DNA of 64,000 bases from a virus (Duplodnaviria > Caudoviricetes). The position numbers were made by a program, and so were the translations under genes. The stretch lies in IMG/VR virus record IMGVR_UViG_3300029305_001452, positions 1 through 64,000 of that record. The stretch is one strand, 5' to 3'. The notes under the pieces were generated by a model. The model was not told the DNA's origin. It made no database searches and saw nothing but the letters and a program-made list of their open reading frames with translations. Positions 1-64,000 of this stretch are shown piece by piece; positions within the stretch are counted from its first letter, which is position 1, and every line of letters starts with the position of its first letter.

Positions 1-424
1 AACTAGCAGCGAATCCGTCTTCTGCGGTACCTAGTTTTTCAATAGTGTACTCAGGAATAGAGATTTTTTCTTGTGCTGATACAAACAAGCCGTCTTCAAC
101 AACGACAAGAGCATTACCATCCTGAGTAGAAACAGCAACTCCAATAGACTTTCCGCCGTCTGTATTATCAACTATAGCAATAGAACCGTCTACTGGTTTT
201 AAGTTACTCAGACCACCGCCGGCAACAAGTTCGTCTAGTTTAATCTTATCTTCTGCGGACATTAAACCAGACACCATAGATGTGGCAGTTGCGCCAGATG
301 CAATTAGAGTATTACCCTTGTATAGTCTGTTAGTGTCTTCAATAAAATACAAGGCCAGACTATTCTTCTCGGTTAAAGCATCATATTTTGCTTGTGTACC
401 AAAATAAAATTTTACATTAGCCAT
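1..424 (-). CDS. Putative virion/tail fibre-associated protein, N-terminal part (runs off window)
   Basis: ATG at 424 after an AAAGGAG RBS; reads MANVKFYFGTQAKYDALTEKNSLALYFIED..GLMSAEDKIKLD; absent from the ORF track because truncated. Confidence 0.7.
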   Translation of the reverse strand, partial: MANVKFYFGTQAKYDALTEKNSLALYFIEDTNRLYKGNTLIASGATATSMVSGLMSAEDKIKLDELVAGGGLSNLKPVDGSIAIVDNTDGGKSIGVAVSTQDGNALVVVEDGLFVSAQEKISIPEYTIEKLGTAEDGFAAS

Positions 425-488
425 TTTTTCTCTCCTTTCAATAAAATTATTAATATATGGAAAGCTATCTTAGCCTAACCAACAAAGA

Positions 489-1223
489 TTATAGTGACTC
501 CCAAATATAATCGGAGTTCGATTCAACCCCGTCAATTTCAGACCATTCATCAAAAGGATTTAGGTCAACAGGCTTAGGATTTTCAAGGCCACCATTATTT
601 GTCCAAGAAAGAATTAAGTCTTCAGAAATATTAGGAATAAATGTTACACCATCGACATTGCCAACATAACCAGCGTCAATAACCTTTCCGTTGGTAAGAG
701 TGACAATTAAATGGCCGTCTGCATTAACTTCACAATTATCAATGCAAGGTGCTCCGTCACTAGGCAATTCAACACGATTGCCAACCAACTCTCCGTTTGC
801 AACAAGTTGTATATATTTACCATCCTCATCATAATAAATATCATCTGCTTTATTTTCATTAAGATTTTCTAGCATAATATCAATCTGAGTAAACTTTTCC
901 TCAATTTCTTCATTTTGATCAGAAATATAGTCGCTTGGCATTGGGCGCTTAACAACCGCAAACTTTACAGATTTTACGGTGGCACCATTAGTGTAAGCAT
1001 ATACAACTAAATTTCTAGGTAGCTTTAATAAGTCACTTGGAACATTACAAATTCTAATTCCATCATTATCCACATATACATCTTTCTTAATTGAATGAGT
1101 CATATTTCTGTTTGAAAAATGGACTTCGTCAATAGACTCATCAAGAACAATTAACTTCTGCCTAGTGTCCCATTGCCAAAAGTTTGTACGTCCATCATAT
1201 ATTTTAAATATGTTTTGTGGCAC
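489..1223 (-). CDS. Putative tail/baseplate-associated structural protein
   Basis: AGGAGG RBS; FWQWD N-terminus and LSWTNNGGLENP segment typical of phage tail-fibre-region proteins. Confidence 0.55.
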   Translation of the reverse strand: MPQNIFKIYDGRTNFWQWDTRQKLIVLDESIDEVHFSNRNMTHSIKKDVYVDNDGIRICNVPSDLLKLPRNLVVYAYTNGATVKSVKFAVVKRPMPSDYISDQNEEIEEKFTQIDIMLENLNENKADDIYYDEDGKYIQLVANGELVGNRVELPSDGAPCIDNCEVNADGHLIVTLTNGKVIDAGYVGNVDGVTFIPNISEDLILSWTNNGGLENPKPVDLNPFDEWSEIDGVESNSDYIWESL

Positions 1224-1279
1224 TTTCGCACCTCCTTTTTAATATTGATATAAATCAATATCTTTAACTTTTTTGATAA

Positions 1280-3001
1280 TTAATCTCCATATAATTCCCA
1301 AGTTTCACCATTTCCAATATAGGGAACATACGCTTCATAACTAGAGCCATTACCGATATAAACGACATAAGTATCAAATGTACTATCGTTACCAATTGAA
1401 ACGCCACGAATTCTTGCAGTTGAACTTATAAGTGTATCTCCAGAAACAGTAAGCGTATTACCAGATATAAATTCCTCACCGTTTACATTATGAGCAATAA
1501 CCTTATAGCCATCAATTGCCCCAAATTCAATGGTTAAAACATCTCCATTTTTTACTTTTGCTCCGTTTGAAATAGCTGTTCCATTTTTTAAAACGCTAAT
1601 TATTGAACCAGCTCCAGCAGAAGTGGTAAGCAAAAATTCACTCAAATTCGCAGAAGAAACAATGGTCACATTTCCAGAGACAGTGTGCGTTCTTCCAGAT
1701 GTGAAATTAGAGCCATTAACCTTTAATGAAGACAATTGGTGTCCGTCTGTAGCATTTGCAGTTATGGTTAACACATCTCCATATGTAATAGTTGCTCCGT
1801 TAGATAAGGTTGTAGAGCCTCGTTTAACCGTAATATCTGTGTCTGAGCCAGCAGAAATGGTGAGTGTAAATGTATCAAGTTCAGCACTAACTGTGATAGT
1901 ACGGTTTGAGTTCATAGTCCAAGTGGTCGTATCGGTCTTTGACGAAGATTCATCTATAGCCCATGAACCTCCAGTAGAGCCATCTGCATAATTTCCTGCA
2001 TATCCCGTTAAACGATAACCGGTCGAAGCAGTCGCAGTGGTTGTTGCTTTTGTGCCGTATTCATAAGTTCCGCCGCCAGTAAACGAGGCAACACCAGTGC
2101 CTTTTTTAAGGGTTAATGTATACTTATTTTTCGTAGCAGTAGCTTTAAATGTAGTATTGGCAGTAATAGTAACATTTCCATTACTATGTGATTGCGAAGC
2201 CTTAGTATATCCAGTACTATAACTAAAGCTAACCGAAAGAACAGTTCCGTGGTTCACTTTTGTACCACTAGAAATCGTTGTACTGCCATTCTTAACGGTG
2301 ATACTTGTGCCAGTTCCAGCTGAAATAGTAATCGTATATTGTTTAATTGTTGTTGTTGCGGACACTGTTACATTTCCTTTTACTGTGTGCGTATTGCCAG
2401 ATGTAAATGTGCTACTATTAACCTTTAATGTAGGAGTGTTATAACCAGTTGATGCACTCGCTGAAATAGTTAGTACATCTCCGTAAGTAATAGACGCACC
2501 ATTTGAAAGCGTTGTGCTTCCTCTCTTAACCGATATTGTAGTGCCAGTTCCTTGAGAAATTGACAACTTAAAGGTTCGATTGATTTTTGTCAGTGTAACA
2601 GTCTTAGAATTAGAGGCGCTCCAATATGCGCCACTAACATTTCGTTTATATTCCTTAACCGACGCAGAAATTACAATAGACTTGCTACCGTCTGCATCGT
2701 GGGCAACATTGACTGAACCAAGCGCTCCGCTAACAGTAACCGGCGTATTTAATGCGCCAACATAAACACTATGTGTACCATCATGACTGCTCATGGATAC
2801 AGCCGCAGAACCATTTATAGTTATAGTTCCATCTAAATAGCGCTCACCAGTAATCCAAGCACTTTGAATAACTTCCATTTTCGTAATTGCTACATTGGAA
2901 GTATTCGTTGCGGCGTCATATGTTTCTGAATAGTAAATATTAAGAGTAGCACCATAGCTTGTGTCTTTTAATACTAGAGTGCCAGTTATACCTTGTGCCA
3001 T
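1280..3001 (-). CDS. Ser/Thr-rich virion protein with tandem beta-sandwich (InlB B-repeat/Ig-like) domains, putative adhesin
   Basis: About five ~75-aa repeats (xTLTISAGTGTxITVKxGSTTLSNGAxITYGDVLTI...V.GNVTV); lies in the tail region. Confidence 0.7.
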   Translation of the reverse strand: MAQGITGTLVLKDTSYGATLNIYYSETYDAATNTSNVAITKMEVIQSAWITGERYLDGTITINGSAAVSMSSHDGTHSVYVGALNTPVTVSGALGSVNVAHDADGSKSIVISASVKEYKRNVSGAYWSASNSKTVTLTKINRTFKLSISQGTGTTISVKRGSTTLSNGASITYGDVLTISASASTGYNTPTLKVNSSTFTSGNTHTVKGNVTVSATTTIKQYTITISAGTGTSITVKNGSTTISSGTKVNHGTVLSVSFSYSTGYTKASQSHSNGNVTITANTTFKATATKNKYTLTLKKGTGVASFTGGGTYEYGTKATTTATASTGYRLTGYAGNYADGSTGGSWAIDESSSKTDTTTWTMNSNRTITVSAELDTFTLTISAGSDTDITVKRGSTTLSNGATITYGDVLTITANATDGHQLSSLKVNGSNFTSGRTHTVSGNVTIVSSANLSEFLLTTSAGAGSIISVLKNGTAISNGAKVKNGDVLTIEFGAIDGYKVIAHNVNGEEFISGNTLTVSGDTLISSTARIRGVSIGNDSTFDTYVVYIGNGSSYEAYVPYIGNGETWELYGD

Positions 3002-3234
3002 TAGCCACTCACCTTCTTAAAGAATATCGCACCTCTAGGCGCAGCAGATGGGAGGGAAGAACCATATAAGCTGTCATCTAAAATATTGGACGCAATTTTA
3101 GATTCCATATCTGCAATAATAGCATCTAATCCTCTTCCACTTTCATCACTAACAGCGCTAACTTTAGTTCTTGGGAAAAGAGCTTCTGTCTTTTCCTTAT
3201 CGGAATATAAAGTTTTGACTTTGCCAGCAGACAT
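3001..3234 (-). CDS. Small tail-fibre-associated protein
   Basis: LFPRTKVSAV and YGSSLPSAAPRGAIFFK segments; translationally coupled to neighbours. Confidence 0.55.
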   Translation of the reverse strand: MSAGKVKTLYSDKEKTEALFPRTKVSAVSDESGRGLDAIIADMESKIASNILDDSLYGSSLPSAAPRGAIFFKKVSG

Positions 3235-3362
3235 TACTCTTCACCTCTTTTTAAAATTTCTTTCGCTTGTTCTTCTGTAATAATACATTTAGTTACTGCA
3301 TCATTTACCATTTTTTCAGTCCAAAGACCTTGTTTATGCCATTTCATAATTTTTTCAAACAT
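3234..3362 (-). CDS. XkdX family protein
   Basis: 42 aa MFEKIMKWHKQGLWTEKMVNDAVTKCIITEEQAKEIL, the XkdX pattern; below the ORF-track cutoff. Confidence 0.85.
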   Translation of the reverse strand: MFEKIMKWHKQGLWTEKMVNDAVTKCIITEEQAKEILKRGEE

Positions 3363-3366
3363 ATTA

Positions 3367-3618
3367 TTACACCTCCAATAGAGTATCAGTCATCATAGCA
3401 GTGTATGTTATCTGAGACTCAATTCTATCAAGTTGAGTAGGAGATTCTATTTCAAACTCTCCGTCAACATTAATTTCTCCAATTGCTTCCTTTTCTGCGA
3501 TGGGCAGGTTTGCATCATACTGTGCTTTCGTATCGCAGATAATTTCCTTTTCACTAAAAACCTGTTCGCCATCAGGCTTTTCATAAGCCAAAAATTGATA
3601 TTTGATGATTTTTGCCAT
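3367..3618 (-). CDS. XkdW-like tail fibre assembly protein
   Basis: Between fibre gene and XkdX; C-terminal PTQLDRIESQITYTAMMTDTLLE. Confidence 0.6.
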   Translation of the reverse strand: MAKIIKYQFLAYEKPDGEQVFSEKEIICDTKAQYDANLPIAEKEAIGEINVDGEFEIESPTQLDRIESQITYTAMMTDTLLEV

Positions 3619-3632
3619 AGATGCTCACCCCT

Positions 3633-4487
3633 TTAGTCCGTGGATTTTGTGTACTTTATGGTTACATAGGCAGCATAATTATTCCAAGTTTCGGTGGTCT
3701 TAACAAACACATTCGTAGATGTCGCATAAATGTTAATCGTGCCAATGGAATCGGCATTCCATTGTGTCGGGAAGTAATATCTGCCGGAATGACCCCACAC
3801 CGCCACAAAGTTTTTACTATTGGAAATACCATGAGGGGTTTCAGATTTAGCATTACTGGGCAACATTCCAACGCTGATGCACTTTGCATACACAGGTTTC
3901 CCTTGATAACGCTCCGTGGTTCTGTATTCCACGCCCACTTCCATAGGTGGGTTTTGCCACTCTAATGGCTTCCATGCGCCCGAAAACTTTACTTTGAAAA
4001 TCAACGAGCCTGTCAAGTTGGCAGACCATGCCTTGATGCTACCGTTGTTTTGGGAAGACTTTGATAGAATGCCAAACCAACCATGAGAAGTTGCTGACGG
4101 ATAGCCAGTCCAGTAGACTAGTTTAGTAGTTGCACCACTCATGGCACTATAAACATCCTCTAACAAGGTTGTTAATTCATCATCAGTCTCAACTCTGGCG
4201 CTTTTCAAAGAAATAGCTGCGCCACCATAACCATACCCAGCAGATGCTTTACTATCTTCTAAAGCTTGTAATCCAGATGTTAAATCACTAACCAATGCAT
4301 ACTCATCTGGAGTTCTGCCACCGAAAGTATCTATGTTGATAACTTCTGAATAAATATCTTCGCCGTCTTCTAGTGCATAAACAGGTTCGTCCGCAACTGC
4401 AACAAACTCGTCCGCGTGCATTCCATCTAGGGTATCTGCATCACTGGATCCAAAAGACCCTAAAATTTGCAATTTTTTAGTACTCAA
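3633..4487 (-). CDS. Tail fibre/receptor-binding-like protein
   Basis: DADTLDG motif; WQNPPMEVGVEYRTTERYQGKPVY and C-terminal YTK typical of clostridial phage fibre tips. Confidence 0.65.
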   Translation of the reverse strand: MSTKKLQILGSFGSSDADTLDGMHADEFVAVADEPVYALEDGEDIYSEVINIDTFGGRTPDEYALVSDLTSGLQALEDSKASAGYGYGGAAISLKSARVETDDELTTLLEDVYSAMSGATTKLVYWTGYPSATSHGWFGILSKSSQNNGSIKAWSANLTGSLIFKVKFSGAWKPLEWQNPPMEVGVEYRTTERYQGKPVYAKCISVGMLPSNAKSETPHGISNSKNFVAVWGHSGRYYFPTQWNADSIGTINIYATSTNVFVKTTETWNNYAAYVTIKYTKSTD

Positions 4488-4562
4488 TTAAATCACTTCC
4501 TTTATAAAAATGATCGTTTAATATTTTTAAGCGCTATAAATATAGCACTTTTATTTTTCGTT

Positions 4563-4787
4563 TTAATTTAATTCGTGTGCATCCCATAGTTCTTTTGCTT
4601 TACGTGTTTCTGGACACTTCTTAAATACAAAAACCATGGAATCTTCTCGTTTAGTGCCCGTATAAAGAATATCTAAAAAATATTCTGGACCAAGGTATGA
4701 CAAATAACGCTTTGCCTGTAGCATATTTGGAATATAAATACAATTCGCAGCGTCATATACCTTCTGAGTAATTGGAGACTTTACCAA
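4563..4787 (-). CDS. Small conserved phage protein (DUF5659-like)
   Basis: I.N..QA..Y and MVFVF pattern; GGAGG RBS. Confidence 0.5.
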   Translation of the reverse strand: MVKSPITQKVYDAANCIYIPNMLQAKRYLSYLGPEYFLDILYTGTKREDSMVFVFKKCPETRKAKELWDAHELN

Positions 4788-4810
4788 TTCCTTTTCCTCC
4801 TTTTTTGCAT

Positions 4811-4858
4811 AAAAAAATAAGGAGCTAGGCTTCGTTGTATGAAGTATAGCTCCTTATT
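4811..4858 (-). terminator. Intrinsic terminator
   Basis: AATAAGGAGCTA..TAGCTCCTTATT inverted repeat followed by a T run on the minus strand. Confidence 0.7.
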
Positions 4859-5264
4859 CATTTTCTTGTTTAACTACTTCATGTGTGTGTTTCTTCGCCT
4901 TGCGAGGAGTTACTTCTACAATAACTTCGTCTTCGGCAACTTCTTTAATCTCTGCATCTACAATCGCAACAATTGGTTCTTCTTCAATAATAACTTCCTC
5001 AACTTTAAATAAGTTGGATAAAGTATTTTGCACAGATGGTCTAAAGTTTAGTTTGTTAGATAGATCACACTTTTCAATTGCGGATTGAGCTTCTTCTTTA
5101 GTAAGCATTTCCATATTGAAACGGGTGCAAATATCAAAAATATCTTTGCAATTCTCTGAGTGGAATTCTGCCATCCAAACTGGCTTAGTGCGATCGTTGG
5201 TGCAGGTGGGGCAGTATTTATAAGACTCGCCACATAAATAGCATTCACGTGATTTACGTCCCAT
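4854..5264 (-). CDS. Hypothetical protein with N-terminal Zn finger
   Basis: CYLC..YKYCPTC..HSENC; start moved to MGRKS after an AAGGAG RBS. Confidence 0.7.
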   Translation of the reverse strand: MGRKSRECYLCGESYKYCPTCTNDRTKPVWMAEFHSENCKDIFDICTRFNMEMLTKEEAQSAIEKCDLSNKLNFRPSVQNTLSNLFKVEEVIIEEEPIVAIVDAEIKEVAEDEVIVEVTPRKAKKHTHEVVKQENE

Positions 5265-5289
5265 AGGGTTCACGCTCCTTTCGTAAATA

Positions 5290-5320
5290 AAAAATGAGCT
5301 ACCGTGAGGGTGGCTCATTT
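5290..5320 (-). terminator. Intrinsic terminator after endonuclease gene
   Basis: AAATGAGCTACC/GGTGGCTCATTT hairpin plus T run on the minus strand. Confidence 0.55.
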
Positions 5321-6490
5321 GTTGAGGATCGAGTTAATTTTATTAAGAATTAATTCTTCCATTTTATTGAATTCATAATACCAAATATCTAAACAATGTA
5401 TATTATTTCGTTTTAAATAATCTCTTTTTATTTTATCATGATAAATTTGTTTTTCAAATTTTTCTTTTCCACCAAACATATCAACAGGGTGTTCGTGCTG
5501 CTCACCCATAATTTCTACAATAAGATTGTAATCTGGAAGATAAAAATCAAATGGGAGAGTATATTTATCACGACAATCATCAAAGCGTTTTTGTGGTTCG
5601 TATTTATACTTATATTTTTGGAAAATTGATTCTGCGGATAGTTCACCTTTACTCATAGATTCTTCAATATAACACGATAAACACTGATAACCACTTAAAA
5701 TATTTGTCCAATATGACCAATATGGTTGATGGTTTTCATTAGGACATTTAATTAATGCCTTTAGATATTTACAATCATCGTTGTTTGGCGTTTGTATATC
5801 TAACAACTTATAACCATAATAATGTTCTTCCAAATATTGTTGCATTGTATTTTTATTCCAATATCCATAAGGAACTCTTTTATGTCCATATTTATTTTCA
5901 TAACATCCATTACAAGAAAATCCAAACCTAGATAAATTAGAAATACGAACACTACATTCATAACCACATTCAGGACAAACTACATCAACATATTTTTCAC
6001 TACCAAATGTGTATTTATATGAGTCTTCTTTATATTTTAAATATTTAATTAAATCTGGCCTAGTAGTAGCAATGTCATTAATACCAACCATTACGGTTCT
6101 ATTTGAACAAACAGAACATTGGCTTCCACGCATTAATTTTCTTGGATCCGCACTCCATACATATCCGTCAATAGAACATTTAACTAAAATTCTTGTATCC
6201 ATATTGACATATTCTCCAATGACTTCAATGTTTGGATTAATATTTTTTAAATCTTCTACAAACTTATTATGAGATTTTGTTTGTTTTCTAGATTGCTTTT
6301 CATTACCACATTTCCTGCAACCATGTCCTCTAAGCATATTCTGTGGGAAAGCATCAAATTCAAAATCATGAATCAAACATTTAAAACGAATTTTTGTATT
6401 CATATTAATATATCTGCCAATAACTTTAATATCTGGCAAAACTAAACTTAATTCTTTTTCAAATTCCTCTTGTGTTTTTCTCTTTTTCAT
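5315..6490 (-). CDS. Free-standing homing endonuclease-like protein (Zn-ribbon repeats plus C-terminal Vsr-like/PD-(D/E)xK nuclease)
   Basis: Repeated I.VIG.Y.NM.T.I..KC..G..C..C units; C-terminal SKGE..LPFDFYLPDYNLIVEIMGEQH..D.IK; more AT-rich than the tail tube gene. Confidence 0.8.
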   Translation of the reverse strand: MKKRKTQEEFEKELSLVLPDIKVIGRYINMNTKIRFKCLIHDFEFDAFPQNMLRGHGCRKCGNEKQSRKQTKSHNKFVEDLKNINPNIEVIGEYVNMDTRILVKCSIDGYVWSADPRKLMRGSQCSVCSNRTVMVGINDIATTRPDLIKYLKYKEDSYKYTFGSEKYVDVVCPECGYECSVRISNLSRFGFSCNGCYENKYGHKRVPYGYWNKNTMQQYLEEHYYGYKLLDIQTPNNDDCKYLKALIKCPNENHQPYWSYWTNILSGYQCLSCYIEESMSKGELSAESIFQKYKYKYEPQKRFDDCRDKYTLPFDFYLPDYNLIVEIMGEQHEHPVDMFGGKEKFEKQIYHDKIKRDYLKRNNIHCLDIWYYEFNKMEELILNKINSILNK

Positions 6491-6605
6491 GTGTCCTCAA
6501 CCTCACACTACTAAACTTTCCTCTTTTATAAAACATAAAGAGGGGAGGGAGAGGTTCCTCCCCTTATCAGTTCAAATAGCTAATTTAAACCTACTTTATG
6601 TATAT

Positions 6606-6634
6606 ATTATAACACATTAATTTCGTATTGTCAA
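6606..6634 (-). promoter_or_regulatory. Consensus sigma-A promoter for the endonuclease gene
   Basis: TTGACA-17 nt-TATAAT on the minus strand. Confidence 0.85.
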
Positions 6635-6644
6635 GTGTTATTAA

Positions 6645-7794
6645 TTATTCTGCATCACCAGGAATAATGATGGAGAATAATCTCTTCTCTTTATCACAGT
6701 CGCTAATCTTCAACTAAAGTCGTTAATTTTAGCCAGCACCATTACGTGCATCTTATACTTTCATATAAGGCGAGACTATATCATCACCCAGTTAAACTGG
6801 GGCATACCACTTCGAGCCACTTAGCTCTACGGCTTACGCCTAGTCGTTGAACCTTTTCCTATTCGGAACTTGGCTGCTGATTACCCATTGTTTAAATGTT
6901 TAGGATTTAACCTTGCATCATCCAATTAATTTTTTATACTTTCGTAGCATTCGCACTTAAGCATTTTTCATCTTTATGCTGTAGCTTAATTGGCTTTAGG
7001 GGTTTCCAGCAATTCAATATGTTTATCAAAACAGCTTATGCTGCTAGGGATCTATATTTCAAATCTTGCTGTGCTTTCATAGAGAAGGGATGGGTGCCAT
7101 CGGTAGCAATGCTCCAGTCGAAGTCGGGGCTTAGCTTAGCGTTGTTGAAGATAACATAAGCGTAAACTAGGTTGGTCTGATCACAAACGTCACAACCTAG
7201 TACTTCCATAACGAACTTGCAGCCAACAGGGAAGTTCTTAGCAGAGTTGACAACCTCAACAGCGTTTTCGGTTTCATACTCATACATAACGAACATCTCG
7301 GTACCAACCTTTACATCGGTGGGTAGAGAAATAGTTCTATCAGCGATAGAGAAAGCTTCTGCGGTAGCAGCATCTTCCTTACCATACTTAACACCAAAGG
7401 TGCTATCGTCATTTAGAGCATAGATCTCCTTAGGAGCAGCAACGGGAGTGTGCTTTAGGTCATACTTGCCGCCCTCAGCAACGGTGAAGCTCTCCATAGC
7501 AGGAGCAACAATCTTAGAACCAGCAGAAGCAACCTTCTTCTCAGTACCTAGCTGAGTAGCCATTAGGTTCATGTCGAATAGAGCGTTCTCAGCAGAGAAT
7601 TCTGCAGACTTAGCTCTGTAGAAAGTAGCAATAGGAGTACCCATTGCGTCAACAGCATCAGTAGACTCAGAAGCACAGTTTAGAGAAGCGTTCTGGATCT
7701 GGTTGATGGAGAATAGAACGGAATCATCCTTCTGGGATAGAGCAACACCACGGACAATTCTATCAATAACAAAGTTGTTTAAATCGAAAGCCAT
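6645..7794 (-). CDS. Major tail tube protein (SPbeta YomU position), spliced join(7794..7062,6700..6645), 262 aa
   Basis: Follows head-tail genes; highly expressed codon pattern; removing the intron restores ..MKAQQD-Y-CDKEKRLFSIIIPGDAE*. Confidence 0.8.
6701..7061 (-). ncRNA. Group I intron (361 nt, no ORF) in tail tube gene
   Basis: Exon ends in U and intron ends in G; core elements in order: AAUUGCUGGAAA (P), AAUCAGCAG (Q), UUCAACGACUA (R), GAUAUAGUC (S); excision restores the frame. Confidence 0.92.
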
Positions 7795-7839
7795 AATAAT
7801 TTACCTCCATAAAATAATTTTTAAAATATTAAAAGAACA

Positions 7840-8571
7840 TTAAAGCTCCTTCATCCAATTCAATTCTGCCTTATTAATCTTCTTCATATCTATAGTGCCA
7901 GCATAACAAGCAGACAATAAATGATCTGCGTTATGTATCACCTGTAATCTTGCAACATCATTCATAAATTCTACATAGCCCATATTGAGCACATATTCCT
8001 TAGTATAACATTGCTTTACCTTAACAGATGATATTAACGGCAACAAAAAAGATTTAAAAGGTTTATCTTTATTTAATTTTAGTCTCATCCTATCATCTTC
8101 AATTAAAATCTTTTTAGTCATTTTATTAGCAGCCTTTTCAATTTTCGGTGTAATATTAAATGCCTTGCGAAGATAGGAAACAATTTTAAGATATATCATT
8201 TTGTCAATAAGAATTCCAGTTTCCTTATCTGCCAAAATAATTTCACCCTCAATATGTGGGTGATTAAATGGTTTTAATTTTGAAAAATCTAAATCTCCAA
8301 ATAGAAGATTAGTTCTATCTGGTGTTAATGTCTGTGAAAGCATTACAAAAAGTTCAAAATCATCCACTTCCATCCAGTCCAGGCCCATATCCCAAAGTTG
8401 AGATTTCATATCGCTAGGAATCGCAGTTATTGTATGAACAACAGAGAAGAAGTCACGTTCTCCAAATTCCGCTATTTTTCTTATAGTTGGTTGCAAGACC
8501 TTTATATTGTCATTAATAACAAAGTCATCACCAATATAAAGCTTTAAATCATCAACGTCTAAGTTTGTCAT
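7840..8571 (-). CDS. Conserved phage morphogenesis protein (YomV position)
   Basis: Synteny; IKVLQPTIRKI and YAGTIDMKKI segments. Confidence 0.55.
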   Translation of the reverse strand: MTNLDVDDLKLYIGDDFVINDNIKVLQPTIRKIAEFGERDFFSVVHTITAIPSDMKSQLWDMGLDWMEVDDFELFVMLSQTLTPDRTNLLFGDLDFSKLKPFNHPHIEGEIILADKETGILIDKMIYLKIVSYLRKAFNITPKIEKAANKMTKKILIEDDRMRLKLNKDKPFKSFLLPLISSVKVKQCYTKEYVLNMGYVEFMNDVARLQVIHNADHLLSACYAGTIDMKKINKAELNWMKEL

Positions 8572-9070
8572 TTGGATTATACATCCTTGCATTATTTAGC
8601 GCATTTGTTTTTGTGGCTTCAAACTTTAAAGTTCTACAATAATAGTCACCATCGATAGTGCTTTCCTTGTTATAAATTAAATGAAACTGTAATCCAAACA
8701 TATTCGTCCAGTTAAAAGTATCTCTAATTAAATATCCAAGTAGATCATGCCTATCAATACCATATTCGGTTTTCATATCACCTAAATGACAAATAACAGT
8801 AAATGTGAGATTTTGAATTTTCATAACCTCATTAAAACGATGATCTTCTATATCATCAACAGTCACACAAATAAAATTTCTAACTGTATCTTGAGTTTGT
8901 GGAATTCTAATAAATCCAAAAATGTTTCTGTCCAGAAATTCATCCGGGCTATCAATATCAATATCAGAATGCAACGCCTCTAGAATATCAGTGTCCTCTA
9001 TCAACTTTTGTTTAATCTGTCTTTTCATACTACAAATATCATCGTTAATGTTTTGAATATCTCGTATCAT
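8552..9070 (-). CDS. Putative tail completion/terminator protein
   Basis: Size and position upstream of tail tube; ICH..RHDLL motif. Confidence 0.55.
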   Translation of the reverse strand: MIRDIQNINDDICSMKRQIKQKLIEDTDILEALHSDIDIDSPDEFLDRNIFGFIRIPQTQDTVRNFICVTVDDIEDHRFNEVMKIQNLTFTVICHLGDMKTEYGIDRHDLLGYLIRDTFNWTNMFGLQFHLIYNKESTIDGDYYCRTLKFEATKTNALNNARMYNPNDKLRR

Positions 9071-10179
9071 AGGCTAATCACCTCCACGATTAGAGATTTT
9101 GAACTATGCATGCTTTCAGCGGTAATGGTAAATGTCTTGCCAACTAAATCGTAGAATGGCAAACACTTAACCTTAAAAATATTATCTTTCACAGAACATT
9201 CAAGTTTATCTTTATAATCTACAAATATTTTATTTTTTTCATCATAAACCATAAATACTACATCCCAAGAAACATCATCTTCCACATTGACTAATTCACC
9301 ATCAACACGAGTCTTTAGGGTGAATTTTTTAAATCCACCACCAGCACGAACAGCAGGAGAACCAGAATACACAATCTCTAAATCACTCACCGTTGGAGTT
9401 TCTTCAAGCTCTGGTGTTTCAGGTTCTACATAAGATTCGTAATAGTTGGCTATCATTAATTCCTCATTATCTTTGGCTGGGTCAAACTGATCCTGTGCTA
9501 AAGTAAATTTAGAAATTCCATCGGTAGCAGTATCTTCAATCTTAGTGATTGTCCATCTAAGAGGGGGATATCTACCGGGTGATGATTTCAAGAACTTGGT
9601 GTCATATAAAATTGTCTTAGTGTCATCGTTTGTAGGAAGCCACAAAACTTCCTGGTTTTCCACCGTCTGAGTTGTATAATCGAGCCAGACGCCAGAGTTG
9701 TAAGAGTTCTGTTTTCTTGGAGCGCCAAGACATTGATGTATAATTCTTTTGCCATCAACTCTAGAAACCCACTTGTATGTCCATGTGCATTTCAAAATTG
9801 AAAATTGCCTAAACTGTGTTCTGTCATCAAGATGAACAATTAACCACCACTCAGGCTCATCCATTTCATTTAGAATTTGAACATAAGAACCAACCCTAAT
9901 ATTAGGATTATCTCTCATATCTTCTAATCTAAATTGTAATAAATACGCAACAGAGTCACCAGTAATATTATGATATGATTTTACGTTATATTTAGCGTAA
10001 ACTGGAATATCGTCATCATCAATTAATGGCAACCCTTTATCAACCCATTTAACATAAACGGGTTTAGTGGCTGGGTCTCTCATCCAAGACACATCCATAA
10101 TTTTTTGAGAGTTTCTCCGTCTGGCCTCACCCTCATATGAGCCAAGAGCGGCCATACGAAGTCTGTAGGAATCAAACAT
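9067..10179 (-). CDS. Putative head closure/head-tail joining protein
   Basis: Position in the head-tail cluster. Confidence 0.55.
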   Translation of the reverse strand: MFDSYRLRMAALGSYEGEARRRNSQKIMDVSWMRDPATKPVYVKWVDKGLPLIDDDDIPVYAKYNVKSYHNITGDSVAYLLQFRLEDMRDNPNIRVGSYVQILNEMDEPEWWLIVHLDDRTQFRQFSILKCTWTYKWVSRVDGKRIIHQCLGAPRKQNSYNSGVWLDYTTQTVENQEVLWLPTNDDTKTILYDTKFLKSSPGRYPPLRWTITKIEDTATDGISKFTLAQDQFDPAKDNEELMIANYYESYVEPETPELEETPTVSDLEIVYSGSPAVRAGGGFKKFTLKTRVDGELVNVEDDVSWDVVFMVYDEKNKIFVDYKDKLECSVKDNIFKVKCLPFYDLVGKTFTITAESMHSSKSLIVEVISL

Positions 10180-10477
10180 CGAAATCACTCTCCTTAATGC
10201 GTTCTACCATACCGCAAGCATCAAGAATAGCCTTACGGTAATCATCAAAGTTTTCAGCTTCTCGTGCATATGCAATCTTACTTATAATACTGACCATCTC
10301 CGGCTGATTGCCAGAAATTTTATTGAAACCTTTTAGTAGTTGTAGCACAGAGCCAAAATAATTATCTAAATATTCATAAGACTCTTCTTTATATGGCAAG
10401 AGCTTAAAAATCGCAGAGCGGATATATATCTTTTCTGCGGCAATTTGACTAGGCGGAATTTCTTTATAAATATTCAT
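10172..10477 (-). CDS. Hypothetical morphogenesis protein
   Basis: IFKLLPYKE motif; coupled overlap with the next gene. Confidence 0.55.
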   Translation of the reverse strand: MNIYKEIPPSQIAAEKIYIRSAIFKLLPYKEESYEYLDNYFGSVLQLLKGFNKISGNQPEMVSIISKIAYAREAENFDDYRKAILDACGMVERIKESDFDV

Positions 10478-10490
10478 CGGAAACGCCCCC

Positions 10491-10913
10491 TTAGTCATCA
10501 AAATATGAATTGTTATTATAAGTGCTATAACTATGCAAACGCTTCATCTCAAGTCTTGTTTCCTCACGTAATGCACGAAGTTCTGCAATATGGTTTGCCT
10601 GACTGTAATATTTTTCTTCTTTTCCACCAATAAACTGTCTAACTAATTCAGAAGAGTTTAAAGATTGGTCTAACCAAGCCATAGTCATTCCCATAGCAAG
10701 AAGCTCAATATCTAAATCGGTCAAAGTGTTTTCGAAAGATTCGTTTTCATCATCACGAGCATCAAGAGGTGTTGATGTGCGCACATTAACAATTGCACTA
10801 TTTAACCATTTTTTAAGCATTTCGCCCAATGTATAGTCGTCTAACTCGGCAAGATCAAAATCTGTTGTACGACTTAAAAAACGACCATAAATCTTTTCAT
10901 ATGGAGTAGCCAT
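10491..10913 (-). CDS. Putative head-tail adaptor
   Basis: MATPYEKIYGRFL..YSQANHI; downstream of capsid. Confidence 0.6.
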   Translation of the reverse strand: MATPYEKIYGRFLSRTTDFDLAELDDYTLGEMLKKWLNSAIVNVRTSTPLDARDDENESFENTLTDLDIELLAMGMTMAWLDQSLNSSELVRQFIGGKEEKYYSQANHIAELRALREETRLEMKRLHSYSTYNNNSYFDD

Positions 10914-10930
10914 ATATGGTCACCTCCAAA

Positions 10931-11458
10931 TTACTTAATATATAACTTTAAATCTGTTCCAAGAATTTCATCGATTGCCTTAATCTTAGCCAAGCTATCC
11001 AAGGATCCATTAAGAATCTTATCGCCGGCAATATTTTTAACGGCAAGCTGAACACCCTTTGAAGCCTTCTTTAGCTTAGATCTCAACTGAGAAACAGGAA
11101 GCTTTAGTAAATCTTCGGCATCAATATCTTCGATGTTCTTATAAACATCTCCAAAATCTTTGCCCCATTGTTCAACTAAGTCTTCATCCTCAATAATAAA
11201 TCTAGGCCTAAACAAATAACTAGATCTAGTAGACTTTAAAGCCTGTAAATCCTGATATTCAACTTCAGTAGTGTCACCGTAATTTGCCCAACTATATAAC
11301 AGCTTAGACTTTTTGCCAGTTAAAAGAAGTTCTCCAAAAGTAATACTGCGACAGACAATTAAATCATCTGGCGCAAACTTGTGTGGTGCCTTCTTTGTGA
11401 CCTTAGATTCAGTAGCAACTTCCATTTCTTCTGAAACAGTTTCTTTTTTTGTAGCCAT
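10931..11458 (-). CDS. Conserved phage protein (YonA position)
   Basis: W..YGD...V.Y.DL and LDSLAKIKAIDE motifs; immediately after capsid. Confidence 0.55.
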   Translation of the reverse strand: MATKKETVSEEMEVATESKVTKKAPHKFAPDDLIVCRSITFGELLLTGKKSKLLYSWANYGDTTEVEYQDLQALKSTRSSYLFRPRFIIEDEDLVEQWGKDFGDVYKNIEDIDAEDLLKLPVSQLRSKLKKASKGVQLAVKNIAGDKILNGSLDSLAKIKAIDEILGTDLKLYIK

Positions 11459-11494
11459 ATTAAATTCTCCTTTTTATCCTTTATTGTTCAAAAA

Positions 11495-12610
11495 TTAAGC
11501 AGCGATGTTATAAACACCAAATAGTAGGTTGATCTGAACACCAACGCCCATCTTCCACATATATCTGTAGTCATAGGTCATGTCCTGATTTACAGTGTTG
11601 TCATTAACCTGTCTCATCTCGGGATTGCCCTCGTTGATAACCTTGATGAACTTGTTGGAACCAACAGGCATAATTAGTAGCTGCTTGTCATCAATTAGTC
11701 TAGCACTAGTATCATTTAGCTTGAAGCCCTGCTTTAGCTCAACTAGTCTGATGCCTTCCCAAGTACCAATTCTACCAGTAGTGTTTCTAGCGACCTTCAT
11801 TTCCTCGGAAATCCAGTTGATGTCCTGAATACCCTCTAGCTTGCTTAGAGCAGTCTTGGTACCCATAATAACAACATCCATGCCAGTAGCCATCTGAACG
11901 TCCTCGATTAGCTGTACGAAAACTTCCTTAGTGGTTTCGTTTAGCTCGCCAGTCTTAACCCACTGACCTGCGCCAGTAGCACCGCCAGGTAGCTGCTCAG
12001 CTGCGGATAGCATAGCCTGATAAATGGACTCATTAACATAACGGTCAACGGCTTCAAATAGCTTGTTGACGAAGGTAGAGAAGTCTTCAGCACCAGTTAG
12101 TAGTCTCTCGTACTCGCTGTAAACAGCAATACCATACCAAGAGGTAGCAACGGTGAAGGAGCTGCCCTTGCCTAGTCTCTGACGGTCTAGATCCCAGTGG
12201 TTACCAGAAACCTTAGAAACGGTTAGTAGAGTCTCATCATCAGTATAGAACATAGCCTGATCGCCAATGTCTAGATTTCTAGTTTCAACAAACTCATTGA
12301 AGAAGGGGTTATCCTGCCAACCAGTCTGTAGTAGGTTGGGAACAACTTCTTCGATTAGGTCAAATAGAACTTGCTGATTTCTCTTAATAGCCTTACGAAT
12401 GTCTGCCTTAGTAGCACTCTCGCCAACACCAATAACCTTATAGAACATAGAGCGAATCTGCTCGTTAGCTTCCTTAATGGTGATGTCAGCCTCTAGAGTA
12501 CCATTATATGTATCTAGCATTAACTTATTAAATGCAAATAGCTTATCGCTATCATTTTCAAATACTTCACGCACTCTTGCGTCAAAGTTCATTAGATTTA
12601 ATTTAGCCAT
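11495..12610 (-). CDS. Major capsid protein
   Basis: 371 aa after protease and decoration genes; strong codon bias; VIMGTKTALSKL..GTWEGIRLVEL. Confidence 0.85.
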   Translation of the reverse strand: MAKLNLMNFDARVREVFENDSDKLFAFNKLMLDTYNGTLEADITIKEANEQIRSMFYKVIGVGESATKADIRKAIKRNQQVLFDLIEEVVPNLLQTGWQDNPFFNEFVETRNLDIGDQAMFYTDDETLLTVSKVSGNHWDLDRQRLGKGSSFTVATSWYGIAVYSEYERLLTGAEDFSTFVNKLFEAVDRYVNESIYQAMLSAAEQLPGGATGAGQWVKTGELNETTKEVFVQLIEDVQMATGMDVVIMGTKTALSKLEGIQDINWISEEMKVARNTTGRIGTWEGIRLVELKQGFKLNDTSARLIDDKQLLIMPVGSNKFIKVINEGNPEMRQVNDNTVNQDMTYDYRYMWKMGVGVQINLLFGVYNIAA

Positions 12611-12634
12611 AGTTGTTTTCCTCCTTTCCTAAAC

Positions 12635-13150
12635 TTATAGACTTACAACCTGGATTTTGTACATCATCTGGTTAGTTCTGGGGATCTTAGTTAGAACCTG
12701 TGCGCAGAACTGACCCTCGGTCTTTGCGTCACCAACAACATACTTCTTAGCTGCAGCATCATAGGTAACATACTGCTTAACAGCGGGAGCAGCATCAAAA
12801 GCATTCTCAGATAGAGTGATACGATCACCGACTCTTAGAGTGTAAGCACGAACTCTATCGCCAGCGGCGTTATAGAATCTGTCTTCAGTAGCATAACCTC
12901 TTAGTTCGGTCATAGGTAGTAGAGGAGGATTTAGTAGTAGTAGAGCTTCATCGCCAGCAGCATAAGCCTTAGCATTCCAAACCTCATCTTCGTATTCCTC
13001 GTTAGCATATTCAGCTCTAGCAACTAGTAAGCCGTTATCCATATCCTCAGCGATAGCGATAGAGTAGATGTGACCGCCGCCAAAGTTGGTAGATAGAATA
13101 TTAGTAGACTCACAAATAATGTGATCAGCATTAATCCAATCTTGTGCCAT
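12635..13150 (-). CDS. Capsid decoration/minor capsid protein
   Basis: DMDNG and RAYTLRVGD motifs; between scaffold and capsid. Confidence 0.7.
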   Translation of the reverse strand: MAQDWINADHIICESTNILSTNFGGGHIYSIAIAEDMDNGLLVARAEYANEEYEDEVWNAKAYAAGDEALLLLNPPLLPMTELRGYATEDRFYNAAGDRVRAYTLRVGDRITLSENAFDAAPAVKQYVTYDAAAKKYVVGDAKTEGQFCAQVLTKIPRTNQMMYKIQVVSL

Positions 13151-13254
13151 AATTCAATTCATCCTTTCATAAAATAAATATTTTTAATATAACAAAAACA
13201 ACCGCAATTGATTGCTTAAGTATTAGAACAACATTCGTTTTGTACTGTTAAAGA

Positions 13255-14865
13255 TTAATCTTTGTTAAACAAACCAGCGTAGGCTTGCTTCTTTTTATTA
13301 GGTTTAGCTTGATAATTGAAACCAACAGACTTTCTCTTTTCAGGCTTATTTGATTCAATAGCAAACTTCTTTTTCATGGAAGCGGCATATAGAAGGTCAA
13401 CCTTTGTCTTTAATTCATCAACAGAATAATTATCCATCTCAGACATTAGAGTTTTAAAGTCATCAGAGTCTCTGATTTCATCATAGTCTGCGCTCTCAAA
13501 AATAGCATCCTTTTCTGCCTTGATAGTAGCAGCATCGTAATTTTCCTTAAATGCCTTTAGCTCTGCATAATTAGACTTTAATTCGTCAAGGGCATCTCTC
13601 TCTGCCTTAGATAGCCATTCATTGAATACTTCAACACGTTCACCATCAAACGCAACATTATCGCCGTCCTTAGAATAAGTTTGTCTAAAGAACTTGTAAC
13701 CCTCGTCGGTCCAGTCTTCATAAATAAACTTGTTATCATAAACTTCAATAATCCATGCATAACTATATCCGTCTTCAGAATATGCATTTAGTAGCTGGTA
13801 TAGCGCCATTCTGATGTCATCATGACTAAGTTCAAACTTAATCTCAAACTTCTCGTCTTCAATAACCTCTTCCTGCTCTTCAACTTCTACTTCTTCTTCG
13901 ACAACAACTTCCTCTTCAGTTTCAACAACAACTTCATCACCATCTTCGAAAGAAGTTTCCTCAGAAACGATTTCTTCGTTAACGACAACTTCCTCACCTT
14001 CAGCCTGTTCTTCTACAACAACAGTTTCAGGATCATTAAGCTCCTCCTCGACGACGACGTCTTCAACATCAACCATCTCTTCCTCTCCTCCTTTCTCAGA
14101 ATTTTTATTGAAATTAGATAAAGTAGTATTTAACTTATCTAAAACTTCAATCATTTTTTCTTGATAATTCATACCCAACATACTATTATTTGAGCTAAAA
14201 CTATCAATAGTAATCTTGCTACCTTTCATGCCTTCCTGAATTTCTGTAACACCATCTTGTTCATATCCTAGAATGGTTACACCCATAAATGTGAAAGAAT
14301 CAATAGACAAATAATCTTCTTCGCAATTCCATGACATTTCATTAACTGCAATTTCAACAGAACACTTACAAGTTCTACGTCTCTCTAAAATTTCCGCAGC
14401 CCTAGAATATTCAGTAAAAATATGACCATTAACATATAAGTATGTTTTGTCTTCTTCTTCATCATATTCTAAATACGGCTCTTCTAGTTGACTAATAACA
14501 CCAACTGGATGTTCTAAATACTCAACCTCTCCATCATCATTAAACTCAATATCATGACTATGGAATTCATATTCGCCAGTATCCGTCTTAATAATATTGG
14601 CAAGAATAGGTCTACCTTTAAAAGAAGCCATATTTTTATTCATCACATCTTCAGAAATACAAGACTGATTTCTATTCACTCCAATATGGCAAGATTTTAG
14701 ACTAACTGGCATTAATCCATCCTTACTATTATCAGACACTTCAAAAGTTTCAACGGATTGCACAATTAGTGGCTTTCCGTCGTGCTCTTGTGAACTAAAG
14801 TGTGCAAAATTATTCTGCTTACAAAAAGTTGCAAGATCATCAATTGTATAAAAAGTTCTTGGCAT
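13255..14865 (-). CDS. Prohead protease with acidic scaffold domain
   Basis: CHIGVNRN, PILA, HSH, PVG, CSVEI, GVTILG motifs, then an E/V-rich linker and coiled C-terminus. Confidence 0.75.
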   Translation of the reverse strand: MPRTFYTIDDLATFCKQNNFAHFSSQEHDGKPLIVQSVETFEVSDNSKDGLMPVSLKSCHIGVNRNQSCISEDVMNKNMASFKGRPILANIIKTDTGEYEFHSHDIEFNDDGEVEYLEHPVGVISQLEEPYLEYDEEEDKTYLYVNGHIFTEYSRAAEILERRRTCKCSVEIAVNEMSWNCEEDYLSIDSFTFMGVTILGYEQDGVTEIQEGMKGSKITIDSFSSNNSMLGMNYQEKMIEVLDKLNTTLSNFNKNSEKGGEEEMVDVEDVVVEEELNDPETVVVEEQAEGEEVVVNEEIVSEETSFEDGDEVVVETEEEVVVEEEVEVEEQEEVIEDEKFEIKFELSHDDIRMALYQLLNAYSEDGYSYAWIIEVYDNKFIYEDWTDEGYKFFRQTYSKDGDNVAFDGERVEVFNEWLSKAERDALDELKSNYAELKAFKENYDAATIKAEKDAIFESADYDEIRDSDDFKTLMSEMDNYSVDELKTKVDLLYAASMKKKFAIESNKPEKRKSVGFNYQAKPNKKKQAYAGLFNKD

Positions 14866-14916
14866 GTTACCTCCTCCTTTCTTACAAATTTTATATATGC
14901 AACCCCAATATTGGAG

Positions 14917-15102
14917 TTACAAGCATAACTTATCTGTGAAGTGTAATTTCTTCACATCAAACACATCAAACATAAATTTCTCAGGTTTATCATTTACAAA
15001 AGTGTAAACCCCAGCTATTGTAGAAACCAATTTAAATTGATGTGCAATCATTTTATTGGCAGTAGCCTCGTCTTTTGTGACGACAAACTTTTTATCGTTC
15101 AT
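14917..15102 (-). CDS. Hypothetical protein
   Basis: GGAGG RBS; between portal and protease. Confidence 0.65.
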   Translation of the reverse strand: MNDKKFVVTKDEATANKMIAHQFKLVSTIAGVYTFVNDKPEKFMFDVFDVKKLHFTDKLCL

Positions 15103-15114
15103 TTTTCTGCCTCC

Positions 15115-16653
15115 TTACTTCTTGTCTCTTGTTGCCTGTCCTTCGTCAGTCAAATCTTCTGGATTATCAATTTCCGTTCTTCCATCAGATCCGTCTCCGT
15201 TTTCAGATAGACCTCCGCTCTGAACATTACTTGATACAAGTGGTTTAACCCATGATGTTGTTCCCATTCCAAGAACATCTTCCATAAAGGACATGCCACG
15301 CTCTTTTGTTGGGTTCGCATTTAATAACGATGCCAACTCAAGCTTAACAGGAACGCCATATTGTGCAACTTTAAGCAACTTATCAATTCTATCATCTACA
15401 AAATATGGAGAAACATCGCTATATTCAACAACCATGCCGGTTTCTCCAAGATGATTTAAAATCCATAAGTTAACCCAAGCATTAATTTGTTCAATTGGAG
15501 CCATAGCGTCCATTGAATCAAACTGCAACGCTAATTTAAAACTTGCACTATTAGTAATCTTATTCTGATTTAATACAATACCACCATTGGCATTAATAAT
15601 ATTCTCATATGCTTCAGAAATAATATTAACATCATTAGCATTATTACTATTAAAATCAATTGCCTCCAATTTCATCGGCGACATAGCGATGGCGACATTC
15701 TCTGGCATTGCAGATTGTAGTTTTTGAAAGAACTTATTCGCAAGCTCTAAATCAATCTCAAAATCATCAACATCTTTTGTACCAGAAATAGTATCAATTT
15801 TTGCATAAATTAATTTATACGCTTCAAGTTCATCCTTTAAATCTTGTACAGCCTGTAAATCAGAAAGACTAATTATGCTGTCAAATAATCCGCTTAATGG
15901 AGGAATTGGATAGTCAAGCATATCTATGTTTATCTTAAAACAAACTGTGTTTTCAATAGGAAGCTCAGCCCATCGTTGTGAATTATCACTTTTATATTTA
16001 TTATATAATTTCTTAAAAATAGGATCATAAATATCCAAATAGTAAGCATTCGTACCAGAATCAAAATAACTAAGGTCAAATGCAAAATTTAGAACACCTC
16101 TATAATATTGCTGACTAGAAATTTTACAATAATCTGGATCTAAGAGATGAATGAAAAATTCTCCATCATTCTCGGGATCACCATAACAAAAACCATATAC
16201 AACATCATTTTTCCATGCTTGCAACATACATTTTAAAATCTGGCTCTTCATATCCATATTACGAATATATTTTGTAACAGTATCATAATTTTTTAAAATA
16301 CTTTCTACATCTGGCTCCTCTGTTAGTGGGACATCAGGATAAACCGTCCAAGATTTTAATTGTATTTGATATGCTTTAAAATTAATTAATCTTCTATACA
16401 CATGAGAAACAGTATATAAATAATTACTTAATTTTCTCAAATTCTTTTGGTTGCTCTCTGACGCTGGATTTTTTAAATATGAACGTAGGCTTTCTCTTGA
16501 ATAAGTAGTATATGTAATACTTCTATTTTGAGTTAAGTCAATTAATGCCAGTGCATCTTTGACGGCGGCATATGCGGCTTTATTACGTTCATCTCTACGT
16601 AAAAACTCTATTTTTTCCTTTTCAGTTAATTGTTTTTCTGCCACAAAACTCAC
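15115..16653 (-). CDS. Portal protein
   Basis: 512 aa directly after terminase; LDPDYCKI, FAFDLSYF. Confidence 0.8.
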   Translation of the reverse strand: MSFVAEKQLTEKEKIEFLRRDERNKAAYAAVKDALALIDLTQNRSITYTTYSRESLRSYLKNPASESNQKNLRKLSNYLYTVSHVYRRLINFKAYQIQLKSWTVYPDVPLTEEPDVESILKNYDTVTKYIRNMDMKSQILKCMLQAWKNDVVYGFCYGDPENDGEFFIHLLDPDYCKISSQQYYRGVLNFAFDLSYFDSGTNAYYLDIYDPIFKKLYNKYKSDNSQRWAELPIENTVCFKINIDMLDYPIPPLSGLFDSIISLSDLQAVQDLKDELEAYKLIYAKIDTISGTKDVDDFEIDLELANKFFQKLQSAMPENVAIAMSPMKLEAIDFNSNNANDVNIISEAYENIINANGGIVLNQNKITNSASFKLALQFDSMDAMAPIEQINAWVNLWILNHLGETGMVVEYSDVSPYFVDDRIDKLLKVAQYGVPVKLELASLLNANPTKERGMSFMEDVLGMGTTSWVKPLVSSNVQSGGLSENGDGSDGRTEIDNPEDLTDEGQATRDKK

Positions 16654-16661
16654 CGCCTTTC

Positions 16662-18707
16662 TTATCCAAATAGTTTATTAAGTGGCTTGCCCCTATTAAC
16701 AGGGAGCATATTTATCAAATCTACGGCATTTGGCTTCTTACGAGCACGTACATTTTCAAGACGTTTCTCAGATAACCACCACGCACATAATGCCATTGTA
16801 TACGAACGGTCATCGTGTAACTTATTAGCCTTCTCTGGTGTAAGTTCAAAAGAGTCTTTACCAGAATCTCTTTTCTTACGCACCATATTCACCATTTCCT
16901 CTTTCATTGCATCGATATTAGCCAACGCAATTTCTTGAAATGGATCCAATTTAACAACTTTAGTTTTGACACAAGAAGTCTGAGCAAGTTCTTCTTCAAG
17001 TTTTTTTGCTAATTCCTCGCCATCAAAACCTCGTGTTTTTAATTCTTCGTTAATACGCTTTTTCTCTTTTTCTAATTTCTTTTCATCAGCTTCAAATACT
17101 GTTAAATAACCTTTATTATCATAATCTGTAGTAAAACTAATAGCGTCTATATCTAGCATTTCAATTAATGCTTCATATATGATTGATTTATATTGAGTAG
17201 GCGATACTAGTTTTAATTTATTAATTGCGTTAGGATAGCGTCCCGCATACTCCTCGCTATACTCCTTATCAATAAGCCCACGGTGCATTTTACCCTTTTT
17301 GTCAATCCAATCTTCCATTAAGAAGTCAGCAATGTTAACACCACCACCACCTGAACCAGCATCAATTAAAACACATTCAATATTTTCATAATCTGGTGCA
17401 TCACCATTATAATCTAATATTAATTGTTTTAAATACTCAATCTGATCCGGTGTTCTCATAGGGCTCTTAATTTTCTTACCAACATCAAGTAAGTTTACAC
17501 AGTTGACAATACGACCTTTATATTGTCCGTCATCTGTTTGATAAATTTCCATAACTAAAATAACAGAGTTATCTCTACTTCTAGCAGGGTCATATGCAAT
17601 AATAAACTTCTTTTTACCAGTATCATTATAGAGTAATGGCGCACGAGTTTCGCTATTTCTAGCGATAACACCGCGTCTAATAATGGCGTTCATACCGGCA
17701 TCAGAAGTAAATTCACAATAATATTCTCTACGTGCCTTTTCAGGATTTGTTCTTACAGCAGTTTCAATATCACTCTTTTTCAAAAGTGCGTTAACAACCT
17801 CGCCACGGATGGTTGGTCTTAAAACCACATCACAGCTAACCTGGACAACACAATAGTCTCTATCACCCATCAACTGACGTTTTGCAAATTCTCTATATAA
17901 CCTATAGTATTTAGTATCGGTGCTAGATGCAGAACTGATATAAAATTTTTGGTTTGGAATATTTGTTGCAAAAGTTCTAAGTCTAACCGTATCGATCATC
18001 TTACCATTACGGTCTTTACCAGAAACGAATCCTTTGTTGACGGCAGCAAATGCACCATAAACTTCAAGCATTTCTTCTGATAAGAAGCCACATTCGTCAA
18101 ACACAACACTACCACGCATACCACGCTTCTTGTCTATATTTGAGTTTAGTGTTTGAGTGAAAGATCCGTTGTATAGACTATATTTAAAACCGTTGCTACC
18201 ATGACTAAATCCATCACCAGCAGCGTTATTAATCTCTACCTCGTTTTTAAAAATATAACCAGTAGAGTTTCTCATTTCATCAATTCCATCATTTGCTAAA
18301 CGTTCCAATGTCATAAATGTTTGTTCTGCCTGTGAACCAGAACCACTAGCGATATATGTCCACACATTACAAAACAACATATCTTTAGCCATTAAAATTA
18401 AGTCAATAACAGTGGACTTACCAAATGCACGAGATGCCAAAACAAGAACGTTTGGACAATTCCAAGTTCTTTGAACAATATACGCTTGTGCATCCAATAA
18501 TGTAATATTAAAAAAATCTTCAATAAACCTAACAGGATTACATTGATAATACTTTTGAATCTTTGCAATATGTACTAAAGATTCTAATTTTCTATCAGAC
18601 ATTGCATAAACTGTAGGTTTTACATATACAACTGAATCATCATTAAAGATAGACATCAAATCTTCGTCTTCAATATTATCAATTATCTTAAACTTAAAAT
18701 TACTCAT
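16662..18707 (-). CDS. terL: Terminase large subunit
   Basis: Walker A ASRAFGKS, Walker B VVFDE, motif III ISSA, nuclease AYDPARSRDNS..IDAGSGGGG..HDDRSY. Confidence 0.92.
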   Translation of the reverse strand: MSNFKFKIIDNIEDEDLMSIFNDDSVVYVKPTVYAMSDRKLESLVHIAKIQKYYQCNPVRFIEDFFNITLLDAQAYIVQRTWNCPNVLVLASRAFGKSTVIDLILMAKDMLFCNVWTYIASGSGSQAEQTFMTLERLANDGIDEMRNSTGYIFKNEVEINNAAGDGFSHGSNGFKYSLYNGSFTQTLNSNIDKKRGMRGSVVFDECGFLSEEMLEVYGAFAAVNKGFVSGKDRNGKMIDTVRLRTFATNIPNQKFYISSASSTDTKYYRLYREFAKRQLMGDRDYCVVQVSCDVVLRPTIRGEVVNALLKKSDIETAVRTNPEKARREYYCEFTSDAGMNAIIRRGVIARNSETRAPLLYNDTGKKKFIIAYDPARSRDNSVILVMEIYQTDDGQYKGRIVNCVNLLDVGKKIKSPMRTPDQIEYLKQLILDYNGDAPDYENIECVLIDAGSGGGGVNIADFLMEDWIDKKGKMHRGLIDKEYSEEYAGRYPNAINKLKLVSPTQYKSIIYEALIEMLDIDAISFTTDYDNKGYLTVFEADEKKLEKEKKRINEELKTRGFDGEELAKKLEEELAQTSCVKTKVVKLDPFQEIALANIDAMKEEMVNMVRKKRDSGKDSFELTPEKANKLHDDRSYTMALCAWWLSEKRLENVRARKKPNAVDLINMLPVNRGKPLNKLFG

Positions 18708-19944
18708 CTTCGTCACTCTCCTCGTTATCCTGAGATGCGGTTTCTCCAAACGGTGAGAATAAGTCTTTTAAATTTTTCAAACTATCCTTGTTTAACAAAT
18801 TATTCTCTTCTAATGTATCTCTTAAATCAAGATTTTCTCTTAGAAGAATTCTATTGATTTCTTTATAAACATCTCTTTCTCTTTGTGTATCAACTAAAAG
18901 CTTTCTCTGATCTGCAACAACTTCAGACCACTCAGACTCATCTAGTGCCAAGGCCTTCATAATAGAAATATCACTAATTTCAAGAGCTTGCTGCATACCA
19001 CGGCATGTGCCTATGTCAAAGCCATTAACCTCGGCGTCTCTTAAGTCCATATCTTTAAGTTTTTTAATTTTACCAGTCCAAGTATTTTCACCCTTACTAG
19101 CGTTTCTATTATGCTTTAAACTTAAACAAGATTGTTCCGCTAGATCAGTAATTGTTGTATTTAAACTCTTTTTGGCATCAAGCAGCGTTTTCATTTCCGA
19201 TGGATTAGCACTTGTATTTGCCATAACTTTCGCCAATTTATCATCAAGCTTGGCCTGTTGTAAAAACCCACGCACGATAGTAATAGCAGAAGAGGTACGC
19301 ATCATATCCTCATTTCCATCTCCACCAGAATCAAGATATCCAATTAACTGAGAGTAGAGTAGTGGTTGATCTTCTAGTTTTTCACACTCAAAAGGATCAT
19401 ATCCAAGTAGTCTAAGAACGCTACTTCTATTCTTTTCAAACTCACTATTAACCTCTTGGCTCATTAATAATGTTTGCGCATCATCTTTATTACCATTTTC
19501 AAGCGCCACTACTTGCTTAGCATCTTCAATATATGTTTGAAAAATATCACCATCACGCCATCTTTTACCATTATATTGTTTCATACTTACATTTGTAATA
19601 TATGAATCCCAAATAGTCTGTTTGCGTGCGTCATTATTTGCAGCCCATGAATTATAACTTGTGTTCCATAAATTTTCTAAAAAGGGACGATCAATATATT
19701 CCAATGCGCTCATAACAGTTTTCTTTGTGCAACCTAAAAATTCTTGTCTGTTATCATCCCAGCCAAGTGCTATCCTTTTTACACAATCTTTACATATAGA
19801 TGTAACTCCAGTCATAACTCTAGGGTCTGTAGATACATAAAAATCTGACCTTTTCTTTTCTTTTAAACAATGGTGGCATAAATATTTTTGCTCAACTGTA
19901 GTCTTTTTTGTGGAAGTAGTTTTCTTTCCTGCACTTCTTGCCAT
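18700..19944 (-). CDS. Zn-finger protein, putative terminase small subunit (YonG position)
   Basis: CHHC..FY..ICKDC N-terminus; overlaps the terL start. Confidence 0.55.
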   Translation of the reverse strand: MARSAGKKTTSTKKTTVEQKYLCHHCLKEKKRSDFYVSTDPRVMTGVTSICKDCVKRIALGWDDNRQEFLGCTKKTVMSALEYIDRPFLENLWNTSYNSWAANNDARKQTIWDSYITNVSMKQYNGKRWRDGDIFQTYIEDAKQVVALENGNKDDAQTLLMSQEVNSEFEKNRSSVLRLLGYDPFECEKLEDQPLLYSQLIGYLDSGGDGNEDMMRTSSAITIVRGFLQQAKLDDKLAKVMANTSANPSEMKTLLDAKKSLNTTITDLAEQSCLSLKHNRNASKGENTWTGKIKKLKDMDLRDAEVNGFDIGTCRGMQQALEISDISIMKALALDESEWSEVVADQRKLLVDTQRERDVYKEINRILLRENLDLRDTLEENNLLNKDSLKNLKDLFSPFGETASQDNEESDEDE

Positions 19945-19987
19945 TTACTCTACCTCCTTCCTTATGTTTTAAATAAAAAGAAGTCCA

Positions 19988-20203
19988 TTACTGAACTTCT
20001 TCTGCAGACTTAGTTTCTGCAATTTCCTTGTTAATGCGAGCTAGTTCTTTTTGGAATAGTTCATCGTTCTTAAAAACCAGAACTGTCTTATCGGCATTGG
20101 CTCTATCTGGCTTTACATCAATAACCTGACATCCAGCCTTTAGTAGCGCACGACCAACACCCATATTAAAAATTAACTTTGCTTCCTTTTTCATATTTTC
20201 CAT
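19988..20203 (-). CDS. DUF5659-like small protein
   Basis: IF....RALLK.G...IDVKP....DKTVLVF. Confidence 0.6.
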   Translation of the reverse strand: MENMKKEAKLIFNMGVGRALLKAGCQVIDVKPDRANADKTVLVFKNDELFQKELARINKEIAETKSAEEVQ

Positions 20204-20279
20204 AATTCATTTGTCCTTTCGGTTTTAGTATTTTATAAATTAATTTTGTATTGTAAACTTGTTTCTCTCATATAAGAGA

Positions 20280-21494
20280 TTAAAGTTTAATATTATAAGT
20301 ACATAACTTACCATCTTCTGGAGCAAAAATACATAATGTTTGCATTGGGTTAGAATATAATCTCTTGTTATTTGCATATTCATCAGTTCCACATAATGAA
20401 CCTACTAGTGCGGATTCAATGCCAAACTGTTCAAACGCTTCTAAATGATGCTTGTCTCCAGAGAATGTATAGTCAATTGTCTTTCCATACTTCTTAGAGA
20501 ATAAGCTATTAATTGTAACACCAATATCTCTAAACTTATCTAAGTCTCCATGAGTGCAAACTATGTTATAACCACAAACATTAAAATAAATAAATTCATA
20601 GAATTCACTATCAATAATATTTACCTTATTATTCTTTGATAATCTTTGCTTTAACCACCAAGGTATTACACGCTCCATATTATCAGCGTGAATGCTATCA
20701 TCCTTATGTTGGATTGTTCTTGCATGATTACCATATGTGGAATACACATTAACGTAATCAGCATATATGGATAATGCATTAATAAAATTAGCAAGAATTT
20801 CAGACACATGCATTAATTGATCGCAAGTATTTTCTTCTGCGGCAACTCTAGATCCAGTATGTATAGCTCCATTAACAAAGTCACCTAATAATACAATATG
20901 TAAGGTTTTAATCTCGTGTTCTTGTAAAGCATTTGCAACTTTATCAAAAAGATTTGTGACTCTTTCTTTACAAATTTGTGTATTATATGAGTTCCAAATA
21001 TTATTAGTAACTTGTCCGTAATGCCAGTCGCTTAGACATAACACAGCTTCCTCGTCAGTTGCGGCGTCCTTAAATGTAAACATATTAGAATAATCCTGAA
21101 GAGGGACTAAATTAGCAGCTTCAATTAGTCTTTCTGTTAAATGGTCCGCTCTTGCATCACTAACAAGAATTTTATTATATTCACGCCTCTGATCAAACAG
21201 TTGTCTCTTAGCCTTGTAAAGCTCGTCTGTCTGTTCTTTAATTGTTGCGGCATGTTCGTCAGTAAACTTTTCCTGACTAAATACATCATCCCATGCCTGT
21301 TGCATAACTCTATAACGTTTTCTCCAAGCACTAGAACCACGAAAATCTTCTTCACTAATACCGCACTGTGTATTAAGTGTTGGTGTAAGTTCTTCCCATG
21401 TGCTATCAATTAAACCAGAGTCTTTTGCCTGACCCACACGCCAAATATACTGTGACTCATTTTCATTTGGTAATCTCTGTAGTATTTGTTCCAT
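20280..21494 (-). CDS. Calcineurin-like metallophosphoesterase
   Basis: LSDWHYG, LGDFVNG, GNHAR, HGD, GDKHH motifs. Confidence 0.88.
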   Translation of the reverse strand: MEQILQRLPNENESQYIWRVGQAKDSGLIDSTWEELTPTLNTQCGISEEDFRGSSAWRKRYRVMQQAWDDVFSQEKFTDEHAATIKEQTDELYKAKRQLFDQRREYNKILVSDARADHLTERLIEAANLVPLQDYSNMFTFKDAATDEEAVLCLSDWHYGQVTNNIWNSYNTQICKERVTNLFDKVANALQEHEIKTLHIVLLGDFVNGAIHTGSRVAAEENTCDQLMHVSEILANFINALSIYADYVNVYSTYGNHARTIQHKDDSIHADNMERVIPWWLKQRLSKNNKVNIIDSEFYEFIYFNVCGYNIVCTHGDLDKFRDIGVTINSLFSKKYGKTIDYTFSGDKHHLEAFEQFGIESALVGSLCGTDEYANNKRLYSNPMQTLCIFAPEDGKLCTYNIKL

Positions 21495-21495
21495 A

Positions 21496-21837
21496 TTATT
21501 TATCCTTTCTTGCTTTTCTTTTATAATAATTACTTTTCTTATATAACTTCTGTCTTATAGACTGCTTAAAAACTGCATAAGGAATTACCTTTTCAGGAGT
21601 AACGATTGTTGACCTATCTCTAGGATCAATAGATTCTCCTTTCGGTTTTCTCTTTCCACAAAGCACAACACCGGGTGCCAAGTGTAATTCACTATCTGCA
21701 TCAAACTCTGCTGTATTAAAATGTTCTTCTATAATATTAGCAAGAGCATCAACAACCTCACGCATATTTTTCTTAAAGAAACCTGTTCTTTCAGCAAGCT
21801 CATCTACAAGCTCAGGTTTTTTCATAATTCTTTTCAC
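21496..21837 (-). CDS. HU/IHF-family DNA-binding protein
   Basis: MKKPELVDELAERTG..VVDAL and arm region DPRDRSTIV.PEK..P..VF. Confidence 0.8.
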   Translation of the reverse strand: MKRIMKKPELVDELAERTGFFKKNMREVVDALANIIEEHFNTAEFDADSELHLAPGVVLCGKRKPKGESIDPRDRSTIVTPEKVIPYAVFKQSIRQKLYKKSNYYKRKARKDK

Positions 21838-21863
21838 TATTTTGCACCTCCCGTTTTGCAATT

Positions 21864-22574
21864 TTATTCAACAAGCTCATCTGCAAACTGGCTAACCCAT
21901 CCACGATGATTAACTGTCAATTCGCAAACCTCACAATGTTCATGTCCTCTAAAATGCTCAATATATTTTTTAAATCCACTAGACGTTTTGTCTTCTAAAT
22001 CACACTGTAAATCATGTCCTATACAAATAATTTTACAATCATCAGAACAACGTGTAAGTGTTTTCTTTAAATCTGAAACAGTATAATTTTGACATTCATC
22101 TAATATAATAACCTTTTTCTTTAAATTAGTTCCACGAAGAAAAGTATGTGTTAAAAGAGTCACATACGCTTCTCCGTATTTTTGATTAACCATTGAATCT
22201 GAGTTAATACAACTATTGGTGTTCATGTCACATTCAATCATAGCCTGATATGCTGGCTCAAAATAAACTTCACTTTTTTCCGTAATTGAACCAGGCAAAT
22301 ATCCCTGAGTTTTCTCTCCATATGCAGAACATATATATACAATTCCGTCATATTGATTATGTAAATAAAGAAGATTTGCAGCACCCATTGCTAACGTTGT
22401 TTTTCCGGTACCTGCTTTTGCATTCACAAAAATAATAGTATTATCTGGATTTAGCACGGCATTAACAAACTTCTTTTGATCGTCATCTAAATTTAATTTA
22501 TAAAAAGGACGATTATCAATTGTCTTCGGCGCTTCTCCGTTATCATACACTCTCTGTGTCTTCTTAGATGCCAT
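21864..22574 (-). CDS. phoH: PhoH family ATPase
   Basis: AKAGTGKT, GYLPG, FLRGTN, ILDECQN, LTR, GHDLQCD motifs. Confidence 0.92.
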   Translation of the reverse strand: MASKKTQRVYDNGEAPKTIDNRPFYKLNLDDDQKKFVNAVLNPDNTIIFVNAKAGTGKTTLAMGAANLLYLHNQYDGIVYICSAYGEKTQGYLPGSITEKSEVYFEPAYQAMIECDMNTNSCINSDSMVNQKYGEAYVTLLTHTFLRGTNLKKKVIILDECQNYTVSDLKKTLTRCSDDCKIICIGHDLQCDLEDKTSSGFKKYIEHFRGHEHCEVCELTVNHRGWVSQFADELVE

Positions 22575-22587
22575 TTAAATTTCCCCT

Positions 22588-23214
22588 TTAAAATAAAATA
22601 TCTAAATCATCAACAATTTCATCAACAATACCTAAACTTAACATTTCTTCAGTATAGATATACCAATCTTTCGTTGACATCTTTTTAAAGAGTTTCTGGT
22701 CAATCTTAGTTTTATTTAAAATAAAGTCTCTCATCTTATCAACAAGATACTTATAATTCTTCATTTGTTCAGTAGTTTGCTCAAAAGAACCACCAAGCTG
22801 ACCTGATCCAGAGTGAATTAGACACTCGGTATTAGGCAGTGCATATCTTTTATGTCCTGCCATTAGAATTAATCCGGCAGCAGAGTAGGCCCAACAAGCA
22901 TCAATAGTCCAAATAGGTGTCTTACTAATATTCATTAAGCCAATGAAAGCTAATGTAGAATCTAAATCTCCACCAGGAGAGTTAATAAAAATCTTAATTG
23001 GTTTACGTTCATCAACTGGAATATTTCTATCTTCCATATTGTAACGAAGAATCATCTTAGATAACTCAAACAATCCATCACCAATCTCGCCCTCAATCCA
23101 CAAAACTCTATCTTGCTCGTCTTTGTAATATGTTAGCAAGTCTGGATTAGGTAACTGTAAATTTTCAATTGGTTCTGGAATAGCCAACAACATTTTATTC
23201 ATATCAACATTCAT
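22588..23214 (-). CDS. clpP: ClpP-family protease
   Basis: INSPGG and catalytic S (AYSAA), H (LIH), D (KDWY); LGIVDEI. Confidence 0.9.
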   Translation of the reverse strand: MNVDMNKMLLAIPEPIENLQLPNPDLLTYYKDEQDRVLWIEGEIGDGLFELSKMILRYNMEDRNIPVDERKPIKIFINSPGGDLDSTLAFIGLMNISKTPIWTIDACWAYSAAGLILMAGHKRYALPNTECLIHSGSGQLGGSFEQTTEQMKNYKYLVDKMRDFILNKTKIDQKLFKKMSTKDWYIYTEEMLSLGIVDEIVDDLDILF

Positions 23215-23418
23215 ATTTTTTGTTCCTCACTTTCATGGGTATTTATATAAGTTTTATTTAATAAATAAGAAAAAGGACAGTGCAAAAGCACTATCCTTTA
23301 GTCTCTATCATTATATGAAAATTCAATGTCAAATTTTACAAATCCAAAAAGTCGTTGCGGCTCTAAGCGTTTTCGCATTAATTTTGTATTGTAACTTTTT
23401 AAGGCTGTGCTAACAAAA

Positions 23419-24300
23419 CTAAATATTTGCTCGTTTTTCCCTCATCAAATCTTTCATATAAGACTTTCTATGTTGTATTTGACACTCTTCGCATCTGCAA
23501 GTTTTTGTATTTAGCATACCAACAACAACATCTTCACCGCAATCAACACATTGAATAACCTTGAATTCACTTGTTTCTTCTTTCTGACTGCATTCCTTAC
23601 AATATAATTTCATTGAAGACTTTTTAGTAATCTTAAACAACCTTCCGCAACCTCTACAGCGTTTATATCCACCGTTCTTATAGTTTAGATATGCATATGC
23701 CAGTTCTTTATAATCATCTTCACCAAGTTCTAGAACAGCCTCACTATTATCATCTACGAATCCTACTACCTTTAGATTGGTTCCAACAAGCATATGCTCA
23801 ACAAGTAGTCCTTCCTGATATGCAAAGTGCAAATAACTAGCTCTTTCTTTACACGGTATTGCAACCCTAGACAGTTTAAAGAGATCACTCATAGAAATAT
23901 ACATTCTATTATTATTATCAGAAGACACATTATTATAGTATTTTGCAACTGCCAGAAGAACAAATGCAATTTTTTCTTTCCTAATATCATTCAATCCAAC
24001 TATTTTATCAATTTCAGTCCGAGTGATTTTTACAGGTGATACACTTCTAAATTTATACTTTTTTGCACTAGAGATGTTTCTATAAATGATTTTAAAATAC
24101 TTTTCTTCATAGAAATCAGCACAATTATTAGTCATATAAGTCAAAATTGCATCATAATTGTCTTCTTTTTTCATACCAAGTATATGGTGGTTATATCTTG
24201 CCAAATCTCTAATTGTCTCTTCTGGATTATTTTGGTTAACATATCCGCTCTGAATCTTTTCTTCAATATCTTTTCTGTCATCAAATTTAAAATTAATCAT
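23419..24300 (-). CDS. Hypothetical protein with C-terminal Zn ribbons, coupled to the RNAP gene
   Basis: CRGC..YCKEC..CVDC..RCEEC; overlaps the RNAP stop. Confidence 0.7.
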   Translation of the reverse strand: MINFKFDDRKDIEEKIQSGYVNQNNPEETIRDLARYNHHILGMKKEDNYDAILTYMTNNCADFYEEKYFKIIYRNISSAKKYKFRSVSPVKITRTEIDKIVGLNDIRKEKIAFVLLAVAKYYNNVSSDNNNRMYISMSDLFKLSRVAIPCKERASYLHFAYQEGLLVEHMLVGTNLKVVGFVDDNSEAVLELGEDDYKELAYAYLNYKNGGYKRCRGCGRLFKITKKSSMKLYCKECSQKEETSEFKVIQCVDCGEDVVVGMLNTKTCRCEECQIQHRKSYMKDLMREKRANI

Positions 24301-27300
24301 TCATTTCACCTCCAGCTCTAACACTTTTCATAGTAAATTTAAACCCGCCGTAACTAAATTCTCCATTTACATCTTGTTCGGGATAAGTATAACAACCAGA
24401 CTTTGCAATAAGTTTTTCCACAATCACATCTCCACATAAGTTCCATACAATACTAACATCGATACCATCTTTATAACAAATATCAAGCAGCATTTCACAT
24501 AAAATATATTTATTTTGACAAATTGAGAAACAAGTTTCCTCTAACTCTGCATTAAGTTTAACAATCTGATCAGCAGCGCTCTCTTCTTCATCTTCATGCT
24601 CTACGAATTTTTTCTTGTTAATCTCACGTTTCTTCTGTCTATACGCTTCACACTTAAGCTTTATAAGCTCATAATCCTCTTGTGCATACTCAAGACAACT
24701 TTTATAAATTTCATAGTCGAAATTAACATTTTCAAACATGTCAACACCGTCGAATACATCTTCAACGGCCCAACAAATACGATTCATAGTAGAGGGTGAG
24801 ACATCAAGAGGTAGGCGTTTTTTATAAAAATCCAAGATTTTTTGCTCATTTTCTGGCAAATTACCATCATTTTTAAGTAAATCTCGTATATTTTTACCAG
24901 TTATACTTTGAATATGATCATCTGTATCACGAACAAATGCATCGTATTCTTGCTTTAAAGTGGTGTAGTTATAGCCAAAAAAGTATGGTTTTTTGAATGC
25001 ACATAGCTGTTGATTTAGTGTTTTTTGTTCTATAATTTCAGCAGAATCGTCATTTCTTACTATATTTTCTTTAAAAATATACCAACTTTTAGGCATCGGG
25101 TTGGGTAAAATTCCCTTAGCTTTCCTTTATACCCTCGGTTTCCCGATATTTTAGTAGGGGAGTAGACTATATCTTCAACTCATAACGAGTTGTGTGGCAC
25201 TTCCAAATGAGGAGTTTCACCTCAAATGTACTTCCTTACGGAATAGTCGTTTGACGTTCTTGCTTACGCAAGCTTCGCACTGGATTAACATATGTGTGTT
25301 TATTTTATGGAACTTGTTTCCATCTTTTATAATTGCAAATATCATTAATGCATTGAGGAGTAACGTTATATTTTCTTGAAATTTCAGAATAGTTGAAACC
25401 ATCTCTATGTAATTTTCTAATTTCTACAACATCATCTACACAAAGCTTCTTAGGATTCTTCTCATAATATTTTTGTTGAGCCTGTTGTATGTTTTTACGA
25501 CCATCTTCACTCATTGGTGCATACTTCATTCCAGTATGAGTTTCGGACATCTTTGCTCTTGTCTCATCTGATGCTTTTCTTCCTATGCCGTTAATTCTAT
25601 TTTTCTCACCTATTTTTCTTTTTGTCTCATCGGATAAATGTTTTCCAAGGTTATATCCTTCATCTCCGCCGTCGTGAATATTATAAGCAAGTCCCATATC
25701 TTTATATAATTTAATATAATATTTTTCTCGATCACTTAATTCACCAACGCTGCAATCTTCAATAACTATAAACTCGAAATTTTCTTGTTTATATTTATCC
25801 CATGCACTTTGTAAATGCGGATTATCGTGTTTACCATTGTTTAATAAAGAACGATGCGAATCCCATCTATCTCCAAAATTCATTCCAGTTTTACCAACAT
25901 AAATTTTACCATTAACTAAATTTCTAATACCATAAATACCGATTCTAGAATAAATATTATCTTCACGTTTAACCATATTACTCCTCCTTTCTTAATTAAT
26001 TTTGTATTGTTAACACACACTTAGTTTTTCCCAGTTAGCTAACTCGTTAACACTCATTTCCTAATGCTACTTTACGTCGAGTTAACACCCTATATTTATA
26101 GGTTCACCACATTATTCGATGCATGTCACCATGCAAAGCGACTGTAATTCAATCGATTTCTTCCTGTTGAAGAGCTTGCCCGCACTGAGTTCTATATCTT
26201 AAAATCTCATATTCACGACTTCCTGGCTCATAATTTGACATTAAAGAAGTGATTGCTGTGATTCTGTTAGTTATACTACCAATCTTACTACCAAATCCAT
26301 TCTTATTTGCTTTAATTACATCTGCCTCAGTAACCACTTTCCTCGAAGCATTGTACTGAATGCAGTTTAGTGCAGGCAAATTCTTCTGGTTCTTAAGTAG
26401 TGGAGCGTTGTCAGTAGTGAAGAGTAGATCTCCGTCAAAATCAAAACCATTAAGAGCCATTGGCATTGTATCCCAAGCATTCACAACAGCCACTGTATCC
26501 ATATATTTAAACCAGTATTCTGCTTTATCATCATAGCAGATATCCTGAGAAACCAACGAATGTTCGTTAGACATTGGTGCTCTAGCACACATTACACGCT
26601 TCACACCACAATCTTTCCAGTATTTACTGTAAATTTCGCCAGCTTTTAGTAATCCATGCACCTCTAAACCAAACATACTCTCACATAGAGCATATATGTC
26701 TCCAGAAATAATTTGGAAGTTACCACTTACATCAAGCACACCAATCTTGGCCTCTCTAATACGTTTGTTAATCATTTTCTTAATTCTATTGCGAATATAT
26801 GGGTCATTTATAGTCTCTGAATTAGCCATAAGCGCTCTTGCAGCAGCATCCACATACTGAATATTCTCTGCTTTTAAGTTCTTACCACATAAATACACAA
26901 TACTTTTTCTAGGATCTAAGCCAATAGTATCCTTAATTTCATTCACAGTAGGAGAGATAAGCTCCTGAATATCTTCGTCAGACAAGTTTAAAGACTGTAT
27001 AAACTGGTAATTTAACTGTCTTACGGTATCAACTTCATGCGGTGCGGTCTTAGCAACTCTAATTGTATACTTATTTTCTAGACACTTATTATAATAATCT
27101 TCCCATGAATCATAACAAGCCCAAAGTTTCAACTGGCTCTCAGTAATAATTAGTTCGGAATCTCTAATATCTCTCTGTTGTCCCCAAATATCAGTAATTA
27201 AATACTTTTCAGGGCAATCATCGGAAGCACCAACAACTTCTTCTGCAAACTTTATGTAGTCAAAAGTAAATGTCATACCTTTAGTCCATGCACAACGAAG

Positions 27301-28122
27301 ATTACAACCGCTCATTGTATGCTCATAGTCATCATTGAGCTCACCATTCCATCTTCTGGATAAAGACGGTAACATCATAGAACAACCATCAGAACAATTA
27401 TTTTTAACTAATTGATTTTCTGCAAACTGAACAATTGGCTCTTTAGTTCTATCACTATCATCAATATTAATTAAATCAGCACTAAATTCTGTAAAGGCGT
27501 CTCTAATAACTATAACGCCACCAGGAATTGGTGCATATTTATCCTTCGGCCAACTAACCTCAAGTGAACCACTTGCGGCCAGCGCCTCATATGCACCTAG
27601 CTTCGCAGGCACTAACTTAACCTCGTTATTTTTACCATTCTCAATACGCTTCTTTAATTCAGGATGCAATCTCTCACTAACATACACAACAGTAGATGTC
27701 TTAACGCCGCCAGTTGTACATAATAATCTTAAATACCTAATTCCATTTACATAGAATCCTTGATTCGCACGGTCATAATCAGACTTCTTATCCATTATGA
27801 CACATAGATAATCCTCTTTAAACTGTAGTCTATATAACTGTTTGTACAAATTTGAGATTTTAGTTTTATTACTACGACTCACCGGCTGATTTTTAATCTC
27901 TTTAATCTGACGCTTAATTTCTTTTGCCTGAATATCATAGTCTTCAGTTCCGTTTAGCTCATTAATCCAAGATAGGATCTGAGAATCCGCTAGGGCAACG
28001 ACAAGCCCAGTTGTATTTCTAGCTCTGTTTAGCGGCAAAGTTAAATCCCAATTATTTTTACGCAATAGAGTAGAGTTAATCTTAAATACATATTGTTGTA
28101 ATTTCTTTTGCTTCGCCAACAA
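24293..28122 (-). CDS. yonO: YonO-type single-subunit double-psi-barrel RNA polymerase, spliced join(28122..26152,25123..24293), 933 aa
   Basis: SDGCS, K-x-M (TKGMT), RAP and catalytic NGFDFDGD; intron removal restores QQEEID-KAKG. Confidence 0.9.
25124..26151 (-). mobile_element. Group I intron (1028 nt) with embedded GIY-YIG endonuclease
   Basis: Exon ends in U and intron ends in G; P1 CGAU/GUCG with U-G pair; P AACUGGGAAA, Q AAUCCAGUG, R CAAACGACUA, S GAAGAUAUAGUC. Confidence 0.92.
25305..25976 (-). CDS. GIY-YIG homing endonuclease with NUMOD3 repeats and C-terminal HTH
   Basis: GIYGIRNLVNGKIYVG, R..H, RE.YYI, YN; HLSDETKRKI and ASDETRAKMS repeats. Confidence 0.93.
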   Translation of the reverse strand: MVKREDNIYSRIGIYGIRNLVNGKIYVGKTGMNFGDRWDSHRSLLNNGKHDNPHLQSAWDKYKQENFEFIVIEDCSVGELSDREKYYIKLYKDMGLAYNIHDGGDEGYNLGKHLSDETKRKIGEKNRINGIGRKASDETRAKMSETHTGMKYAPMSEDGRKNIQQAQQKYYEKNPKKLCVDDVVEIRKLHRDGFNYSEISRKYNVTPQCINDICNYKRWKQVP

Positions 28123-28142
28123 ACATCACCGCCTTTTATTAT

Positions 28143-28307
28143 TTATTCTTCTTGTTTCTTCTTTTCTGGTTTATAAATCTTACCGTCTTGATAAAATTTA
28201 TAACCATTTGTCTTCATATCCTTCATAATCTCAGAAGGGTAGAGACAGGACTCGTCTGCACATATACAAATTACTTCGCCGTCTCTACGAATTTCAATTG
28301 GAATCAT
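28143..28307 (-). CDS. Hypothetical protein
   Basis: Coupled small ORF upstream of RNAP. Confidence 0.55.
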   Translation of the reverse strand: MIPIEIRRDGEVICICADESCLYPSEIMKDMKTNGYKFYQDGKIYKPEKKKQEE

Positions 28308-28564
28308 AGCCTTACACCTGCATTCCACGCTTCTGCAACAGTTTTATAATCATTACTTGCATAACTCCATGTTATATTCGGTGAAAAAGTAATACTTGAA
28401 CCATGTAATGGATATACAACATCTGCATCATACTTTAATGTCAGTCCGCATTTCATGCACTGAATTTCCACATATTCACCATCTCGTGCGAAACGACATT
28501 CTCTCATTGTTGGAACACCACCACATATAGGACACGGATTAAATTCCTTACTCTTATCAATCAT
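28304..28564 (-). CDS. Lar-like restriction alleviation Zn-ribbon protein
   Basis: PCPICGG..IQCMKCG..AEAWN. Confidence 0.65.
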   Translation of the reverse strand: MIDKSKEFNPCPICGGVPTMRECRFARDGEYVEIQCMKCGLTLKYDADVVYPLHGSSITFSPNITWSYASNDYKTVAEAWNAGVRL

Positions 28565-28730
28565 CTTTTTCTACATCCTTAATCCACTTATTATATGCTT
28601 CAATAAACATTTCTTTTGTTATAATGCAATTATATAGCTCCGGGCTACCCTTAGGAATATATTCCTTAACAGGGACATAAATTCCATCATCATCAATATA
28701 TGGATTTACTCTAGTATAATAACCACTCAT
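28557..28730 (-). CDS. Hypothetical protein
   Basis: RBS and coupling in the small-ORF array. Confidence 0.55.
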   Translation of the reverse strand: MSGYYTRVNPYIDDDGIYVPVKEYIPKGSPELYNCIITKEMFIEAYNKWIKDVEKDD

Positions 28731-28734
28731 AATA

Positions 28735-28956
28735 TCACTCCTTATATGAAAATTCTCTACCACAATTTAAACAATAACAATGAGTTGTTGTAGTATTATG
28801 GTCTGGATTAATATTTACACCGTCCTTATAAATAGGAGGACAATATAAACATGTAGTAGTAGTGTACTTTTCATAATAATAACTATCACCACAATGTGGA
28901 CATTTTCTTGCGTTAAGTTCTTCTACTGGATGATATGCACAATTAATAGAATCCAT
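28735..28956 (-). CDS. Zn-ribbon protein
   Basis: CPHCG..CLNCG. Confidence 0.6.
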   Translation of the reverse strand: MDSINCAYHPVEELNARKCPHCGDSYYYEKYTTTTCLYCPPIYKDGVNINPDHNTTTTHCYCLNCGREFSYKE

Positions 28957-28957
28957 A

Positions 28958-29242
28958 TCACTCACCATCCTCACTCATAAGACTCAAACAATCTTCTAAA
29001 AACTTTCTCATACGTTTGCCATCCTGACAGTAAACACCAGAATAGTAAACAGGCTTAGCCCAAAATGCTCTCCAGGCTCTTTTAAATCTACCCTTGATAC
29101 CCATATAGTCGCCACCACAATAAGCATCTTCGATAGTAAGCTCATAATCAGTGTCGTTATGTTTCCAATCATGTCTTATAAACGTAGCCATTTCTGCACA
29201 GCAGTCACAGCGCATATTTACTTCCTTGCTATTTTCAATCAT
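28958..29242 (-). CDS. Hypothetical protein
   Basis: RBS; coupled ORF. Confidence 0.6.
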   Translation of the reverse strand: MIENSKEVNMRCDCCAEMATFIRHDWKHNDTDYELTIEDAYCGGDYMGIKGRFKRAWRAFWAKPVYYSGVYCQDGKRMRKFLEDCLSLMSEDGE

Positions 29243-29423
29243 CTTCGTCCTCCATAGAACCATCGATAAATACAACATTGTCAAACTCATTTACACCGAT
29301 TGCAACATTAATAGCAACCTCATAATCCAACAAACCATACTTGTCCCAGTCGATCTTTGGAACAACGACAATGCAATTATCGTCAAACTGATTTAGTTTT
29401 TCTTTAAGTTCTTTTACTGTCAT
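29235..29423 (-). CDS. Hypothetical protein (MTVKELKEKL type)
   Basis: Common phage N-terminus; similar to 54113..54343. Confidence 0.6.
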   Translation of the reverse strand: MTVKELKEKLNQFDDNCIVVVPKIDWDKYGLLDYEVAINVAIGVNEFDNVVFIDGSMEDEDD

Positions 29424-29431
29424 AATACACC

Positions 29432-29791
29432 TCAAGTATATTCAACAAATGCAATCATCTTATATTCAGGAATGTGCTTAGGATCCTTGCTAACAACGCC
29501 GATATCCTGTAGGTAACATAGCATAGCAGACACATCACCAAACACATTATTTACATCGGTAATATCAAATTTTGTTGTTCTAAAATCAAACTCATCACCT
29601 GCCGCCAGGATAAAGCCTAGATATAGATAGTCTCCACACATAGGATCGTCGAACAACTGAATACGTCCCTTAACCTGATAACACAACCACTTCTCACCAT
29701 CATCTGTCCAACGCCATTCTTCAAACTTGTCTGTCTTTAAATTGCTCAGGTCATAACCTGCAATAACATAATAATTCTTACTAATGCTCAT
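29432..29791 (-). CDS. Hypothetical protein
   Basis: ORF in a co-oriented array. Confidence 0.6.
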   Translation of the reverse strand: MSISKNYYVIAGYDLSNLKTDKFEEWRWTDDGEKWLCYQVKGRIQLFDDPMCGDYLYLGFILAAGDEFDFRTTKFDITDVNNVFGDVSAMLCYLQDIGVVSKDPKHIPEYKMIAFVEYT

Positions 29792-29796
29792 TTAAA

Positions 29797-30057
29797 TTAC
29801 CCCTTAATCTTAATAACACTATGATGAAAATCTACAATATCAATTTCAATAGATTTTACAATAGAGTCCTTAAAGTCACTAATTCTGTCTGGCGCAACCA
29901 TAGACATTGGATATAATTCTCCATAAATTCCCTTGGCAACCTCAGTCGTACTATCATAATCGTTATAAATTACACGGTTATTAAAAGTTACCTTAACAGG
30001 ATTAAACTCTTCTAACTTATCAATAATCTCATATAGCTTAATATCACTTACTTTCAT
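29797..30057 (-). CDS. Hypothetical protein
   Basis: GGAGG RBS. Confidence 0.6.
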   Translation of the reverse strand: MKVSDIKLYEIIDKLEEFNPVKVTFNNRVIYNDYDSTTEVAKGIYGELYPMSMVAPDRISDFKDSIVKSIEIDIVDFHHSVIKIKG

Positions 30058-30241
30058 TTTGTACCTCCATTAATTCTGTATTGTTATAAAAAGTATATAG
30101 TTTTTGCAACCAATTATTATACGGGCTTGCCGTAGATATATAAACCTTTGTAGTTGGGTAGTCCTTGTTAAGTTTTACTTTGAGTGATTGCAAAAATTCC
30201 TCTACAACTTGGTTTGGACGATAGATGTCAAGATCAATCAT
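30044..30241 (-). CDS. Hypothetical protein
   Basis: GGAGG RBS before MIDLD. Confidence 0.5.
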   Translation of the reverse strand: MIDLDIYRPNQVVEEFLQSLKVKLNKDYPTTKVYISTASPYNNWLQKLYTFYNNTELMEVQNESK

Positions 30242-30428
30242 CTTTTTCCTCCCATGGTTCACTTTTTTCTGTCCAGTTGCAGCATTCAGGGCATTCAGTT
30301 CTATACCACAATACAATACCTTGAGCTGTTGTCATATTATATTCAGTGGTGTCAGCAACAAATTCACATCCACAATTTAAACATGTAAATTTTCTTGGTT
30401 TCATATTACCATGCTTAAGAATCTTCAT
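30234..30428 (-). CDS. Zn-ribbon protein
   Basis: MKILKHG..FTCLNCGCEF..CPEC. Confidence 0.65.
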   Translation of the reverse strand: MKILKHGNMKPRKFTCLNCGCEFVADTTEYNMTTAQGIVLWYRTECPECCNWTEKSEPWEEKDD

Positions 30429-30627
30429 TGCACACCTCCAATGTTGGTAGTATATTATGTGTTCCAATTTCTATAACCTTATCTATAATTTCTTGTATTT
30501 CCCCTTGTGACATTCTGGACCAATCATCAAGAATATTTAAATTTAAACGGTGTCCGTGTGGTACTATAAACTCATGCGAGTCATCACCTTCGATCCAAGT
30601 ATCACCATTTTCTTTTTTCAGTATCAT
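30415..30627 (-). CDS. Hypothetical protein
   Basis: GGAGG RBS. Confidence 0.55.
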   Translation of the reverse strand: MILKKENGDTWIEGDDSHEFIVPHGHRLNLNILDDWSRMSQGEIQEIIDKVIEIGTHNILPTLEVCNEDS

Positions 30628-30629
30628 TG

Positions 30630-30854
30630 TTATACCTCCAAAGCTTCATTGTGCTTTTCAATACCAAGATTCTTTAAAACATGCATATCAGCCGTAAGAG
30701 ACTCAATAAGCCTATTACAGTTTGGACACAAACTAGGAGTGAACGGCACTAAATATTCCCAACCACATAAAGTCTCGGTATGATTAAGCTCTAAATCTCT
30801 AAACACATAGCCGCATTCACATACCGGAAGTAATTTTAATGTCGTTCCCATCAT
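30630..30854 (-). CDS. Zn-ribbon protein
   Basis: CECG..CPNC. Confidence 0.55.
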   Translation of the reverse strand: MMGTTLKLLPVCECGYVFRDLELNHTETLCGWEYLVPFTPSLCPNCNRLIESLTADMHVLKNLGIEKHNEALEV

Positions 30855-31207
30855 ACTTCCTCCATCTTCTTAGCAAACTTACCAAAGTATCCATCAACGT
30901 ACCACTTCTCAAGAGAGTCCTTATCTCTAATAACCTTCTCATAAATCTTATATGGTAGCGGATTTTCTACTTCAACAAGGTCATACATGCTCGAATCTGT
31001 ATCGCCAATTCTTCCACAAATTGTACAAACCTTTTTTGGCAACTCATACATAGTTGTTTTATCTGGAAAATAACGGCTTGCATATTCGTTCAAAAGAAGC
31101 ACCGTTTTATATTCATGTTTATGATCTGCACGAGGTTGGCCCTTCTTATTACTTTTCTTTTTATGCTTTGGTACTTCGGTTTCAAAAGGCTTACGTTTTT
31201 CGTTCAT
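30851..31207 (-). CDS. Hypothetical protein
   Basis: Basic N-terminus; HKHEY..CTICG. Confidence 0.6.
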   Translation of the reverse strand: MNEKRKPFETEVPKHKKKSNKKGQPRADHKHEYKTVLLLNEYASRYFPDKTTMYELPKKVCTICGRIGDTDSSMYDLVEVENPLPYKIYEKVIRDKDSLEKWYVDGYFGKFAKKMEEV

Positions 31208-31331
31208 CTTATATCACTTCCTTAACGCATATACTGTACAATATTTAAGCTGACCGTGTGACCATCTAGGATGGCGTTTACGGATTAGACTATATACATA
31301 TCCAAATCTATTAAACTTTTTCATAGACACC

Positions 31332-31556
31332 TCAGCCAATAAATTTTTCAATCTCACTCTTACACTTCTCACAATAAATCTTTTGTGAGTTCAAAACCTG
31401 TAAAGCACTATCTCTGGTGTAAGAAGAATAGCAGGATGCAGATGCATAATCACATGTCAAATCACATTTTGGTTCTGTATCATATGAATAAAAGTTAATC
31501 GTATAATATTTTTCTTTAATTTCTTGTTCACATCTATCACAATGTAGTTTAACCAT
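31332..31556 (-). CDS. Zn-binding small protein
   Basis: CDRC..YCEKC. Confidence 0.6.
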   Translation of the reverse strand: MVKLHCDRCEQEIKEKYYTINFYSYDTEPKCDLTCDYASASCYSSYTRDSALQVLNSQKIYCEKCKSEIEKFIG

Positions 31557-31566
31557 AACTTACACC

Positions 31567-31785
31567 TCAATATCTACTAACTTCTTGTCCACATTCAGGA
31601 CAAGCATAATATTTCATGCCCCTTGACACTCCTCTGAGTTCATATCTTACTTCACAATTTTGGCAAATGCCGTCATTCCAAGTAGGAGCAGAGCAAGCAT
31701 TAACACCAATAACAATCGCAATAATCAATATAAAACAAATAATAATTGTAAACCAACTTTCTTCGCTACTGTATCTTTTGTGCAT
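31567..31785 (-). CDS. Membrane-anchored Zn-ribbon protein
   Basis: N-terminal hydrophobic helix; CQNC..CPEC. Confidence 0.55.
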   Translation of the reverse strand: MHKRYSSEESWFTIIICFILIIAIVIGVNACSAPTWNDGICQNCEVRYELRGVSRGMKYYACPECGQEVSRY

Positions 31786-32009
31786 CTCATCTCATAAACA
31801 CATTTGCGGCAACGAGGTTTTACTGCGTTTACTGCTTTTAGACTTTTATTTAATTCGTCTATCCCTTCGGCAGTAATATACATAGCATTGGGGTAGCCAA
31901 TAAGGTCGCCATATACCAAATAGTTGAGTTCGCCATTAGGAGTTATAACCCAATAATATTGGTCTGTAATATCCTGTTTAGTTGTCTTATCAAATACTCT
32001 GTATTTCAT
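31725..32009 (-). CDS. Hypothetical protein
   Basis: AAGAGG RBS; MKYRVFDK start. Confidence 0.55.
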   Translation of the reverse strand: MKYRVFDKTTKQDITDQYYWVITPNGELNYLVYGDLIGYPNAMYITAEGIDELNKSLKAVNAVKPRCRKCVYEMRCTKDTVAKKVGLQLLFVLY

Positions 32010-32032
32010 ACTTACCTCTTAAAACTCTATTT

Positions 32033-32239
32033 TTATTGCTTATTATATTCGTATCCATACACAACTTTTAATGTGTTAATCATATAATCTGTGTATGAGG
32101 GATATTCTCCTTTATCTAATCGTGCAATAATTCGTTCTTTAGATGCCAAAGAATAATCATCATCACCGTGACCAGCAAGACAAAAATCACCACACGCACA
32201 AACACAACATTCACCACTGCAATCACTAAACATCTTCAT
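32033..32239 (-). CDS. Cys-rich hypothetical protein
   Basis: CSGECCVCACGDFCLAGHGDDD; AAGAGG RBS. Confidence 0.6.
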   Translation of the reverse strand: MKMFSDCSGECCVCACGDFCLAGHGDDDYSLASKERIIARLDKGEYPSYTDYMINTLKVVYGYEYNKQ

Positions 32240-32264
32240 ATTGTTACCTCTTAAAATTTTATTT

Positions 32265-32483
32265 TTATTCGCAATTAGCGGCAGCAGTTATTTCATCAAC
32301 ATTTAGTTTACACTGCTCGTCAATCCACTTGCTAACTCTTGTAGCACAGGCAACACAAAGTTGCTTTTCGTCATCATAATACTTCTTGAAGTTAACAACA
32401 CCATAATGATTAAAATTAACATTCACTCCGTCAACATTAAAATCAATAGGCTTTTTACACATATCACAAGTAACTTTAATCAT
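32265..32483 (-). CDS. Zn-binding small protein
   Basis: CDMC..LCVAC. Confidence 0.6.
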   Translation of the reverse strand: MIKVTCDMCKKPIDFNVDGVNVNFNHYGVVNFKKYYDDEKQLCVACATRVSKWIDEQCKLNVDEITAAANCE

Positions 32484-32512
32484 ATATTCTCACCTCTTAA
32501 AAGTTTGTTTTA

Positions 32513-32821
32513 CTATTCAGACATCTTTTCATTCCACACATATACGGCATCATCAAGCTCTCTTGTATATACGGATTCACCGCACTCTTCACATTCTACA
32601 GAATACTCAAATGTTTCCACAAAAAACATCTCTTTAGTTTCTACATTCTTCTTTGCAATACCTTCTTGATAAATTTGAGGCAATGCACCACATTTACAAG
32701 GCAAAACCCAAGAACGCAAACTGATATGATGATTACAATTTGGACAATGAATCATTGAAGCCTTAGTTGTAATAAACATCTCTTTGCCACACATGGGACA
32801 ATAACCAATCTTCTTCTCCAT
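32513..32821 (-). CDS. Zn-ribbon protein with Lar-like C-terminal part
   Basis: CPMC..CPNC..PCKCG..CEECG..VWN. Confidence 0.55.
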   Translation of the reverse strand: MEKKIGYCPMCGKEMFITTKASMIHCPNCNHHISLRSWVLPCKCGALPQIYQEGIAKKNVETKEMFFVETFEYSVECEECGESVYTRELDDAVYVWNEKMSE

Positions 32822-32829
32822 AACTACCT

Positions 32830-33153
32830 CTAACAAATAATTAAATAACCAACTTGCTTGTTCTCCATTAGTTCTAATAATTCAGATAATCTATCGCACA
32901 ATTTATCATATGCAATATTTGAAAGATAACCTACACATTGCCTATAATCTCTATTGTTACTTTCGTCTATCTTGAATTTATCCAAACCAGTTTTAAACTC
33001 TTCAATCTTTTTCTTTGTTACTCTACCACTAAATTCGGTTATTTCTTTCCCGAAACACCGTCTGAATACGGGTTGGTATGCATACATACATTCTTCATAG
33101 AAAATACTTTCTTCGTCTGTCTTTCTATGCTTGCCGATAAAACCATATCCCAT
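32830..33153 (-). CDS. Hypothetical protein
   Basis: AAGAGG RBS before MGYGF. Confidence 0.55.
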   Translation of the reverse strand: MGYGFIGKHRKTDEESIFYEECMYAYQPVFRRCFGKEITEFSGRVTKKKIEEFKTGLDKFKIDESNNRDYRQCVGYLSNIAYDKLCDRLSELLELMENKQVGYLIIC

Positions 33154-33178
33154 AAAACCACCTCTTAAAAGTTTGTTT

Positions 33179-33523
33179 TTATGTGTACTTTCCAGACCTT
33201 GCAACAGATGCCATGTTACCCTTTGAAACATCTTCCATAAACTTATCACTATAGTCTACAGAATAAGCAAATCTACCAGCAAAATATACGAAGCACTTTT
33301 TGCTGCCATCAATCGGAATAAAGACATAGGTTCTTGCAGTTGTCATTGCTTGACCGCCTATGCCTCCAAATCCCAAAGCAGTGCTTCCCCAAACTTGTTC
33401 AAAAGTATACATATCAAAGTCATTTATTGTTTGTCTTGGATTTTCTTTATAGTTAAATCTAAACGGCAAGTCTGCTTCAATGGAAAGAGCCTCTAGCGCC
33501 ATTTGTGTAAGTTTATTACTCAT
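33179..33523 (-). CDS. Hypothetical protein
   Basis: F.Q.WGSTALGFGGIGGQAMT motif. Confidence 0.65.
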   Translation of the reverse strand: MSNKLTQMALEALSIEADLPFRFNYKENPRQTINDFDMYTFEQVWGSTALGFGGIGGQAMTTARTYVFIPIDGSKKCFVYFAGRFAYSVDYSDKFMEDVSKGNMASVARSGKYT

Positions 33524-33540
33524 ATATAATACCTCTCATA

Positions 33541-33843
33541 TTAATTTCCCCATCTAATTTCCAACCAAGATGTTAAGGCACCATGATTATTACCTTCCTC
33601 TTTTACTGTAAATCCTTGCTTCTCGAAATATTCTTTTAACTCCATCATATACTCATATGTCATGAAGCTTTCTCGTAGTGTCTTTGTATAAATAACCTTG
33701 CTGCCACGCTTAGCTTCTCGCTTTATGTCTTTACATAGTTGCTTAATATATTTGCGTCTCATTTTTTCTAGTTTTCTTTCATGCTCTTGTAGATACTTTC
33801 TGGCAGCATCTACGTTGATAACAATACTATTAACTTCAAACAT
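33541..33843 (-). CDS. Hypothetical protein
   Basis: C-terminal GF.V..LEIRW pattern. Confidence 0.6.
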   Translation of the reverse strand: MFEVNSIVINVDAARKYLQEHERKLEKMRRKYIKQLCKDIKREAKRGSKVIYTKTLRESFMTYEYMMELKEYFEKQGFTVKEEGNNHGALTSWLEIRWGN

Positions 33844-33847
33844 TATA

Positions 33848-34351
33848 TTACCACCTCTCAAAATACTCGCTCAAATATTCAGTTGGGCCAAGTGCAATTT
33901 CCTTGTGGCTGATGCCGGTTTCAAAACATTCACCAATCCACTGATCCCAATTATTATACATAGCATCTGGACCACAACCACTTTCGCCACGCTTGTCTCT
34001 GATGAAGCAACGACCAACCCATTCGGCCTTACAACTAGACATAGGATATACAATTGTAAAATCAATACCTTCCTTATCAAGCGCCTCTCTAACAGATGCG
34101 TGGCTACTTACAAAGATACAATCATACTTACCAATGTTTTCTTTAATATGTTTAATATAGTTATCTGGGAAGTCTGGGTTGCGAACTCTACGAAATCCTC
34201 TAAACACATCCCCATTTTCATCTATGTTAGTAAGTACCCAACTAAATTGACTACTATCGGAGTCAAGAATCTTTAAGCCATACTTTTCTTGATTTTCATA
34301 TAAATATGTCTTGCCACAGGCAGGGAAGACGCTATAAATTTTTGTATTCAT
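33848..34351 (-). CDS. P-loop kinase-like protein
   Basis: SVFPACGKT Walker A; DSDSS.FSW, FP.NYI, FVSSH. Confidence 0.7.
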   Translation of the reverse strand: MNTKIYSVFPACGKTYLYENQEKYGLKILDSDSSQFSWVLTNIDENGDVFRGFRRVRNPDFPDNYIKHIKENIGKYDCIFVSSHASVREALDKEGIDFTIVYPMSSCKAEWVGRCFIRDKRGESGCGPDAMYNNWDQWIGECFETGISHKEIALGPTEYLSEYFERW

Positions 34352-34362
34352 ATAACTACCTC

Positions 34363-34647
34363 TTAATATGTTTTTTCTGCTTCAAAATACATTGTATTAT
34401 AATCGCTGTCTCCGCTTTCTTTTACATATTCATCAAACTTTTTTCTCAAACAAGCCTTAGAACATATATCAAAGTGCTCAATGCTTTCACAACTGTCGTT
34501 GCCCCAGTCATGATGTCCTGTAGTAAGCTCCCAGTATCCATTATTTTCAATTATGCCGTCGCAAACATCACAATGCAGCGTTTCTTTTACACAAACTCTT
34601 TCTGTGACAGTATGTGTTTTAACTTCATATTCTCTTTTAATGCTCAT
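34363..34647 (-). CDS. Hypothetical protein
   Basis: CDVC..HHDWGNDS..ICS..C. Confidence 0.6.
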   Translation of the reverse strand: MSIKREYEVKTHTVTERVCVKETLHCDVCDGIIENNGYWELTTGHHDWGNDSCESIEHFDICSKACLRKKFDEYVKESGDSDYNTMYFEAEKTY

Positions 34648-34658
34648 ATTTACACCTC

Positions 34659-34949
34659 TTAAAATTTATCCTTACACTCAGGACAGTAGTCCTTATCACC
34701 ATCTACATGGTGAACCCAGCCTGCAGCCTTAGCCTTGTCAAGCGCCTCGTTGTGACTATCTGCATGCGGACTATGCTTTCCGCAGCCGTCACACTTTCTA
34801 TAATGTTGTCTAACAGTTTTAGGAAAACTCAAAAATAAAATTGAAAATAGCGCAATCCACCATCTATTAAATCCCATAGCTAGGAGTGTAAAACAAACAA
34901 CGCTAATCATATTGTAAATGGCGCAAGCCCAAATAGTATTTTTATTCAT
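34659..34949 (-). CDS. Membrane protein with Zn ribbon
   Basis: Two hydrophobic segments; CDGC..GW..YCPEC. Confidence 0.6.
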   Translation of the reverse strand: MNKNTIWACAIYNMISVVCFTLLAMGFNRWWIALFSILFLSFPKTVRQHYRKCDGCGKHSPHADSHNEALDKAKAAGWVHHVDGDKDYCPECKDKF

Positions 34950-35220
34950 TTATATCACCATCCATTCTAGACCCACAATCAGGACAGTATCTCATCCAGC
35001 TATCATAGTCCCATACATTTCTAGTTGTGCGATGGCAATGCTGGCAAGTGCCGCTACCGTCTTTATTAAACTTCCATGAGCTATGATTTATCTCAGCCCA
35101 TTTTGTGCGGTCTTTAAAATCTTCGCAACCAAACTCATTCAAATAATCTTCGTCACCGGATACACTGTTTTCAATAATCACACATACTTCATAATGTAAA
35201 CAATCTTTACAAGTAGTCAT
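34942..35220 (-). CDS. Zn-ribbon protein
   Basis: CKDCLHYEVC..CQHC..YCPDCGSRMD. Confidence 0.6.
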   Translation of the reverse strand: MTTCKDCLHYEVCVIIENSVSGDEDYLNEFGCEDFKDRTKWAEINHSSWKFNKDGSGTCQHCHRTTRNVWDYDSWMRYCPDCGSRMDGDINE

Positions 35221-35224
35221 TATA

Positions 35225-35551
35225 TTAAATTTCACCATCCATCTTTGCACCACAGAACGGACACACCTTGAATCGTGCTTTCCAGTATTCCCGGTCATGA
35301 GATTCGATCTTGAACACTTCCTCACAATGAGAACAATCAATGCTCTTGTAAATAATTCTTCCAGTTTTGGGATCTACCGCACATCCATCTTCCCAATGTG
35401 CGTGTACCACTTCCACGGCATCCACGGTGGGAAGAGAGTTAAACCATTCTTCCACACACCATAAGTCTGTCGAGCAACCAAATCCACATTCTATGTCTTG
35501 TATATTTGCTTTATTGGCGTCAATAAATCTAATTCCATTTGTCATCTTCAC
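35225..35551 (-). CDS. Zn-ribbon protein
   Basis: RFIDA..PTVDAVEVVHAHW..CSHC..CPFCGAKMD, a common clostridial phage family. Confidence 0.65.
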   Translation of the reverse strand: MKMTNGIRFIDANKANIQDIECGFGCSTDLWCVEEWFNSLPTVDAVEVVHAHWEDGCAVDPKTGRIIYKSIDCSHCEEVFKIESHDREYWKARFKVCPFCGAKMDGEI

Positions 35552-35707
35552 TCACCACTCAACTACAAAGTCATCCACTTCTTCTACAGTTTCAATTCCA
35601 TACTCACAGAAAGCATAGTCTTCATCGTCAAACTTTTCACGCGCCTCTTCCTCGTCGTCTGCATCAACATAGGCAAACCCTCCAAATATAATCTTAAATC
35701 TTGCCAT
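35552..35707 (-). CDS. Small acidic protein
   Basis: MARFKIIFGGFAYVDADDEEEAREKF..; below the ORF-track cutoff. Confidence 0.55.
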   Translation of the reverse strand: MARFKIIFGGFAYVDADDEEEAREKFDDEDYAFCEYGIETVEEVDDFVVEW

Positions 35708-35718
35708 ATTCTGTCCTC

Positions 35719-35892
35719 TCAATCCAAATCAAAACGTTCATTAGCCATAACTACGGACACAATTTCATCTGCAAACTCTTCATCTGTCATTTCAACTAGG
35801 TCAAGCATAATGTTGCAAAGAGTCATAACGGTGTCCTCTACTGTGTGACCAGATGTGAATTGCTTAATTGCATCAATCATTTCATAATACAT
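35719..35892 (-). CDS. Small acidic protein
   Basis: AAGGAG RBS; MYYEMIDAIKQF..; below the ORF-track cutoff. Confidence 0.55.
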   Translation of the reverse strand: MYYEMIDAIKQFTSGHTVEDTVMTLCNIMLDLVEMTDEEFADEIVSVVMANERFDLD

Positions 35893-35928
35893 AATTAATT
35901 CTCCTTACCTCTTAAAATATGTTTTTTA

Positions 35929-36201
35929 TTAGTACTTATCTTTAACAAATACTTGACCGCACTTCGTACAATAATAAAATGTTTTGTCTTTTATTGATTC
36001 TCCGTATTTGCGACTTCCCCAAGCATTAGAATTATGCGAAATTCCGTTGTCATAATATAACTCTTCTAATTCGTGCTTGCAATTACCATGCTTTTCCAAT
36101 GCCTCAACTGCCATCTTCGCATAGCTCGTTACTGGCTCACTAAAAATATCATGTGTAATTCCATATTTAAAATGATTAATTGCGTCATTTATGTCTGTCA
36201 T
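35929..36201 (-). CDS. Hypothetical protein
   Basis: MAVEALEK..CKH..CTKCG. Confidence 0.6.
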   Translation of the reverse strand: MTDINDAINHFKYGITHDIFSEPVTSYAKMAVEALEKHGNCKHELEELYYDNGISHNSNAWGSRKYGESIKDKTFYYCTKCGQVFVKDKY

Positions 36202-36671
36202 TCTTCTACCTCAATAGGCTCTTTCTTCTTTAGTGCAATAGGTCTTACAGTATCTCTAATAACATCTTCAACCGTATCAGAAATAGTATTAGAAACCTTA
36301 GCGACTTCTTCCTTAACTTCAAGGAGTAACCTGGTATTATCCTCTAACACGGAACCAAAGCATTCACTCAGATTCAGCTCAGAAAAAACACTCTGTAGCT
36401 GCTTAAGTTCTAGAATCCGGCGCTTGATGTCAGTCTGTAGCTCGGTAATAAAAATCTCTTTTGCAATCTGATGGTTCTCATTATTGAAGTCAAATTCATA
36501 GCGCTCCATATAGTCGTTAGCAAATGCAACCTTGCCATTATCCATATAGATATAAGTACCCCTATTAGAGCTACCTTTATTGTTTACCTTATCTTTAATT
36601 GAAACTGCATAAATTAGTTTGCCGTAGCGAATAATCATAGTTTCGTTGTATTTCTTTTCACACTTGCTCAT
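36198..36671 (-). CDS. Hypothetical protein
   Basis: AAAGGA RBS; 157 aa. Confidence 0.6.
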   Translation of the reverse strand: MSKCEKKYNETMIIRYGKLIYAVSIKDKVNNKGSSNRGTYIYMDNGKVAFANDYMERYEFDFNNENHQIAKEIFITELQTDIKRRILELKQLQSVFSELNLSECFGSVLEDNTRLLLEVKEEVAKVSNTISDTVEDVIRDTVRPIALKKKEPIEVEE

Positions 36672-36757
36672 TCAACATTATCCTTTCTTGTCTCGTCTAA
36701 AAATACCCTAAAAATCAATAGTAATTTAAATTTTAATAGAGTAGGGTATATAAGTTA

Positions 36758-36961
36758 TCATTCCAAATCTTCGTCCTCAAAATCGTCCATATTCTCACTA
36801 TTTTTTCTAACAGGCTTCAATTCGTCGTTTTCTTCCTTGCCCATACGATATCGCCACAGAGGACAATTTTCTGCGGGGCATCTACGCACCTCAGCCATAT
36901 TACCGCCACAACAGTCGATGCACTTTAGACGGATTGCCTTAGATCTACTAATTCGCTCCAT
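36758..36961 (-). CDS. Small Cys-rich conserved phage protein
   Basis: KAIRLKCIDCCGG..EVRRC....CPLWRYRMG. Confidence 0.65.
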   Translation of the reverse strand: MERISRSKAIRLKCIDCCGGNMAEVRRCPAENCPLWRYRMGKEENDELKPVRKNSENMDDFEDEDLE

Positions 36962-36963
36962 AA

Positions 36964-37266
36964 TTAACCCCCATAAACCTTTACTTTAGTATGAGCGTTC
37001 TGCTTAATACAAAACTCAATTGCCTCTTCCTTATCTGTGAACAGCTGATCAAAATCACAAAATGGAATTTGCTCACCGTTATCTAAGGTAACGCCATAAA
37101 CACCAGTTACCCATATACCAGTCACGACACACACGGTAACAACCCACTTTGAGTTCTTTTTCCACCACTTCTTTTTATGTGCATAATAAACTACTTGGTT
37201 ACACCTAAAAGGAACGGTATATTTAAGATTACCATCAAGCTCGTGCATTATAATTGTCCATCCCAT
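36964..37266 (-). CDS. Hypothetical protein
   Basis: GAGGAG RBS; LF..KEEA motif. Confidence 0.6.
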   Translation of the reverse strand: MGWTIIMHELDGNLKYTVPFRCNQVVYYAHKKKWWKKNSKWVVTVCVVTGIWVTGVYGVTLDNGEQIPFCDFDQLFTDKEEAIEFCIKQNAHTKVKVYGG

Positions 37267-37309
37267 ATTATAAACTCCTCGTCGTTTTAATACAATTCAT
37301 TTTGTATTG

Positions 37310-37507
37310 TTAACGGCTTTCACGCCAGTAACAAATAAGCAAATATACAATTGCAATCAAGATTAGTGCAATGTTAATCCACAGAGGGATTAGTACTACC
37401 CACCAAGACCAGGCAATTAGGTTGAGCAGCTTCAGCACTATAAAGATAATTTGTAGTACGCCAAGTATGCCCATGCCGCCACTTGCTCTGCTATTAGATT
37501 TCTTCAT
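37310..37507 (-). CDS. Small two-helix membrane protein
   Basis: GGMGILGVLQIIFIVLKL..I.WSWWVVLIPLWI. Confidence 0.7.
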   Translation of the reverse strand: MKKSNSRASGGMGILGVLQIIFIVLKLLNLIAWSWWVVLIPLWINIALILIAIVYLLICYWRESR

Positions 37508-37522
37508 ATCTTATTCCCCTCA

Positions 37523-37789
37523 TTAATATGCACTAAATGTTACTTCAATCTTGCAATTGAAGATGTCCTTAAGCATCTGCTTCATCTCGGCCATCATACC
37601 CTTACAATATGCAGATGTTCTACCTTCAGTCTGATAAGTTGCCATTAGGCTACCATCTGCGGCATATCCTAAATTAAAATAAACACCATGCTCATCAGCA
37701 AAGTCACAGATTGGATTTGCCATCTGTGCGATTGTTGTCTCGTCTGTAAGCTTGGTATGGATTCTTACATCTTGTCTTCCGTACGTCAT
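37523..37789 (-). CDS. Hypothetical protein, first gene after the leftward promoter
   Basis: AAAGGAG RBS. Confidence 0.65.
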   Translation of the reverse strand: MTYGRQDVRIHTKLTDETTIAQMANPICDFADEHGVYFNLGYAADGSLMATYQTEGRTSAYCKGMMAEMKQMLKDIFNCKIEVTFSAY

Positions 37790-37828
37790 ATTTTTGTTGC
37801 TCCTTTGTATTAATTTTGTACCGTTGGA

Positions 37829-37857
37829 ATTATATCATAAAATCCACAATTTGTCAA
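37829..37857 (-). promoter_or_regulatory. Consensus sigma-A promoter (extended -10)
   Basis: TTGACA-17 nt-TATAAT with TGn. Confidence 0.85.
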
Positions 37858-37862
37858 GAGGG

Positions 37863-37988
37863 TGGTATTAAGTTTATACTAGTATAAAAATGATACTAGG
37901 GGTAGTATAAAAATGATACTAAAAATAGTATAAAAATGATACTACATAATATATAATAATATATAAATTAAAATATAAATATATATAA
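37863..37988. repeat. Palindromic iteron/operator array plus AT-rich tract
   Basis: TAGTATAAAAATGATACTA at 37880, 37903, 37926 (23-bp period), variant at 37863, then about 40 nt of almost pure A/T. Confidence 0.85.
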
Positions 37989-38026
37989 GGCTCGCTAAAA
38001 GCTCGCAACGGGGGATTAGGCTTCGC

Positions 38027-38374
38027 CTACGGATCGCTTGCTTCGCTACTTGGGTCTTTGTCTTGCTTCGCATCTTTGGACAATATCTTTTGGACATCAA
38101 CATAGATGTTGCCTTTTTCGTCTAGCTGGATATAACCCTTGTCCTCTAGTTGCTTGCGCACTTTATAATAATTATTTGGCTGGGATATCCCGGTCATTTT
38201 TTGCATATACGCTGTACTTGGGGAGAATGACCCATCGCCTTTACAACCTAGTAGAGTTAGGAGGACTTTTGCCTCGTTACCGCCTAATTGATTATTTATA
38301 GCCGAGAATAGATTGCTTGGGTATACCATAAAGCTTTTTGGTTTATCTTCTTTGTCATGGAAAACCTGGGGCAT
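38027..38374 (-). CDS. Winged-helix DNA-binding protein (replication-initiator-like N-terminal domain)
   Basis: L...EAKVLLTL..FSPS...M.KMTGIS..N.YKVRKQLEDKGYI. Confidence 0.65.
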   Translation of the reverse strand: MPQVFHDKEDKPKSFMVYPSNLFSAINNQLGGNEAKVLLTLLGCKGDGSFSPSTAYMQKMTGISQPNNYYKVRKQLEDKGYIQLDEKGNIYVDVQKILSKDAKQDKDPSSEASDP

Positions 38375-38409
38375 TTGAATCCTCCTTTCATTAATTTTGT
38401 GTCGCTTGG

Positions 38410-38438
38410 ATTATACTACATTTTTTTAGATTTGTCAA
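38410..38438 (-). promoter_or_regulatory. Consensus sigma-A promoter
   Basis: TTGACA-17 nt-TATAAT; same CCCTCTTGACAAAT context as the 37857 promoter. Confidence 0.85.
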
Positions 38439-39037
38439 GAGGGGTGATTTATTGTGTCACTTTTGACTTTTTTTGGTTGAAAGCACCCCCTGGGCGGTAC
38501 ATTTAATAAGGGTTTGCTTTTGGGTTTTATGGTTTGGTTATTTAGGATGGGTTTATTTACCTACTAACCTAGTAGGTTAATAGGATGATATTAGATTTGC
38601 CTATTGGTTTGGTAGGCAATTGTTGGTGGTTTTATGGTTTGATTGTAAATGTTTACGGTTTTTGGAGGGTTTTTATATGGATTTTTAGGGCTTTATATTT
38701 TAATAAGGTATTGTTTGGAATTAACCGATGGTTTTGGAGTTTTATGAAGATAGGTTGTTTTATTAAGGTATTGTTTGGAAATTGGGGAGTTTGGGGATTT
38801 GGTGGTGGTTTTGATGGGTATTTAGTTGGATTTTTATTTATGTTTTAATTGTGGGGAAGTGCCGGTGTTTTGGGTGAAACTTTGTTTTTGCAGTCAGTGT
38901 GGAAATATACCACATGTGGGGAAATTCACGAAAAACACAAGATATTGTGGTTTTAAGTACCCCCATGGCACAAAATATTGGGATCAAATCAAAACTTTGC
39001 AAAATATGTATTTTCAAAAGTTTTTAGAAATTTGGTG

Positions 39038-39065
39038 TTGACTTTGAGGATTTTTTTGTTATTGT
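39038..39065 (+). promoter_or_regulatory. Candidate rightward early promoter
   Basis: TTGACT-16 nt-TATTGT with TGn, upstream of the first plus-strand gene. Confidence 0.4.
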
Positions 39066-39145
39066 CAAATCACACCAAAGGCAAAAAGGTCTTTGGTGAA
39101 TAAATATCACGCCGTGTACACACACGAGCATATGGAGGTAATCGT

Positions 39146-39574
39146 ATGAAAACTAACACTATGGACGCACGCATCAAGGAACTGATGGCTATGGGAGCTA
39201 CTTTCGCAGAGGCACACAAAGCCGCATTGGACGAGGCTGTTGCCTTCGGCAACGGCAAGGGCAAGAAGCCGACTGGCAAGGCTGCACCGGAACTCGTAGA
39301 GTTCCGCAAGAAGAACGGCGAAGTCAAGATGGTCAGCCCTAAGCAAGCAGCCGTGTGGGAAGCTGCACGCAACCGTAGCAACGGCAAGACTCTTGACGAA
39401 GTCAAGGCTGAATGGGAGGCTAAGCACAAGGCTTTCAAGCCTAGCAAGGAGCTGATTGCAGCCCTTAAGGCGAACCCGATCATGACTCGCAAAGAGGCTA
39501 AAGCCTACGGCTTTATCGGCACTAAGGACGAGTTCAAGGCTCTGAAAATCAAGCACAACGTGTACGCTAAGTAA
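39146..39574 (+). CDS. Lys/Ala-rich basic protein, first rightward gene
   Basis: GGAGG RBS; strongly biased GC-rich codons; followed by a terminator. Confidence 0.8.
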   Translation: MKTNTMDARIKELMAMGATFAEAHKAALDEAVAFGNGKGKKPTGKAAPELVEFRKKNGEVKMVSPKQAAVWEAARNRSNGKTLDEVKAEWEAKHKAFKPSKELIAALKANPIMTRKEAKAYGFIGTKDEFKALKIKHNVYAK

Positions 39575-39587
39575 CACCTAACCACCT

Positions 39588-39625
39588 ATACCCCTCACCC
39601 CTCGTGGGTGGGGGGTATTTTTTTT
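39588..39625 (+). terminator. Intrinsic terminator
   Basis: ATACCCCTCACCC/GGGTGGGGGGTAT hairpin plus T8. Confidence 0.8.
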
Positions 39626-39714
39626 GCGAACGGGTAATCCCCACAAACCACACTCACCCACACACATACACACATAGACCGTCACCTATAGGATCCACGA
39701 AAGGAGTAACCACA

Positions 39715-39801
39715 ATGCTAGACACCGTAATCATCATAACCTGCACACTCATAACTCTCGGTACTTACATCTACCTGAAAGCCACCAAGGTTATTTGGTG
39801 A
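39715..39801 (+). CDS. 28-aa single-helix membrane peptide
   Basis: AAGGAG RBS; MLDTVIIITCTLITLGTYIYLKATKVIW. Confidence 0.55.
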   Translation: MLDTVIIITCTLITLGTYIYLKATKVIW

Positions 39802-39902
39802 GCATACAGACCAAGCCCTTGAGCCACCACGGTTCGAGGGTTTTACTGTGTGCTTACACACATATCTTACGGCTGACGAGCCTTAAACGTAGGAGGGATC
39901 CA

Positions 39903-40205
39903 ATGAACGAAAACACCAACTTCAAGACCATGCTCGCTATGATGTGGGATATGCAAAATCCCATCATCACAGTAGAGTTCTTGAGTGAGAAACTGCACTA
40001 TGACGAATACTTTACAACCCATCACATCATCGTCCCCGACGGCAAGGACAAGGTGATAGACTTCTGTTTTGTAGAGGGTAGGCACACCACCAACAACTAT
40101 CTGTACTATACAAAATCCGTAGACATCACACTCGATGAGGCTTTGGTTCGTTATAGCAAAGAGGTGATGAGAGGACAAGCAAAACTTACCCTTTACGGTT
40201 GCTAA
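39903..40205 (+). CDS. Hypothetical early protein
   Basis: AGGAGG RBS before MNENT. Confidence 0.65.
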   Translation: MNENTNFKTMLAMMWDMQNPIITVEFLSEKLHYDEYFTTHHIIVPDGKDKVIDFCFVEGRHTTNNYLYYTKSVDITLDEALVRYSKEVMRGQAKLTLYGC

Positions 40206-40295
40206 GCATAGAGCCAGCGGACATCACTTCGGTGGTGTCCGTCACTGTGTGCTTAACAAAAACTATACTCGCACACGAACAAGGAGGAATTAACC

Positions 40296-40607
40296 ATGAG
40301 TAAACAATCAAGAGCAAAATCAAGAGCAAGACGCAAGGCTAGAGGTACTGGCTCAGCAGCAGCAGCCATGTACATCAGCAATCTGAACCGTATGTCTGAT
40401 GCCAACCACTACTTAGCCAAGGAAGCACTCCTTGACGAACTACACACAGTCCTTTGTGACCGTAGAGTATTCAAGGACAACAAGTTCATGAATATGTTCC
40501 GTGATAACTTCTGGGGTTCTCTTGAGCGTGAGATTGCTATGCACCACAGCAGCAGCCCTAAGCGCATCAAAGCCCTTGAGTTGATTGCACGAATCAGAAT
40601 GTTCTGA
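40296..40607 (+). CDS. Basic hypothetical early protein
   Basis: AAGGAGG RBS; Arg-rich N-terminus. Confidence 0.7.
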   Translation: MSKQSRAKSRARRKARGTGSAAAAMYISNLNRMSDANHYLAKEALLDELHTVLCDRRVFKDNKFMNMFRDNFWGSLEREIAMHHSSSPKRIKALELIARIRMF

Positions 40608-40615
40608 CCACAATA

Positions 40616-40648
40616 AGCCACTATCTACCACGGGTAGTGGCTATTTTT
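40616..40648 (+). terminator. Intrinsic terminator-like hairpin
   Basis: AGCCACTATCT-ACCAC-GGGTAGTGGCT plus T5. Confidence 0.65.
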
Positions 40649-40670
40649 ATGTCTGTTAGGAGGAGTAACT

Positions 40671-40982
40671 ATGTACACTTATCTCGTTGTTTTCGATTGC
40701 TTGGTGATGGCTGAGCCTTTCTTTCAGCACATCAAAGCCGACAGTCTTTCCGAATGTTGGGACAAAGCCTACAAGATGTCCCTTGAAATGCGTGAGTTGT
40801 CTGATGGCAACTTTGAGATTTATCGCCTTATGACCGATGAGGACTATTGTGCTGAGATGCCAGTTAGCAACGATGCACAATGTGATTGTCCCCTTGGCGG
40901 TGACATCACAAACGACTGTGATGGTTGTGCTTATGCTTGTGACTATCACTTTGTTGATGGCGAATGTGTCCGTAGACATTGA
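40671..40982 (+). CDS. Cys-rich hypothetical protein
   Basis: AGGAGG RBS; C.CPLGGD..NDCDGCAY..DYHF.DGEC. Confidence 0.65.
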   Translation: MYTYLVVFDCLVMAEPFFQHIKADSLSECWDKAYKMSLEMRELSDGNFEIYRLMTDEDYCAEMPVSNDAQCDCPLGGDITNDCDGCAYACDYHFVDGECVRRH

Positions 40983-41084
40983 TAGGAGGTGATACAGTAT
41001 GATGCACCATATTCACCACAACTCTTACCGTGTGTCTATATGGCACTTTATCAAATATGTCGTCAACACGAGGAGGCAACAACA

Positions 41085-41279
41085 ATGACAGCTATCCTAT
41101 ATGTGAAAAGACCATTTTGTGAGGTCTTTGACGAAGTCACGAGGGGTCGTGGCTTCAATAATATCCAAGATGCTATCAACCATGCTTGTGACAGTAAACT
41201 CACCAATACTCGATGCGTTTACAAGATCACTATGGCTGAGAGTGGAGCGTCAAAAGTCTTTACGAAGAGTAGGAGGTAA
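41085..41279 (+). CDS. Hypothetical protein
   Basis: GAGGAGG RBS before MTAIL. Confidence 0.55.
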   Translation: MTAILYVKRPFCEVFDEVTRGRGFNNIQDAINHACDSKLTNTRCVYKITMAESGASKVFTKSRR

Positions 41280-41284
41280 CAACA

Positions 41285-41665
41285 ATGACAGTATTTGACC
41301 GTATCAAGATCATGCCCAAGGACGAACTCCAGAAGTTCATCTACTACATCTACCTTTGTGGACACCTCAATGAACAATGTGATGTGGACGATGAGGTGTA
41401 CTACAAGCATGTACTCGATTGTCCTAGTGATGACATCGACAGCCTTATCACTTGGTTTGAAACCCTTGAGCCTGTGAAACTCCACCTCATTCCTCGTGAT
41501 GGTGGTGATCCGTACTACATCGACACCAAGTTCTACTCATTCGATGATGCCGCATCCTACATCAACAAGTATTATCGCTTTGTGACGAGGCTTGCTAATG
41601 GCAAATACACTACAAGTGCAGGAATATTCACCATTGTTCCTTGTAGTTGTAAATTAGCACCATGA
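41285..41665 (+). CDS. Hypothetical protein
   Basis: AGGAGG RBS. Confidence 0.65.
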   Translation: MTVFDRIKIMPKDELQKFIYYIYLCGHLNEQCDVDDEVYYKHVLDCPSDDIDSLITWFETLEPVKLHLIPRDGGDPYYIDTKFYSFDDAASYINKYYRFVTRLANGKYTTSAGIFTIVPCSCKLAP

Positions 41666-41840
41666 GAGGAGGTGATACCAATGTTCAGACATGAAGGCAC
41701 GATGTGTTGTTCCACTTGCTTTGAGGAGATGCACACACTCCTTACAGACAACCAAGGAAACCCCATAGCGTACATCTGCACCAACTGTGGTAAGCTAACC
41801 GATTTAACTGACGAACTGTAACAGAAAGGAAACACAAACT

Positions 41841-42170
41841 ATGAAAATCGTAAAACTGTATGACACCGTCTATGACATTCGTACCTTATACCGTAAGGCA
41901 AATACACCTGCACAGAGAGCTTTGGTAGGCTATATCATCAAGGCAGGTATGACACAAGACACCATTTTCGGTGGAGCATTTCAGCTACTGTGTGATGTGG
42001 AGCGTTGCATGAGTAATGAAACCATCTACACCATTCACAGTTATGTGGATCGTGAAACGGAAAACAAGATTTCCTATGTGGCACAGCTGGCACTCGATGG
42101 TAAGTTTGATGCCTTTACACTTCGTAAGGCAGATATGGATGCCATCGTAAGAAACTTGGCTGATTTCTAA
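41841..42170 (+). CDS. Hypothetical protein
   Basis: AAAGGA RBS. Confidence 0.65.
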   Translation: MKIVKLYDTVYDIRTLYRKANTPAQRALVGYIIKAGMTQDTIFGGAFQLLCDVERCMSNETIYTIHSYVDRETENKISYVAQLALDGKFDAFTLRKADMDAIVRNLADF

Positions 42171-42189
42171 GCGAAAGGAGGGAAATGAA

Positions 42190-42390
42190 ATGTTTGAAGA
42201 ACCTAGCTATAACCCCAGGTGGAACGGAAATGCAAAGAAGTACCTCGAAGCGAAATTGAGAATCCTTACAGACAAGCGAGGTTTCGATATTACTCCAACC
42301 AGAACGGAAATGGAGCATCTGAAAACTCTTAAAACACAAACGCAAATCGATAATGCAATCCTCAGCATCATCGATAGAAGATGGGGGTAA
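42190..42390 (+). CDS. Hypothetical protein
   Basis: AAGGAGG RBS. Confidence 0.6.
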   Translation: MFEEPSYNPRWNGNAKKYLEAKLRILTDKRGFDITPTRTEMEHLKTLKTQTQIDNAILSIIDRRWG

Positions 42391-42395
42391 GGGAA

Positions 42396-42596
42396 ATGCA
42401 AACTGTCGTCTTAATAATTGCCGTGCAAATTATCCTATTCGTCCTGTATGTCCTCATCTGTGGAGCAATTTACCTTTGGCAAGAGATTTGTGCCGACATC
42501 AAAAAGGCAAAGCGTCGTTTACGGCAAGGCATATGGGATCTCGAATGGGAATGGAAACTTTGGAAGAAAGGAGCGATTGAATGGATTACAAAATAG
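42396..42596 (+). CDS. Small membrane protein
   Basis: N-terminal hydrophobic helix. Confidence 0.55.
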   Translation: MQTVVLIIAVQIILFVLYVLICGAIYLWQEICADIKKAKRRLRQGIWDLEWEWKLWKKGAIEWITK

Positions 42597-42715
42597 TCAA
42601 TGTCCGTGGTCATTATGAGGCATATGTCAACGGAAACTTCATATGCTCTGGTGACACTTGGAGCGAAGCCGTAAGGGAGGTTGAAGCATATCTATACGAA
42701 GGGAGATGAACGAAT

Positions 42716-43078
42716 ATGCTTTACAAAGTACGATTCGAGCTAATGGAAATGGTGCAACTTGTATGTGCTGTCAAGTATGCACTTGGTAAGGAACATGACC
42801 ACTTTCTCCAAATCTATGAGTGGAATGTCAAGGGAATTGAGGCACTCAGAAATGTAAGGGAAAAGATCCTTGCAGGTATGCATAACAACTGTGAGGTTGA
42901 ACTTGACCTAATGGAAATCGTGCAACTGTACTCAGCTTGTAGTATGGCTTGGCATCACGAAAAGGACGAAATGGAAAGACAACATACTGAGTGCAGACTT
43001 GAACAATATGCTCGTGCCATAAGCGAACTTGAAATGGCAAGAGAAAAGATACTTGCAGCTATGAAAGGAGCAAGGTAA
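42716..43078 (+). CDS. Two-repeat helical hypothetical protein
   Basis: Internal duplication LMEMVQL..REKILAGM / LMEIVQL..REKILAAM. Confidence 0.65.
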   Translation: MLYKVRFELMEMVQLVCAVKYALGKEHDHFLQIYEWNVKGIEALRNVREKILAGMHNNCEVELDLMEIVQLYSACSMAWHHEKDEMERQHTECRLEQYARAISELEMAREKILAAMKGAR

Positions 43079-43267
43079 ATGATTAGACTTAAGATTGTGT
43101 GTCAAGGCAAAACACTTCTCACAACCTCTTGGCGTCACACACCGAGAATTGGTGAACTAATCCGTATGAACGGAGAACTGTACCTCATAACGGAAATTAT
43201 CCACGATGTTGACATGATGCAGTCCAACCGTGTATATGACATCATTGTTGAGGTGGAAAGGAGATAA
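43079..43267 (+). CDS. Hypothetical protein
   Basis: PRIGE.I....Y.I..I.H pattern. Confidence 0.6.
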   Translation: MIRLKIVCQGKTLLTTSWRHTPRIGELIRMNGELYLITEIIHDVDMMQSNRVYDIIVEVERR

Positions 43268-43272
43268 GGCAA

Positions 43273-43509
43273 ATGAGTAAGTTGTACCCCATCGTTAAGG
43301 AAGCAAAAACAATGTGTGGTTACAAACTACCAGATGACTACAATGGACCAAGGCAAACACTATACTACTGTCCTGTATGCAACCGAAGATTGTCTTGTCA
43401 CAAGGTAGATTATAACGATACCTTGGTGATTCTTCACAACCGTCAACTGAAACCTATTTACTGTCAAGGTTGTGGAAGCTTAATACATCCATTACCTAGA
43501 AAGGAGTAA
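43273..43509 (+). CDS. Zn-ribbon protein
   Basis: CPVC..YCQGCG. Confidence 0.6.
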   Translation: MSKLYPIVKEAKTMCGYKLPDDYNGPRQTLYYCPVCNRRLSCHKVDYNDTLVILHNRQLKPIYCQGCGSLIHPLPRKE

Positions 43510-43718
43510 TGGAAATGGCACTACTGAAAGAGGGAAGTTGCCTCCATCTAGTCAACGACTTTATCTGCACCGAAGGCAAACATCAAAACTACCCTTGTCC
43601 ATACAGAAACGATATCCACAACTGTATATGCTCAATCAAGGTCACAAAGGAAATGGTTGAGCAACTCAAAGAAACCGGATGCGTAAGCATTACTTACGAA
43701 AGGTGGCAAGGCAAATGA
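43509..43718 (+). CDS. Hypothetical protein
   Basis: AAGGAG RBS; coupled. Confidence 0.55.
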   Translation: MEMALLKEGSCLHLVNDFICTEGKHQNYPCPYRNDIHNCICSIKVTKEMVEQLKETGCVSITYERWQGK

Positions 43719-44047
43719 CAAAAAATGAAGCCGAAAAAATTCTCACATATGTTGCAAAAAACATTATTTCTCCACTCGCATTTGACGAAACACCTGCAAG
43801 AGAAGTTTGGTTAAGGTTAAGCGGAGATGACTTTAGTAAGCTATGCAAATTCGTACATGGCATGGTGGAAACAAAAACACGAAAGTTCTTCGACATCGAA
43901 ATAAGGGAAATCATCACCGAGGATGTGCTGAGTGATACACTCGAAGAACTTAAGGAGTGTGATCCTGACACATACGGAGATATCACCCTTGGACAGTATA
44001 TCAACAACTGTCTGACTATCAACAACGGAACTTTAGAGGAGGTATAA
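43715..44047 (+). CDS. Hypothetical protein
   Basis: ATGA overlap with the previous gene. Confidence 0.6.
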   Translation: MTKNEAEKILTYVAKNIISPLAFDETPAREVWLRLSGDDFSKLCKFVHGMVETKTRKFFDIEIREIITEDVLSDTLEELKECDPDTYGDITLGQYINNCLTINNGTLEEV

Positions 44048-44052
44048 GGCAA

Positions 44053-44331
44053 ATGGCAAGATATATCAAATGTGACAACTGTGGTAAAAAAATAAAATTC
44101 GGAGATGTTGCGCTTACGAAAGATTACGATGGTGTATATTGCTCTGATGAGTGTTTTGCAGATGTTTTTTCAAGTGCATTTACTGTAAGCAAAGACTCTG
44201 TGTATGATTTGGATTGCAAAGTCTACGATGACGATGCAAGAAAGGAGGAGATTAAAAGGGAAATGGAAGAACACAAGCAAGCCATAGGAAAATTGCTGAA
44301 AGAGTTTGAACTCTTAACAGCACAAAATTAA
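44053..44331 (+). CDS. Zn-finger protein
   Basis: CDNC..YCSDEC. Confidence 0.6.
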   Translation: MARYIKCDNCGKKIKFGDVALTKDYDGVYCSDECFADVFSSAFTVSKDSVYDLDCKVYDDDARKEEIKREMEEHKQAIGKLLKEFELLTAQN

Positions 44332-44345
44332 CGGAGGTAGTACAA

Positions 44346-45239
44346 ATGGCAACTGTAAAATGCAATCCAAATAACTCGTGTGTTGACTGTAAAAACAACG
44401 GTGTAAACATCAAGATCACAAACAAGTGCAATTGCAACTGTGATTTTTGTGTCGAAAAGGGAGGCTTGGTAACGGAAGAGAAATCCGTTGAAACTCTAAT
44501 TGCAGCAACAAATATGCTCGATTATGACAATGTTCTTATCCTTGGTGGTGAGCCGTTGATGTATGAGCATCTCGAAGAGTACCTAAGTGGTATCACAAAT
44601 AAGAAAATTTATCTCACCACAAACGGAACTATGCTGACAGACGAGATGGCAGAAATGCTTTCCAAGCACCTAACGGCAATCAATATCTCAATGCACCATT
44701 TCACCGAAGAAGCGAACCGACAAGTGTATAAGAATGACAAGTATACATTCCAGAATATTATGTCTGCAATAAGGGTTTTCAATCAACATAATATTCCAGT
44801 TCGTATAAATGCAAACTTGGTCAAGGGAATTTTAGACACCAAGAAAGCAGTTAAGCGAATGATTTATTTTGCACAATTTATGGGTGCAAACTCCATCCGA
44901 TTTGCAGAGTTGCAAAATTGTGAGGAGTTATGGGTTGACTCTTCCAATCTCTTTAAGGATCTTCCCGAGAACCCATATGTTGACGGATGTGAAAAGGTTG
45001 TTTATGAAGAAGATGGCTTCAAGGCAACTGTAAAAATGACCTGTGGATTTGTTAATGCACTCAAAGAAAAACCCAACGACCCTACTCGTAAGCAAACAGA
45101 ACGGAAAGTTATTTATCCAGACGGTGAGGTGCTGAATGGATGGTATAACATTCGTGATGGAGTTGCAATATACCACGGCAAAACACAGCCTACAAGAACT
45201 GTGTATGAGTATGTTAATAGTGTTCAAAGTTGTTATTAA
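44346..45239 (+). CDS. Radical SAM enzyme
   Basis: CNCNCDFC (CxxxCxxC), GGEP, TTNG, INIS motifs. Confidence 0.9.
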   Translation: MATVKCNPNNSCVDCKNNGVNIKITNKCNCNCDFCVEKGGLVTEEKSVETLIAATNMLDYDNVLILGGEPLMYEHLEEYLSGITNKKIYLTTNGTMLTDEMAEMLSKHLTAINISMHHFTEEANRQVYKNDKYTFQNIMSAIRVFNQHNIPVRINANLVKGILDTKKAVKRMIYFAQFMGANSIRFAELQNCEELWVDSSNLFKDLPENPYVDGCEKVVYEEDGFKATVKMTCGFVNALKEKPNDPTRKQTERKVIYPDGEVLNGWYNIRDGVAIYHGKTQPTRTVYEYVNSVQSCY

Positions 45240-45315
45240 GGAGGTGTGACCAATGTATCATACACAAGGCAAATCAACAGTACAAAATTAATAAGCGAAA
45301 GGAAGATGATTTATT

Positions 45316-46890
45316 ATGCTAACAACAAGCGAAAGGAACTATTTACTAAACTCCATGCAAGAGCTACTTGTAGAGTATGATTATGAATACTCTGTAAGTG
45401 CCCTTGAGGATATCATTAACGAGTGGGCTTGTGAAAAGGCAAGTCTTATCCAAGCCTTTAAGAAACACCCCAACTACCTTGAAGGCAAATTTATGATTGC
45501 CTTTGATGCGGACTATGAAAGAACTATCGACAGAACTGCATCTGTAGCGTTCAGCCAATGGCTTAGATATAATGTCATGGGCAAAATGAGAGAAAGTTTA
45601 CCAAGGGAAATCTCTGAGGGTCTTTGTGATTGGGATGTGTTGCCTATGGGCATCTACAACTTCTTCTACTACCTTGAAAACTATGCCGAAAGAACTGTTT
45701 CTGATGGCACAGCCGAATACTTAAATCACTGTGTGCCTAGTCTTCATGTCCATGTAGGTCAAAAGACAAGTCGTGTTGTAAACAAACTTTGCCAATATCT
45801 TGGCTATGACAAGGCAGATGATTACAACAGAGAATTTGCAAAGTATGCAGACTCTCTTAGCCCTATGGTCATCAAGAGGCATACAATTCTGAGCATCAAC
45901 CCTCTTGACTACTTAACTATGTCCTTTGGTAACTCTTGGGCATCTTGCCACACTATTGACAAGGAAAATAAGCGTCGTATGCCTAACAACTACAGCGGTT
46001 GCTATAGCTCTGGAACTATCAGCTATATGCTTGACGGAACTTCTATGGTGCTTTACACAGTAGATGCTTCCTATGACGGAAACGAGTATTGGACTCAACC
46101 GAAAATTAACCGTCAAATGTTCCACTATGGCGAGGATAAACTTGTACAAGCGAGATTATATCCTCAAGATAACGACCGTGATGATAAGGCATATCTTCCT
46201 TACAGAAACATCGTGCAACAAATCATGTCTATAATCTTTGAGTTCCCTAACTTATGGGTGCTTAAGAAAGAGAACTATCCTGCAACTAAGTGTGTATACT
46301 CTCGTGGAACTCACTACCGTGACTACGAGTGCTACAGAAACTGTAATGTATCCTACATCAAGGGAAGTGAAAACACAAATTATATGTATGTTGGTGCCGA
46401 TCCGATTTGCATCGAGTGTGGCGACAGACATAGCGAAAGCGAAAACATCAACTGTTGCAGAACTGGTCATAGATGTGCAGCATGTGGTGAGTGGGTTAAC
46501 GGAGAAGACGAGATTTGGGTTGGTGATGATTGCTACTGTAGAAATTGTGTAGAATACTGTGACCGTTGCCACGAATATCACCGTGGAGAAAGCACATATA
46601 TCGAAAGCGAAGACAGATATGTATGTGAAGACTGTTTAAGAATGTGGTATTCATACTGTGATAGTTGTGGTGAATATGAACACGAAAACAATATGGTATG
46701 GATTGAGTGCGAAGACAGATATGTGTGTGAAGATTGTGCCGATCAATACTATGTATGTTGTGACGACTGTGGTGAGTATTTCCCAAAAGAAAGCGTAAGC
46801 GAATATGATGGTTACTTAATGCTTTGCAACGATTGTTACGATGAAAGAATCGAGCAAGACAAAGAAGACCATAACGAGGACGAAGAATAA
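45316..46890 (+). CDS. Uncharacterised SWASCH-motif protein with C-terminal tandem Zn ribbons
   Basis: SINPLDYLTMSFGNSWASCH core; about 10 CxxC pairs in the C-terminal third. Confidence 0.75.
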   Translation: MLTTSERNYLLNSMQELLVEYDYEYSVSALEDIINEWACEKASLIQAFKKHPNYLEGKFMIAFDADYERTIDRTASVAFSQWLRYNVMGKMRESLPREISEGLCDWDVLPMGIYNFFYYLENYAERTVSDGTAEYLNHCVPSLHVHVGQKTSRVVNKLCQYLGYDKADDYNREFAKYADSLSPMVIKRHTILSINPLDYLTMSFGNSWASCHTIDKENKRRMPNNYSGCYSSGTISYMLDGTSMVLYTVDASYDGNEYWTQPKINRQMFHYGEDKLVQARLYPQDNDRDDKAYLPYRNIVQQIMSIIFEFPNLWVLKKENYPATKCVYSRGTHYRDYECYRNCNVSYIKGSENTNYMYVGADPICIECGDRHSESENINCCRTGHRCAACGEWVNGEDEIWVGDDCYCRNCVEYCDRCHEYHRGESTYIESEDRYVCEDCLRMWYSYCDSCGEYEHENNMVWIECEDRYVCEDCADQYYVCCDDCGEYFPKESVSEYDGYLMLCNDCYDERIEQDKEDHNEDEE

Positions 46891-46913
46891 GTTTTCTAAA
46901 ACAGAAAGGAGAA

Positions 46914-47870
46914 ATGATTATGAACAAAACATTTGAATCCATTTGCAAAATGTCCCAAAAGCAACTTAAGAGCCATGTGGCAAAGGAGTTGGTTAAGACT
47001 CACGAAAAGGTATATGTGGGTGATGGATATGTGTATGCACAAGGCAGTTTCCCTGTGCTTTTGGTTGCCCACTTGGACACAGTACATGATAAACTTCCGT
47101 CTGTAATCCTATACGATGCACACAAGGACAGATATTCAAGCCCTAACGGAATTGGTGGTGATGACCGTTGTGGTGTATATATGATCTTCGAGGTCATCAA
47201 AAAGTTCAACTGCTCTGTGCTATTCTGTGAAGATGAGGAAACAGGTGGAATTGGTGCGAAAAAGTTCATCAAAACAGATTTGGCAAAGGAATTAGAGTTT
47301 AACTATGCCATTGAGTTTGATCGTAAGGGAAATAAAGACGCCGTATTCTACGACTGCGACAACGAAGAATTTGAGGAGTTTATCACAAAGGAGTTCTACG
47401 ACACAGCATTTGGTAGTTTCTCCGACATTTCTACCCTTGCACCGTTTCTGAAGTGTGCAGCCGTAAATCTTTCTTGTGGGTACTACAACGCACACACAAA
47501 GGGAGAATATGTCGTTTTAAAGGAAATGAACGCAAGCATTGAGGCAGCTTGTAAAATCCTTGAGCGTACAACCGAAAAGGATAAGTTTGAATACATTGAA
47601 GCCAAATATACAAGATGGTACAACAACGGTTATTACAGCGGCTTTAACTCCTATGGTGGCTACGGTTATAACGGATATGGGTATTGGAATGGATATGAAG
47701 AAGATTATGACGATTACTTTTATTTCGTAATCGAGTTTGAGAATGCAGGCAAAGTCGACTGGTTTGACACATATGCCTCTTCTGAAGCCGAAGCAATCGG
47801 TCGTTGCCTTATGAGATATCCGAATGTGCCTTACTGTAAAATCCTTGACATTTGTAAGGAAAAGATATAA
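46914..47870 (+). CDS. M28/M20-like Zn-dependent peptidase or hydrolase
   Basis: VAHLDTVH, GGDDRCG, EDEETG, EFDRKG, YNAHT metal ligands. Confidence 0.85.
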   Translation: MIMNKTFESICKMSQKQLKSHVAKELVKTHEKVYVGDGYVYAQGSFPVLLVAHLDTVHDKLPSVILYDAHKDRYSSPNGIGGDDRCGVYMIFEVIKKFNCSVLFCEDEETGGIGAKKFIKTDLAKELEFNYAIEFDRKGNKDAVFYDCDNEEFEEFITKEFYDTAFGSFSDISTLAPFLKCAAVNLSCGYYNAHTKGEYVVLKEMNASIEAACKILERTTEKDKFEYIEAKYTRWYNNGYYSGFNSYGGYGYNGYGYWNGYEEDYDDYFYFVIEFENAGKVDWFDTYASSEAEAIGRCLMRYPNVPYCKILDICKEKI

Positions 47871-47915
47871 GGGGCGTTTATGCCCCTAAAACGAATTAAG
47901 TGAGGTGAAAAACAA

Positions 47916-48248
47916 ATGCCTTATAAAAGCGAAAAGATAAAGCTTGACCCAAGCCAAGATCGTCGTAGAAAGCTGACGGAAGAACAGAAAAAAGAAATCC
48001 GTAGGATTTACAAAACGGGTGTATGTGGCACAAGACCGTTAGCAAAGCAGTTTGGTGTGAGTCGTTCAACTATTCAAGTAATTGTCAACCCAAGTATAGC
48101 CGAAAGGCATAAGAAAAGAATGAAAGAGCATTGGAGGGATTATAAGCCGTCAAAAGAAGAGTGGGCAGCCACAATGAGAGAGCATCGTCACTATAAGCAA
48201 GAACTATATCTCAAGGGAGAACTTAACACTAATAATACGGAGGATTAA
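47916..48248 (+). CDS. HTH DNA-binding protein
   Basis: KLTEEQKKEIR..LAKQFGVSRSTIQ. Confidence 0.75.
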   Translation: MPYKSEKIKLDPSQDRRRKLTEEQKKEIRRIYKTGVCGTRPLAKQFGVSRSTIQVIVNPSIAERHKKRMKEHWRDYKPSKEEWAATMREHRHYKQELYLKGELNTNNTED

Positions 48249-48250
48249 AA

Positions 48251-49039
48251 ATGCAAGTTTTATTGAGAGCGTATAACGGTGAATGTTATGTTTGGAAGCA
48301 GGCAAAATTCAACGGACTTAGATTTGTTGTGGAAAATAATCCAGTACCATATGAGCGGATTGTTTCTGTGCAAAACGATAATAGAAAAAATTATCTTTTG
48401 TGTCCGAGTTGCTTTGAGGTTGTTAAGAGAGATCCGAAAAAGATTGCTCAACATAAAAAGGGACACAACAATTGGAAGAAGTGTCTTACATGTGAATACT
48501 TTTACCCCAATTGTGTGGAAACAATTTCTCGGAAAACCGTAATGAATAAAGATGGCTCGTATACACACAAAGAAATTCACAAGGTTGTACCTCAATGTAC
48601 ATCTAACTCCTATTGGAGTTATGCCAATATTGGTACAGAAGATGCAGAAGGCAAATGTAAATATTGCAACTGTGCAACCACAGAATTACAGGATATTCAC
48701 GACATCTTTACGGATCAGCCAGGTGTGTTCGACGACATTATTACTGTCGATAAGGTTATTGACGCTGGATATACTACAAAATCGAAGTTTAGTGCCTCGT
48801 GTTATGGATACAGGCTAAATGGTCAGAACGACATTGAGGCAATAGTTAACGGCATTAACATTGTTGACCACTTTATTGTAAGGGTATGTGGTAAAAAGTA
48901 TAGGGTGTTTTATTCTAAAAAATACGACAAGCTGTATTGGGCAAACGATGAAGGCAAATATGTAGTATTCAATGGTCGTAACGCCGGTGCAATTGCGTAT
49001 GTCGAAATCAAAGAGCAAATTTCCAAACTGTATAACTAA
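48251..49039 (+). CDS. Cys-rich hypothetical protein
   Basis: GGAGG RBS; several CxxC. Confidence 0.65.
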   Translation: MQVLLRAYNGECYVWKQAKFNGLRFVVENNPVPYERIVSVQNDNRKNYLLCPSCFEVVKRDPKKIAQHKKGHNNWKKCLTCEYFYPNCVETISRKTVMNKDGSYTHKEIHKVVPQCTSNSYWSYANIGTEDAEGKCKYCNCATTELQDIHDIFTDQPGVFDDIITVDKVIDAGYTTKSKFSASCYGYRLNGQNDIEAIVNGINIVDHFIVRVCGKKYRVFYSKKYDKLYWANDEGKYVVFNGRNAGAIAYVEIKEQISKLYN

Positions 49040-49055
49040 ACGGAGGTAAACAAAT

Positions 49056-50363
49056 ATGCAGAAGACAGATTTAAGGGAAAAATGGGGTTGTTATTGTGAC
49101 ACCGATAAACTGGTGGACGATGTTATGGCATTGTTGTCTAGATATCATCATACAAACACAGAACACGGAGTTTGTGTAATGCTAAATGAGTATTTTGAGC
49201 ACAAGCAACCCCTCATTGATATGTTCGAGAAATCTAAAACATATATTGGCGATATGAGAATTGTCATAGATGTAGAGCTTGAAAGAACGATTGATGGGCG
49301 CGAGTTAAGAAATTTCTGTAATAATTTTCCCGCAGATGTAAACGCTGAACATGTATTTTTAAAGTTTACTGACGAAAACGGAAAGACACTTCAAGACTAT
49401 TTGAAAGTGGGAGTTGGAGGATTTAAAGCAAAAGATCTCAGAAATATCGATCTTGTTACAAAACTCAAAGCGTGTGCGGAAAATCAAGGGAAGTTTCATG
49501 CAGACGGATGTACAAAAGAATCCTATGGTAAATTTATAGACTTCGGTGATATGATTTGTTCTTTCGGATATAACCCCGCGTCTACACTGAACGACGAACT
49601 TGCTAATTGTTTGACACAAGCCAAAATTAATGCTACATTTGTACGGGGAATGAAAACAAGTCGTGCGTTTAATCGTTTCTGTGCCGCATATGGTGTAGAT
49701 AAACTGCCGAACTATAATAAGCTATTTGCCCAGTATGCAGACATGGTGTCTGGTCTGAAACGGAAAATGAAGTTTTATATCAGCCTAAATCCCTTGGATT
49801 ATCTGACAATGAGTTTCGGTAACTCTTGGGCGAGCTGTCATACAATCGATAAGAGAAACGAGCGGCGTATGCCTAATGATTATGAGGGCATGTACTGCGG
49901 TGGCACCATGTCCTATATGTTGGATAGCACCTCTATCATCACATATGTGCACAACAATGCAACAACAGATGTTGAGGTTGGTAAGATTTACAGAAATATG
50001 TTCCACTATAACGAGGGAACTTTAATTCAGGGCAGAATCTATCCTCAGGGAAATGATGGCGCAACGGATTTGTATCAAACCTTTAGAGAGGTTGTACAGG
50101 AAGAGTTCTCTAAATTGCTGAATTTGCAGAACAACTCTTGGATTAAGAGAACCTGTGGTTGTCATGACAATGCACTAACTTGTGGTGTGCATTACGAAGA
50201 CTACTTCCATTATTCTGGATGTAATGTGTCTTATCCTAGAGAAATGCCTCTTGCTGGTAGCCATGTTGTAAACATTGGCAGTCAGAGAGTTTGCCCCAAG
50301 TGTGGAGAATATATCTCTGACGGTTATAACAGAGGCAGATTAGTACACGATTATTGTGAATAA
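49056..50363 (+). CDS. Paralogue of 45316..46890 (SWASCH-motif protein)
   Basis: SLNPLDYLTMSFGNSWASCHTIDK, GTMSYMLD, R.MFHY, GRIYPQ shared. Confidence 0.75.
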   Translation: MQKTDLREKWGCYCDTDKLVDDVMALLSRYHHTNTEHGVCVMLNEYFEHKQPLIDMFEKSKTYIGDMRIVIDVELERTIDGRELRNFCNNFPADVNAEHVFLKFTDENGKTLQDYLKVGVGGFKAKDLRNIDLVTKLKACAENQGKFHADGCTKESYGKFIDFGDMICSFGYNPASTLNDELANCLTQAKINATFVRGMKTSRAFNRFCAAYGVDKLPNYNKLFAQYADMVSGLKRKMKFYISLNPLDYLTMSFGNSWASCHTIDKRNERRMPNDYEGMYCGGTMSYMLDSTSIITYVHNNATTDVEVGKIYRNMFHYNEGTLIQGRIYPQGNDGATDLYQTFREVVQEEFSKLLNLQNNSWIKRTCGCHDNALTCGVHYEDYFHYSGCNVSYPREMPLAGSHVVNIGSQRVCPKCGEYISDGYNRGRLVHDYCE

Positions 50364-50382
50364 TTATTAAGGAGGAATAAAT

Positions 50383-50793
50383 ATGAGCGTATCAAGAGTC
50401 GACAAAAAGAAAGAAGCCATAAAAAGAATGGAGGTGTTAGACATCTATTCAGAAACTATAAGGCAATTCGAGTATGAGGGTCTTATAAGTTATAGTGAGC
50501 CACCGCTTGGTACAAACTACTGGCTGACAGAAGAGCGAAGAGAGATCGTGAAGAAGTTTGAAGAAGAACATAACGCACTTGTATACTTCGCAGCTACTTC
50601 TTATACGGAGTTTGGTAGATTGGATGCGTTCTTATATGTGTCCGACTACGAGGATGAATGGAAGGAAGACATGGAATATCTGAAAGATGGATATGTATAC
50701 GCATATGTATACAACTATGACTGTCCTGAGTTTTCTGAAATTGGTCTTGTAAGAGTTCAGCCGAGATTTGGCGGACTTGTAAGAATTGGTTAA
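50383..50793 (+). CDS. Conserved hypothetical phage protein
   Basis: FEEEHNALVY..LYVS....EW..YAYVYN..SEIG. Confidence 0.7.
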   Translation: MSVSRVDKKKEAIKRMEVLDIYSETIRQFEYEGLISYSEPPLGTNYWLTEERREIVKKFEEEHNALVYFAATSYTEFGRLDAFLYVSDYEDEWKEDMEYLKDGYVYAYVYNYDCPEFSEIGLVRVQPRFGGLVRIG

Positions 50794-50826
50794 ACAATAC
50801 AAAATTAATAATTGGAGGTATGTGTT

Positions 50827-51363
50827 ATGTCAATCGAAAAAATCAGAGAGTTAAACAAAATCGCAACACAAATGGAGGAGATGAAATCTAAAGCAATCAG
50901 AGAAGTTACTGATGGAAAAGAGTTAAGAATCCAGGCGTTAAAGAAAATCCAAGCATATCTTAAAGAACTTAGCAAGGCAACTGAGGGGTGTTGTTGGACA
51001 GCAGAAACTCCTATCACAATCTATTGGTTGGTCAAGCAATATGAAATTGGAACTAGATATCATAAAACAGGTGTATGTTTTAGATTCCGTTCAGATGGAA
51101 CTGTAAATATTGAACAGCCAGCAGCAGCATCTAGTTTGAGAATTACAAACTTCACAAATTTAACGGAGTTTGGAAGAGTATATCAAGACAGCACTTTCCG
51201 CTGGGAAGATGGCATGGTTGAACTCATCGACAAATGGAAAGAAATCAAGCCGTATATTGAGGAAGCTGCTGAAAAAGCTATGCTTGAACGCATGACAAAG
51301 GCACAAGAAGAGCTTGCAAATTTCAAGGCAAGTTATGAAAACATAGCAAATTTTGAAGTGTAA
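50827..51363 (+). CDS. Hypothetical coiled-coil protein
   Basis: GGAGG RBS before MSIEK. Confidence 0.65.
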   Translation: MSIEKIRELNKIATQMEEMKSKAIREVTDGKELRIQALKKIQAYLKELSKATEGCCWTAETPITIYWLVKQYEIGTRYHKTGVCFRFRSDGTVNIEQPAAASSLRITNFTNLTEFGRVYQDSTFRWEDGMVELIDKWKEIKPYIEEAAEKAMLERMTKAQEELANFKASYENIANFEV

Positions 51364-51379
51364 TAAGGAGGTAAGCATT

Positions 51380-52027
51380 ATGAAAAAGAAAATTTATGTA
51401 TGTCCTAATTGTGGTAGAGCATTAAATTTCTCCGAAGATGCAAATTACACTTTCTACTGTGGTGATTGTGGAGATTATTTCCACGAATATGAGGCAGCAA
51501 CGGAAGAACAGGCTAGAATGGAGGGGATTGTAGACTATACTGATCTTGCCAAGGCGTCTATGGAAATCAAAGCAATCACAGACAAGGCAATTAAAGAAAA
51601 TGAAAGGCAGGTTGAAATCAAGAGCAAAGATATTCTTGGGCAGGTTCTTGAATATATCAGTGAAACTATTCAGCCTATCTTAGATTCTGGAATGTATAAA
51701 GAACCGAAATTTATAGATTGTGCTAGAATTTACACTAGCAATTTTGAGCTTAGTTTTGGTAGATATATTCCAAACAACAAGGAACATCAAGCACAATTAT
51801 TCGGACGAAATGGAAATTTGCGTGTTTATTTCCATATTACCGATAGGTATTTGATTGATAATGTGGTTACCGGAGTTACTCCTTATCTTGTTCAAGATTG
51901 GCAAAAGTTAAAGGATTCTATGCACAGAATGATTCCTTATGCAATCGATGAGTGCAACAAGGCAAACCAAAAGAAACTCGAACAGCAAAGAGAAAAAGAA
52001 CAAATCATCAACAGTTTCAGACTGTAA
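51380..52027 (+). CDS. Zn-ribbon plus coiled-coil hypothetical protein
   Basis: AAGGAGG RBS; CPNC..CGDC. Confidence 0.65.
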   Translation: MKKKIYVCPNCGRALNFSEDANYTFYCGDCGDYFHEYEAATEEQARMEGIVDYTDLAKASMEIKAITDKAIKENERQVEIKSKDILGQVLEYISETIQPILDSGMYKEPKFIDCARIYTSNFELSFGRYIPNNKEHQAQLFGRNGNLRVYFHITDRYLIDNVVTGVTPYLVQDWQKLKDSMHRMIPYAIDECNKANQKKLEQQREKEQIINSFRL

Positions 52028-52045
52028 TACAAGGAGGTAAATATT

Positions 52046-52633
52046 ATGGCAAGTATTAACGGAATTACAGTAAAGGCAATCAAGCAGTTTAGGGGTCACG
52101 AGGGTGAACCCCTATACCAAGGAAATGTGTATCTTGGCAACAAGAAAATTGGATGGTGGTCACAGGATTCTCACGGTGGTTGCGATAACATCTGCCTTGA
52201 CAAGCCGTATAGAGTCAGAAAGCTCGAAGAAAAAGTAAAAATGCTCAACCGAGATAAAGAAAAAACATATTCTAGAGGTGACGGTAGCAAATATACCATC
52301 GACTATTCTCTAGATATTATGTTTGGAGAGCTGATGGTGATGTACACAGACGAAAAAATGTTTAAGAGTGCCATCAAAAACGGATACGCTGGATTACTTC
52401 TTGTAACCGATGGATATCATGCATTTGGTCTGTACTTAAATAGAGAAATCGTTGGATTGCCTAATGAAGTTGTTTGCATGAAGCTTTCCAAGCTGATTGA
52501 AGACGGCAAAAAGAAATATGGGTTCTACAAGGAAAGCGACTTTACCAAGCATGAAATTAAAGTCTATCGTAGTCTTGATGATTTTAACATCGGCACACAA
52601 ATTAAACTTGAAGATGTAATGGAGGATAAATAA
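52046..52633 (+). CDS. Hypothetical protein
   Basis: MASINGITVK..F.GHEG..GNVY..QDSHGG. Confidence 0.7.
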   Translation: MASINGITVKAIKQFRGHEGEPLYQGNVYLGNKKIGWWSQDSHGGCDNICLDKPYRVRKLEEKVKMLNRDKEKTYSRGDGSKYTIDYSLDIMFGELMVMYTDEKMFKSAIKNGYAGLLLVTDGYHAFGLYLNREIVGLPNEVVCMKLSKLIEDGKKKYGFYKESDFTKHEIKVYRSLDDFNIGTQIKLEDVMEDK

Positions 52634-52634
52634 T

Positions 52635-53003
52635 ATGGGTTACGAAAGCAAGTTGTATGTAGTAGAAAAGGCAAATAGATATATGAATGAGGATATGAGA
52701 TATTGCCAAGTGATTGCGATGTTTGATCTTTGCAAATTCTATCCGTTATCTTGCAATATCAGCCATTACCCCAAAACAGAATGCTACTTCTATGCTGATG
52801 ATGGAAATACAAAGGTTTTAGAAGACAAATATGGCGAACCGTTGAAGGAAATTCCTATCGAGGATGTGATTGATATTCTCGAAGAAAATCTTTATAACGG
52901 AAGTGATTATAGAAGAATCTATCCCATACTTTCTATGTTGAAAGAATTCGAGCGTAAAAAGAACCAATGGGGTGAACTTGCCGTATTACATTACGGATAT
53001 TAA
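52635..53003 (+). CDS. Hypothetical protein
   Basis: MGYESKLY..LHYGY; GGAGG RBS. Confidence 0.7.
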   Translation: MGYESKLYVVEKANRYMNEDMRYCQVIAMFDLCKFYPLSCNISHYPKTECYFYADDGNTKVLEDKYGEPLKEIPIEDVIDILEENLYNGSDYRRIYPILSMLKEFERKKNQWGELAVLHYGY

Positions 53004-53056
53004 ATAATATAAAATTAAGCTGACCTATCGGCTATACGGGGAGAAAGGAAAACATT

Positions 53057-53347
53057 ATGACCAACAAAGAATTCCAAACCAAACTCCAGGCTCTGTACGA
53101 TAAACATCCGATGATTGCAAAAAGTGAAAAGAAAACCGTAAACGAACTTTTCTATGTGCTTCGTATGGACAAGGAAAACGACTACAACATCAATGTAATT
53201 GACAGAGGTTTTGTTTCTAGTATTGTATCTGTAAAGGAATGTTTTATTCCTGTGAGGCTTCTTATGAAGCATGTGAAAAAGGTAGAATGTGACGAAGAAG
53301 ATTATGGTTGCAAGGAAATTTGTCTTACACTTGTAACAGAAAAGTAA
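53057..53347 (+). CDS. Hypothetical protein
   Basis: AAAGGA RBS. Confidence 0.6.
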   Translation: MTNKEFQTKLQALYDKHPMIAKSEKKTVNELFYVLRMDKENDYNINVIDRGFVSSIVSVKECFIPVRLLMKHVKKVECDEEDYGCKEICLTLVTEK

Positions 53348-53360
53348 GGGAGGAAGATTT

Positions 53361-53729
53361 ATGATTCAAAACATTAAATTCATCAACAGAATTACAGACG
53401 AAATCAACAGAGAAAAGGTTATACTTGGTGACTGTGTTTACTATGTACTAGGTAATGGAAACAGAGTTAAAGCATACTGTGAGGAGCAGGGTGTGAGAAT
53501 GGAAGTTATTAACAGAAAGGAGGGTAAGGTAGACGGTGTGTGGTTGCCGTTTAGGAATTATTTCCAACCTACACAATGTAGCTCCGGCGCTCCTATGTGG
53601 TATCAGCACATTGATCATGGTAAATGGTATTTCTCTCAAACATATACACATGTGCTGCCTAAGGCAAGTGACTACAAGAATTTGGCAAATGCTATGGAAA
53701 CATATATAAGGATGTTTGATTCTCGTTAA
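53361..53729 (+). CDS. Hypothetical protein
   Basis: GGAGG RBS. Confidence 0.65.
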   Translation: MIQNIKFINRITDEINREKVILGDCVYYVLGNGNRVKAYCEEQGVRMEVINRKEGKVDGVWLPFRNYFQPTQCSSGAPMWYQHIDHGKWYFSQTYTHVLPKASDYKNLANAMETYIRMFDSR

Positions 53730-53743
53730 ATGGAGGGGTATAT

Positions 53744-54082
53744 ATGATGCACGAACAAGTAAGAAAACAACTTGAACATTTAAAGTATTGGGTGAATGCA
53801 GAGTCAAAATACGAAGAAGATTGTGAAAGGTGGGGAATTCCGTATACCCCATCAAGAAGAAAATGGGAAGATATTGAACTTTATGAAGAGTACAAGAGAG
53901 AAGTCGAAAAGAACGGCGATAAAAATCTTCTCGTTATGGTAAAGATGAACGGAGATGGTATGTATGGTGTATATCCGTTTGCAAGAAGATATGTGCATGA
54001 GCCTTATCTTGTGCATAGAACTGAACATGGTGCTGAGGTGTTGGTTAGAGAAGACGAAGTAAAAGTAGTAAAGGTGCATTAA
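53744..54082 (+). CDS. Hypothetical protein
   Basis: GGAGG RBS. Confidence 0.6.
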   Translation: MMHEQVRKQLEHLKYWVNAESKYEEDCERWGIPYTPSRRKWEDIELYEEYKREVEKNGDKNLLVMVKMNGDGMYGVYPFARRYVHEPYLVHRTEHGAEVLVREDEVKVVKVH

Positions 54083-54112
54083 AAGGATAATTTTATTATG
54101 GAGGATTTGATT

Positions 54113-54343
54113 ATGACAGTTAGAGAACTGATTGATATGTTGGAAAACTTTGATGATGATATGGAAGTTAGAATTGGTATGCAACAGACTTATGGTACTG
54201 ATTTTGCAATGAGTATCAGAGATGTTGAAGAATACAATGTAATGGCTTTCTATGGAGAAGATTACAAAGCCGTTGTAATCACAGAGGGTAGACAATGTGG
54301 TGCAGTTGATTATGACGGAGAGCATGACGATTGGGAAGATTAA
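54113..54343 (+). CDS. Hypothetical protein (MTVRELIDML type)
   Basis: GGAGG RBS. Confidence 0.65.
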   Translation: MTVRELIDMLENFDDDMEVRIGMQQTYGTDFAMSIRDVEEYNVMAFYGEDYKAVVITEGRQCGAVDYDGEHDDWED

Positions 54344-54368
54344 AAAGATAATTTTGTGAGGTGTGATT

Positions 54369-54533
54369 ATGTCTATAGAAGAATTTAAAACATATCTTGA
54401 TATGATTGTAGAGAAGGCTTTTAAGGAAGGTGTTCTTTATGAGCGGAACAGAAGAAAGTTTGGCTATGACGAAAATTGGATTGCAATGGAAATGGCTATT
54501 GACAATGCGAAGGTAAATATTCTTGGTGAATAA
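54369..54533 (+). CDS. Small hypothetical protein
   Basis: GAGGTG RBS; below the ORF-track cutoff. Confidence 0.5.
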   Translation: MSIEEFKTYLDMIVEKAFKEGVLYERNRRKFGYDENWIAMEMAIDNAKVNILGE

Positions 54534-54547
54534 GTGGGGGGTTTTAT

Positions 54548-54772
54548 ATGAGAGTTATTTCTACTACTGATTTGAGTGATTATGGAAACGATTGTTATAT
54601 CCATAAATCTGTAAGCCTTGTTGAAGATTTTGGAATGTACAATATCCTAACCGTAGAGAAGGTTGTTGGTTGGTGCGAAAGAGAACAGATGTACCTTATG
54701 GCTGATACTACTTGCAATTTTGATAAGGCAAAGTGGATATACAAGCAAAAGGGTGGCATTTTGGAAGAATAA
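54548..54772 (+). CDS. Hypothetical protein
   Basis: ORF in array. Confidence 0.6.
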   Translation: MRVISTTDLSDYGNDCYIHKSVSLVEDFGMYNILTVEKVVGWCEREQMYLMADTTCNFDKAKWIYKQKGGILEE

Positions 54773-54799
54773 AATGACGATTTTAATGGGGAAATATAT

Positions 54800-55000
54800 A
54801 TGATTAGATTAAATAGTGTTGGTATGGAAAGAATTGAGCAAATTCAAGATAAATACAGATTTAAAAACAATTTTGAACTTGAAGCACACGAAGTATATGA
54901 TTTTTGTAATGATATTATGAAAGCATATTATCTTGGGTTGTGTATGGACGAAGAAGATTTAGAGTTTGTAGAAATGGTGTTGGAAAAGATGTGTGAGTAA
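54800..55000 (+). CDS. Hypothetical protein
   Basis: ORF bounded by repeat sites. Confidence 0.6.
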   Translation: MIRLNSVGMERIEQIQDKYRFKNNFELEAHEVYDFCNDIMKAYYLGLCMDEEDLEFVEMVLEKMCE

Positions 55001-55036
55001 CCACATAAAAGAGTGATTTTAACGGAGGTTTTATAG

Positions 55037-55243
55037 ATGAAAAGAACTGTTACAATTACATTCAAAGACGGAAATAAAGTTACAGTCGAACCGAAAGTAG
55101 ACTGTTTTGGACTTTTCTATTTGGATAACGGAATGGCATTTAGTGTTAATGGTGGAATCTTATATAAAGAAAAGGGTAATGTTATTTGTGGTGAGGATAT
55201 CACAGATACGGTAGATGCAATTGAAATATCTATGAAGTATTAA
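55037..55243 (+). CDS. Hypothetical protein
   Basis: GGAGG RBS. Confidence 0.6.
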   Translation: MKRTVTITFKDGNKVTVEPKVDCFGLFYLDNGMAFSVNGGILYKEKGNVICGEDITDTVDAIEISMKY

Positions 55244-55263
55244 ACACATAAAGGAGGATTACA

Positions 55264-55497
55264 ATGAAATACAAATTAACAGTATATGATAATGAAAGCA
55301 GTATTACTTATGAATTTAATAATGCAGATGAAATTATTAGACAAATTGAAAGCATTAAAGGAGATGAAGAAGAACAGAAGGTCGAAGTTAAACAAGGCCA
55401 TACAAGACCTCTTACACCTTATGAGCGTTGTAGAAACGCTGTATATGCAACCGGCAACAGATGGGCAATTGAAAATTTTAATGCAACACATTCTTAA
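55264..55497 (+). CDS. Hypothetical protein
   Basis: AGGAGG RBS; VYATGNRWAIENFNATH. Confidence 0.65.
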   Translation: MKYKLTVYDNESSITYEFNNADEIIRQIESIKGDEEEQKVEVKQGHTRPLTPYERCRNAVYATGNRWAIENFNATHS

Positions 55498-55512
55498 ACG
55501 GAGGTAATGTAA

Positions 55513-55812
55513 ATGAAGTACGAAAAGAAAATTTTAATCTCTCAAAAAGAAGCAGACCATATTAACTGGTTGTTTAATATGGCAAACGAGATGGGTGAAG
55601 ATGATACTATTTCTCACACAGCGAAGTTTGACAACGGTATTGAGGTTGATGTTAAGTTGTGCGGTGTAGATGATGGTTATCCATGGACAGAAGCCGTAAT
55701 GTTTAAAAATGGAAGTGAGGTGTGTTGTACAGAGGTTTGTGAAGAATACTTGGGTGAATGGGAGTTTGAATATAACGGAGATCAATACATTGTATATGTG
55801 GAGGTAATGTAA
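55513..55812 (+). CDS. Hypothetical acidic protein
   Basis: GGAGG RBS; WTEAV.F..G.EV. Confidence 0.65.
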   Translation: MKYEKKILISQKEADHINWLFNMANEMGEDDTISHTAKFDNGIEVDVKLCGVDDGYPWTEAVMFKNGSEVCCTEVCEEYLGEWEFEYNGDQYIVYVEVM

Positions 55813-56028
55813 ATGAAAACTTTGGCAGAACAACTCTTTGAAGATATGGGTAAGCCTCGTGGACTTGCCATTATGATTCTCGACATCTTTGAGGATATGC
55901 TAGATGAAAAGGGAATTATGATTCCAGATGATGACCGTATGGGTGATGAAGGTGAAGCATGTCTTTACGGATGCACCTATGGTGATTTAGAAGAAGAAAT
56001 CACATATCTGTTAGAAAAATATATGTAA
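55813..56028 (+). CDS. Hypothetical acidic protein
   Basis: DIFED.L..KGI.IP.DDR..LYG..YG. Confidence 0.65.
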   Translation: MKTLAEQLFEDMGKPRGLAIMILDIFEDMLDEKGIMIPDDDRMGDEGEACLYGCTYGDLEEEITYLLEKYM

Positions 56029-56046
56029 TATAAGGAGGAAACGAAA

Positions 56047-56451
56047 ATGAGAAAAACAAGATTTGTCATAGACACAAATGAACAAACCTATGAAGGATAC
56101 ACAGACGGAAGGCGTTGGAACGGATGGGAATGCCCTTGGTTCACAAAGGAAGTTGCAGATGAAATGATGCGAGATTTAAACAAGGAAGGAGTTGAAGCTA
56201 AATATGATTCAGAAACAGATTCTTATATCATCGAAGTAGAGTGCTATGACGAGCCAGATGTATTCGATGGTGCCGATGTAGAAACAGAAGATGGTCCAAT
56301 GCATTTGTATCCTATTGGTGCTTGGTGCTGGATTTGGGATGAAGTAGTAAATGATAAAGACGAAGAGTATATTCCATCTGCAGAAAATGGAGATTACAGT
56401 CCAAGCAATCCGTGGGATGCACCCGGAATGAATATATGGGATTTTATTTAA
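56047..56451 (+). CDS. Hypothetical acidic protein
   Basis: WNGWECPWF..YPIG..W.W; C-terminal PSA..GDYSPSNPWDAPGM. Confidence 0.7.
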   Translation: MRKTRFVIDTNEQTYEGYTDGRRWNGWECPWFTKEVADEMMRDLNKEGVEAKYDSETDSYIIEVECYDEPDVFDGADVETEDGPMHLYPIGAWCWIWDEVVNDKDEEYIPSAENGDYSPSNPWDAPGMNIWDFI

Positions 56452-56464
56452 GGAGGTATACACA

Positions 56465-56767
56465 ATGAGCATTAAACACAAAACAAACGGAATTGACCTA
56501 ATCAGAGCCAACGGTGAGGTAATCAGCCTCACCCTTGATGAAGCATATGAAATCTATCATGAGATGTTTTTACAAAACATTAAAGAGTCTGTAATTTACT
56601 TTATCGAACACATCGATGAGGAAGATTGGCCTTTTGAAACCACAAAGGAAGAGGTGATTGCAGATAAAGAATTGATAGAAGACATTATGTATGATATCAA
56701 TTACGAAGATATTAACTTAAATGATGAAGATCAGCTTTGGTATATGCTTGAAAGATATGTGAATTAA
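56465..56767 (+). CDS. Hypothetical acidic protein
   Basis: AAGGAGG RBS. Confidence 0.65.
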   Translation: MSIKHKTNGIDLIRANGEVISLTLDEAYEIYHEMFLQNIKESVIYFIEHIDEEDWPFETTKEEVIADKELIEDIMYDINYEDINLNDEDQLWYMLERYVN

Positions 56768-56773
56768 GGGAGG

Positions 56774-57142
56774 ATGAATAACATGAAGGTTAAATGTAAT
56801 TGGTGTGAAAGTATATTTAATGAAGACTACATTATAGAAAAGGACCATGAAGAGATGTGCCCTTGTTGTAAGAAAGTTGGCTATCTAGCCGATGTGAAAG
56901 AAACAGAAAACTATATTAAGTTTTCACAAGAAATCTTCAAAAAGATGTCTGTAAACGAATTGGTTTGGTTTGACAAAGTGGTTCAAGGTTTAAATCCTAG
57001 CATTCACTCAATTATAAAGTCAATTACAACAGAAAAGAAATGTCCTAGATGTGGAAAAACATTATACTGTAGTGATTTACCTGAATATGATTATGTTTGT
57101 GTAGAGTGTAATGAGAACTTTTATGAATGTGAGGTGGAATAA
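56774..57142 (+). CDS. Double Zn-ribbon protein
   Basis: CNWC..CPCC and CPRC..CVEC. Confidence 0.65.
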   Translation: MNNMKVKCNWCESIFNEDYIIEKDHEEMCPCCKKVGYLADVKETENYIKFSQEIFKKMSVNELVWFDKVVQGLNPSIHSIIKSITTEKKCPRCGKTLYCSDLPEYDYVCVECNENFYECEVE

Positions 57143-57143
57143 G

Positions 57144-57374
57144 ATGAACGAGTTTTTCAAAAAGATTGTAATGGAGACATACGCAAGCAAAACATATGGA
57201 AGAAAATTCACAGATAATATTGATGATGCCATTTGGGTGTATATCCCAGACGCAGAAACGGCAGAGCAGCTATCTGAATGGGCAAAGGAAAACTATTATC
57301 CTGCATTTGTTAATTGTGAGCCTGGACATTATTACTGGGATGAAGAAGACGAAACATTTTATAAGGAGGTATAA
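57144..57374 (+). CDS. Hypothetical protein
   Basis: GAGGTGG RBS before MNEFF. Confidence 0.6.
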   Translation: MNEFFKKIVMETYASKTYGRKFTDNIDDAIWVYIPDAETAEQLSEWAKENYYPAFVNCEPGHYYWDEEDETFYKEV

Positions 57375-57377
57375 ATT

Positions 57378-58049
57378 ATGAAAGGTACAGTTGAAAACAA
57401 GGGAGTTATTACTTTAGGTGCAAAGGTTATGGTGTCTGATCCGTGTTATGGATTGGGGACTTGGTGTCAGGGAGTTTTGGAAAATGTATTGCCTGGGCAA
57501 TATGATTGTAATGTCGAGTACAGCGATGAGGGAACTTGGGGAACAAGAGTATCTGCAATCGAAGTAACCCATGTAAATTATAAGACAGGCTCCCTGTTAT
57601 TACAGATGGAAGATTTTGAAGTCGGTGTTGATAGTGGACAGGCTGGTATTTTTGACTATGAGTATTATGCTAAGTATCATATGGATGCAACGGAAAGACC
57701 TCATGTAAATGATGATTGGTATGATATGGTGTGTGATTTAACACATACACATGTAAAAAATCCAGACTATGAAGAATTTTATTGGGAGAATGCATCTGAC
57801 ACCGTAGAAAATCTGTTAGCAAGATTTAAAGCATTTGAAGAATATAGACAAAGCATCAAGTCTGAGAAGTATTTGTATAAACTTGATGGTAATACAATTG
57901 ATAACCTTGGCTTTGTATCCTCTTCTGGATACGGAGATGGTGGATATTATTGTTGGACTACAAAGAACGAAGATGGAAAGATTGTTTCTATCAGAGTTGA
58001 ATTTATTGGTGAATATGACGAGGAGGAAGACGAGTATGAAGAAATTTAA
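57378..58049 (+). CDS. DUF4241-like protein
   Basis: VSDPCY, VGVDSGQAGIFD, SSGYGDGGY motifs. Confidence 0.7.
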   Translation: MKGTVENKGVITLGAKVMVSDPCYGLGTWCQGVLENVLPGQYDCNVEYSDEGTWGTRVSAIEVTHVNYKTGSLLLQMEDFEVGVDSGQAGIFDYEYYAKYHMDATERPHVNDDWYDMVCDLTHTHVKNPDYEEFYWENASDTVENLLARFKAFEEYRQSIKSEKYLYKLDGNTIDNLGFVSSSGYGDGGYYCWTTKNEDGKIVSIRVEFIGEYDEEEDEYEEI

Positions 58050-58206
58050 AGTAACTTATAAGGAAATCGTAAAATACGAGTTTGAGATCGAGGCAAAATC
58101 TAAAGAGGATTTGGAAGAAAACATTTGGGAATATCTGAATAATCTATTCGATGGTCAAGATGGAGATTTAATTGATAGTTATGTAGAAGATATTGAGGAG
58201 GTGTAA
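58036..58206 (+). CDS. Small DpnD/PcfM-like protein
   Basis: MKKFKV...E......EIEA.S.ED; GGAGG RBS. Confidence 0.5.
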   Translation: MKKFKVTYKEIVKYEFEIEAKSKEDLEENIWEYLNNLFDGQDGDLIDSYVEDIEEV

Positions 58207-58208
58207 GT

Positions 58209-58400
58209 ATGAACGAAAAAGAAGTTGTTAAACAACTTAAGGATTTAATCGCAGAAAAGGAAGATTTATTAGAGGGAGATGAGTTGGACGAATTTTATAA
58301 AGACGATATAGAAATTCTAAAAAATGCACTCAAGCTTATTGAGGAGCTTTCTGTAGGTAGAGTGCAGTACAACAACACAAAATTAATGAAAGGAAAGTGA
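58209..58400 (+). CDS. Hypothetical protein
   Basis: GGAGG RBS. Confidence 0.55.
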   Translation: MNEKEVVKQLKDLIAEKEDLLEGDELDEFYKDDIEILKNALKLIEELSVGRVQYNNTKLMKGK

Positions 58401-58405
58401 TTTAT

Positions 58406-59089
58406 ATGTCAAAAAAGAACAACAAAGAGTTTAAAATGGATCGTCAAGAGTATATTGACTTCTTAGCTAATAAGACAAACGAAATTAGTATGTCAAACAA
58501 TAATAGTAAAACAGGAAAAGCGTGTTTGAATCTTGCATTTCCTCTATGTACATGTAGAGCAGATGCACCTTGTAAAAAAGATTGCTATGCCGGAAAGGGA
58601 TGTCAGCAAATGGCAAGGGTGCAAGGAGCATATTACAGAAATTTAAGACTGTATTATGAAGACCCAGATAATTTCTTTGAACAGATCTATTGCAAGATAA
58701 AGTTCTCTGGGCTTCCTAAGGTAAGATGGTTTGATAGTGGTGATATAGCCGATGCAGAGTTTTTTGATAGAATGATTGATTTGTGTAATAAAACTCCAAA
58801 TGTAAAGCATATGGCATTCACTAAAAAATATGATATTGTAAACGAATACATTGACAAAAATGGAGATTTGCCAGATAATCTTAATGTATTGTTCTCTGCA
58901 TGGGATAGACTTTGGGAAGTTCCTAATCCTCATGGGTTAGGTGTTGCATATATAGACTTCGATGATAAGAGATTAAATCCTGATTTTCCTAAAAATGCAT
59001 TTAGATGTCCTGGAAGAGAAAGTACTTGCTCAGCATGTAGTGTGTGTTGGTCTAAGAAGCTTAAGGCCGTTGTGTTTAATCAACATTAA
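58406..59089 (+). CDS. GP88-like Cys-rich (Fe-S) protein
   Basis: NSKTG, TC....PC...CYA, RWFDSGD, FTK, CP......CSAC..CW. Confidence 0.7.
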   Translation: MSKKNNKEFKMDRQEYIDFLANKTNEISMSNNNSKTGKACLNLAFPLCTCRADAPCKKDCYAGKGCQQMARVQGAYYRNLRLYYEDPDNFFEQIYCKIKFSGLPKVRWFDSGDIADAEFFDRMIDLCNKTPNVKHMAFTKKYDIVNEYIDKNGDLPDNLNVLFSAWDRLWEVPNPHGLGVAYIDFDDKRLNPDFPKNAFRCPGRESTCSACSVCWSKKLKAVVFNQH

Positions 59090-59121
59090 CAATACAAAAT
59101 TAATTTAAGGAGGTAAATAAT

Positions 59122-59352
59122 ATGGAAATTAGATTTGACTGTGAATGTTATGAAAGAACTTTGGTGATTACTGTCCCCACAAAATATATACATTTAGAAT
59201 CAGAAATCATGGAAGATTTGGACAGATATTATAACGAGTGGGTTTGTTTTGAAACGGAAGCAGCAGAAGAAATGTGCTTGGAAGAATACATGTTGAAGTG
59301 CTTTAGTGAAGAATACGACCTGTGGATTAAATGGGATGTGGAGGAGTGGTAA
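59122..59352 (+). CDS. Hypothetical acidic protein
   Basis: AAGGAGG RBS. Confidence 0.6.
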   Translation: MEIRFDCECYERTLVITVPTKYIHLESEIMEDLDRYYNEWVCFETEAAEEMCLEEYMLKCFSEEYDLWIKWDVEEW

Positions 59353-59353
59353 T

Positions 59354-59560
59354 ATGGAAAGAAAAGTTGTTAATTCAGAATTAAAAGAAATAATCGGAGA
59401 ATATGGTATTGTGCGAGTTAAAGAACAAACAGTTTGGGATAACGGAAAAGTGTTTGGTAGCACAGTTATGTATGATGTTTGTTTGGAACAAGGTGATGGA
59501 GATATCGTAGCAAGTTTTGATAAGCTGAGGGACGCTAAAAAGTGGGCAAAGGAGAATTAA
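59354..59560 (+). CDS. Hypothetical protein
   Basis: GGAGGAG RBS before MERKV. Confidence 0.6.
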   Translation: MERKVVNSELKEIIGEYGIVRVKEQTVWDNGKVFGSTVMYDVCLEQGDGDIVASFDKLRDAKKWAKEN

Positions 59561-59561
59561 G

Positions 59562-59939
59562 ATGAATTGGAAAGTATTTAAAAGAGACGATCCTAGCACA
59601 CATCCAGAAATTAATTGTCCTATGCTTTTATGTAAACACTACACAAGCACAATGACATTAGCGGTCCATTATTTCGACAAGGAACATAATAAATTTTACG
59701 AAAATGACGGTGGAAGTTCCAGATGGTATAAGGCTTATGATGAATGTTACTATTCTTATATCGGTTATATTCCTAATGGATATAAGGTTCATAAACTTAT
59801 TCGTTGTTTAAATGATGATAATTGTAAAATTGGATGTGCGGATGATGGTTATTGTATGTATAATTTCTGTGAGTGTGAACAACAAGTTGTGGTCAATGAG
59901 TATGAAATAGAAACTAAGCGTATTTGGGAAGAGTTTTGA
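59562..59939 (+). CDS. Hypothetical protein
   Basis: AAGGAG RBS. Confidence 0.6.
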   Translation: MNWKVFKRDDPSTHPEINCPMLLCKHYTSTMTLAVHYFDKEHNKFYENDGGSSRWYKAYDECYYSYIGYIPNGYKVHKLIRCLNDDNCKIGCADDGYCMYNFCECEQQVVVNEYEIETKRIWEEF

Positions 59940-59954
59940 AAGGAGTTAATAATT

Positions 59955-60479
59955 ATGAAAACAAAAATTGGTTATAAACTTTTTGAACAAGACACACAGG
60001 GGAATCTTTATCCCCTGTTCTTGGATAATAATACGATTTATCCTATTGGAGAATGGATTAAGGCAGAAATTCATTATTCTAATAAGTTTGCACCACGTCC
60101 AGGTCTTCATATTGGAGTAATTCCGGCAGCTCCATGGCTCATGTCTTATGGAGAAGACGGAAATGGATATTATAAAGGTAGACGAAAAGGATGGCGTCGT
60201 GTTTGGGCTGAAGTAGAATACAATTATACCGTTGATTATAATGAAGAGGTATCTAAGTTGCCCAAAAAGTGTTTTACAGACAGGGTTCCAGAAAACGGCT
60301 GGTATTTCTTTAAAGAGTTCGGAAAGGCAACCTGGATCATTACCGATAAAATTAAAATTAGAAGAGTAATTAGTGAAGAAGAAAGACAGGAGGTATTAAG
60401 ATGGGTACAATACGATGAAAAGAAAGAGTGGATTCCTTATAAGCATGCGCTCGAAAAACGCAAAGGAATTGCTGTGTAA
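59955..60479 (+). CDS. Conserved hypothetical phage protein
   Basis: GYKLF..LYPLF..GEW..AE..RPGLH...P.AP..RVWAEVE. Confidence 0.7.
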   Translation: MKTKIGYKLFEQDTQGNLYPLFLDNNTIYPIGEWIKAEIHYSNKFAPRPGLHIGVIPAAPWLMSYGEDGNGYYKGRRKGWRRVWAEVEYNYTVDYNEEVSKLPKKCFTDRVPENGWYFFKEFGKATWIITDKIKIRRVISEEERQEVLRWVQYDEKKEWIPYKHALEKRKGIAV

Positions 60480-60486
60480 AACATGG

Positions 60487-60515
60487 TTGACAACACAAAA
60501 TTAATATGATATAAT
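60487..60515 (+). promoter_or_regulatory. Consensus sigma-A promoter with the 16-bp phage motif in its spacer
   Basis: TTGACA-17 nt-TATAAT with TGn. Confidence 0.85.
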
Positions 60516-60540
60516 TCATCATGAAAAGGAGTAATGCAAT

Positions 60541-60780
60541 ATGAAGTTGTGTTTATATAACACTTATTCAGATAATGTAGTTGGATATTGTAGATATCAC
60601 AAGTGTTATTTGACAGTAAAGCAAATGAAAACAAAAAATTGTCTTGGAAAACAATGTTTGCATTTGCAGAAAAATGAGGCACATCAATATTGGCATCAAA
60701 GAGAGGTTTTAAAACAGAAGAAAAAGAAAAAGAAAATGGATCTCGAAAATTATGTAAACAATATCAAAGCACAATATTAA
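60541..60780 (+). CDS. Small basic Cys/His protein
   Basis: YC.YH...LT..Q.....CL.KQC.HL. Confidence 0.65.
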   Translation: MKLCLYNTYSDNVVGYCRYHKCYLTVKQMKTKNCLGKQCLHLQKNEAHQYWHQREVLKQKKKKKKMDLENYVNNIKAQY

Positions 60781-60799
60781 TATTAAGGAGGAATGCATT

Positions 60800-61216
60800 A
60801 TGCAAGAAATTTTAAAGAACATTCATAAAAATCCTGGTGTATTTCAGTATTTTAATGCAAACCCTGAGGGAAAAAATACTAACGATTGTGTGATTCGATC
60901 TATTTGTGGTGTTACTGGTAGAGAGTGGGATGATGTTGTACTAGATTTAACAATGTTTGGAATTAAGCATAAGCGTATGATTGACGATCCTGATTTATAT
61001 ACAAAATATTTGAAAGAAAATGGCTGGGTAAAGCACAAGCAACCTAAAAAGCCAGATGGAACAAAATACAAGGCTTATGAATGGGCACCATCGTTTAAGG
61101 GTAAGGCAATAGCACATGTTGGTACGCATCATATGGTGATGGTTAGTCACGGAAAAGTATGGGATACATGGTATTCACTTGATGGAGTTGTTGGTAATTA
61201 TTGGACAAAGAAGTGA
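60800..61216 (+). CDS. Putative papain/C39-like fold protein
   Basis: N.NP....DCVIR..H......G...DTW pattern (Cys-His-Asp). Confidence 0.5.
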   Translation: MQEILKNIHKNPGVFQYFNANPEGKNTNDCVIRSICGVTGREWDDVVLDLTMFGIKHKRMIDDPDLYTKYLKENGWVKHKQPKKPDGTKYKAYEWAPSFKGKAIAHVGTHHMVMVSHGKVWDTWYSLDGVVGNYWTKK

Positions 61217-61225
61217 GGTGTCGTT

Positions 61226-61654
61226 ATGTATAATATGTACATGAGTCAAAATACTAAGCTAAAGAGTTTTGTATATAATAAAAAGGTTTATCAATCTGGT
61301 ACAAACTTTATATATAATGGGAAATGTATTTTAGATAAAAAAGAAATATATTTGTCGAATGCAGTTGTTACTTATATGTATCATTGTGGTCAATATCAAT
61401 ATTTTAAGGACGATAATAATGTTTATGTATGTATATGGCAAGATTTCGAAAATAATATTGTACAAATTGTTACAGAAGAAAATAAAGCGCCTCCGGTAAA
61501 AGCAAAAGAAGAGTTTTATTGGACGGACAGTATGGTAGCTAAAACAATTTGGTATGTAATAATCATGTTGGTGGCAACGGTTTTTCACGCTAGAATTGGA
61601 ATTTGGATTCTTGCGACAGTTATTTGGTATTTCTCTACATTTAAGAATAAATAA
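61226..61654 (+). CDS. Membrane protein
   Basis: Two C-terminal hydrophobic helices. Confidence 0.65.
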   Translation: MYNMYMSQNTKLKSFVYNKKVYQSGTNFIYNGKCILDKKEIYLSNAVVTYMYHCGQYQYFKDDNNVYVCIWQDFENNIVQIVTEENKAPPVKAKEEFYWTDSMVAKTIWYVIIMLVATVFHARIGIWILATVIWYFSTFKNK

Positions 61655-61666
61655 GGAGGCAATATT

Positions 61667-62641
61667 ATGAACGGAAGACTTGAAAGAGAACTAAGAGCAG
61701 AAGAAAAAATGATGGCTAAATTAAACAGTCTGCCATCAATTTTTACAGAATTCTATAATACACTAGCCATAAATAAAACATATACCACATTAAATAATTA
61801 CATTAATCATAATATAGATTTTATGAACTATGTGACAAACAATAAGCCGAATAATAAGTTTTATAAAAATGTAAAAGCAGCAAAAATAAATGAGTATATG
61901 AGATCTATTCGTCGTAAAAATATAAACGGAACAACAGTAAGAATTGGTGATGATATCTGTGCTGCCAGATGGACATCTTTAAGGGCGTTTTTCCAGTTCT
62001 TAAAAGAGTTCGATTATGTTGAAGAAAATCCAATGGAAAAAACTAATAGACCTAAGATTAATACGGAGCATAAGGTAACATATTTAAAAAGAGAAGAAAT
62101 TAATATGGTTATCAATGAAATTAAAACAAATTCTACAGAATCTAAAAGAAGTAGAGATTTATGCTTGGTTTCTTTAGCTTTATCAACTGGATTGCGTGTG
62201 AGTGCGATAACTCAAATTAATATTGACGATATTGATTTCGTAAATCATACTATTAGTGTTGTAGAAAAAGGAAATAAGGTTAGAGCGATTAGTTTTGGTG
62301 ATAATTTGGCAGAACTAATCAAACAATGCATTGAGGATCGTGAAACGTATTTCCCTAATGCCGAAAGTAATGCCTTATTCTTATCACAATGGAAAAGACG
62401 TATGACTACACAGGCCGTTAGAGACTTAGTAGCTAAGTACACAAAGAATATCCATGGCAAACATATTACCCCACATAAGCTTCGTGCGTCTGCTGCAACT
62501 AATTTGGCTGCGTCTGGTGTGAGTATACAGGCGATCGCAAAAGTGTTGGGGCATGAAAACATCCAAACAACAAGAAGATATGTTGAAGTGCTTGACGAAG
62601 AGGCAGAAAAGGCAACTAATGTTCTTGATAATTTAATTTGA
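61667..62641 (+). CDS. Tyrosine recombinase/integrase (XerC-like)
   Basis: Full catalytic set: TGLRVS, EKG, HKLR, LGH, TRRY. Confidence 0.93.
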   Translation: MNGRLERELRAEEKMMAKLNSLPSIFTEFYNTLAINKTYTTLNNYINHNIDFMNYVTNNKPNNKFYKNVKAAKINEYMRSIRRKNINGTTVRIGDDICAARWTSLRAFFQFLKEFDYVEENPMEKTNRPKINTEHKVTYLKREEINMVINEIKTNSTESKRSRDLCLVSLALSTGLRVSAITQINIDDIDFVNHTISVVEKGNKVRAISFGDNLAELIKQCIEDRETYFPNAESNALFLSQWKRRMTTQAVRDLVAKYTKNIHGKHITPHKLRASAATNLAASGVSIQAIAKVLGHENIQTTRRYVEVLDEEAEKATNVLDNLI

Positions 62642-62658
62642 TTGTCAAAATTTGCACA

Positions 62659-62688
62659 TTGACAAACACATGTTTGTCATAATAAAAT
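62659..62688 (+). promoter_or_regulatory. Promoter with overlapping palindromic operator (SOS/Cheo-box-like)
   Basis: TTGACA at 62659 and TAAAAT at 62683; TGACAAACA-CA-TGTTTGTCA at 62660-62679. Confidence 0.65.
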
Positions 62689-62716
62689 AAAATTAACCCC
62701 ACAAGGAGTGGATATT

Positions 62717-63634
62717 ATGTATCAAAAAGAAAGAAAAGAGGAATTTATAAAAGACATAATGAGAAGTCGTGTAATCCAAAAAACTACACTATATGCTATA
62801 TTCAAAAAGACAGAACCATTTGAAGAAAAGTTTAAAAAAGATTGTTGTCAGTTTAACAAAGAAGAAGCTATGGAAATGTTTTACGGATTTAAATGTAAGA
62901 GCATCTATACACTTTTAAATAATAATACAATTATGAAAGCGTATAGTGCTTTTGCAGAATACTATCATGGAATTAAAGTGAAAAAAGTATATGAAAGTTT
63001 TACGATCTCCGATTTAAAACCATGTATAGCAGAAAGTAAAAACAAGTTAATCACAAGAGAGGATTTAGATGATATTAAAGCACAACTGCTAAATGTAGTA
63101 GATAGATGTATTGTCGAGTCTCTATGGGAAGGGATTTCAGGAACATCAATGAGAGATATTACTGGGCTTCAAGAGGGGCAGCTAGACAAAACGAGAAAAC
63201 AATTACATTTTGAAGATGGTCGTGTGCTAAACTTAACGGATGAGTTATATGAAGACTTGTTGGGTGCATTTAAACAAACTAAATATATTTGTTATGGAGA
63301 GACTCTAAGGGAAAAAACATTACTTGGGTATGGTCGCCTATATAAAGAAAGAGACAATGCGCTTGGTGAGCTTGATTCAGAAGATAGAAGATTTAGATGG
63401 ATATATAGAAAAATCCAAATATTTAGAGATCATGTCGGAATGCCGTGGTTAACAATGAAAATAATTCAAAATAGTGGATTTACGCACTATTTAAAAATTG
63501 GTATGGATAAAACAGGATTAGGGATAAAGGATTTCCTTAAGACAAAGGAAGGCAAAGAGTTAATGATCCGTTATGGATATACATCTCAATTCGCCGTAGA
63601 TAATGTAGTACACAAATATAAAGATTATGTATAG
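62717..63634 (+). CDS. MrpR/YopR-like repressor with degenerate tyrosine-recombinase fold
   Basis: MYQKERKEEF start, FE....KD...F, LWEGISG lacking the catalytic Arg, I..SG in place of HxxR; follows the recombinase as in SPbeta yopP..yopR. Confidence 0.65.
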   Translation: MYQKERKEEFIKDIMRSRVIQKTTLYAIFKKTEPFEEKFKKDCCQFNKEEAMEMFYGFKCKSIYTLLNNNTIMKAYSAFAEYYHGIKVKKVYESFTISDLKPCIAESKNKLITREDLDDIKAQLLNVVDRCIVESLWEGISGTSMRDITGLQEGQLDKTRKQLHFEDGRVLNLTDELYEDLLGAFKQTKYICYGETLREKTLLGYGRLYKERDNALGELDSEDRRFRWIYRKIQIFRDHVGMPWLTMKIIQNSGFTHYLKIGMDKTGLGIKDFLKTKEGKELMIRYGYTSQFAVDNVVHKYKDYV

Positions 63635-63695
63635 AATTGGAAGTTGTAGTTTTCTAATTAATTATGAGACATATTGGCATTTCGGAGGGTAACAA

Positions 63696-63962
63696 ATGAT
63701 AATTTCTGGTATTGAAAATTTTATAGAAGAGTTAAAAAAAATAAATGGTAAGCAAGTAAAAATAGATATTGCACATAAATTATATGGAAGTCAAAAAATT
63801 GAATATGGCCTTTGTATTCTTGAAGATGAAGGCCGTCTTGGCTTCACTATTAATGAACAGGAAATTTATTTGAATAAAAGGGACATCATAGACTATGGTA
63901 TGATAAAGGGTATGTATTTTTGGGCCGATAAATTGATGATGGTGGAAATACAAACAACTTAA
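63696..63962 (+). CDS. Hypothetical protein
   Basis: GGAGG RBS. Confidence 0.6.
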   Translation: MIISGIENFIEELKKINGKQVKIDIAHKLYGSQKIEYGLCILEDEGRLGFTINEQEIYLNKRDIIDYGMIKGMYFWADKLMMVEIQTT

Positions 63963-64000
63963 TGGTAGTGATCAGCTACGGGAAACGGGGTGCTAAATTA

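Follow-up and report, generated by a model that had tools for sequence, protein, structure and literature searches.

An intron-split tail-tube gene and a free-standing Vsr-fold endonuclease gene in an SPbeta-like gut phage: a candidate linked homing module

Described introns with neighbouring nuclease genes

The selfish arrangement of an ORF-less intron with a free-standing nuclease gene beside it is already known from other phages, Kayvirus 812 and cyanophage S-PM2 being the published analogues of the locus analysed here. In Kayvirus 812 (also in A3R, 676Z, Fi200W and P4W), the tail-tube gene orf103 has two non-coding group I introns and is adjacent to orf104, a 'putative intron nuclease' (Botka et al. 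2019, PMC6445280). In S-PM2, F-CphI and the ORF-less psbA intron are presented in later accounts as a case of collaborative homing (Zeng, Bonocora & Shub 2009, via PMC10448857 and PMC6083498). In T4, trans homing involves MobE and the nrdB intron with its defunct I-TevIII (Wilson & Edgell 2009, PMC2790892). The terL intron of ICP1 has a neighbouring T5orf172 nuclease, a layout discussed under 'HEG islands' by Barth et al. (2023, PMC10448857), who also point out that such layouts may instead have come about through nuclease turnover. The EDxHD (Vsr-like) homing endonucleases have I-Bth0305I as their prototype, an enzyme with a footprint of about 60 bp (Taylor et al. 2011, PMC3239194; PDB 3R3P).

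The window, that is, the whole stretch of 64,000 nucleotides analysed, belongs to a large SPbeta-like gut phage. As in Kayvirus 812, its tail-tube gene is interrupted by ORF-less intron sequence and is accompanied by a terminator, a promoter and a free-standing nuclease gene, and orf104 shares with the window's nuclease the Vsr-type motif (I/V)E-x-MGEQH (37% over 62 aa). Since the same tail-tube layout is published for that phage, the layout itself is unsurprising to specialists. However, Kayvirus 812 is a Herelleviridae myovirus, whereas the SPbeta-like phage has a YomU tube, and the two tube proteins are unrelated. There are two introns there and one here, and the catalytic domain of orf104 is central and without zinc modules, whereas the window's nuclease has an N-terminal zinc part and a C-terminal catalytic part. 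Like S-PM2, the window has a conserved phage gene split by an ORF-less group I intron and, beside it, a free-standing homing endonuclease gene. Cleavage at the intron insertion site was shown at the bench for F-CphI and is a prediction for the window; the catalytic motif of F-CphI is of the Endo VII type, where the window's nuclease has a Vsr fold, and the host gene psbA is not structural. A T3/T7-like DNA polymerase intron case was reportedly described by Bonocora and Shub in 2009.

Like the window's nuclease, I-Bth0305I has several domains, comes from a Firmicutes phage and is linked with a group I intron, and it is the best structural match to the C-terminal domain. It is encoded inside its recA intron, whereas the window's gene is free-standing, and it has another N-terminal DNA-binding part where the window's nuclease has four zinc modules. 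In T4, too, a free-standing nuclease adjoins an intron without a working endonuclease, and MobE mobilises that intron by co-conversion, but MobE is an HNH enzyme with a cut away from the intron insertion site, and it is a model for the hitch-hiking considered below. ICP1 likewise has an essential late gene with an ORF-less intron and an adjacent free-standing nuclease, and shows nuclease turnover at a fixed locus while the splice junctions stay, but its nuclease family, gene and host are different.

The split tube gene, the nuclease gene and the spacer between them

The tail-tube gene is YomU-type and lies on the minus strand. Exon 1 (7062..7794, minus strand) comprises codons 1-244 and the first base of Tyr245, and exon 2 (6645..6700, minus strand) runs from the last two bases of Tyr245 to Glu262 and the stop codon TAA (6647-6645). 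Residues 1-262 of the spliced product (262 aa) align end to end with intron-less homologues, in which the sequence of the exon join (...AQQD/Y/CDKEKRLFSIIIPGDAE) is unbroken. Pfam PF27173 YomU_Tube is present in homologues of the tube protein, and exon 1 belongs to PHROG 2729 (virion structural protein). Among cultured phages, DNA likeness to the window was confined to the intron core, so that there is no close cultured relative to compare.

Between the exons lies an ORF-less group I intron of 361 nt (7061..6701, minus strand), which was delimited by Rfam RF00028 and blastn breakpoints and falls in the last 19 codons of the gene (site 244). The RF00028 match scored 74.9 bits at 7071..6752 on the minus strand (curated cut-off, 50 bits) and covered the whole model (1-253). 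When the window was compared by blastn with the intron-less relatives L005 and L013, the alignment broke at 7062/6700, and the DNA is contiguous in both relatives. The splice junction given in the original prediction, CAAGATT/ACTGTGAT, was borne out, as was the claim that the intron codes for no protein; its coding strand has no ORF of 40 aa or more, the longest being 31 aa. In an alignment of the site-244 introns (n=10), compensatory changes were found in 53 of the 101 consensus pairs. All 10 introns have the same U.G pair at the 5′ splice site (alignment columns 9-46), the P1 pair next to it covaries with the exon wobble base, and the window's intron ends in ...TTAGCG, i.e. its last base is G. 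Judged from these alignments, the intron is conserved in sequence and structure as a functional ribozyme would be, and its site is exactly defined. The Rfam gathering threshold missed the clearly homologous introns of L058, L034 and L008, which were recovered with an nhmmer profile made from the site-244 introns. A 5-bp inverted repeat across the spliced junction (CACAG-N8-CTGTG) was given no weight, because the conserved Gln-Gln-Asp-Tyr-Cys codons largely dictate it.

Three bovine-gut metatranscriptome runs were searched for RNA; they contain relatives only, and the parts of the stretch that they leave uncovered are uninformative. A single RNA contig spans the join from 6690 to 7062 and diverges at 10 letters; it could stem from a spliced transcript or equally from an intron-less relative. 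Such a relative occurs in the probable source sample (run X1, joint 6695>7081), and intron-less alleles exist as DNA.

The free-standing homing endonuclease gene (5315..6490, minus strand; 391 aa) was recognised by Pfam, PHROG, fold and patchy presence. It was found that the protein has four Cys-rich treble-clef-type zinc modules followed by a C-terminal domain of the Vsr/EDxHD fold (residues ~280-390), and that 154 nt separate the tube stop codon from the nuclease ATG. The Zn-ribbon/Vsr-like nuclease that had been predicted just past exon 2 is thus confirmed in modules, fold and position. The Pfam matches are DUF4379 treble clef and CapR, and the PHROG matches are PHROG 559 (3e-82) and PHROG 9084 ('homing endonuclease'). 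PDB sequence searches, with the single sequence and with a profile, matched no nuclease, 3R3P included; fold comparison alone did. In the AlphaFold model (mean pLDDT 87), residues 280-390 matched 3r3p_A (Z 12.1), 1cw0_A (Vsr; Z 11.5) and 3hrl (Z 10.7), and Foldseek gave a probability of 1.00 for all three entries. The closest structure to the C-terminal domain is that of I-Bth0305I (3R3P; rmsd 2.7 A, 94/97 residues). Among 26 homologues, D315, E326, D352 and K355 are invariant and E283 and H332 nearly invariant, with Vsr-like spacing, and dN/dS is 0.11-0.38 over nine intact orthologues. The gene is intact and under purifying selection, and its product is, by its model, a predicted enzyme with the I-Bth0305I/Vsr fold.

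The nuclease gene is AT-rich, unlike the late genes that flank it. In the wider nuclease family, a group I core lies just upstream of the nuclease ORF at 29 of 80 loci, and the TerL introns of Kayvirus contain a gene for a 'VSR homing endonuclease'. Pfam was uninformative on the genes split by intron-plus-nuclease units in distant members of the family (L070), where the nuclease ORFs lie either within the introns or directly behind them, and these split genes, L143 excepted, have no counterpart in the window.

The spacer behind the tube gene has three features on the minus strand. A promoter-like site, TTGACA-17-TATAAT with a TG extension (6606..6634), contains the motif ACAATACGAAATTA; a 7-bp hairpin (6569..6591) is part of a spacer RNA element and was recognised by covariation across relatives; and a terminator-like GC hairpin with a T-run (6531..6564; hairpin 6564..6541) lies between the promoter and the nuclease ATG. 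In a comparison of 11 phages, compensatory changes were found in 5 of the 7 hairpin pairs and in 11 of the 14 pairs of the whole spacer element, and the terminator-like hairpin keeps its position and covaries. A phage-wide motif within the promoter, ACAATACAAAATTA, has 8 copies in the window, co-oriented with genes, against 0.29 expected. Promoter, hairpin and terminator also follow the tube gene in the nuclease-less L013, L033 and L046, and they are degenerate in L005 and L010. The nuclease had originally been credited with its own perfect sigma-A promoter. The match is indeed perfect (12/12 at 6634..6606), but it is not specific to the nuclease. Because nuclease-less relatives conserve the promoter and the terminator separates it from the nuclease, the promoter is, as far as the comparison of spacers goes, a conserved part of the spacer between the tube gene and the next gene and not the nuclease's own. 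For its expression the nuclease probably depends on transcripts that read through the conserved terminator of the spacer, instead of on a promoter of its own.

The locus among relatives

How constant is the pairing of intron and nuclease among relatives? The tube 3′ end together with the adjoining slot was found to be a hotspot with about 11 intron positions, 8 of which fall in the last 61 codons, nearest the slot, and with at least seven nuclease lineages of three catalytic families (Vsr-like, HNH and GIY-YIG). L046 even has five to six introns in a tube gene of 790 nt. In L005, whose upstream protein is 94% identical, an 87-nt spacer takes the place of the window's nuclease, and there is neither intron nor nuclease. 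In other relatives unrelated nucleases fill the same slot, and the flanks of the slot are conserved genes. Viewed across these aligned loci, the nuclease is a patchy insertion between conserved genes.

The original prediction had offered the co-occurrence of intron and nuclease across related genomes as a check. It holds for the closest orthologues, which are scattered on the tree, but the intron can be found where this nuclease is absent, and nuclease variants that have diverged adjoin another intron or none. Nuclease orthologues with at least 60% identity to the window's (type A) have a homologous codon-244 intron beside them in 8/8 lineages (the window, L048, L056-L060 and L065), a sample biased by the retrieval of L056-L066 via the nuclease. 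In the upstream-gene tree, the pair turns up at six or more distinct points, each beside close relatives without the pair, and the upstream gene of L058 is identical to those of L018, L024 and L034, which hold other element combinations. Among the loci compared, no type A nuclease was found next to a tube gene of at least 60% identity that is unbroken over codons 232-252. Nuclease types E and F have a codon-252 intron alongside in 3/3 cases, and the nucleases that fill this slot next to intron-less tube genes are types B, C, D and G.

The codon-244 intron without a type A nuclease was found in L018, L033/L035 and L046; L033/L035 and L046 have kept it without any nuclease. L018 and L058 have backbones that are 95% identical, introns that are 99% identical and unrelated nucleases; thus, recombination can part the nuclease from the intron. 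More distant nuclease variants adjoin other introns (codons 232, 239 and 252) or none. L061 has an A-like nuclease beside an intron at codon 239, 15 nt upstream of the 244 site. In L062, an A-like nuclease lies beside an intact CAGGATT/ACTGTGATAAAGAG junction, and the sole nearby intron is 36 nt upstream (codon 232). L063/L064 have an A-like nuclease with an uninterrupted tube gene, the tube being only 50% identical. Between L060 and the window, identity is 89% for the intron and 63% for the nuclease, and since the rank orders of identity differ between intron and nuclease, the two elements are not strictly co-inherited. The site-244 introns form one homologous set, with the greatest divergence in the phages that are themselves most diverged. 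Co-conversion tracts are unreadable because DNA identity between the window and its nearest relatives is just 77-83% throughout.

In a tube-based unbiased sample of distinct relative lineages, any slot nuclease and any intron in codons 200-262 occurred together in 5 lineages, the nuclease only in 6, the intron only in 3 and neither in 8, which is a weak association. From these counts, it is the lineage-specific nuclease-intron pairings alone that stand out.

Homing, hitch-hiking and other readings

The locus may be a selfish module of linked parts, placed in a hotspot of recombination among SPbeta-like gut phages, and I lean, with some reserve, to collaborative or trans homing as its best reading; the collaborative homing put forward in the original prediction appears partly supported. 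During co-infection, the nuclease would break the DNA of relatives without the nuclease in or near the conserved 3′ end of the tube gene (codons ~232-252). Repair templated by the carrier genome would then copy the nuclease gene and the nearby intron together. In collaborative homing, the carrier would be shielded because the intron splits the recognition sequence. With a footprint of about 60 bp, as in I-Bth0305I, introns over codons 232-252 could all interrupt one long site. Homing is favoured by the conservation of the intron, by the family, fold, catalytic-type residues and purifying selection of the nuclease, by its patchy presence, by the 8/8 co-occurrence and the scatter of the pair over the tree, by the parting of the two elements in L018 and L058, and by the intron-less relative in the probable source sample. 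In addition, the second pairing, of types E/F with the codon-252 intron, repeats the pattern of type A with the codon-244 intron, and the wider nuclease family is often intron-associated. Against homing speak the intact 244 junction next to the A-like nuclease of L062, the uninterrupted tube of L063/L064, the introns of L033/L035 and L046 that persist with no nuclease, and the differing rank orders of identity. Since types B, C, D and G lie next to intron-less tubes, an intron is not generally needed for self-protection here.

Tight linkage of intron and nuclease could alone yield the same co-occurrence by hitch-hiking. The nuclease would then cut genomes that lack it, either close to where it is itself inserted (in the spacer past the terminator or where the downstream gene begins) or in the tube gene at a site that has nothing to do with the intron, and the introns would be co-converted passively; the precedent is MobE, which mobilises the defunct I-TevIII intron in T4 (PMC2790892). 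I regard this as possible but doubtful. It would suit the short distance of ~210 bp from the intron site to the nuclease ATG in an intron-less allele, the sharing of one slot by so many nuclease lineages and all three catalytic families, many of them beside intron-less tubes, and the crowding of intron positions nearest the slot. The intact junction of L062 and the incongruent identities of intron and nuclease would also follow. However, even though intron and nuclease do recombine (L018 vs L058), no type A nuclease lies by a similar tube free of introns in codons 232-252, and the pairing depends on lineage (A with 244, E/F with 252), which is not predicted by pure linkage.

It is improbable that two independent elements merely share the hotspot, the intron having spread by reverse splicing or been inherited vertically from long ago and the nuclease having its target elsewhere, so that co-occurrence reflects descent and sampling. 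The introns of L033/L035, L046 and L018 without a type A nuclease fit such independence; the divergence of site-244 introns along with their phages is compatible with old descent, and the nuclease itself was used to fetch most type A loci. Nevertheless, the pair is scattered on the backbone tree, the nearest relative L005 lacks both elements and L058 shares its upstream gene with L018/L024/L034, and this would require repeated joint gain or loss. I give very little credence to a nuclease that is not homing and serves the phage directly, for example as a repair enzyme or by breaking down the DNA of the host or of competitors. Repair enzymes also have Vsr-fold domains, and one source labels homologues 'very-short-patch-repair endonuclease', but the gene is patchy at a fixed intergenic slot that is elsewhere filled by GIY-YIG or HNH homing genes, the structure nearest to it is that of a homing endonuclease, members of its family are found within or beside introns, and its AT-rich composition differs from that of the flanking late genes.

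Beyond collaborative or trans homing of a single pair, I tentatively suggest from the comparison of loci that the tube 3′ end and the slot might be an arms-race library. Every nuclease lineage (A, E/F, D' and others) would aim at a target of its own within the final ~60 codons, and the ORF-less intron positions (209, 232, 239, 244, 252 and others) would each have arisen as the immunity to match. If this is true, many nuclease-target-intron triplets of an arms-race locus would be readable by comparison, and L046 would have gathered its five to six introns by this route.

The locus adds a candidate case from an uncultured SPbeta-like gut phage to the few described in which a free-standing nuclease next door mobilises an endonuclease-less intron, which may also serve it as a shield. 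Its relatives are unusually rich comparative material, with the many intron positions and nuclease lineages all at one gene, and they provide a set of nucleases with zinc modules and a Vsr fold whose target sites are probably long and distinct. This comparative set may be used to ask whether introns have been recruited as immunity against specific nucleases.

The tail-tube intron and the spacer unit

The phage is SPbeta-like; the window covers the first 64 kb of its IMG/VR virus record (139,972 bases), and the Pfam families YomU_Tube, YomV, and YomW are found in homologues of the neighbouring genes. The tube gene, its intron, the spacer unit, and the nuclease gene all lie on the minus strand. 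An ORF of 252 aa (7794..7036) consists of tail-tube exon 1 and a read-on into the intron, for which Rfam gave a group I match at 7071..6752 (74.9 bits, cut-off 50). Joining 7062 to 6700 yields a 262-aa protein that aligns end to end with uninterrupted relatives (L005, L006, L010, and others), and the blastn matches to the related loci L005 and L013 end at 7062 and restart at 6700 with continuous subject coordinates. Since the spliced-protein and blastn breakpoints agree, the intron was placed at 7061..6701 (361 nt) and exon 2 at 6700..6645. The junction CAAGATT/ACTGTGAT, in phase 1 of Tyr245, is thus the one originally predicted, and the intron is protein-less as claimed, its coding-strand ORFs being 31 aa or shorter. 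An alignment of ten introns at this site, after codon 244, gave a consensus fold of 101 pairs with compensatory changes in 53. In P1, the U.G pair with the last exon base is invariant among the ten, while the pair beside it co-varies with the exon wobble base (GAT, GAG, GAA). The last base of the intron is G. From such comparisons, the intron is taken as an intact ribozyme under selection, with splicing predicted. A second, weak group I match (22.3 bits, below the cut-off) lies at window 25143-25348 on the minus strand.

Behind the tube gene lies a promoter with 12/12 matches (TTGACA-17-TATAAT with a TG extension, 6634..6606), followed by a 7-bp hairpin (6591..6569), a UGAUAAG linker, and, before the nuclease ATG, a terminator-like hairpin (6564..6541) with a T-run to 6531. 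This unit is kept 3′ of the tube gene in at least 10 relatives, with compensatory changes in 11 of the 14 pairs; it is present without a nuclease in L013, L033, and L046 and degenerate in L005 and L010. The promoter includes the motif ACAATACAAAATTA, which has eight copies in the window against 0.29 expected, all co-oriented with the genes. In the form TT-N-ACAATACAAAATTAAT, it occurs at 6618, 20241, 23379, 25997, and 37297 (minus) and at 50793, 59088, and 60489 (plus). Most of the others lack a −10 box and lie 10-25 nt upstream of a ribosome-binding site; the motif resembles a promoter or operator specific to the phage. One copy is located 5′ of a GIY-YIG ORF inside the RNA polymerase intron. 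The promoter had been assigned to the nuclease as its own sigma-A promoter, which has to be withdrawn because the whole unit also occurs in nuclease-less relatives, a terminator-like hairpin precedes the ATG, and the promoter contains a phage-wide motif. The nuclease gene was thus inserted behind a spacer element that already existed, and is probably expressed by read-through of the terminator. The unit itself is a candidate for a small RNA of about 70 nt or for a transcription attenuator ahead of the tail-assembly genes.

The nuclease and its family

The nuclease ORF (6490..5315, 391 aa) starts 154 nt past the tube stop codon. Pfam found a treble-clef zinc finger (DUF4379) and a CapR-type module, and the PHROGs matches were family 559 (3e-82) and family 9084, a 'homing endonuclease'. 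Invariant cysteines form four groups (C38/C58/C61, C105/C125/C128, C193/C196, and C249/C270/C273). The AlphaFold model has a mean pLDDT of 87 and a low pTM of 0.41, which fits modules on a string. Its C-terminal domain (residues 280-390) best matches the catalytic domain of I-Bth0305I (3r3p; Z 12.1, rmsd 2.7 Å, 94/97 residues), followed by E. coli Vsr (1cw0, Z 11.5) and a DUF559-type protein (3hrl, Z 10.7). The invariant residues are D315, E326, D352, and K355, with E283 and H332 nearly so; their spacing resembles the composite EDxHD motif of the family (PMC3239194). In nine orthologues the gene is intact and dN/dS is 0.11-0.38, with synonymous sites saturated. Given the zinc modules, the Vsr-type fold, the conserved residues, and the intact orthologues, the label 'Zn-ribbon/Vsr-like' is right and the enzyme looks active. 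Outside the window, the same genome has a 244-aa ORF (G000:C1:135333-135704, minus; L002:1477-2211) whose C-terminal domain is 43% identical to nuclease residues 265-385; no group I intron was detected around this ORF.

In IMG/VR, 384 stretches match the nuclease family. Among 80 loci examined with distant family members (L068-L146), 29 have a complete group I core that is co-oriented with the nuclease ORF and ends 40-130 nt before it (e.g. L070:2114-3598 and L116:2121-3382), and Rfam confirmed the core in 5 of 13 loci checked. These cores lie in several different host genes, and the nuclease ORF may belong to a 3′ extension of the intron or follow a very short exon. Relatives at about 30% identity were found in 666 cultured-phage records; one of them, in the Kayvirus phiIPLA-RODI terminase gene, is a 'group I intron VSR homing endonuclease'.

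Is the nuclease tied to the intron?

I compared 43 tube loci of relatives from IMG/VR and 11 loci found via nuclease orthologues. The expected co-occurrence of intron and nuclease was borne out for close orthologues. All seven loci with a nuclease of the window's type (type A) at 60-80% identity (L048, L056, L057, L058, L059, L060, and L065) have a homologous intron, 77-93% identical, after codon 244, making 8/8 with the window, and the pair appears at no fewer than six separate places on a tree of the upstream gene. The co-occurrence does not extend to every case: the intron also occurs with nuclease type B (L018/L019) or alone (L033/L035, L046), and diverged type A nucleases accompany other introns or none. 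In L062, whose nuclease has a 120-aa insertion and matches in two parts at 62% and 78% identity, the intron follows codon 232 and CAGGATT/ACTGTGATAAAGAG is intact. The insert of L061 (56%) is unrelated and follows codon 239, 15 nt upstream of the intact 244 junction; it matched neither Rfam nor the nhmmer profile, and I judge it to be a group I intron because its sequence is core-like and ends in G. L063 and L064 have an A-like nuclease without the first module behind an uninterrupted tube gene, whose identity is only 50% and whose version of the site has many differences. L066 (76%) has an intron at codon 252, and codon 244 is not visible because the contig begins inside that intron. L061 also has tandem group I cores (2456-2806 and 3037-3322, within L061:2400-3390) in the interval from tube codon 209 to 220. 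No exon was detectable for codons 210-219, which may reflect a micro-exon, a twintron, or gene decay.

On the upstream-gene tree, the window is sister to L005, which has neither element. The upstream protein of L058 is identical to those of L018 (type B; introns 209 and 244) and L024 (type F; introns 212, 232, and 252), and L034, with intron 252 and no nuclease, is sister to these three. L018 and L058 are 95% identical in the backbone and 99% in the intron, while their nucleases are unrelated, the switch point lying about 75 nt upstream of the nuclease ATG. This switch and the scatter on the tree indicate that cassettes are swapped often and that intron and nuclease are separable.

The nuclease is very probably a free-standing homing endonuclease; a non-homing role is highly improbable. 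Collaborative homing, in which the intron would interrupt the target of the nuclease and be copied along with it, is the reading I lean towards, with modest confidence. A functional tie is favoured because the pairings are lineage-specific: type A goes with the 244 intron, and types E and F always with the 252 intron (L008, L025, and L024). Despite the recombination between intron and nuclease, no type A nuclease among the loci found lies beside a similar tube gene uninterrupted across codons 232-252. Mutual independence of the two elements is improbable. Hitch-hiking, a less probable explanation that still carries some weight, would have the nuclease cut anywhere nearby and the intron be carried by co-conversion. 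With only about 210 bp between the intron site and the nuclease gene, this would give much the same pattern, for which MobE and the T4 nrdB intron are a precedent (PMC2790892); several nuclease lineages occupy the slot without any intron, and the junction in L062 is intact. Yet the specific pairings, and the interruption of codons 232-252 beside type A, speak against it. Introns at 232, 239, and 252 could be accommodated by collaborative homing if the recognition site were long enough to span them, since the structural prototype I-Bth0305I has a footprint of about 60 bp (PMC3239194).

Animal faeces metagenomes contain near-identical contigs, and bovine gut samples contain relatives. Faeces run X1, the probable source, has contigs identical to the window and also a contig of a relative without the intron (window 6695-7081, L020-like allele). 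Thus, potential target genomes share the sample with the carrier.

The tube-gene hotspot and its precedents

In the relatives, the tube gene has about 11 intron positions (after codons 11, 55, 74, 202, 209, 212, 228, 232, 239, 244, and 252), many backed by Rfam or an nhmmer profile, and eight of them fall within the last 61 codons. In L046 (IMGVR_UViG_3300045988_154382, L046:1822-5672), a tube gene of about 790 coding nt is split after codons 11, 55, 74, 202, 228, and 244, an unusually high density for a phage gene; a group I core is recognisable in five of the inserts but not in one putative intron (3256-3577). The first intron contains a GIY-YIG ORF. The slot behind the gene is empty in eight lineages and elsewhere filled by at least seven nuclease lineages of three catalytic families (Vsr-like, HNH, and GIY-YIG), as seen in L006, L008, L013, L017, L020, L024, L025, L027, L032, and L036. 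Besides type A, types B, C, E, and F have zinc modules and a C-terminal domain of the same kind (25-45% identity), type D combines zinc modules with HNH, and type G is a GIY-YIG nuclease. The shared N-terminal zinc modules suggest domain shuffling between DNA-binding and catalytic parts.

Collaborative homing was demonstrated for F-CphI with the psbA intron of S-PM2 and in T3/T7-like phages, and ICP1 terL is a proposed case (PMC10448857, PMC6083498). [quoted passage not shown] The orf104 product and the window nuclease have only the catalytic core motif in common. A further precedent is the tail-tube gene orf142 of Twort, which has three introns (PMC11878797). In light of Kayvirus 812, S-PM2, and Twort, the layout at this tube gene is an already known arrangement, and what these loci add is the comparative richness of the tube-gene hotspot.

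Follow-up and report, generated by a model that had tools for sequence, protein, structure and literature searches.

The closest described counterparts of the motif examined here are SPBRE and Phi3TRE, the boxes of MrpR (= YopR = SroF), which is the master repressor of phages SPbeta and phi3T (Kohm 2023, PMC10516654). MrpR binds the SPBRE boxes, for which PMC10516654 cites Lazarevic 1999, both in vivo and in vitro (PMC10516654), and SroF binds as a monomer that reads 24 of the 26 bp of a non-palindromic box (Chmielowska 2025, bioRxiv 10.1101/2025.11.27.690993). A functionally similar system is that of mycobacteriophage L5 and cluster A, where the repressor gp71 uses operators and stoperators (McGinnis et al. 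2022, PMC9283540, which cites Brown et al. 1997 for the L5 stoperators).

The window, the whole 64,000-nt stretch of phage DNA analysed here, carries a motif that the original prediction had described at 14 positions as a candidate recognition element for either a YonO-type RNA polymerase or a phage-wide regulator. All 14 copies were found at the coordinates and on the strands that it listed, with none expected by chance, and two further copies had been overlooked, one at 30069 (minus strand) with 1 mismatch and a weak one at 60766 (plus strand). The pattern ACARYACAAAATTAAT gave 8 exact matches in the window compared to 0 expected (100 shuffles), and 18 matches with up to 2 mismatches compared to 1.05 expected (maximum 4 in the shuffles). 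The matches at 35884 and 49616, both on the plus strand and either antisense or within an ORF, were set aside as apparent chance matches; the former fell below the 12-bit threshold of the position weight matrix (PWM) described below, and the latter scored 12.1 bits. The copies in the window were as follows.

6616..6631, minus strand: box in the −35/spacer of the perfect sigma-A promoter TTGACAATACGAAATTAATGTGTTATAAT, 5′ of the HNH gene; 24.4 bits
13233..13248, minus strand: variant box ACAGTACAAAACGAAT, 6 nt past the stop of a 536-aa late gene, with a hairpin next; 24.3 bits
20239..20254, minus strand: box after the exonuclease gene, inside the weaker promoter TTTACA-16-TAAAAT
23377..23392, minus strand: box 26 nt past the final gene of the RNA polymerase operon, upstream of a strong terminator (23272-23299)
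25995..26010, minus strand: promoter-less box in the RNA polymerase intervening sequence, 6 nt 5′ of the ribosome-binding site of the GIY-YIG gene
30069..30084, minus strand: box with 1 mismatch, abutting the ribosome-binding site of an 86-aa ORF; 24.9 bits
37295..37310, minus strand: promoter-less box overlapping the stop codon that ends the preceding ORF, 12 nt from the next ribosome-binding site
37809..37824, minus strand: box 4 nt past the −10 of a perfect TTGACA-17-TATAAT promoter (−35 at 37857), spanning the predicted start site
38390..38405, minus strand: perfect promoter (−35 at 38438) with the box 4 nt past its −10; HTH_36 gene 38027-38374 downstream
44317..44332, plus strand: promoter-less box whose TAA terminates the upstream ORF, immediately 5′ of the ribosome-binding site of the radical SAM gene
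44346-45239: radical SAM gene, directly 3′ of the box at 44317
45277..45292, plus strand: promoter-less box ahead of a 524-aa ORF
50794..50809, plus strand: promoter-less box beginning right after the upstream stop, 3 nt from the next ribosome-binding site
58372..58387, plus strand: promoter-less box ahead of the GP88-family gene 58406-59089
59089..59104, plus strand: promoter-less box sharing bases with the upstream stop codon, 3 nt from the next ribosome-binding site
60490..60505, plus strand: box in the −35/spacer of the perfect promoter TTGACAACACAAAATTAATATGATATAAT
60766..60781, plus strand: weak, doubtful copy AAAGCACAATATTAAT ahead of a 138-aa ORF; 12.9 bits

A scan of the whole 139,972-bp genome with a 20-bp PWM at a threshold of 12 bits, at or above which shuffled genomes yielded 0–7 sites, revealed 35 strong sites of 17–30 bits, well separated from a tail at 12–14 bits that was at chance level. 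The extended form of the box, TTAACAATACAAAATTAATG, spans ~20 bp and shows no conserved inverted half-site, in agreement with its earlier description as non-palindromic. Nine strong sites lie on the minus strand (6.6–38.4 kb) and 26 on the plus strand (44.3–116.4 kb), and gene orientation switches at ~38.45 kb, which matches the strand change of the boxes, so that 35/35 are co-oriented with transcription. Thus, the co-orientation with local genes and the flip near 39 kb noted in the window extend to the entire genome. Composition bias as the source of this strand rule was ruled out because the boxes are intergenic and nearly invariant.

The placement of the boxes relative to promoters was also as previously reported. 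The copies at 6616 and 60490 fill TTGACA-17-TATAAT promoters with the ACA of the motif as the final three bases of the −35 element, those at 37809 and 38390 begin 4 nt past a perfect −10, and most other copies end 0–12 nt 5′ of a Shine-Dalgarno sequence. Among 20 near-consensus sigma-A promoters (at least 11 of 12 consensus positions matched), 16 have a box, either in the −35/spacer or 1–18 nt past the −10; of the four box-free promoters, two run antisense, another falls within an ORF, and the fourth is that of the repressor gene described below. Genes downstream of the box-bearing promoters include those for replication and nucleotide metabolism. Altogether, 17 boxes are superimposed on strong host sigma-A promoters. 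About half of the boxes (16–18) are promoter-less, all of them co-oriented, and occur at stop-codon/ribosome-binding-site junctions within operons, in an intron and ahead of terminators, many overlapping the upstream stop codon. These copies were rejected as sigma-A promoters because no −10 fits between the box and the ribosome-binding site. The box at 30069 is preceded, at a distance of 31 nt, by a weak promoter, TTTATA-17-TATAAT. The box at 20239 lies upstream of a 71-aa ORF and the terminase/portal genes at a position kept in related phages, the position of the box at 23377 is kept in three relatives (L114, L121 and L065), and another relative, L122, has a perfect box at the place equivalent to the variant at 13233.

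A site acting in RNA, as a processing site in 5′-UTRs or between cistrons, a translational enhancer or the target of an RNA-binding regulator, would account for a box that is always on the transcribed strand, usually 0–12 nt 5′ of a Shine-Dalgarno sequence, frequently overlaps an upstream stop codon and in some copies precedes a terminator hairpin. We regard this explanation as very unlikely. Four or five copies occupy a promoter −35/spacer in one exact register, which would be meaningless for RNA, and the original argument from the spacer copies for a DNA-level site holds. In addition, the homologous boxes of SPbeta and phi3T are proven DNA operators (PMC10516654; bioRxiv 10.1101/2025.11.27.690993), the boxes match no Rfam family, and proximity to ribosome-binding sites is a trivial consequence of intergenic spacers that are very short.

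We recovered SPBRE from ten MrpR ChAP-seq target promoters of SPbeta as (TAGAC)AAATACAAA[AT]AATATGTATATAAT, which is included in the MrpR-binding oligo of PMC10516654. SPBRE and the box described here are both long, non-palindromic and rich in A/T, have the core ACAA(A)TACAAA..TAAT in common and occupy the same promoter register, TAGACA-17-TATAAT in SPbeta and TTGACA-17-TATAAT here, the ACA of the box forming −35 positions 4–6 in both. As in this genome, SPbeta boxes are also found just past the −10 or abutting a ribosome-binding site, copies are scattered across a genome of ~130–140 kb, and co-orientation with genes is complete (12/12 in SPbeta, 13/13 in phi3T and 35/35 here), giving a similar layout. 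However, the box here differs in sequence from those of SPbeta and phi3T, is shorter (~20 bp compared to 24–26 bp) and is about three times more abundant (35 copies compared to 12–13).

The similarity extends to the genes near the right end of the window, where a putative repressor gene follows an integrase-like gene.

61667..62641, plus strand: tyrosine recombinase gene, YopP/SroD-like (Pfam Phage_integrase, E 7.5e-40; tblastn with SPbeta YopP)
62659..62688, plus strand: box-free promoter TTGACA-18-TAAAAT of the repressor gene
62717..63634, plus strand: gene for a 305-aa MrpR/SroF/YopR-like integrase-fold repressor, the proposed box binder

The 62717-63634 product matched Pfam PF22822 (MrpR_N_CB; E 8e-14, 52.5 bits compared to a cut-off of 27), SPbeta YopR by BLASTP (E 1e-10) and, by phmmer, the phi3T SroF structure PDB 9rd5 (E 7.8e-13, residues 2–275 of 305) as well as the MrpR/YopR structures 8a0a and 8bj6. 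It was aligned over its full length with the characterised family, to whose members it is only 20–23% identical, a point against the repressor reading. The protein had no Phage_integrase Pfam match at E ≤ 0.01, whereas the product of the neighbouring integrase gene scored 136.9 bits. That recombinase gene lies directly 5′ of the repressor gene, a gene order found in the SPbeta sro operon, and the promoter with the box at 60490 heads an operon of small genes, the integrase-like gene and the repressor gene, in parallel with the SPBRE at the SPbeta yopM/sroA promoter. In both phages, therefore, the repressor gene follows an integrase-like gene in an operon whose promoter bears a box. In contrast to SPbeta, the repressor gene here is served by a promoter of its own that lacks a box and has a palindrome, ACAAACACATGTTTGT (62662-62677), in its spacer; among gene-oriented near-consensus promoters, it is the sole convincing case of a missing box. 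A large serine recombinase encoded at 117615-119600 supports a temperate lifestyle, as judged from gene content.

Other components of the SPbeta-like systems were less evident. In tblastn searches of this genome with SPbeta YopR, YopQ, AimR, YosL, YonN, YonK, YonR, YopS, YopO and YopN, YopR had no match, its homology being visible only by Pfam, BLASTP and phmmer; matches among the SPbeta queries were limited to YopP, YonO and, weakly, a fragment of AimR (E 6e-4). Unlike in the SPbeta-like phages, homologues of YopQ/SroE, AimR and Sar were not recognised. The 88-aa neighbour of the repressor (63696-63962), a candidate Sar-type antirepressor, showed no BLASTP similarity to phi3T_99 or YopT, and its predicted model (pLDDT 93) had no Sar or YopT among the listed Foldseek matches against the PDB, which is weak negative evidence because known Sar proteins are less than 20% identical to each other. 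The LexA box GAAC-N4-GTTC, a Bacillus-type consensus that may not be that of the host, was absent from the window.

Taken together, these data indicate that the motif is probably the operator box of an MrpR/SroF/YopR-type master lysogeny repressor encoded at 62717-63634. Of the two readers originally envisaged, the phage-wide regulator is thus favoured, whereas the YonO-type RNA polymerase element found no support, and the 62717 protein, one of the candidates put forward earlier for EMSA, is the likely binder. By analogy with the phi3T SroF-DNA complex, one monomer of this putatively catalytically dead integrase-fold protein would clamp one asymmetric ~20-bp box. At the 17 promoter boxes it would cover the −35/spacer, or the start site 1–18 nt past the −10, and block initiation, so that essentially every strong lytic promoter would be silenced in the prophage, with only the repressor gene keeping a free promoter. 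Binding by another phage protein, such as the helix-turn-helix proteins encoded at 38027-38374 or 47916-48248 acting in an early-to-late switch, seems highly improbable. A factor sitting on all early promoters could equally shut off early genes, but small helix-turn-helix proteins are usually dimers on palindromes, while the asymmetric, nearly invariant box fits a monomeric SroF clamp, and both its SPBRE-like sequence and its position implicate the MrpR homologue.

A rival reading is a promoter of the phage polymerase, with transcripts starting in or just past the box and short leaders starting at the ribosome-binding site. Strict co-orientation and high conservation resemble a phage polymerase promoter, promoter-less copies stand directly 5′ of ribosome-binding sites, including that of the intron endonuclease gene, the copies at 23377 and 20239 lie near the head of the late region, and the promoter sequence of YonO is not yet defined (PMC5467207). 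We nevertheless consider it unlikely. The related SPBRE is a repressor site in SPbeta that controls genes independent of YonO; the YonO-dependent genes of that phage are confined to the late operon with one start site (PMC5467207), and the region around the primer-extension start lacks SPBRE. Here, 31/35 boxes lie in the early/middle regions, only 4/35 in the late region, and none in the leftward late block at 119.8–140 kb in the whole-genome PWM scan. The fixed registers of the 17 boxes on strong host promoters suit occlusion. The strong terminator separates the box at 23377 from the late genes, and between this terminator and the first late gene lies a different short block, unique and conserved, TTATTAAATAAAAC, which at the head of the late operon would be the better place to seek a YonO-type promoter. 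Finally, Enterocloster phage PMBT24, whose polymerase is 39% identical, has no detectable repressor homologue and no comparable motif; its sole repeated 20-mer, TTCAATTCGTAAAGTAAAAT (5 exact copies and one with 1 mismatch), bears no relation to the box and does not occur in this genome. A tempting candidate for the YonO-type promoter is thereby removed as probably wrong.

The same evidence bears on the homing endonuclease genes. Each has an upstream copy, as originally observed: the GIY-YIG gene (25305-25976), which lies within the RNA polymerase intron, and the HNH gene (5315-6490), which adjoins a group I intron (Rfam RF00028, 6752-7071). The analogy drawn from this to T4 intron endonucleases with a late promoter is probably wrong in mechanism, because the RNA polymerase promoter reading is unsupported; more likely, these boxes silence the endonuclease genes in the lysogen.

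Comparison with relatives was consistent with the repressor reading, although part of it fits the polymerase equally well. Relatives with a repressor 53–89% identical have the same box, and those with a repressor at 43% identity have the box ACAATACAAAATTAT[TA]. Across the relatives, divergence of the box parallels that of the RNA polymerase, so the box variant follows polymerase divergence as well as repressor divergence, and co-variation cannot separate the two candidate readers. Across relatives, 179 boxes were co-oriented, 15 were in anti orientation and 18 were ambiguous. In the group-2 relatives a reversed box lies in the spacer of the promoter of the repressor gene itself, which supports autoregulation. 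In the near-complete relative G004, the repressor gene is cleanly missing and yet 23 boxes are kept; a recent repressor deletion would fit this, as would a repressor-independent role of the box such as a polymerase promoter. A conservation profile around orthologous boxes comprised only 15 pairs, too few to decide.

The likeliest role of the promoter-less boxes would be to block read-through transcription in an orientation-dependent manner, like the stoperators of L5, which would explain why every box points along transcription. Both systems have asymmetric sites, more than 20 per genome, for a repressor that is monomeric in L5 and presumed so here, and place them in promoters and short intergenic spaces with an orientation tied to transcription. 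The L5 system also has a natural repressor-deleted derivative, D29, in which the sites are kept, and G004 parallels it. Phage P1 offers a further example of a monomeric repressor, C1, with many asymmetric 17-bp operators scattered over a large temperate genome, essentially all of them at promoters. C1 is unrelated to the repressor here, the likeness being in the dispersed asymmetric operators. The L5 repressor in turn consists of a helix-turn-helix and a stoperator domain, compared to the integrase fold here, so that the likeness is functional and does not imply family membership; its 13-bp site is rich in G/C, a phage RNA polymerase is absent from L5, and roadblock activity, demonstrated experimentally for L5, is a prediction here.

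The promoter-less share of about half counts against the repressor reading, since it far exceeds that in SPbeta (about none) and phi3T (3–4/13), and a second function is therefore possible. We tentatively suggest, with somewhat more doubt than confidence, that in this family the integrase-fold repressor evolved into a genome-wide polar roadblock independently of the unrelated repressor of L5. Promoter-less boxes would then stop read-through only when pointing with the polymerase, and the single reversed box, in the repressor promoter of some relatives, would be a deliberately non-blocking or autoregulatory site. In a bolder version, the same box may also be read by the phage RNA polymerase or a partner factor after induction, which would explain the boxes kept in the repressor-deleted relative.

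The operator assignment would extend SroF/MrpR repression beyond the Bacillus arbitrium phages to a 130–170-kb gut-metagenome phage family, for which the present analysis defines the box, points to the repressor gene and predicts the entire regulon. With 35 boxes, half of them promoter-less, a reversed box in relatives and a natural repressor-deletion variant, the layout is well suited to testing a directional elongation block by SroF-type repressors, as in L5. A search for nearby relatives, by megablast of 7 kb around the polymerase gene against a phage collection, returned only a 50-nt terminase-related match (Enterococcus phages). Searches for the host yielded little: the repressor query had no match in bacterial genomes, and the portal query matched a single contig that had been assigned to a Kiritimatiellae MAG (roe deer rectum) and could be a mis-binned phage. 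The nearest relatives of the phage polymerase occur in Enterocloster and Clostridium phages rather than Bacillus phages.

The original prediction listed 14 copies of a 16-bp motif, here called the box, whose sites are named by start coordinate (those beyond 64,000 lie in the same virus record). A pattern search of the window recovered all 14 on their stated strands; the list was incomplete, having overlooked box 30069 on the minus strand. The pattern ACARYACAAAATTAAT gave 8 exact matches in the window versus 0 expected and, with up to two mismatches allowed, 18 matches versus 1.05 expected (maximum 4, 100 shuffles). The window covers the opening 64 kb of one IMG/VR virus record of 139,972 bp, estimated to be ~87% complete. 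A 20-bp position matrix (consensus TTAACAATACAAAATTAATG) run on this whole genome returned 35 box sites at 17–30 bits, well apart from a chance-level tail at 12–14 bits; in shuffled genomes, 0–7 sites reached the 12-bit threshold. No other 12-mer family in the genome came close to the box in over-representation. Nine sites fall on the minus strand at 6.6–38.4 kb and 26 on the plus strand at 44.3–116.4 kb, and the matrix found none at 119.8–140 kb, which comprises the leftward tail and late block. Since the genes point leftward as far as ~38.45 kb and rightward beyond it up to 119.7 kb, all 35 sites point with transcription, which bears out the predicted co-orientation with local genes and its flip near 39 kb.

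A genome-wide search for σA promoters that match TTGACA-16/18-TATAAT at 11 or more of the 12 positions identified 20 near-consensus promoters. Four of them hold a box within the spacer in one exact register (6616, 60490, 94156 and 111888), with the initial ACA of the box forming the end of the −35 element and the box filling the spacer. At 12 others the box begins 1–18 nt past the −10 element, so that the start site is covered or closely followed:

37809, 38390, 64072, 68983, 74829, 80962: boxes after the −10 of promoters with at least 11 of 12 matches
81365, 81768, 84485, 87422, 103700, 109595: boxes after the −10 of promoters with at least 11 of 12 matches

Box 99510 also follows a −10 element, but its promoter has only 10 of 12 matches. 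The remaining four promoters are box-free; two are antisense to local genes, one lies within an ORF and one (62659) serves the gene 62717–63634. The rightward region 38450–44300 has a higher G+C content (0.42–0.45) and strong terminators at 39588–39618 and 40616–40642, with no boxes and no good σA promoter.

Repeated sites of a similar kind are known in the Bacillus phage SPbeta, where the master repressor MrpR (= YopR) uses SPBRE as its operator, as demonstrated by ChAP-seq, EMSA, ITC and reporters; MrpR has a tyrosine-recombinase fold in which recombinase activity is absent (PMC10516654). From the upstream regions of ten MrpR target genes (record NC_001884) we derived the common SPBRE element (TAGAC)AAATACAAA[AT]AATATGTATATAAT, which is included in the MrpR-binding oligo of PMC10516654. 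The cores are similar, ACAATACAAAATTAAT in this phage and ACAAATACAAATAATAT in SPbeta, and the contexts agree. All 12 strong SPBRE copies in SPbeta are co-oriented with their own genes; at yonP, yorE, yorM, yorZ and yosX SPBRE gives TAGACA-17-TATAAT, with ACA as −35 positions 4–6, and at yopV, yopM and yonX it lies right after the −10 element, abutting the ribosome-binding site. [quoted passage not shown] We found 13 boxes of the SroF type in phage phi3T, every one co-oriented with transcription and located just upstream of a −35 element, just after a −10 element, or immediately ahead of a ribosome-binding site where no promoter was obvious.

A protein related to this repressor is encoded in the window:

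61667–62641: YopP-like tyrosine recombinase gene, preceding the repressor gene
62717–63634, plus strand: gene of the proposed MrpR/SroF/YopR-like repressor
63696–63962: gene of an 88-aa protein, directly after the repressor gene

The 62717–63634 product matched Pfam MrpR_N_CB (E 8e-14, 52.5 bits versus a cut-off of 27), SPbeta YopR (BLASTP, E 1e-10), MrpR/YopR structures and, along almost its entire length, the solved phi3T SroF chain 9rd5 (E 7.8e-13), a chain identified by comparing the printed alignment with phi3T_97. The box-bearing promoter at 60487 heads the operon with this gene, in parallel with the SPbeta sro operon, which is headed by the SPBRE-bearing yopM promoter. The YonO-type RNA polymerase (ORF 26149–28122) shares 25% identity with SPbeta YonO and 39% with proteins of Enterocloster phages and of Clostridium phage c-st, which places our phage as a distant SPbeta-like phage, and the large serine recombinase gene at 117615–119600 makes a temperate lifestyle plausible. 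We consider it quite likely that the box serves an MrpR/SroF-type repressor as an SPBRE-type operator, and probably also as a stoperator; such boxes are already known, and the present one adds one more case of that kind of site.

In the spacer of the promoter that drives the repressor gene itself lies a palindrome, ACAAACACATGTTTGT, at 62662–62677, which is kept in the related loci L006 and L007 and imperfect in the related genome G002; it may be an operator at which a second regulator acts on the lysis-lysogeny switch. The 88-aa protein is conserved in relatives, and its confident model (pLDDT 93, helix plus β-sandwich) resembled PH-like and YojF-like folds, though only weakly; Sar/YopT did not appear among the listed Foldseek hits against the PDB.

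The point of interest is that half of the sites lack a promoter: none was recognisable within 70 nt of 16–18 boxes. These boxes begin at or overlap the upstream stop codon and end 0–12 nt before the next Shine-Dalgarno sequence, for example:

25995, 37295, minus strand: promoter-less boxes
44317, 50794, 59089, 70022, 89894, 90765, 112252, 116384, plus strand: promoter-less boxes

Promoter-less box 93674 lies within an ORF, and after boxes 13233 and 23377 come hairpins or terminators instead of a gene start. In function, the nearest precedent comes from mycobacteriophage L5, whose monomeric repressor binds asymmetric 13-bp sites at more than 20 places; those in promoters are operators and those in short intergenic spaces are stoperators. 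The L5 sites are oriented with transcription, and reversal of a site abolishes repression (PMC9283540). The site layout is the same, although the repressor folds are unrelated. Given this match, we propose that the promoter-less boxes would act as polar roadblocks excluding read-through transcription from lytic genes in the lysogen; the RNA polymerase gene, through its second exon, and the intron endonuclease genes would be among those shielded. Next to the HNH endonuclease gene 5315–6490, Rfam identified a group I intron (RF00028, 74.9 bits) at 6752–7071 on the minus strand, and both homing endonuclease genes therefore appear intron-associated.

The exact 16-mer is present in many large IMG/VR contigs. 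Across 122 fetched loci we surveyed 212 distinct sites, which fall into the context classes seen in our phage: 26 in spacers, 44 after a −10, 83 ahead of a ribosome-binding site and 59 in other contexts; judged by flanking ORFs, 179 were co-oriented, 15 anti-oriented and 18 ambiguous. Orthologous promoter-less boxes retain even variant bases though their flanks differ (e.g. 64333 versus L006 and L007), and late-region boxes are conserved in position at the equivalents of 23377, 20239 and 13233. In a second set of relatives, gathered via the polymerase independently of the box, group 1 (polymerase 91–95% identical) had the same box in 33–42 copies and a 53%-identical repressor in the two genomes checked (G001, G002). 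Group 2 (polymerase 67–70% identical) had the box ACAATACAAAATTAT[TA] in 23–33 copies per genome (five genomes scanned, G004 included) and a ~43%-identical repressor in the four genomes where its gene was found. We regard the motif as real, functional and conserved throughout a phage family.

The group 2 repressor promoter carries a reversed box in its spacer, TTGACAggGATAATTTTGTACTGTaCAATAT (L176:1430–1470 and L177, from relatives G005 and G006), an arrangement expected for autoregulation. It recurs in G005, G006 and G008, and G004 keeps a remnant. Most other boxes in these genomes fall into blocks that share a strand, as judged among the boxes themselves. The near-complete G004 (IMGVR_UViG_3300045988_123494) has lost the repressor gene by a clean ~1.26-kb deletion (~122690–122738) with flanks 94% identical to G006, and retains 23 boxes. 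It may be a virulent derivative, its repressor loss being comparable to that of D29 relative to L5.

That a repressor-less genome keeps its boxes, and that box divergence parallels polymerase divergence across relatives, would also fit a box serving as the promoter of the phage's YonO-type RNA polymerase, which is conceivable. However, transcription by YonO in SPbeta is limited to the late operon and begins at a single site between yonN and yonK (PMC5467207), and the interval bracketed by the published primer-extension primers (~60330–60573 of the SPbeta record, one primer placed by exact match and the other by eye with a one-base difference) contains no SPBRE. In our phage, 31 of the 35 boxes lie outside the late region, and Enterocloster phage PMBT24, whose polymerase is 39% identical and in which no repressor homologue was detected, has no comparable motif. 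Box 23377 is followed by a strong terminator at 23299–23272 (minus strand), in the late-operon head at 23215–23299, an obstacle that may matter less because YonO-type enzymes may ignore hairpin terminators. Downstream of this terminator lie:

23251–23264, minus strand: block TTATTAAATAAAAC, unique in the genome
22588–23214, minus strand: head protease gene, the first late gene

The block is conserved in relatives ~40 nt before the first late gene and is a candidate late promoter or leader; as a lead only, it is a better candidate for the late (YonO-type) promoter than the box. PMBT24 (L147–L151) carries a 20-mer of its own, TTCAATTCGTAAAGTAAAAT, in five exact copies plus one with 1 mismatch, often immediately upstream of terminator hairpins.

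Between the two leftward early promoters, adjoining the HTH_36 gene, the inverted repeat TAGTATAAAAATGATACTA is present in three tandem copies at 37880–37945 with 23–24-bp spacing; these repeats resemble iterons and are a candidate origin or operator of the HTH_36-gene protein.

Follow-up and report, generated by a model that had tools for sequence, protein, structure and literature searches.

Phage group I introns of subgroup IA2, such as those in td, nrdB and nrdD of T4 and in the DNA polymerase genes of SPO1 or the Bastillevirinae, have a P3-P9 core with P7.1 and P7.2, carry an in-frame stop codon soon after the 5' splice site, and are inserted in highly conserved parts of essential genes (PMC3984707, PMC11878797). 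They lie mostly in genes of DNA or nucleotide metabolism, and often contain an endonuclease ORF. The early in-frame stop is a common arrangement, by which ribosomes are kept out of the catalytic core (PMC3984707). A tail tube gene is also on record as a host: orf142 of Staphylococcus phage Twort contains three self-splicing group I introns and undergoes exon skipping, as described by Landthaler & Shub (1999 PNAS; cited in PMC11878797). In other phages, an intron that has no ORF, or a defunct one, lies beside a free-standing endonuclease gene, i.e., F-CphI/psbA in cyanophage S-PM2 (PMC3984707) and mobE/I-TevIII in T4 (PMC2790892, PMC6083498). A further class, the group B IStrons (BcISt1, and CbISt3/4 of phage c-st), combines a group I ribozyme with an IS607/IS605 transposase or an inverted-repeat remnant, is inserted after a site ending in GG and has a 3' end reading CGG; ORF-less IStron derivatives are also known (PMC4227781).

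Here we describe an intron in the major tail tube gene of an uncultivated phage, found in a 64,000-nucleotide stretch of viral DNA (the window). It shares with the IA2 introns the core architecture, the early stop codon and the position within a strongly conserved region of an essential gene but, unlike most of them, it interrupts a structural gene and has no ORF. As with Twort orf142, a large phage of the Firmicutes type has small ORF-less IA-type introns in its major tail tube gene, and relatives of the window's gene have several introns per gene and short internal exons. It differs from orf142 in that the tube is of the YomU/SPbeta type and siphovirus-like rather than that of a myovirus, in that the window's gene has one intron whereas its relatives have up to five or six, with 21-nt micro-exons, and in that it is known from sequence alone. 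The original prediction had contrasted this location with the usual presence of phage group I introns in genes of DNA metabolism. That premise holds as a tendency, but the tail tube was already a documented exception on the same account of Twort, and the implied novelty was overstated because orf142, with its three introns, encodes a tail tube protein. Like the F-CphI and mobE pairs, the intron adjoins a free-standing endonuclease gene (PMC6083498, PMC2790892, PMC3984707); in those pairs the enzyme target has been mapped to the intron insertion site, whereas in the window the two elements co-occur, a pattern that did not hold up once phylogeny was controlled for. Among isolated phages, the closest relatives of its core are the ribozymes of group B IStrons (PMC4227781), although it has no transposase, follows a U, and lacks both the GG target and the CGG end. 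The intron is a sound but fairly ordinary case, and does not represent a new kind of element.

Using cmscan, RF00028 matched positions 7071..6752 (minus strand) over the full model (model positions 1-253) with a score of 74.9 bits and an E value of 3.4e-17, the curated gathering threshold being 50 bits. The same match had an E value of 1.8e-20 in a search of the whole record, and no further Rfam match appeared in the 64-kb window when the limit was relaxed to E<=0.1. In the cmscan alignment, P1 is formed by the pairs G7065-C7049, A7064-U7050, U7063-A7051, U7062•G7052, U7061-A7053 and G7060-U7054, and the U7062•G7052 wobble places the 5' splice site after U7062. The last intron base is G6701 (the terminal or omega guanosine), and solely a boundary ending there reproduces the GAT TAC TGT of the uninterrupted allele. 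As the original prediction had proposed for an intron at 7061..6701 (361 nt), the U7062•G7052 pair, G6701 and the uninterrupted homologues agree on both splice sites; the P, Q, R and S elements, the exon-terminal U and the omega G that it had listed were all found (Table 1). The insertion is in phase 1 of the Tyr245 codon, 18 codons before the end of the gene. No endonuclease ORF is present, the longest sense-strand ORF within 7061..6701 coding for 31 aa from a TTG start. Removal of the 361 nt would give a ligated junction with ...CAGCAAGATT on its 5' side and ACTGTGATAAAG on its 3' side; this exact junction had 0 matches in the DNA of JGI metagenome contigs. Taking these data together with the comparisons below, we consider it highly probable (about 0.93) that the Tyr245 codon of a YomU-family tube gene is interrupted at 7061..6701 by a genuine group I intron of subgroup IA, which has no ORF and is able to splice.

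Table 1. Features of the tail tube gene, its predicted intron and the adjoining downstream region (window numbering; all on the minus strand)
Feature	Coordinates	Strand	Basis or remark
Exon 1: codons 1-244 and first base (U) of the Tyr245 codon	7062..7794	-	ORF list, homologue family matches, fold
Predicted group I intron without ORF, 361 nt; architecture of subgroup IA	6701..7061	-	RF00028; boundaries fixed by intron-less alleles
Exon 2: last two bases (AC) of the Tyr245 codon, 17 codons (CDKEKRLFSIIIPGDAE), TAA	6645..6700	-	Translation
P1: exon GAUU and intron UG (7065-7060) with internal guide UAGAUC (7054-7049)	7049..7065	-	cmscan alignment
P2 hairpin, with in-frame UAA (7038-7036) in the loop	7030..7045	-	
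Catalytic core	6752..7021	-	cmscan; RNAalifold on 12 related introns, columns mapped to coordinates
P3	7021-7016/6808-6803	-	
P element	7014-7003	-	cmscan and alignment mapping
P4	7011-7006/6880-6875	-	
P5 with ~110-nt extension, then P6	inside core 6752..7021	-	
Q element	6882-6872	-	cmscan and alignment mapping
R element	6852-6841	-	cmscan and alignment mapping
P7	GACUA 6845-6841/UAGUC 6778-6774	-	Guanosine-binding helix
P7.1	6840-6831	-	
P7.2	6827-6814	-	
P8	6801-6787	-	
S element	6785-6774	-	cmscan and alignment mapping
P9, with GAAA loop	6769-6752	-	
3' peripheral hairpins P9.1/P9.2 and terminal guanosine G6701	6701..6751	-	
Promoter-like TTGACA-17-TATAAT, perfect, with extended TG, just after the tube stop codon	6606..6634	-	
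Terminator-like GC hairpin, then T run	6541..6564	-	
Free-standing homing-endonuclease-like gene, 391 aa	5315..6490	-	PHROG and Pfam matches; 155 nt downstream of exon 2

The ORF list gives a 252-aa product (7036..7794, minus strand) ending ...KAQQDLKYRSLAA, i.e., the product ending LKYRSLAA that the original prediction had started from. Removal of 7061..6701 yields instead a 262-aa protein ending ...QQDYCDKEKRLFSIIIPGDAE. The second exon reads AC followed by TGT GAT, and 6698..6645 translates to CDKEKRLFSIIIPGDAE*, so that the proposed joining of GAT-T to AC-TGT does give Tyr followed by this sequence. A total of 1,957 homologues of the tube protein were found among 5.8 billion proteins, and the C-termini of the best 120 homologue clusters were classed. 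In 57 of these 120 the C-terminal end was uninterrupted, the proteins being mostly 260-262 aa long, in line with the predicted spliced length of 262 aa, and ending ...KAQQDYCDKEKRLFSIIIPGD(A/E)E. These uninterrupted homologues carry the restored C-terminus, including the predicted YCDK..LF end, and one (P0053) has the predicted 18 C-terminal residues exactly. A further 47 of the 120 end ...QQD-L[KN]xRSLAA like the window, representing read-through into an intron at the same position (site A), and 14 end ...YCDKEKRL-ELIAA or similar, representing read-through of an intron that lies 21 nt beyond site A (site B). As an intron 18 codons before the gene end causes automatic annotation to give a truncated protein, the expectation that annotation would miss the true product is borne out by the 47 best clusters deposited as read-through truncations. 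Uninterrupted DNA was seen in four related loci (L001, L053, L055 and L056); in L001 it reads cag gac tac tgc gac aag, which is reproduced solely by the boundary pair 7062/6700. The agreement between the predicted spliced C-terminus and the intron-less homologues is far beyond chance.

Within exon 2, residues Y245, C246, D247, K250 and L252 are invariant in homologues down to 47% identity. Among seven distinct alleles, exon 2 located after a site-A intron differs at 113 codons synonymously and at 34 non-synonymously; exon 2 is therefore under purifying selection and is read in frame, for which the intron must be spliced out. Tailed phages require their major tail tube protein. With the five invariant residues lying in exon 2, it is reasonable to suppose, as originally proposed, that tail assembly would depend on splicing.

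The host gene had been identified as that of the major tail tube. All 120 listed homologues, like the protein of the window itself, carry a precomputed Pfam match to PF27173 (YomU_Tube), and the neighboring genes in related loci have precomputed matches to YomW, YonB and YonD_N. Together with YomU_Tube, this set constitutes the structural module of Bacillus phage SPbeta. The protein also matched phrog_2729 (virion structural protein; E 5e-23) and, in a profile search, weakly matched the tail tube chain 8k98_A (E 0.014). Twenty-seven uninterrupted homologues served to build an AlphaFold2 model (mean pLDDT 71.5, pTM 0.48), and its best Foldseek matches were the tail tubes 8xkn_B and 8ygm_A (phage SPR), with an E value of 1.8e-10 and a TM score of 0.52. 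These were followed by the tail tube 9jgh, the E values of the three tail tubes ranging from 1.8e-10 to 2e-9, and by the major tail proteins of phages Chi and YSD1 (E to 5e-9, TM ~0.5). The C-terminus of the model is at low confidence (pLDDT 37-68), and the structural role of the last 18 residues is not readable from it. The tail tube fold matches, PF27173 and the SPbeta-like neighbors together establish that the assignment as major tail tube gene was correct. The virus record containing the window comprises 139,972 bases and is an estimated 87% complete; using tblastn, the tube protein found no match among 50,697 records of isolated phages. The source is a large uncultivated SPbeta-like phage.

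Twelve related introns from four insertion sites in the tube gene were aligned as one family and analyzed with RNAalifold. The consensus contained 68 base pairs, covering P2, P3, P4, P5 and its extension, P6, P7, P7.1, P7.2, P8, P9 and P9.1/9.2, and 47 of these 68 showed compensatory double changes. The P7 helix of the window, for example, is replaced by GGUCA/UGACC in L021 and by GGCUA/UAGCC in L028. The extra helices P7.1 and P7.2, inserted after the first strand of P7 and before the second strand of P3, assign the intron to subgroup IA, and compensatory changes occur in both (columns 266-280 and 284-304 of the alignment); its nearest sequence relatives are classed as IA2 in a review of IStrons (PMC4227781). 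As a single sequence, the minimum free energy fold was only modestly better than those of shuffled sequences (z -2.1).

The site-A alleles also show covariation between exon and intron in P1. Where the exon ends GAUU in the window the internal guide is GAUC, the corresponding pairs being GCUU and GAGC in L020, GGAUU and GAUCC in L030, and GGAGU and GCUCC in L051. Thus, a change in a protein codon (Asp to Ala or Glu) is mirrored in the intron guide, with the U•G pair retained. Among the signs of a maintained ribozyme this covariation is the most telling. On manual inspection, no convincing P10 helix was seen: 7061-7053 could form no more than 3 contiguous pairs with the start of exon 2 (ACUGUG). 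Many phage introns have a weak P10 or none.

The predicted course of splicing would then be as follows. The transcript would fold so that P1 forms between GAUU, at the end of the 5' exon, and the guide GAUC inside the intron, with U7062•G7052 marking the cut. An external guanosine would attack after U7062, and the freed exon end would in turn attack after the terminal G6701. The ligated mRNA would encode the 262-aa tube protein, while ribosomes on unspliced RNA would stop at the UAA in the P2 loop, giving a 252-aa product that is probably non-functional. The window's intron represents one site-specific lineage of a family that occupies about ten positions in the tube gene and is often gained and lost.

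Evidence for such a family came from 61 related loci, 50 being fetched from IMG/VR and 11 from ENA/Logan. RF00028 gave 22 matches above threshold in 16 loci; the site-B intron of L002, although clearly homologous, escaped detection at the Rfam gathering threshold, and such counts in the relatives are therefore lower bounds. Spliced alignment of all loci, combined with the RF00028 matches, located about ten insertion sites in the 789-nt tube gene: one after codon ~11, with a GIY-YIG ORF, and others at reference nt ~155-160, 222, 606, 627, 637, 684/685, 692, 733 (site A) and 754 (site B). For the introns at nt 155, 684/685 and 692, the spliced alignment gave no boundary that combined an exon-terminal U with an intron-terminal G. 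There are five intervening sequences in the gene of L043 and six in that of L051, and a 21-nt exon lies between the site-A and site-B introns in L020, L028 and L043. Every locus interrupted in its 3' region regains the intact conserved C-terminus when spliced at the inferred junctions. Core identity is 79-90% among site-B introns and 71-87% among site-A introns, compared with 51-73% between sites; the introns thus cluster by site, each site carrying its own lineage. On a tree with 62 rows made from the intron-free middle of the protein, the distribution was patchy, with at least 9 changes in the occupancy of site A and also 9 for site B, indicating frequent gain and loss.

The 391-aa gene downstream matched phrog_559 (HNH endonuclease; 3.3e-82), phrog_9084 (homing endonuclease; 5e-30) and phrog_7140 (intron encoded nuclease). 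Its product has N-terminal treble-clef zinc fingers (Pfam DUF4379, CapR) and a putative C-terminal nuclease region. A search of the PDB with the 391-aa sequence gave chance matches only, and one of Pfam with the C-terminal 124 aa gave none, even at E<=5, so the nuclease class is taken solely from the PHROG labels; a Vsr/PD-(D/E)xK-like fold is suspected from an FDFYLP...VEIMGEQH motif. The tube gene has a conserved zinc-ribbon neighbor, and the slot that separates the two could be scored in 57 loci. It holds the window's class of endonuclease in 29 of these, a GIY-YIG/NUMOD3 enzyme in seven, and another HNH-like ORF in two.

Two alternative readings of the locus concern the unspliced RNA, whose reading frame ends 8 codons into the intron at the UAA at 7038-7036, upstream of P3. 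One is that incomplete splicing deliberately yields both the 262-aa and the 252-aa tube proteins with distinct roles. The in-frame stop would define such a second product, and alternative products of group I splicing are known from Twort orf142 and the polymerase genes of the Bastillevirinae (PMC11878797). However, the read-through peptide varies solely at its second and third residues (LK[YFH], LN[YFDTC], LEY), which fall in the P1 stem and loop, while the conserved part, RSLA[AV], is encoded by the guide and P2; its conservation is therefore explained by RNA pairing. An early in-frame stop is, moreover, a common feature shielding the core from ribosomes (PMC3984707). Intron-less alleles also form the largest single class (57 of the 120 nearest clusters), some of them (P0005 and P0008) being 95% identical to the window's protein, so that the short form is dispensable. 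We therefore found no support for the functional second C-terminal isoform suggested originally, the peptide following an RNA constraint rather than a protein constraint, and regard a regulated dual output as very improbable. The other reading, that the intron no longer splices and that either the 252-aa read-through product itself serves as the tube protein or the gene has lost its function, would agree with the output of gene callers, which give the same truncated ORF in 47 of the 120 top clusters. It is contradicted by the full-length model match, the exon-guide covariation in P1 and the compensatory changes, which point to a maintained ribozyme, and by the purifying selection on exon 2 in carriers. 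Truncation would also remove five invariant residues from a protein that no tailed phage can do without, and we consider this reading extremely unlikely. On the preferred reading, of a splicing-competent intron, we infer that the RNA would splice itself, that the tube protein would need its last 18 residues and that the intron would be mobile.

The remaining alternatives concern how the intron moves. As an addition to the main explanation, the downstream endonuclease might cut those tube alleles that have no intron, at the insertion site or close to it, with the intron protecting its own genome and the intron and endonuclease gene spreading together by co-conversion. An ORF-less intron adjoining an endonuclease-like gene would suit such collaborative (trans) homing, for which the S-PM2 and T4 pairs are precedents. 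In the nearest clade, all five site-A carriers (the window and L058-L061) have this endonuclease class at the same spot, while the four nearest distinct intron-less alleles (L001, L053/54, L055 and L056/57) do not have the gene, and the introns are concentrated in the last 185 nt of the tube gene, near the landing site of the endonuclease. In the wider set, however, nine loci have the endonuclease gene and no intron, and four (L038, L040, L049 and L037, the last with its intron at nt 155) have an intron and no endonuclease gene; elsewhere a GIY-YIG or a different HNH gene fills the same slot. An intron in the 3' region accompanies the endonuclease gene in about 19 of 34 loci, against 3 of 14 loci without the gene, but this raw association was dropped as evidence because an independent-pairs test on the gene tree was not significant (median p 1), and elements 200 bp apart would in any case be linked by descent. 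Collaborative homing is a reasonable hypothesis but on balance unlikely. We also find doubtful the wider proposal that the 3' end of the tube gene is a battleground of selfish elements, in which at least three kinds of endonuclease lie downstream, one ORF-less intron family with diversified guides occupies about ten sites, the introns both shield their genomes and hitch-hike, and the window's pair is a working collaborative-homing unit. Alternatively, the intron might be a miniature IStron derivative, i.e., a relative of group I introns fused to an IS605/IS607 transposon, without the transposase and moved in trans. The best DNA matches of its core in isolated phages (75-77% over ~267 nt) are ribozymes of the IStron type, namely the elements of Clostridium phages c-st and D-1873 (CbISt3/4; PMC4227781) and an insert with two "transposase" ORFs in the portal gene of Bacillus phage LY2. 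In addition, the sister intron lineage at nt 684/685 of the same gene apparently has a G before its 5' splice site and GG at its 3' end, like group B IStrons, and the 3' tail of the window's intron contains an AU-rich imperfect inverted repeat. Nevertheless, the window's intron follows the U of GAUU and ends in AGCG, which is not the group B pattern; no OrfB-type transposase was found in the phage record (estimated completeness as above), and all ORFs in or beside the related introns are homing endonucleases. Clustering by insertion site also fits site-specific homing better than repeated transposition. Derivation from an IStron is thus improbable, the end motifs and the record without OrfB having ruled against it.

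In terms of annotation, the gene encodes an essential tube protein for which about half of the public homologues are deposited in truncated or fragmented form, and the true 262-aa protein of this phage can now be stated exactly. The population-level hotspot is of more interest than the single intron in the window. It provides a natural series within one gene, with about ten sites that each have their own intron lineage, covariation in P1, micro-exons and three neighboring endonuclease classes. Such a series would allow tests of how group I introns lacking an ORF spread among phages in a population, and of how introns that lie close together can fold and be spliced while no exon is skipped.

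Between the tube gene and the 391-aa gene, the latter is preceded by the promoter-like site and the terminator-like hairpin listed in Table 1. A sequence similar to the promoter-like site also follows the tube gene in loci without the endonuclease gene.

Introns are not confined to the tube gene in this phage group. In L001, one of the related loci compared (prefix L), the tube gene is itself uninterrupted, and another group I intron (92.5 bits against RF00028, the Rfam group I intron model), followed by a LAGLIDADG-type ORF, interrupts a 360-aa structural gene upstream of YomW. Several virion genes have therefore been invaded by introns in the group.

In some relatives the tube gene contains multiple intervening sequences, i.e., six in L051 and five in L043; in each of these genes a GIY-YIG endonuclease ORF lies in the first intron, the remaining introns being ORF-less. 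A micro-exon of only 21 nt, flanked by two introns, was observed in L020, L028 and L043. For the intron lineage at reference nt 684/685 of the tube gene, a boundary with an exon-final U and an intron-final G was sought, and none fits. The sole in-frame solution with a terminal G is a cut after G (..UGGAG/U..), with an intron 3′ end of GG, a combination demonstrated experimentally for group B IStrons (group I intron plus transposase elements), e.g., BcISt1 (PMC4227781).

The annotation of the portal gene in vB_BceH_LY2, an isolated phage of the Bastillevirinae, is split in two pieces, between which lie a ribozyme core and two "transposase" ORFs; this insert looks like an unannotated IStron.

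Locations of intron-related features in the window, in related loci (positions within each locus) and in phage LY2
Feature	Source	Position	Strand
Partial RF00028 match	Window	25143-25348	-
Adjoining ORF	Window	25305..25976	
Perfect TTGACA-17-TATAAT site, extended TG, then terminator-like hairpin within ~40 nt; between tube and endonuclease genes	Window	6541-6634	-
Group I intron	L001	2795-3102	
LAGLIDADG-type ORF	L001	3229-4095	
Six intervening sequences	L051	1822-5673	
Five intervening sequences	L043	2771-6275	
nt 684/685 introns	L027, L028, L029, L043, L047, L048, L051	e.g. L028:4676-5073	
Free-standing endonuclease-like genes (GIY-YIG; LAGLIDADG/HTH)	L056; L053; L058	2135-2992; 2801-3796; 1785-2591	
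Unannotated ribozyme core, 77% identical to window's intron	L062 (Bacillus phage vB_BceH_LY2)	112570-112839 (record)	

The window also gave a weak, partial RF00028 match (22.3 bits, under the gathering cut-off of 50 bits). Because it falls in a region proposed as the site of an ORF-bearing group I intron interrupting the YonO-type RNA polymerase gene, a second intron, mostly escaping Rfam's filters, may be present in the record.

The additional endonuclease-like genes of L056, L053 and L058 lie directly upstream of the tube gene or close by, so that homing-endonuclease genes crowd the whole tail module. Sequence comparable to the promoter-like stretch separating the tube and endonuclease genes of the window is also found 3′ of the tube gene in L001 and L002, both of which lack the endonuclease gene.
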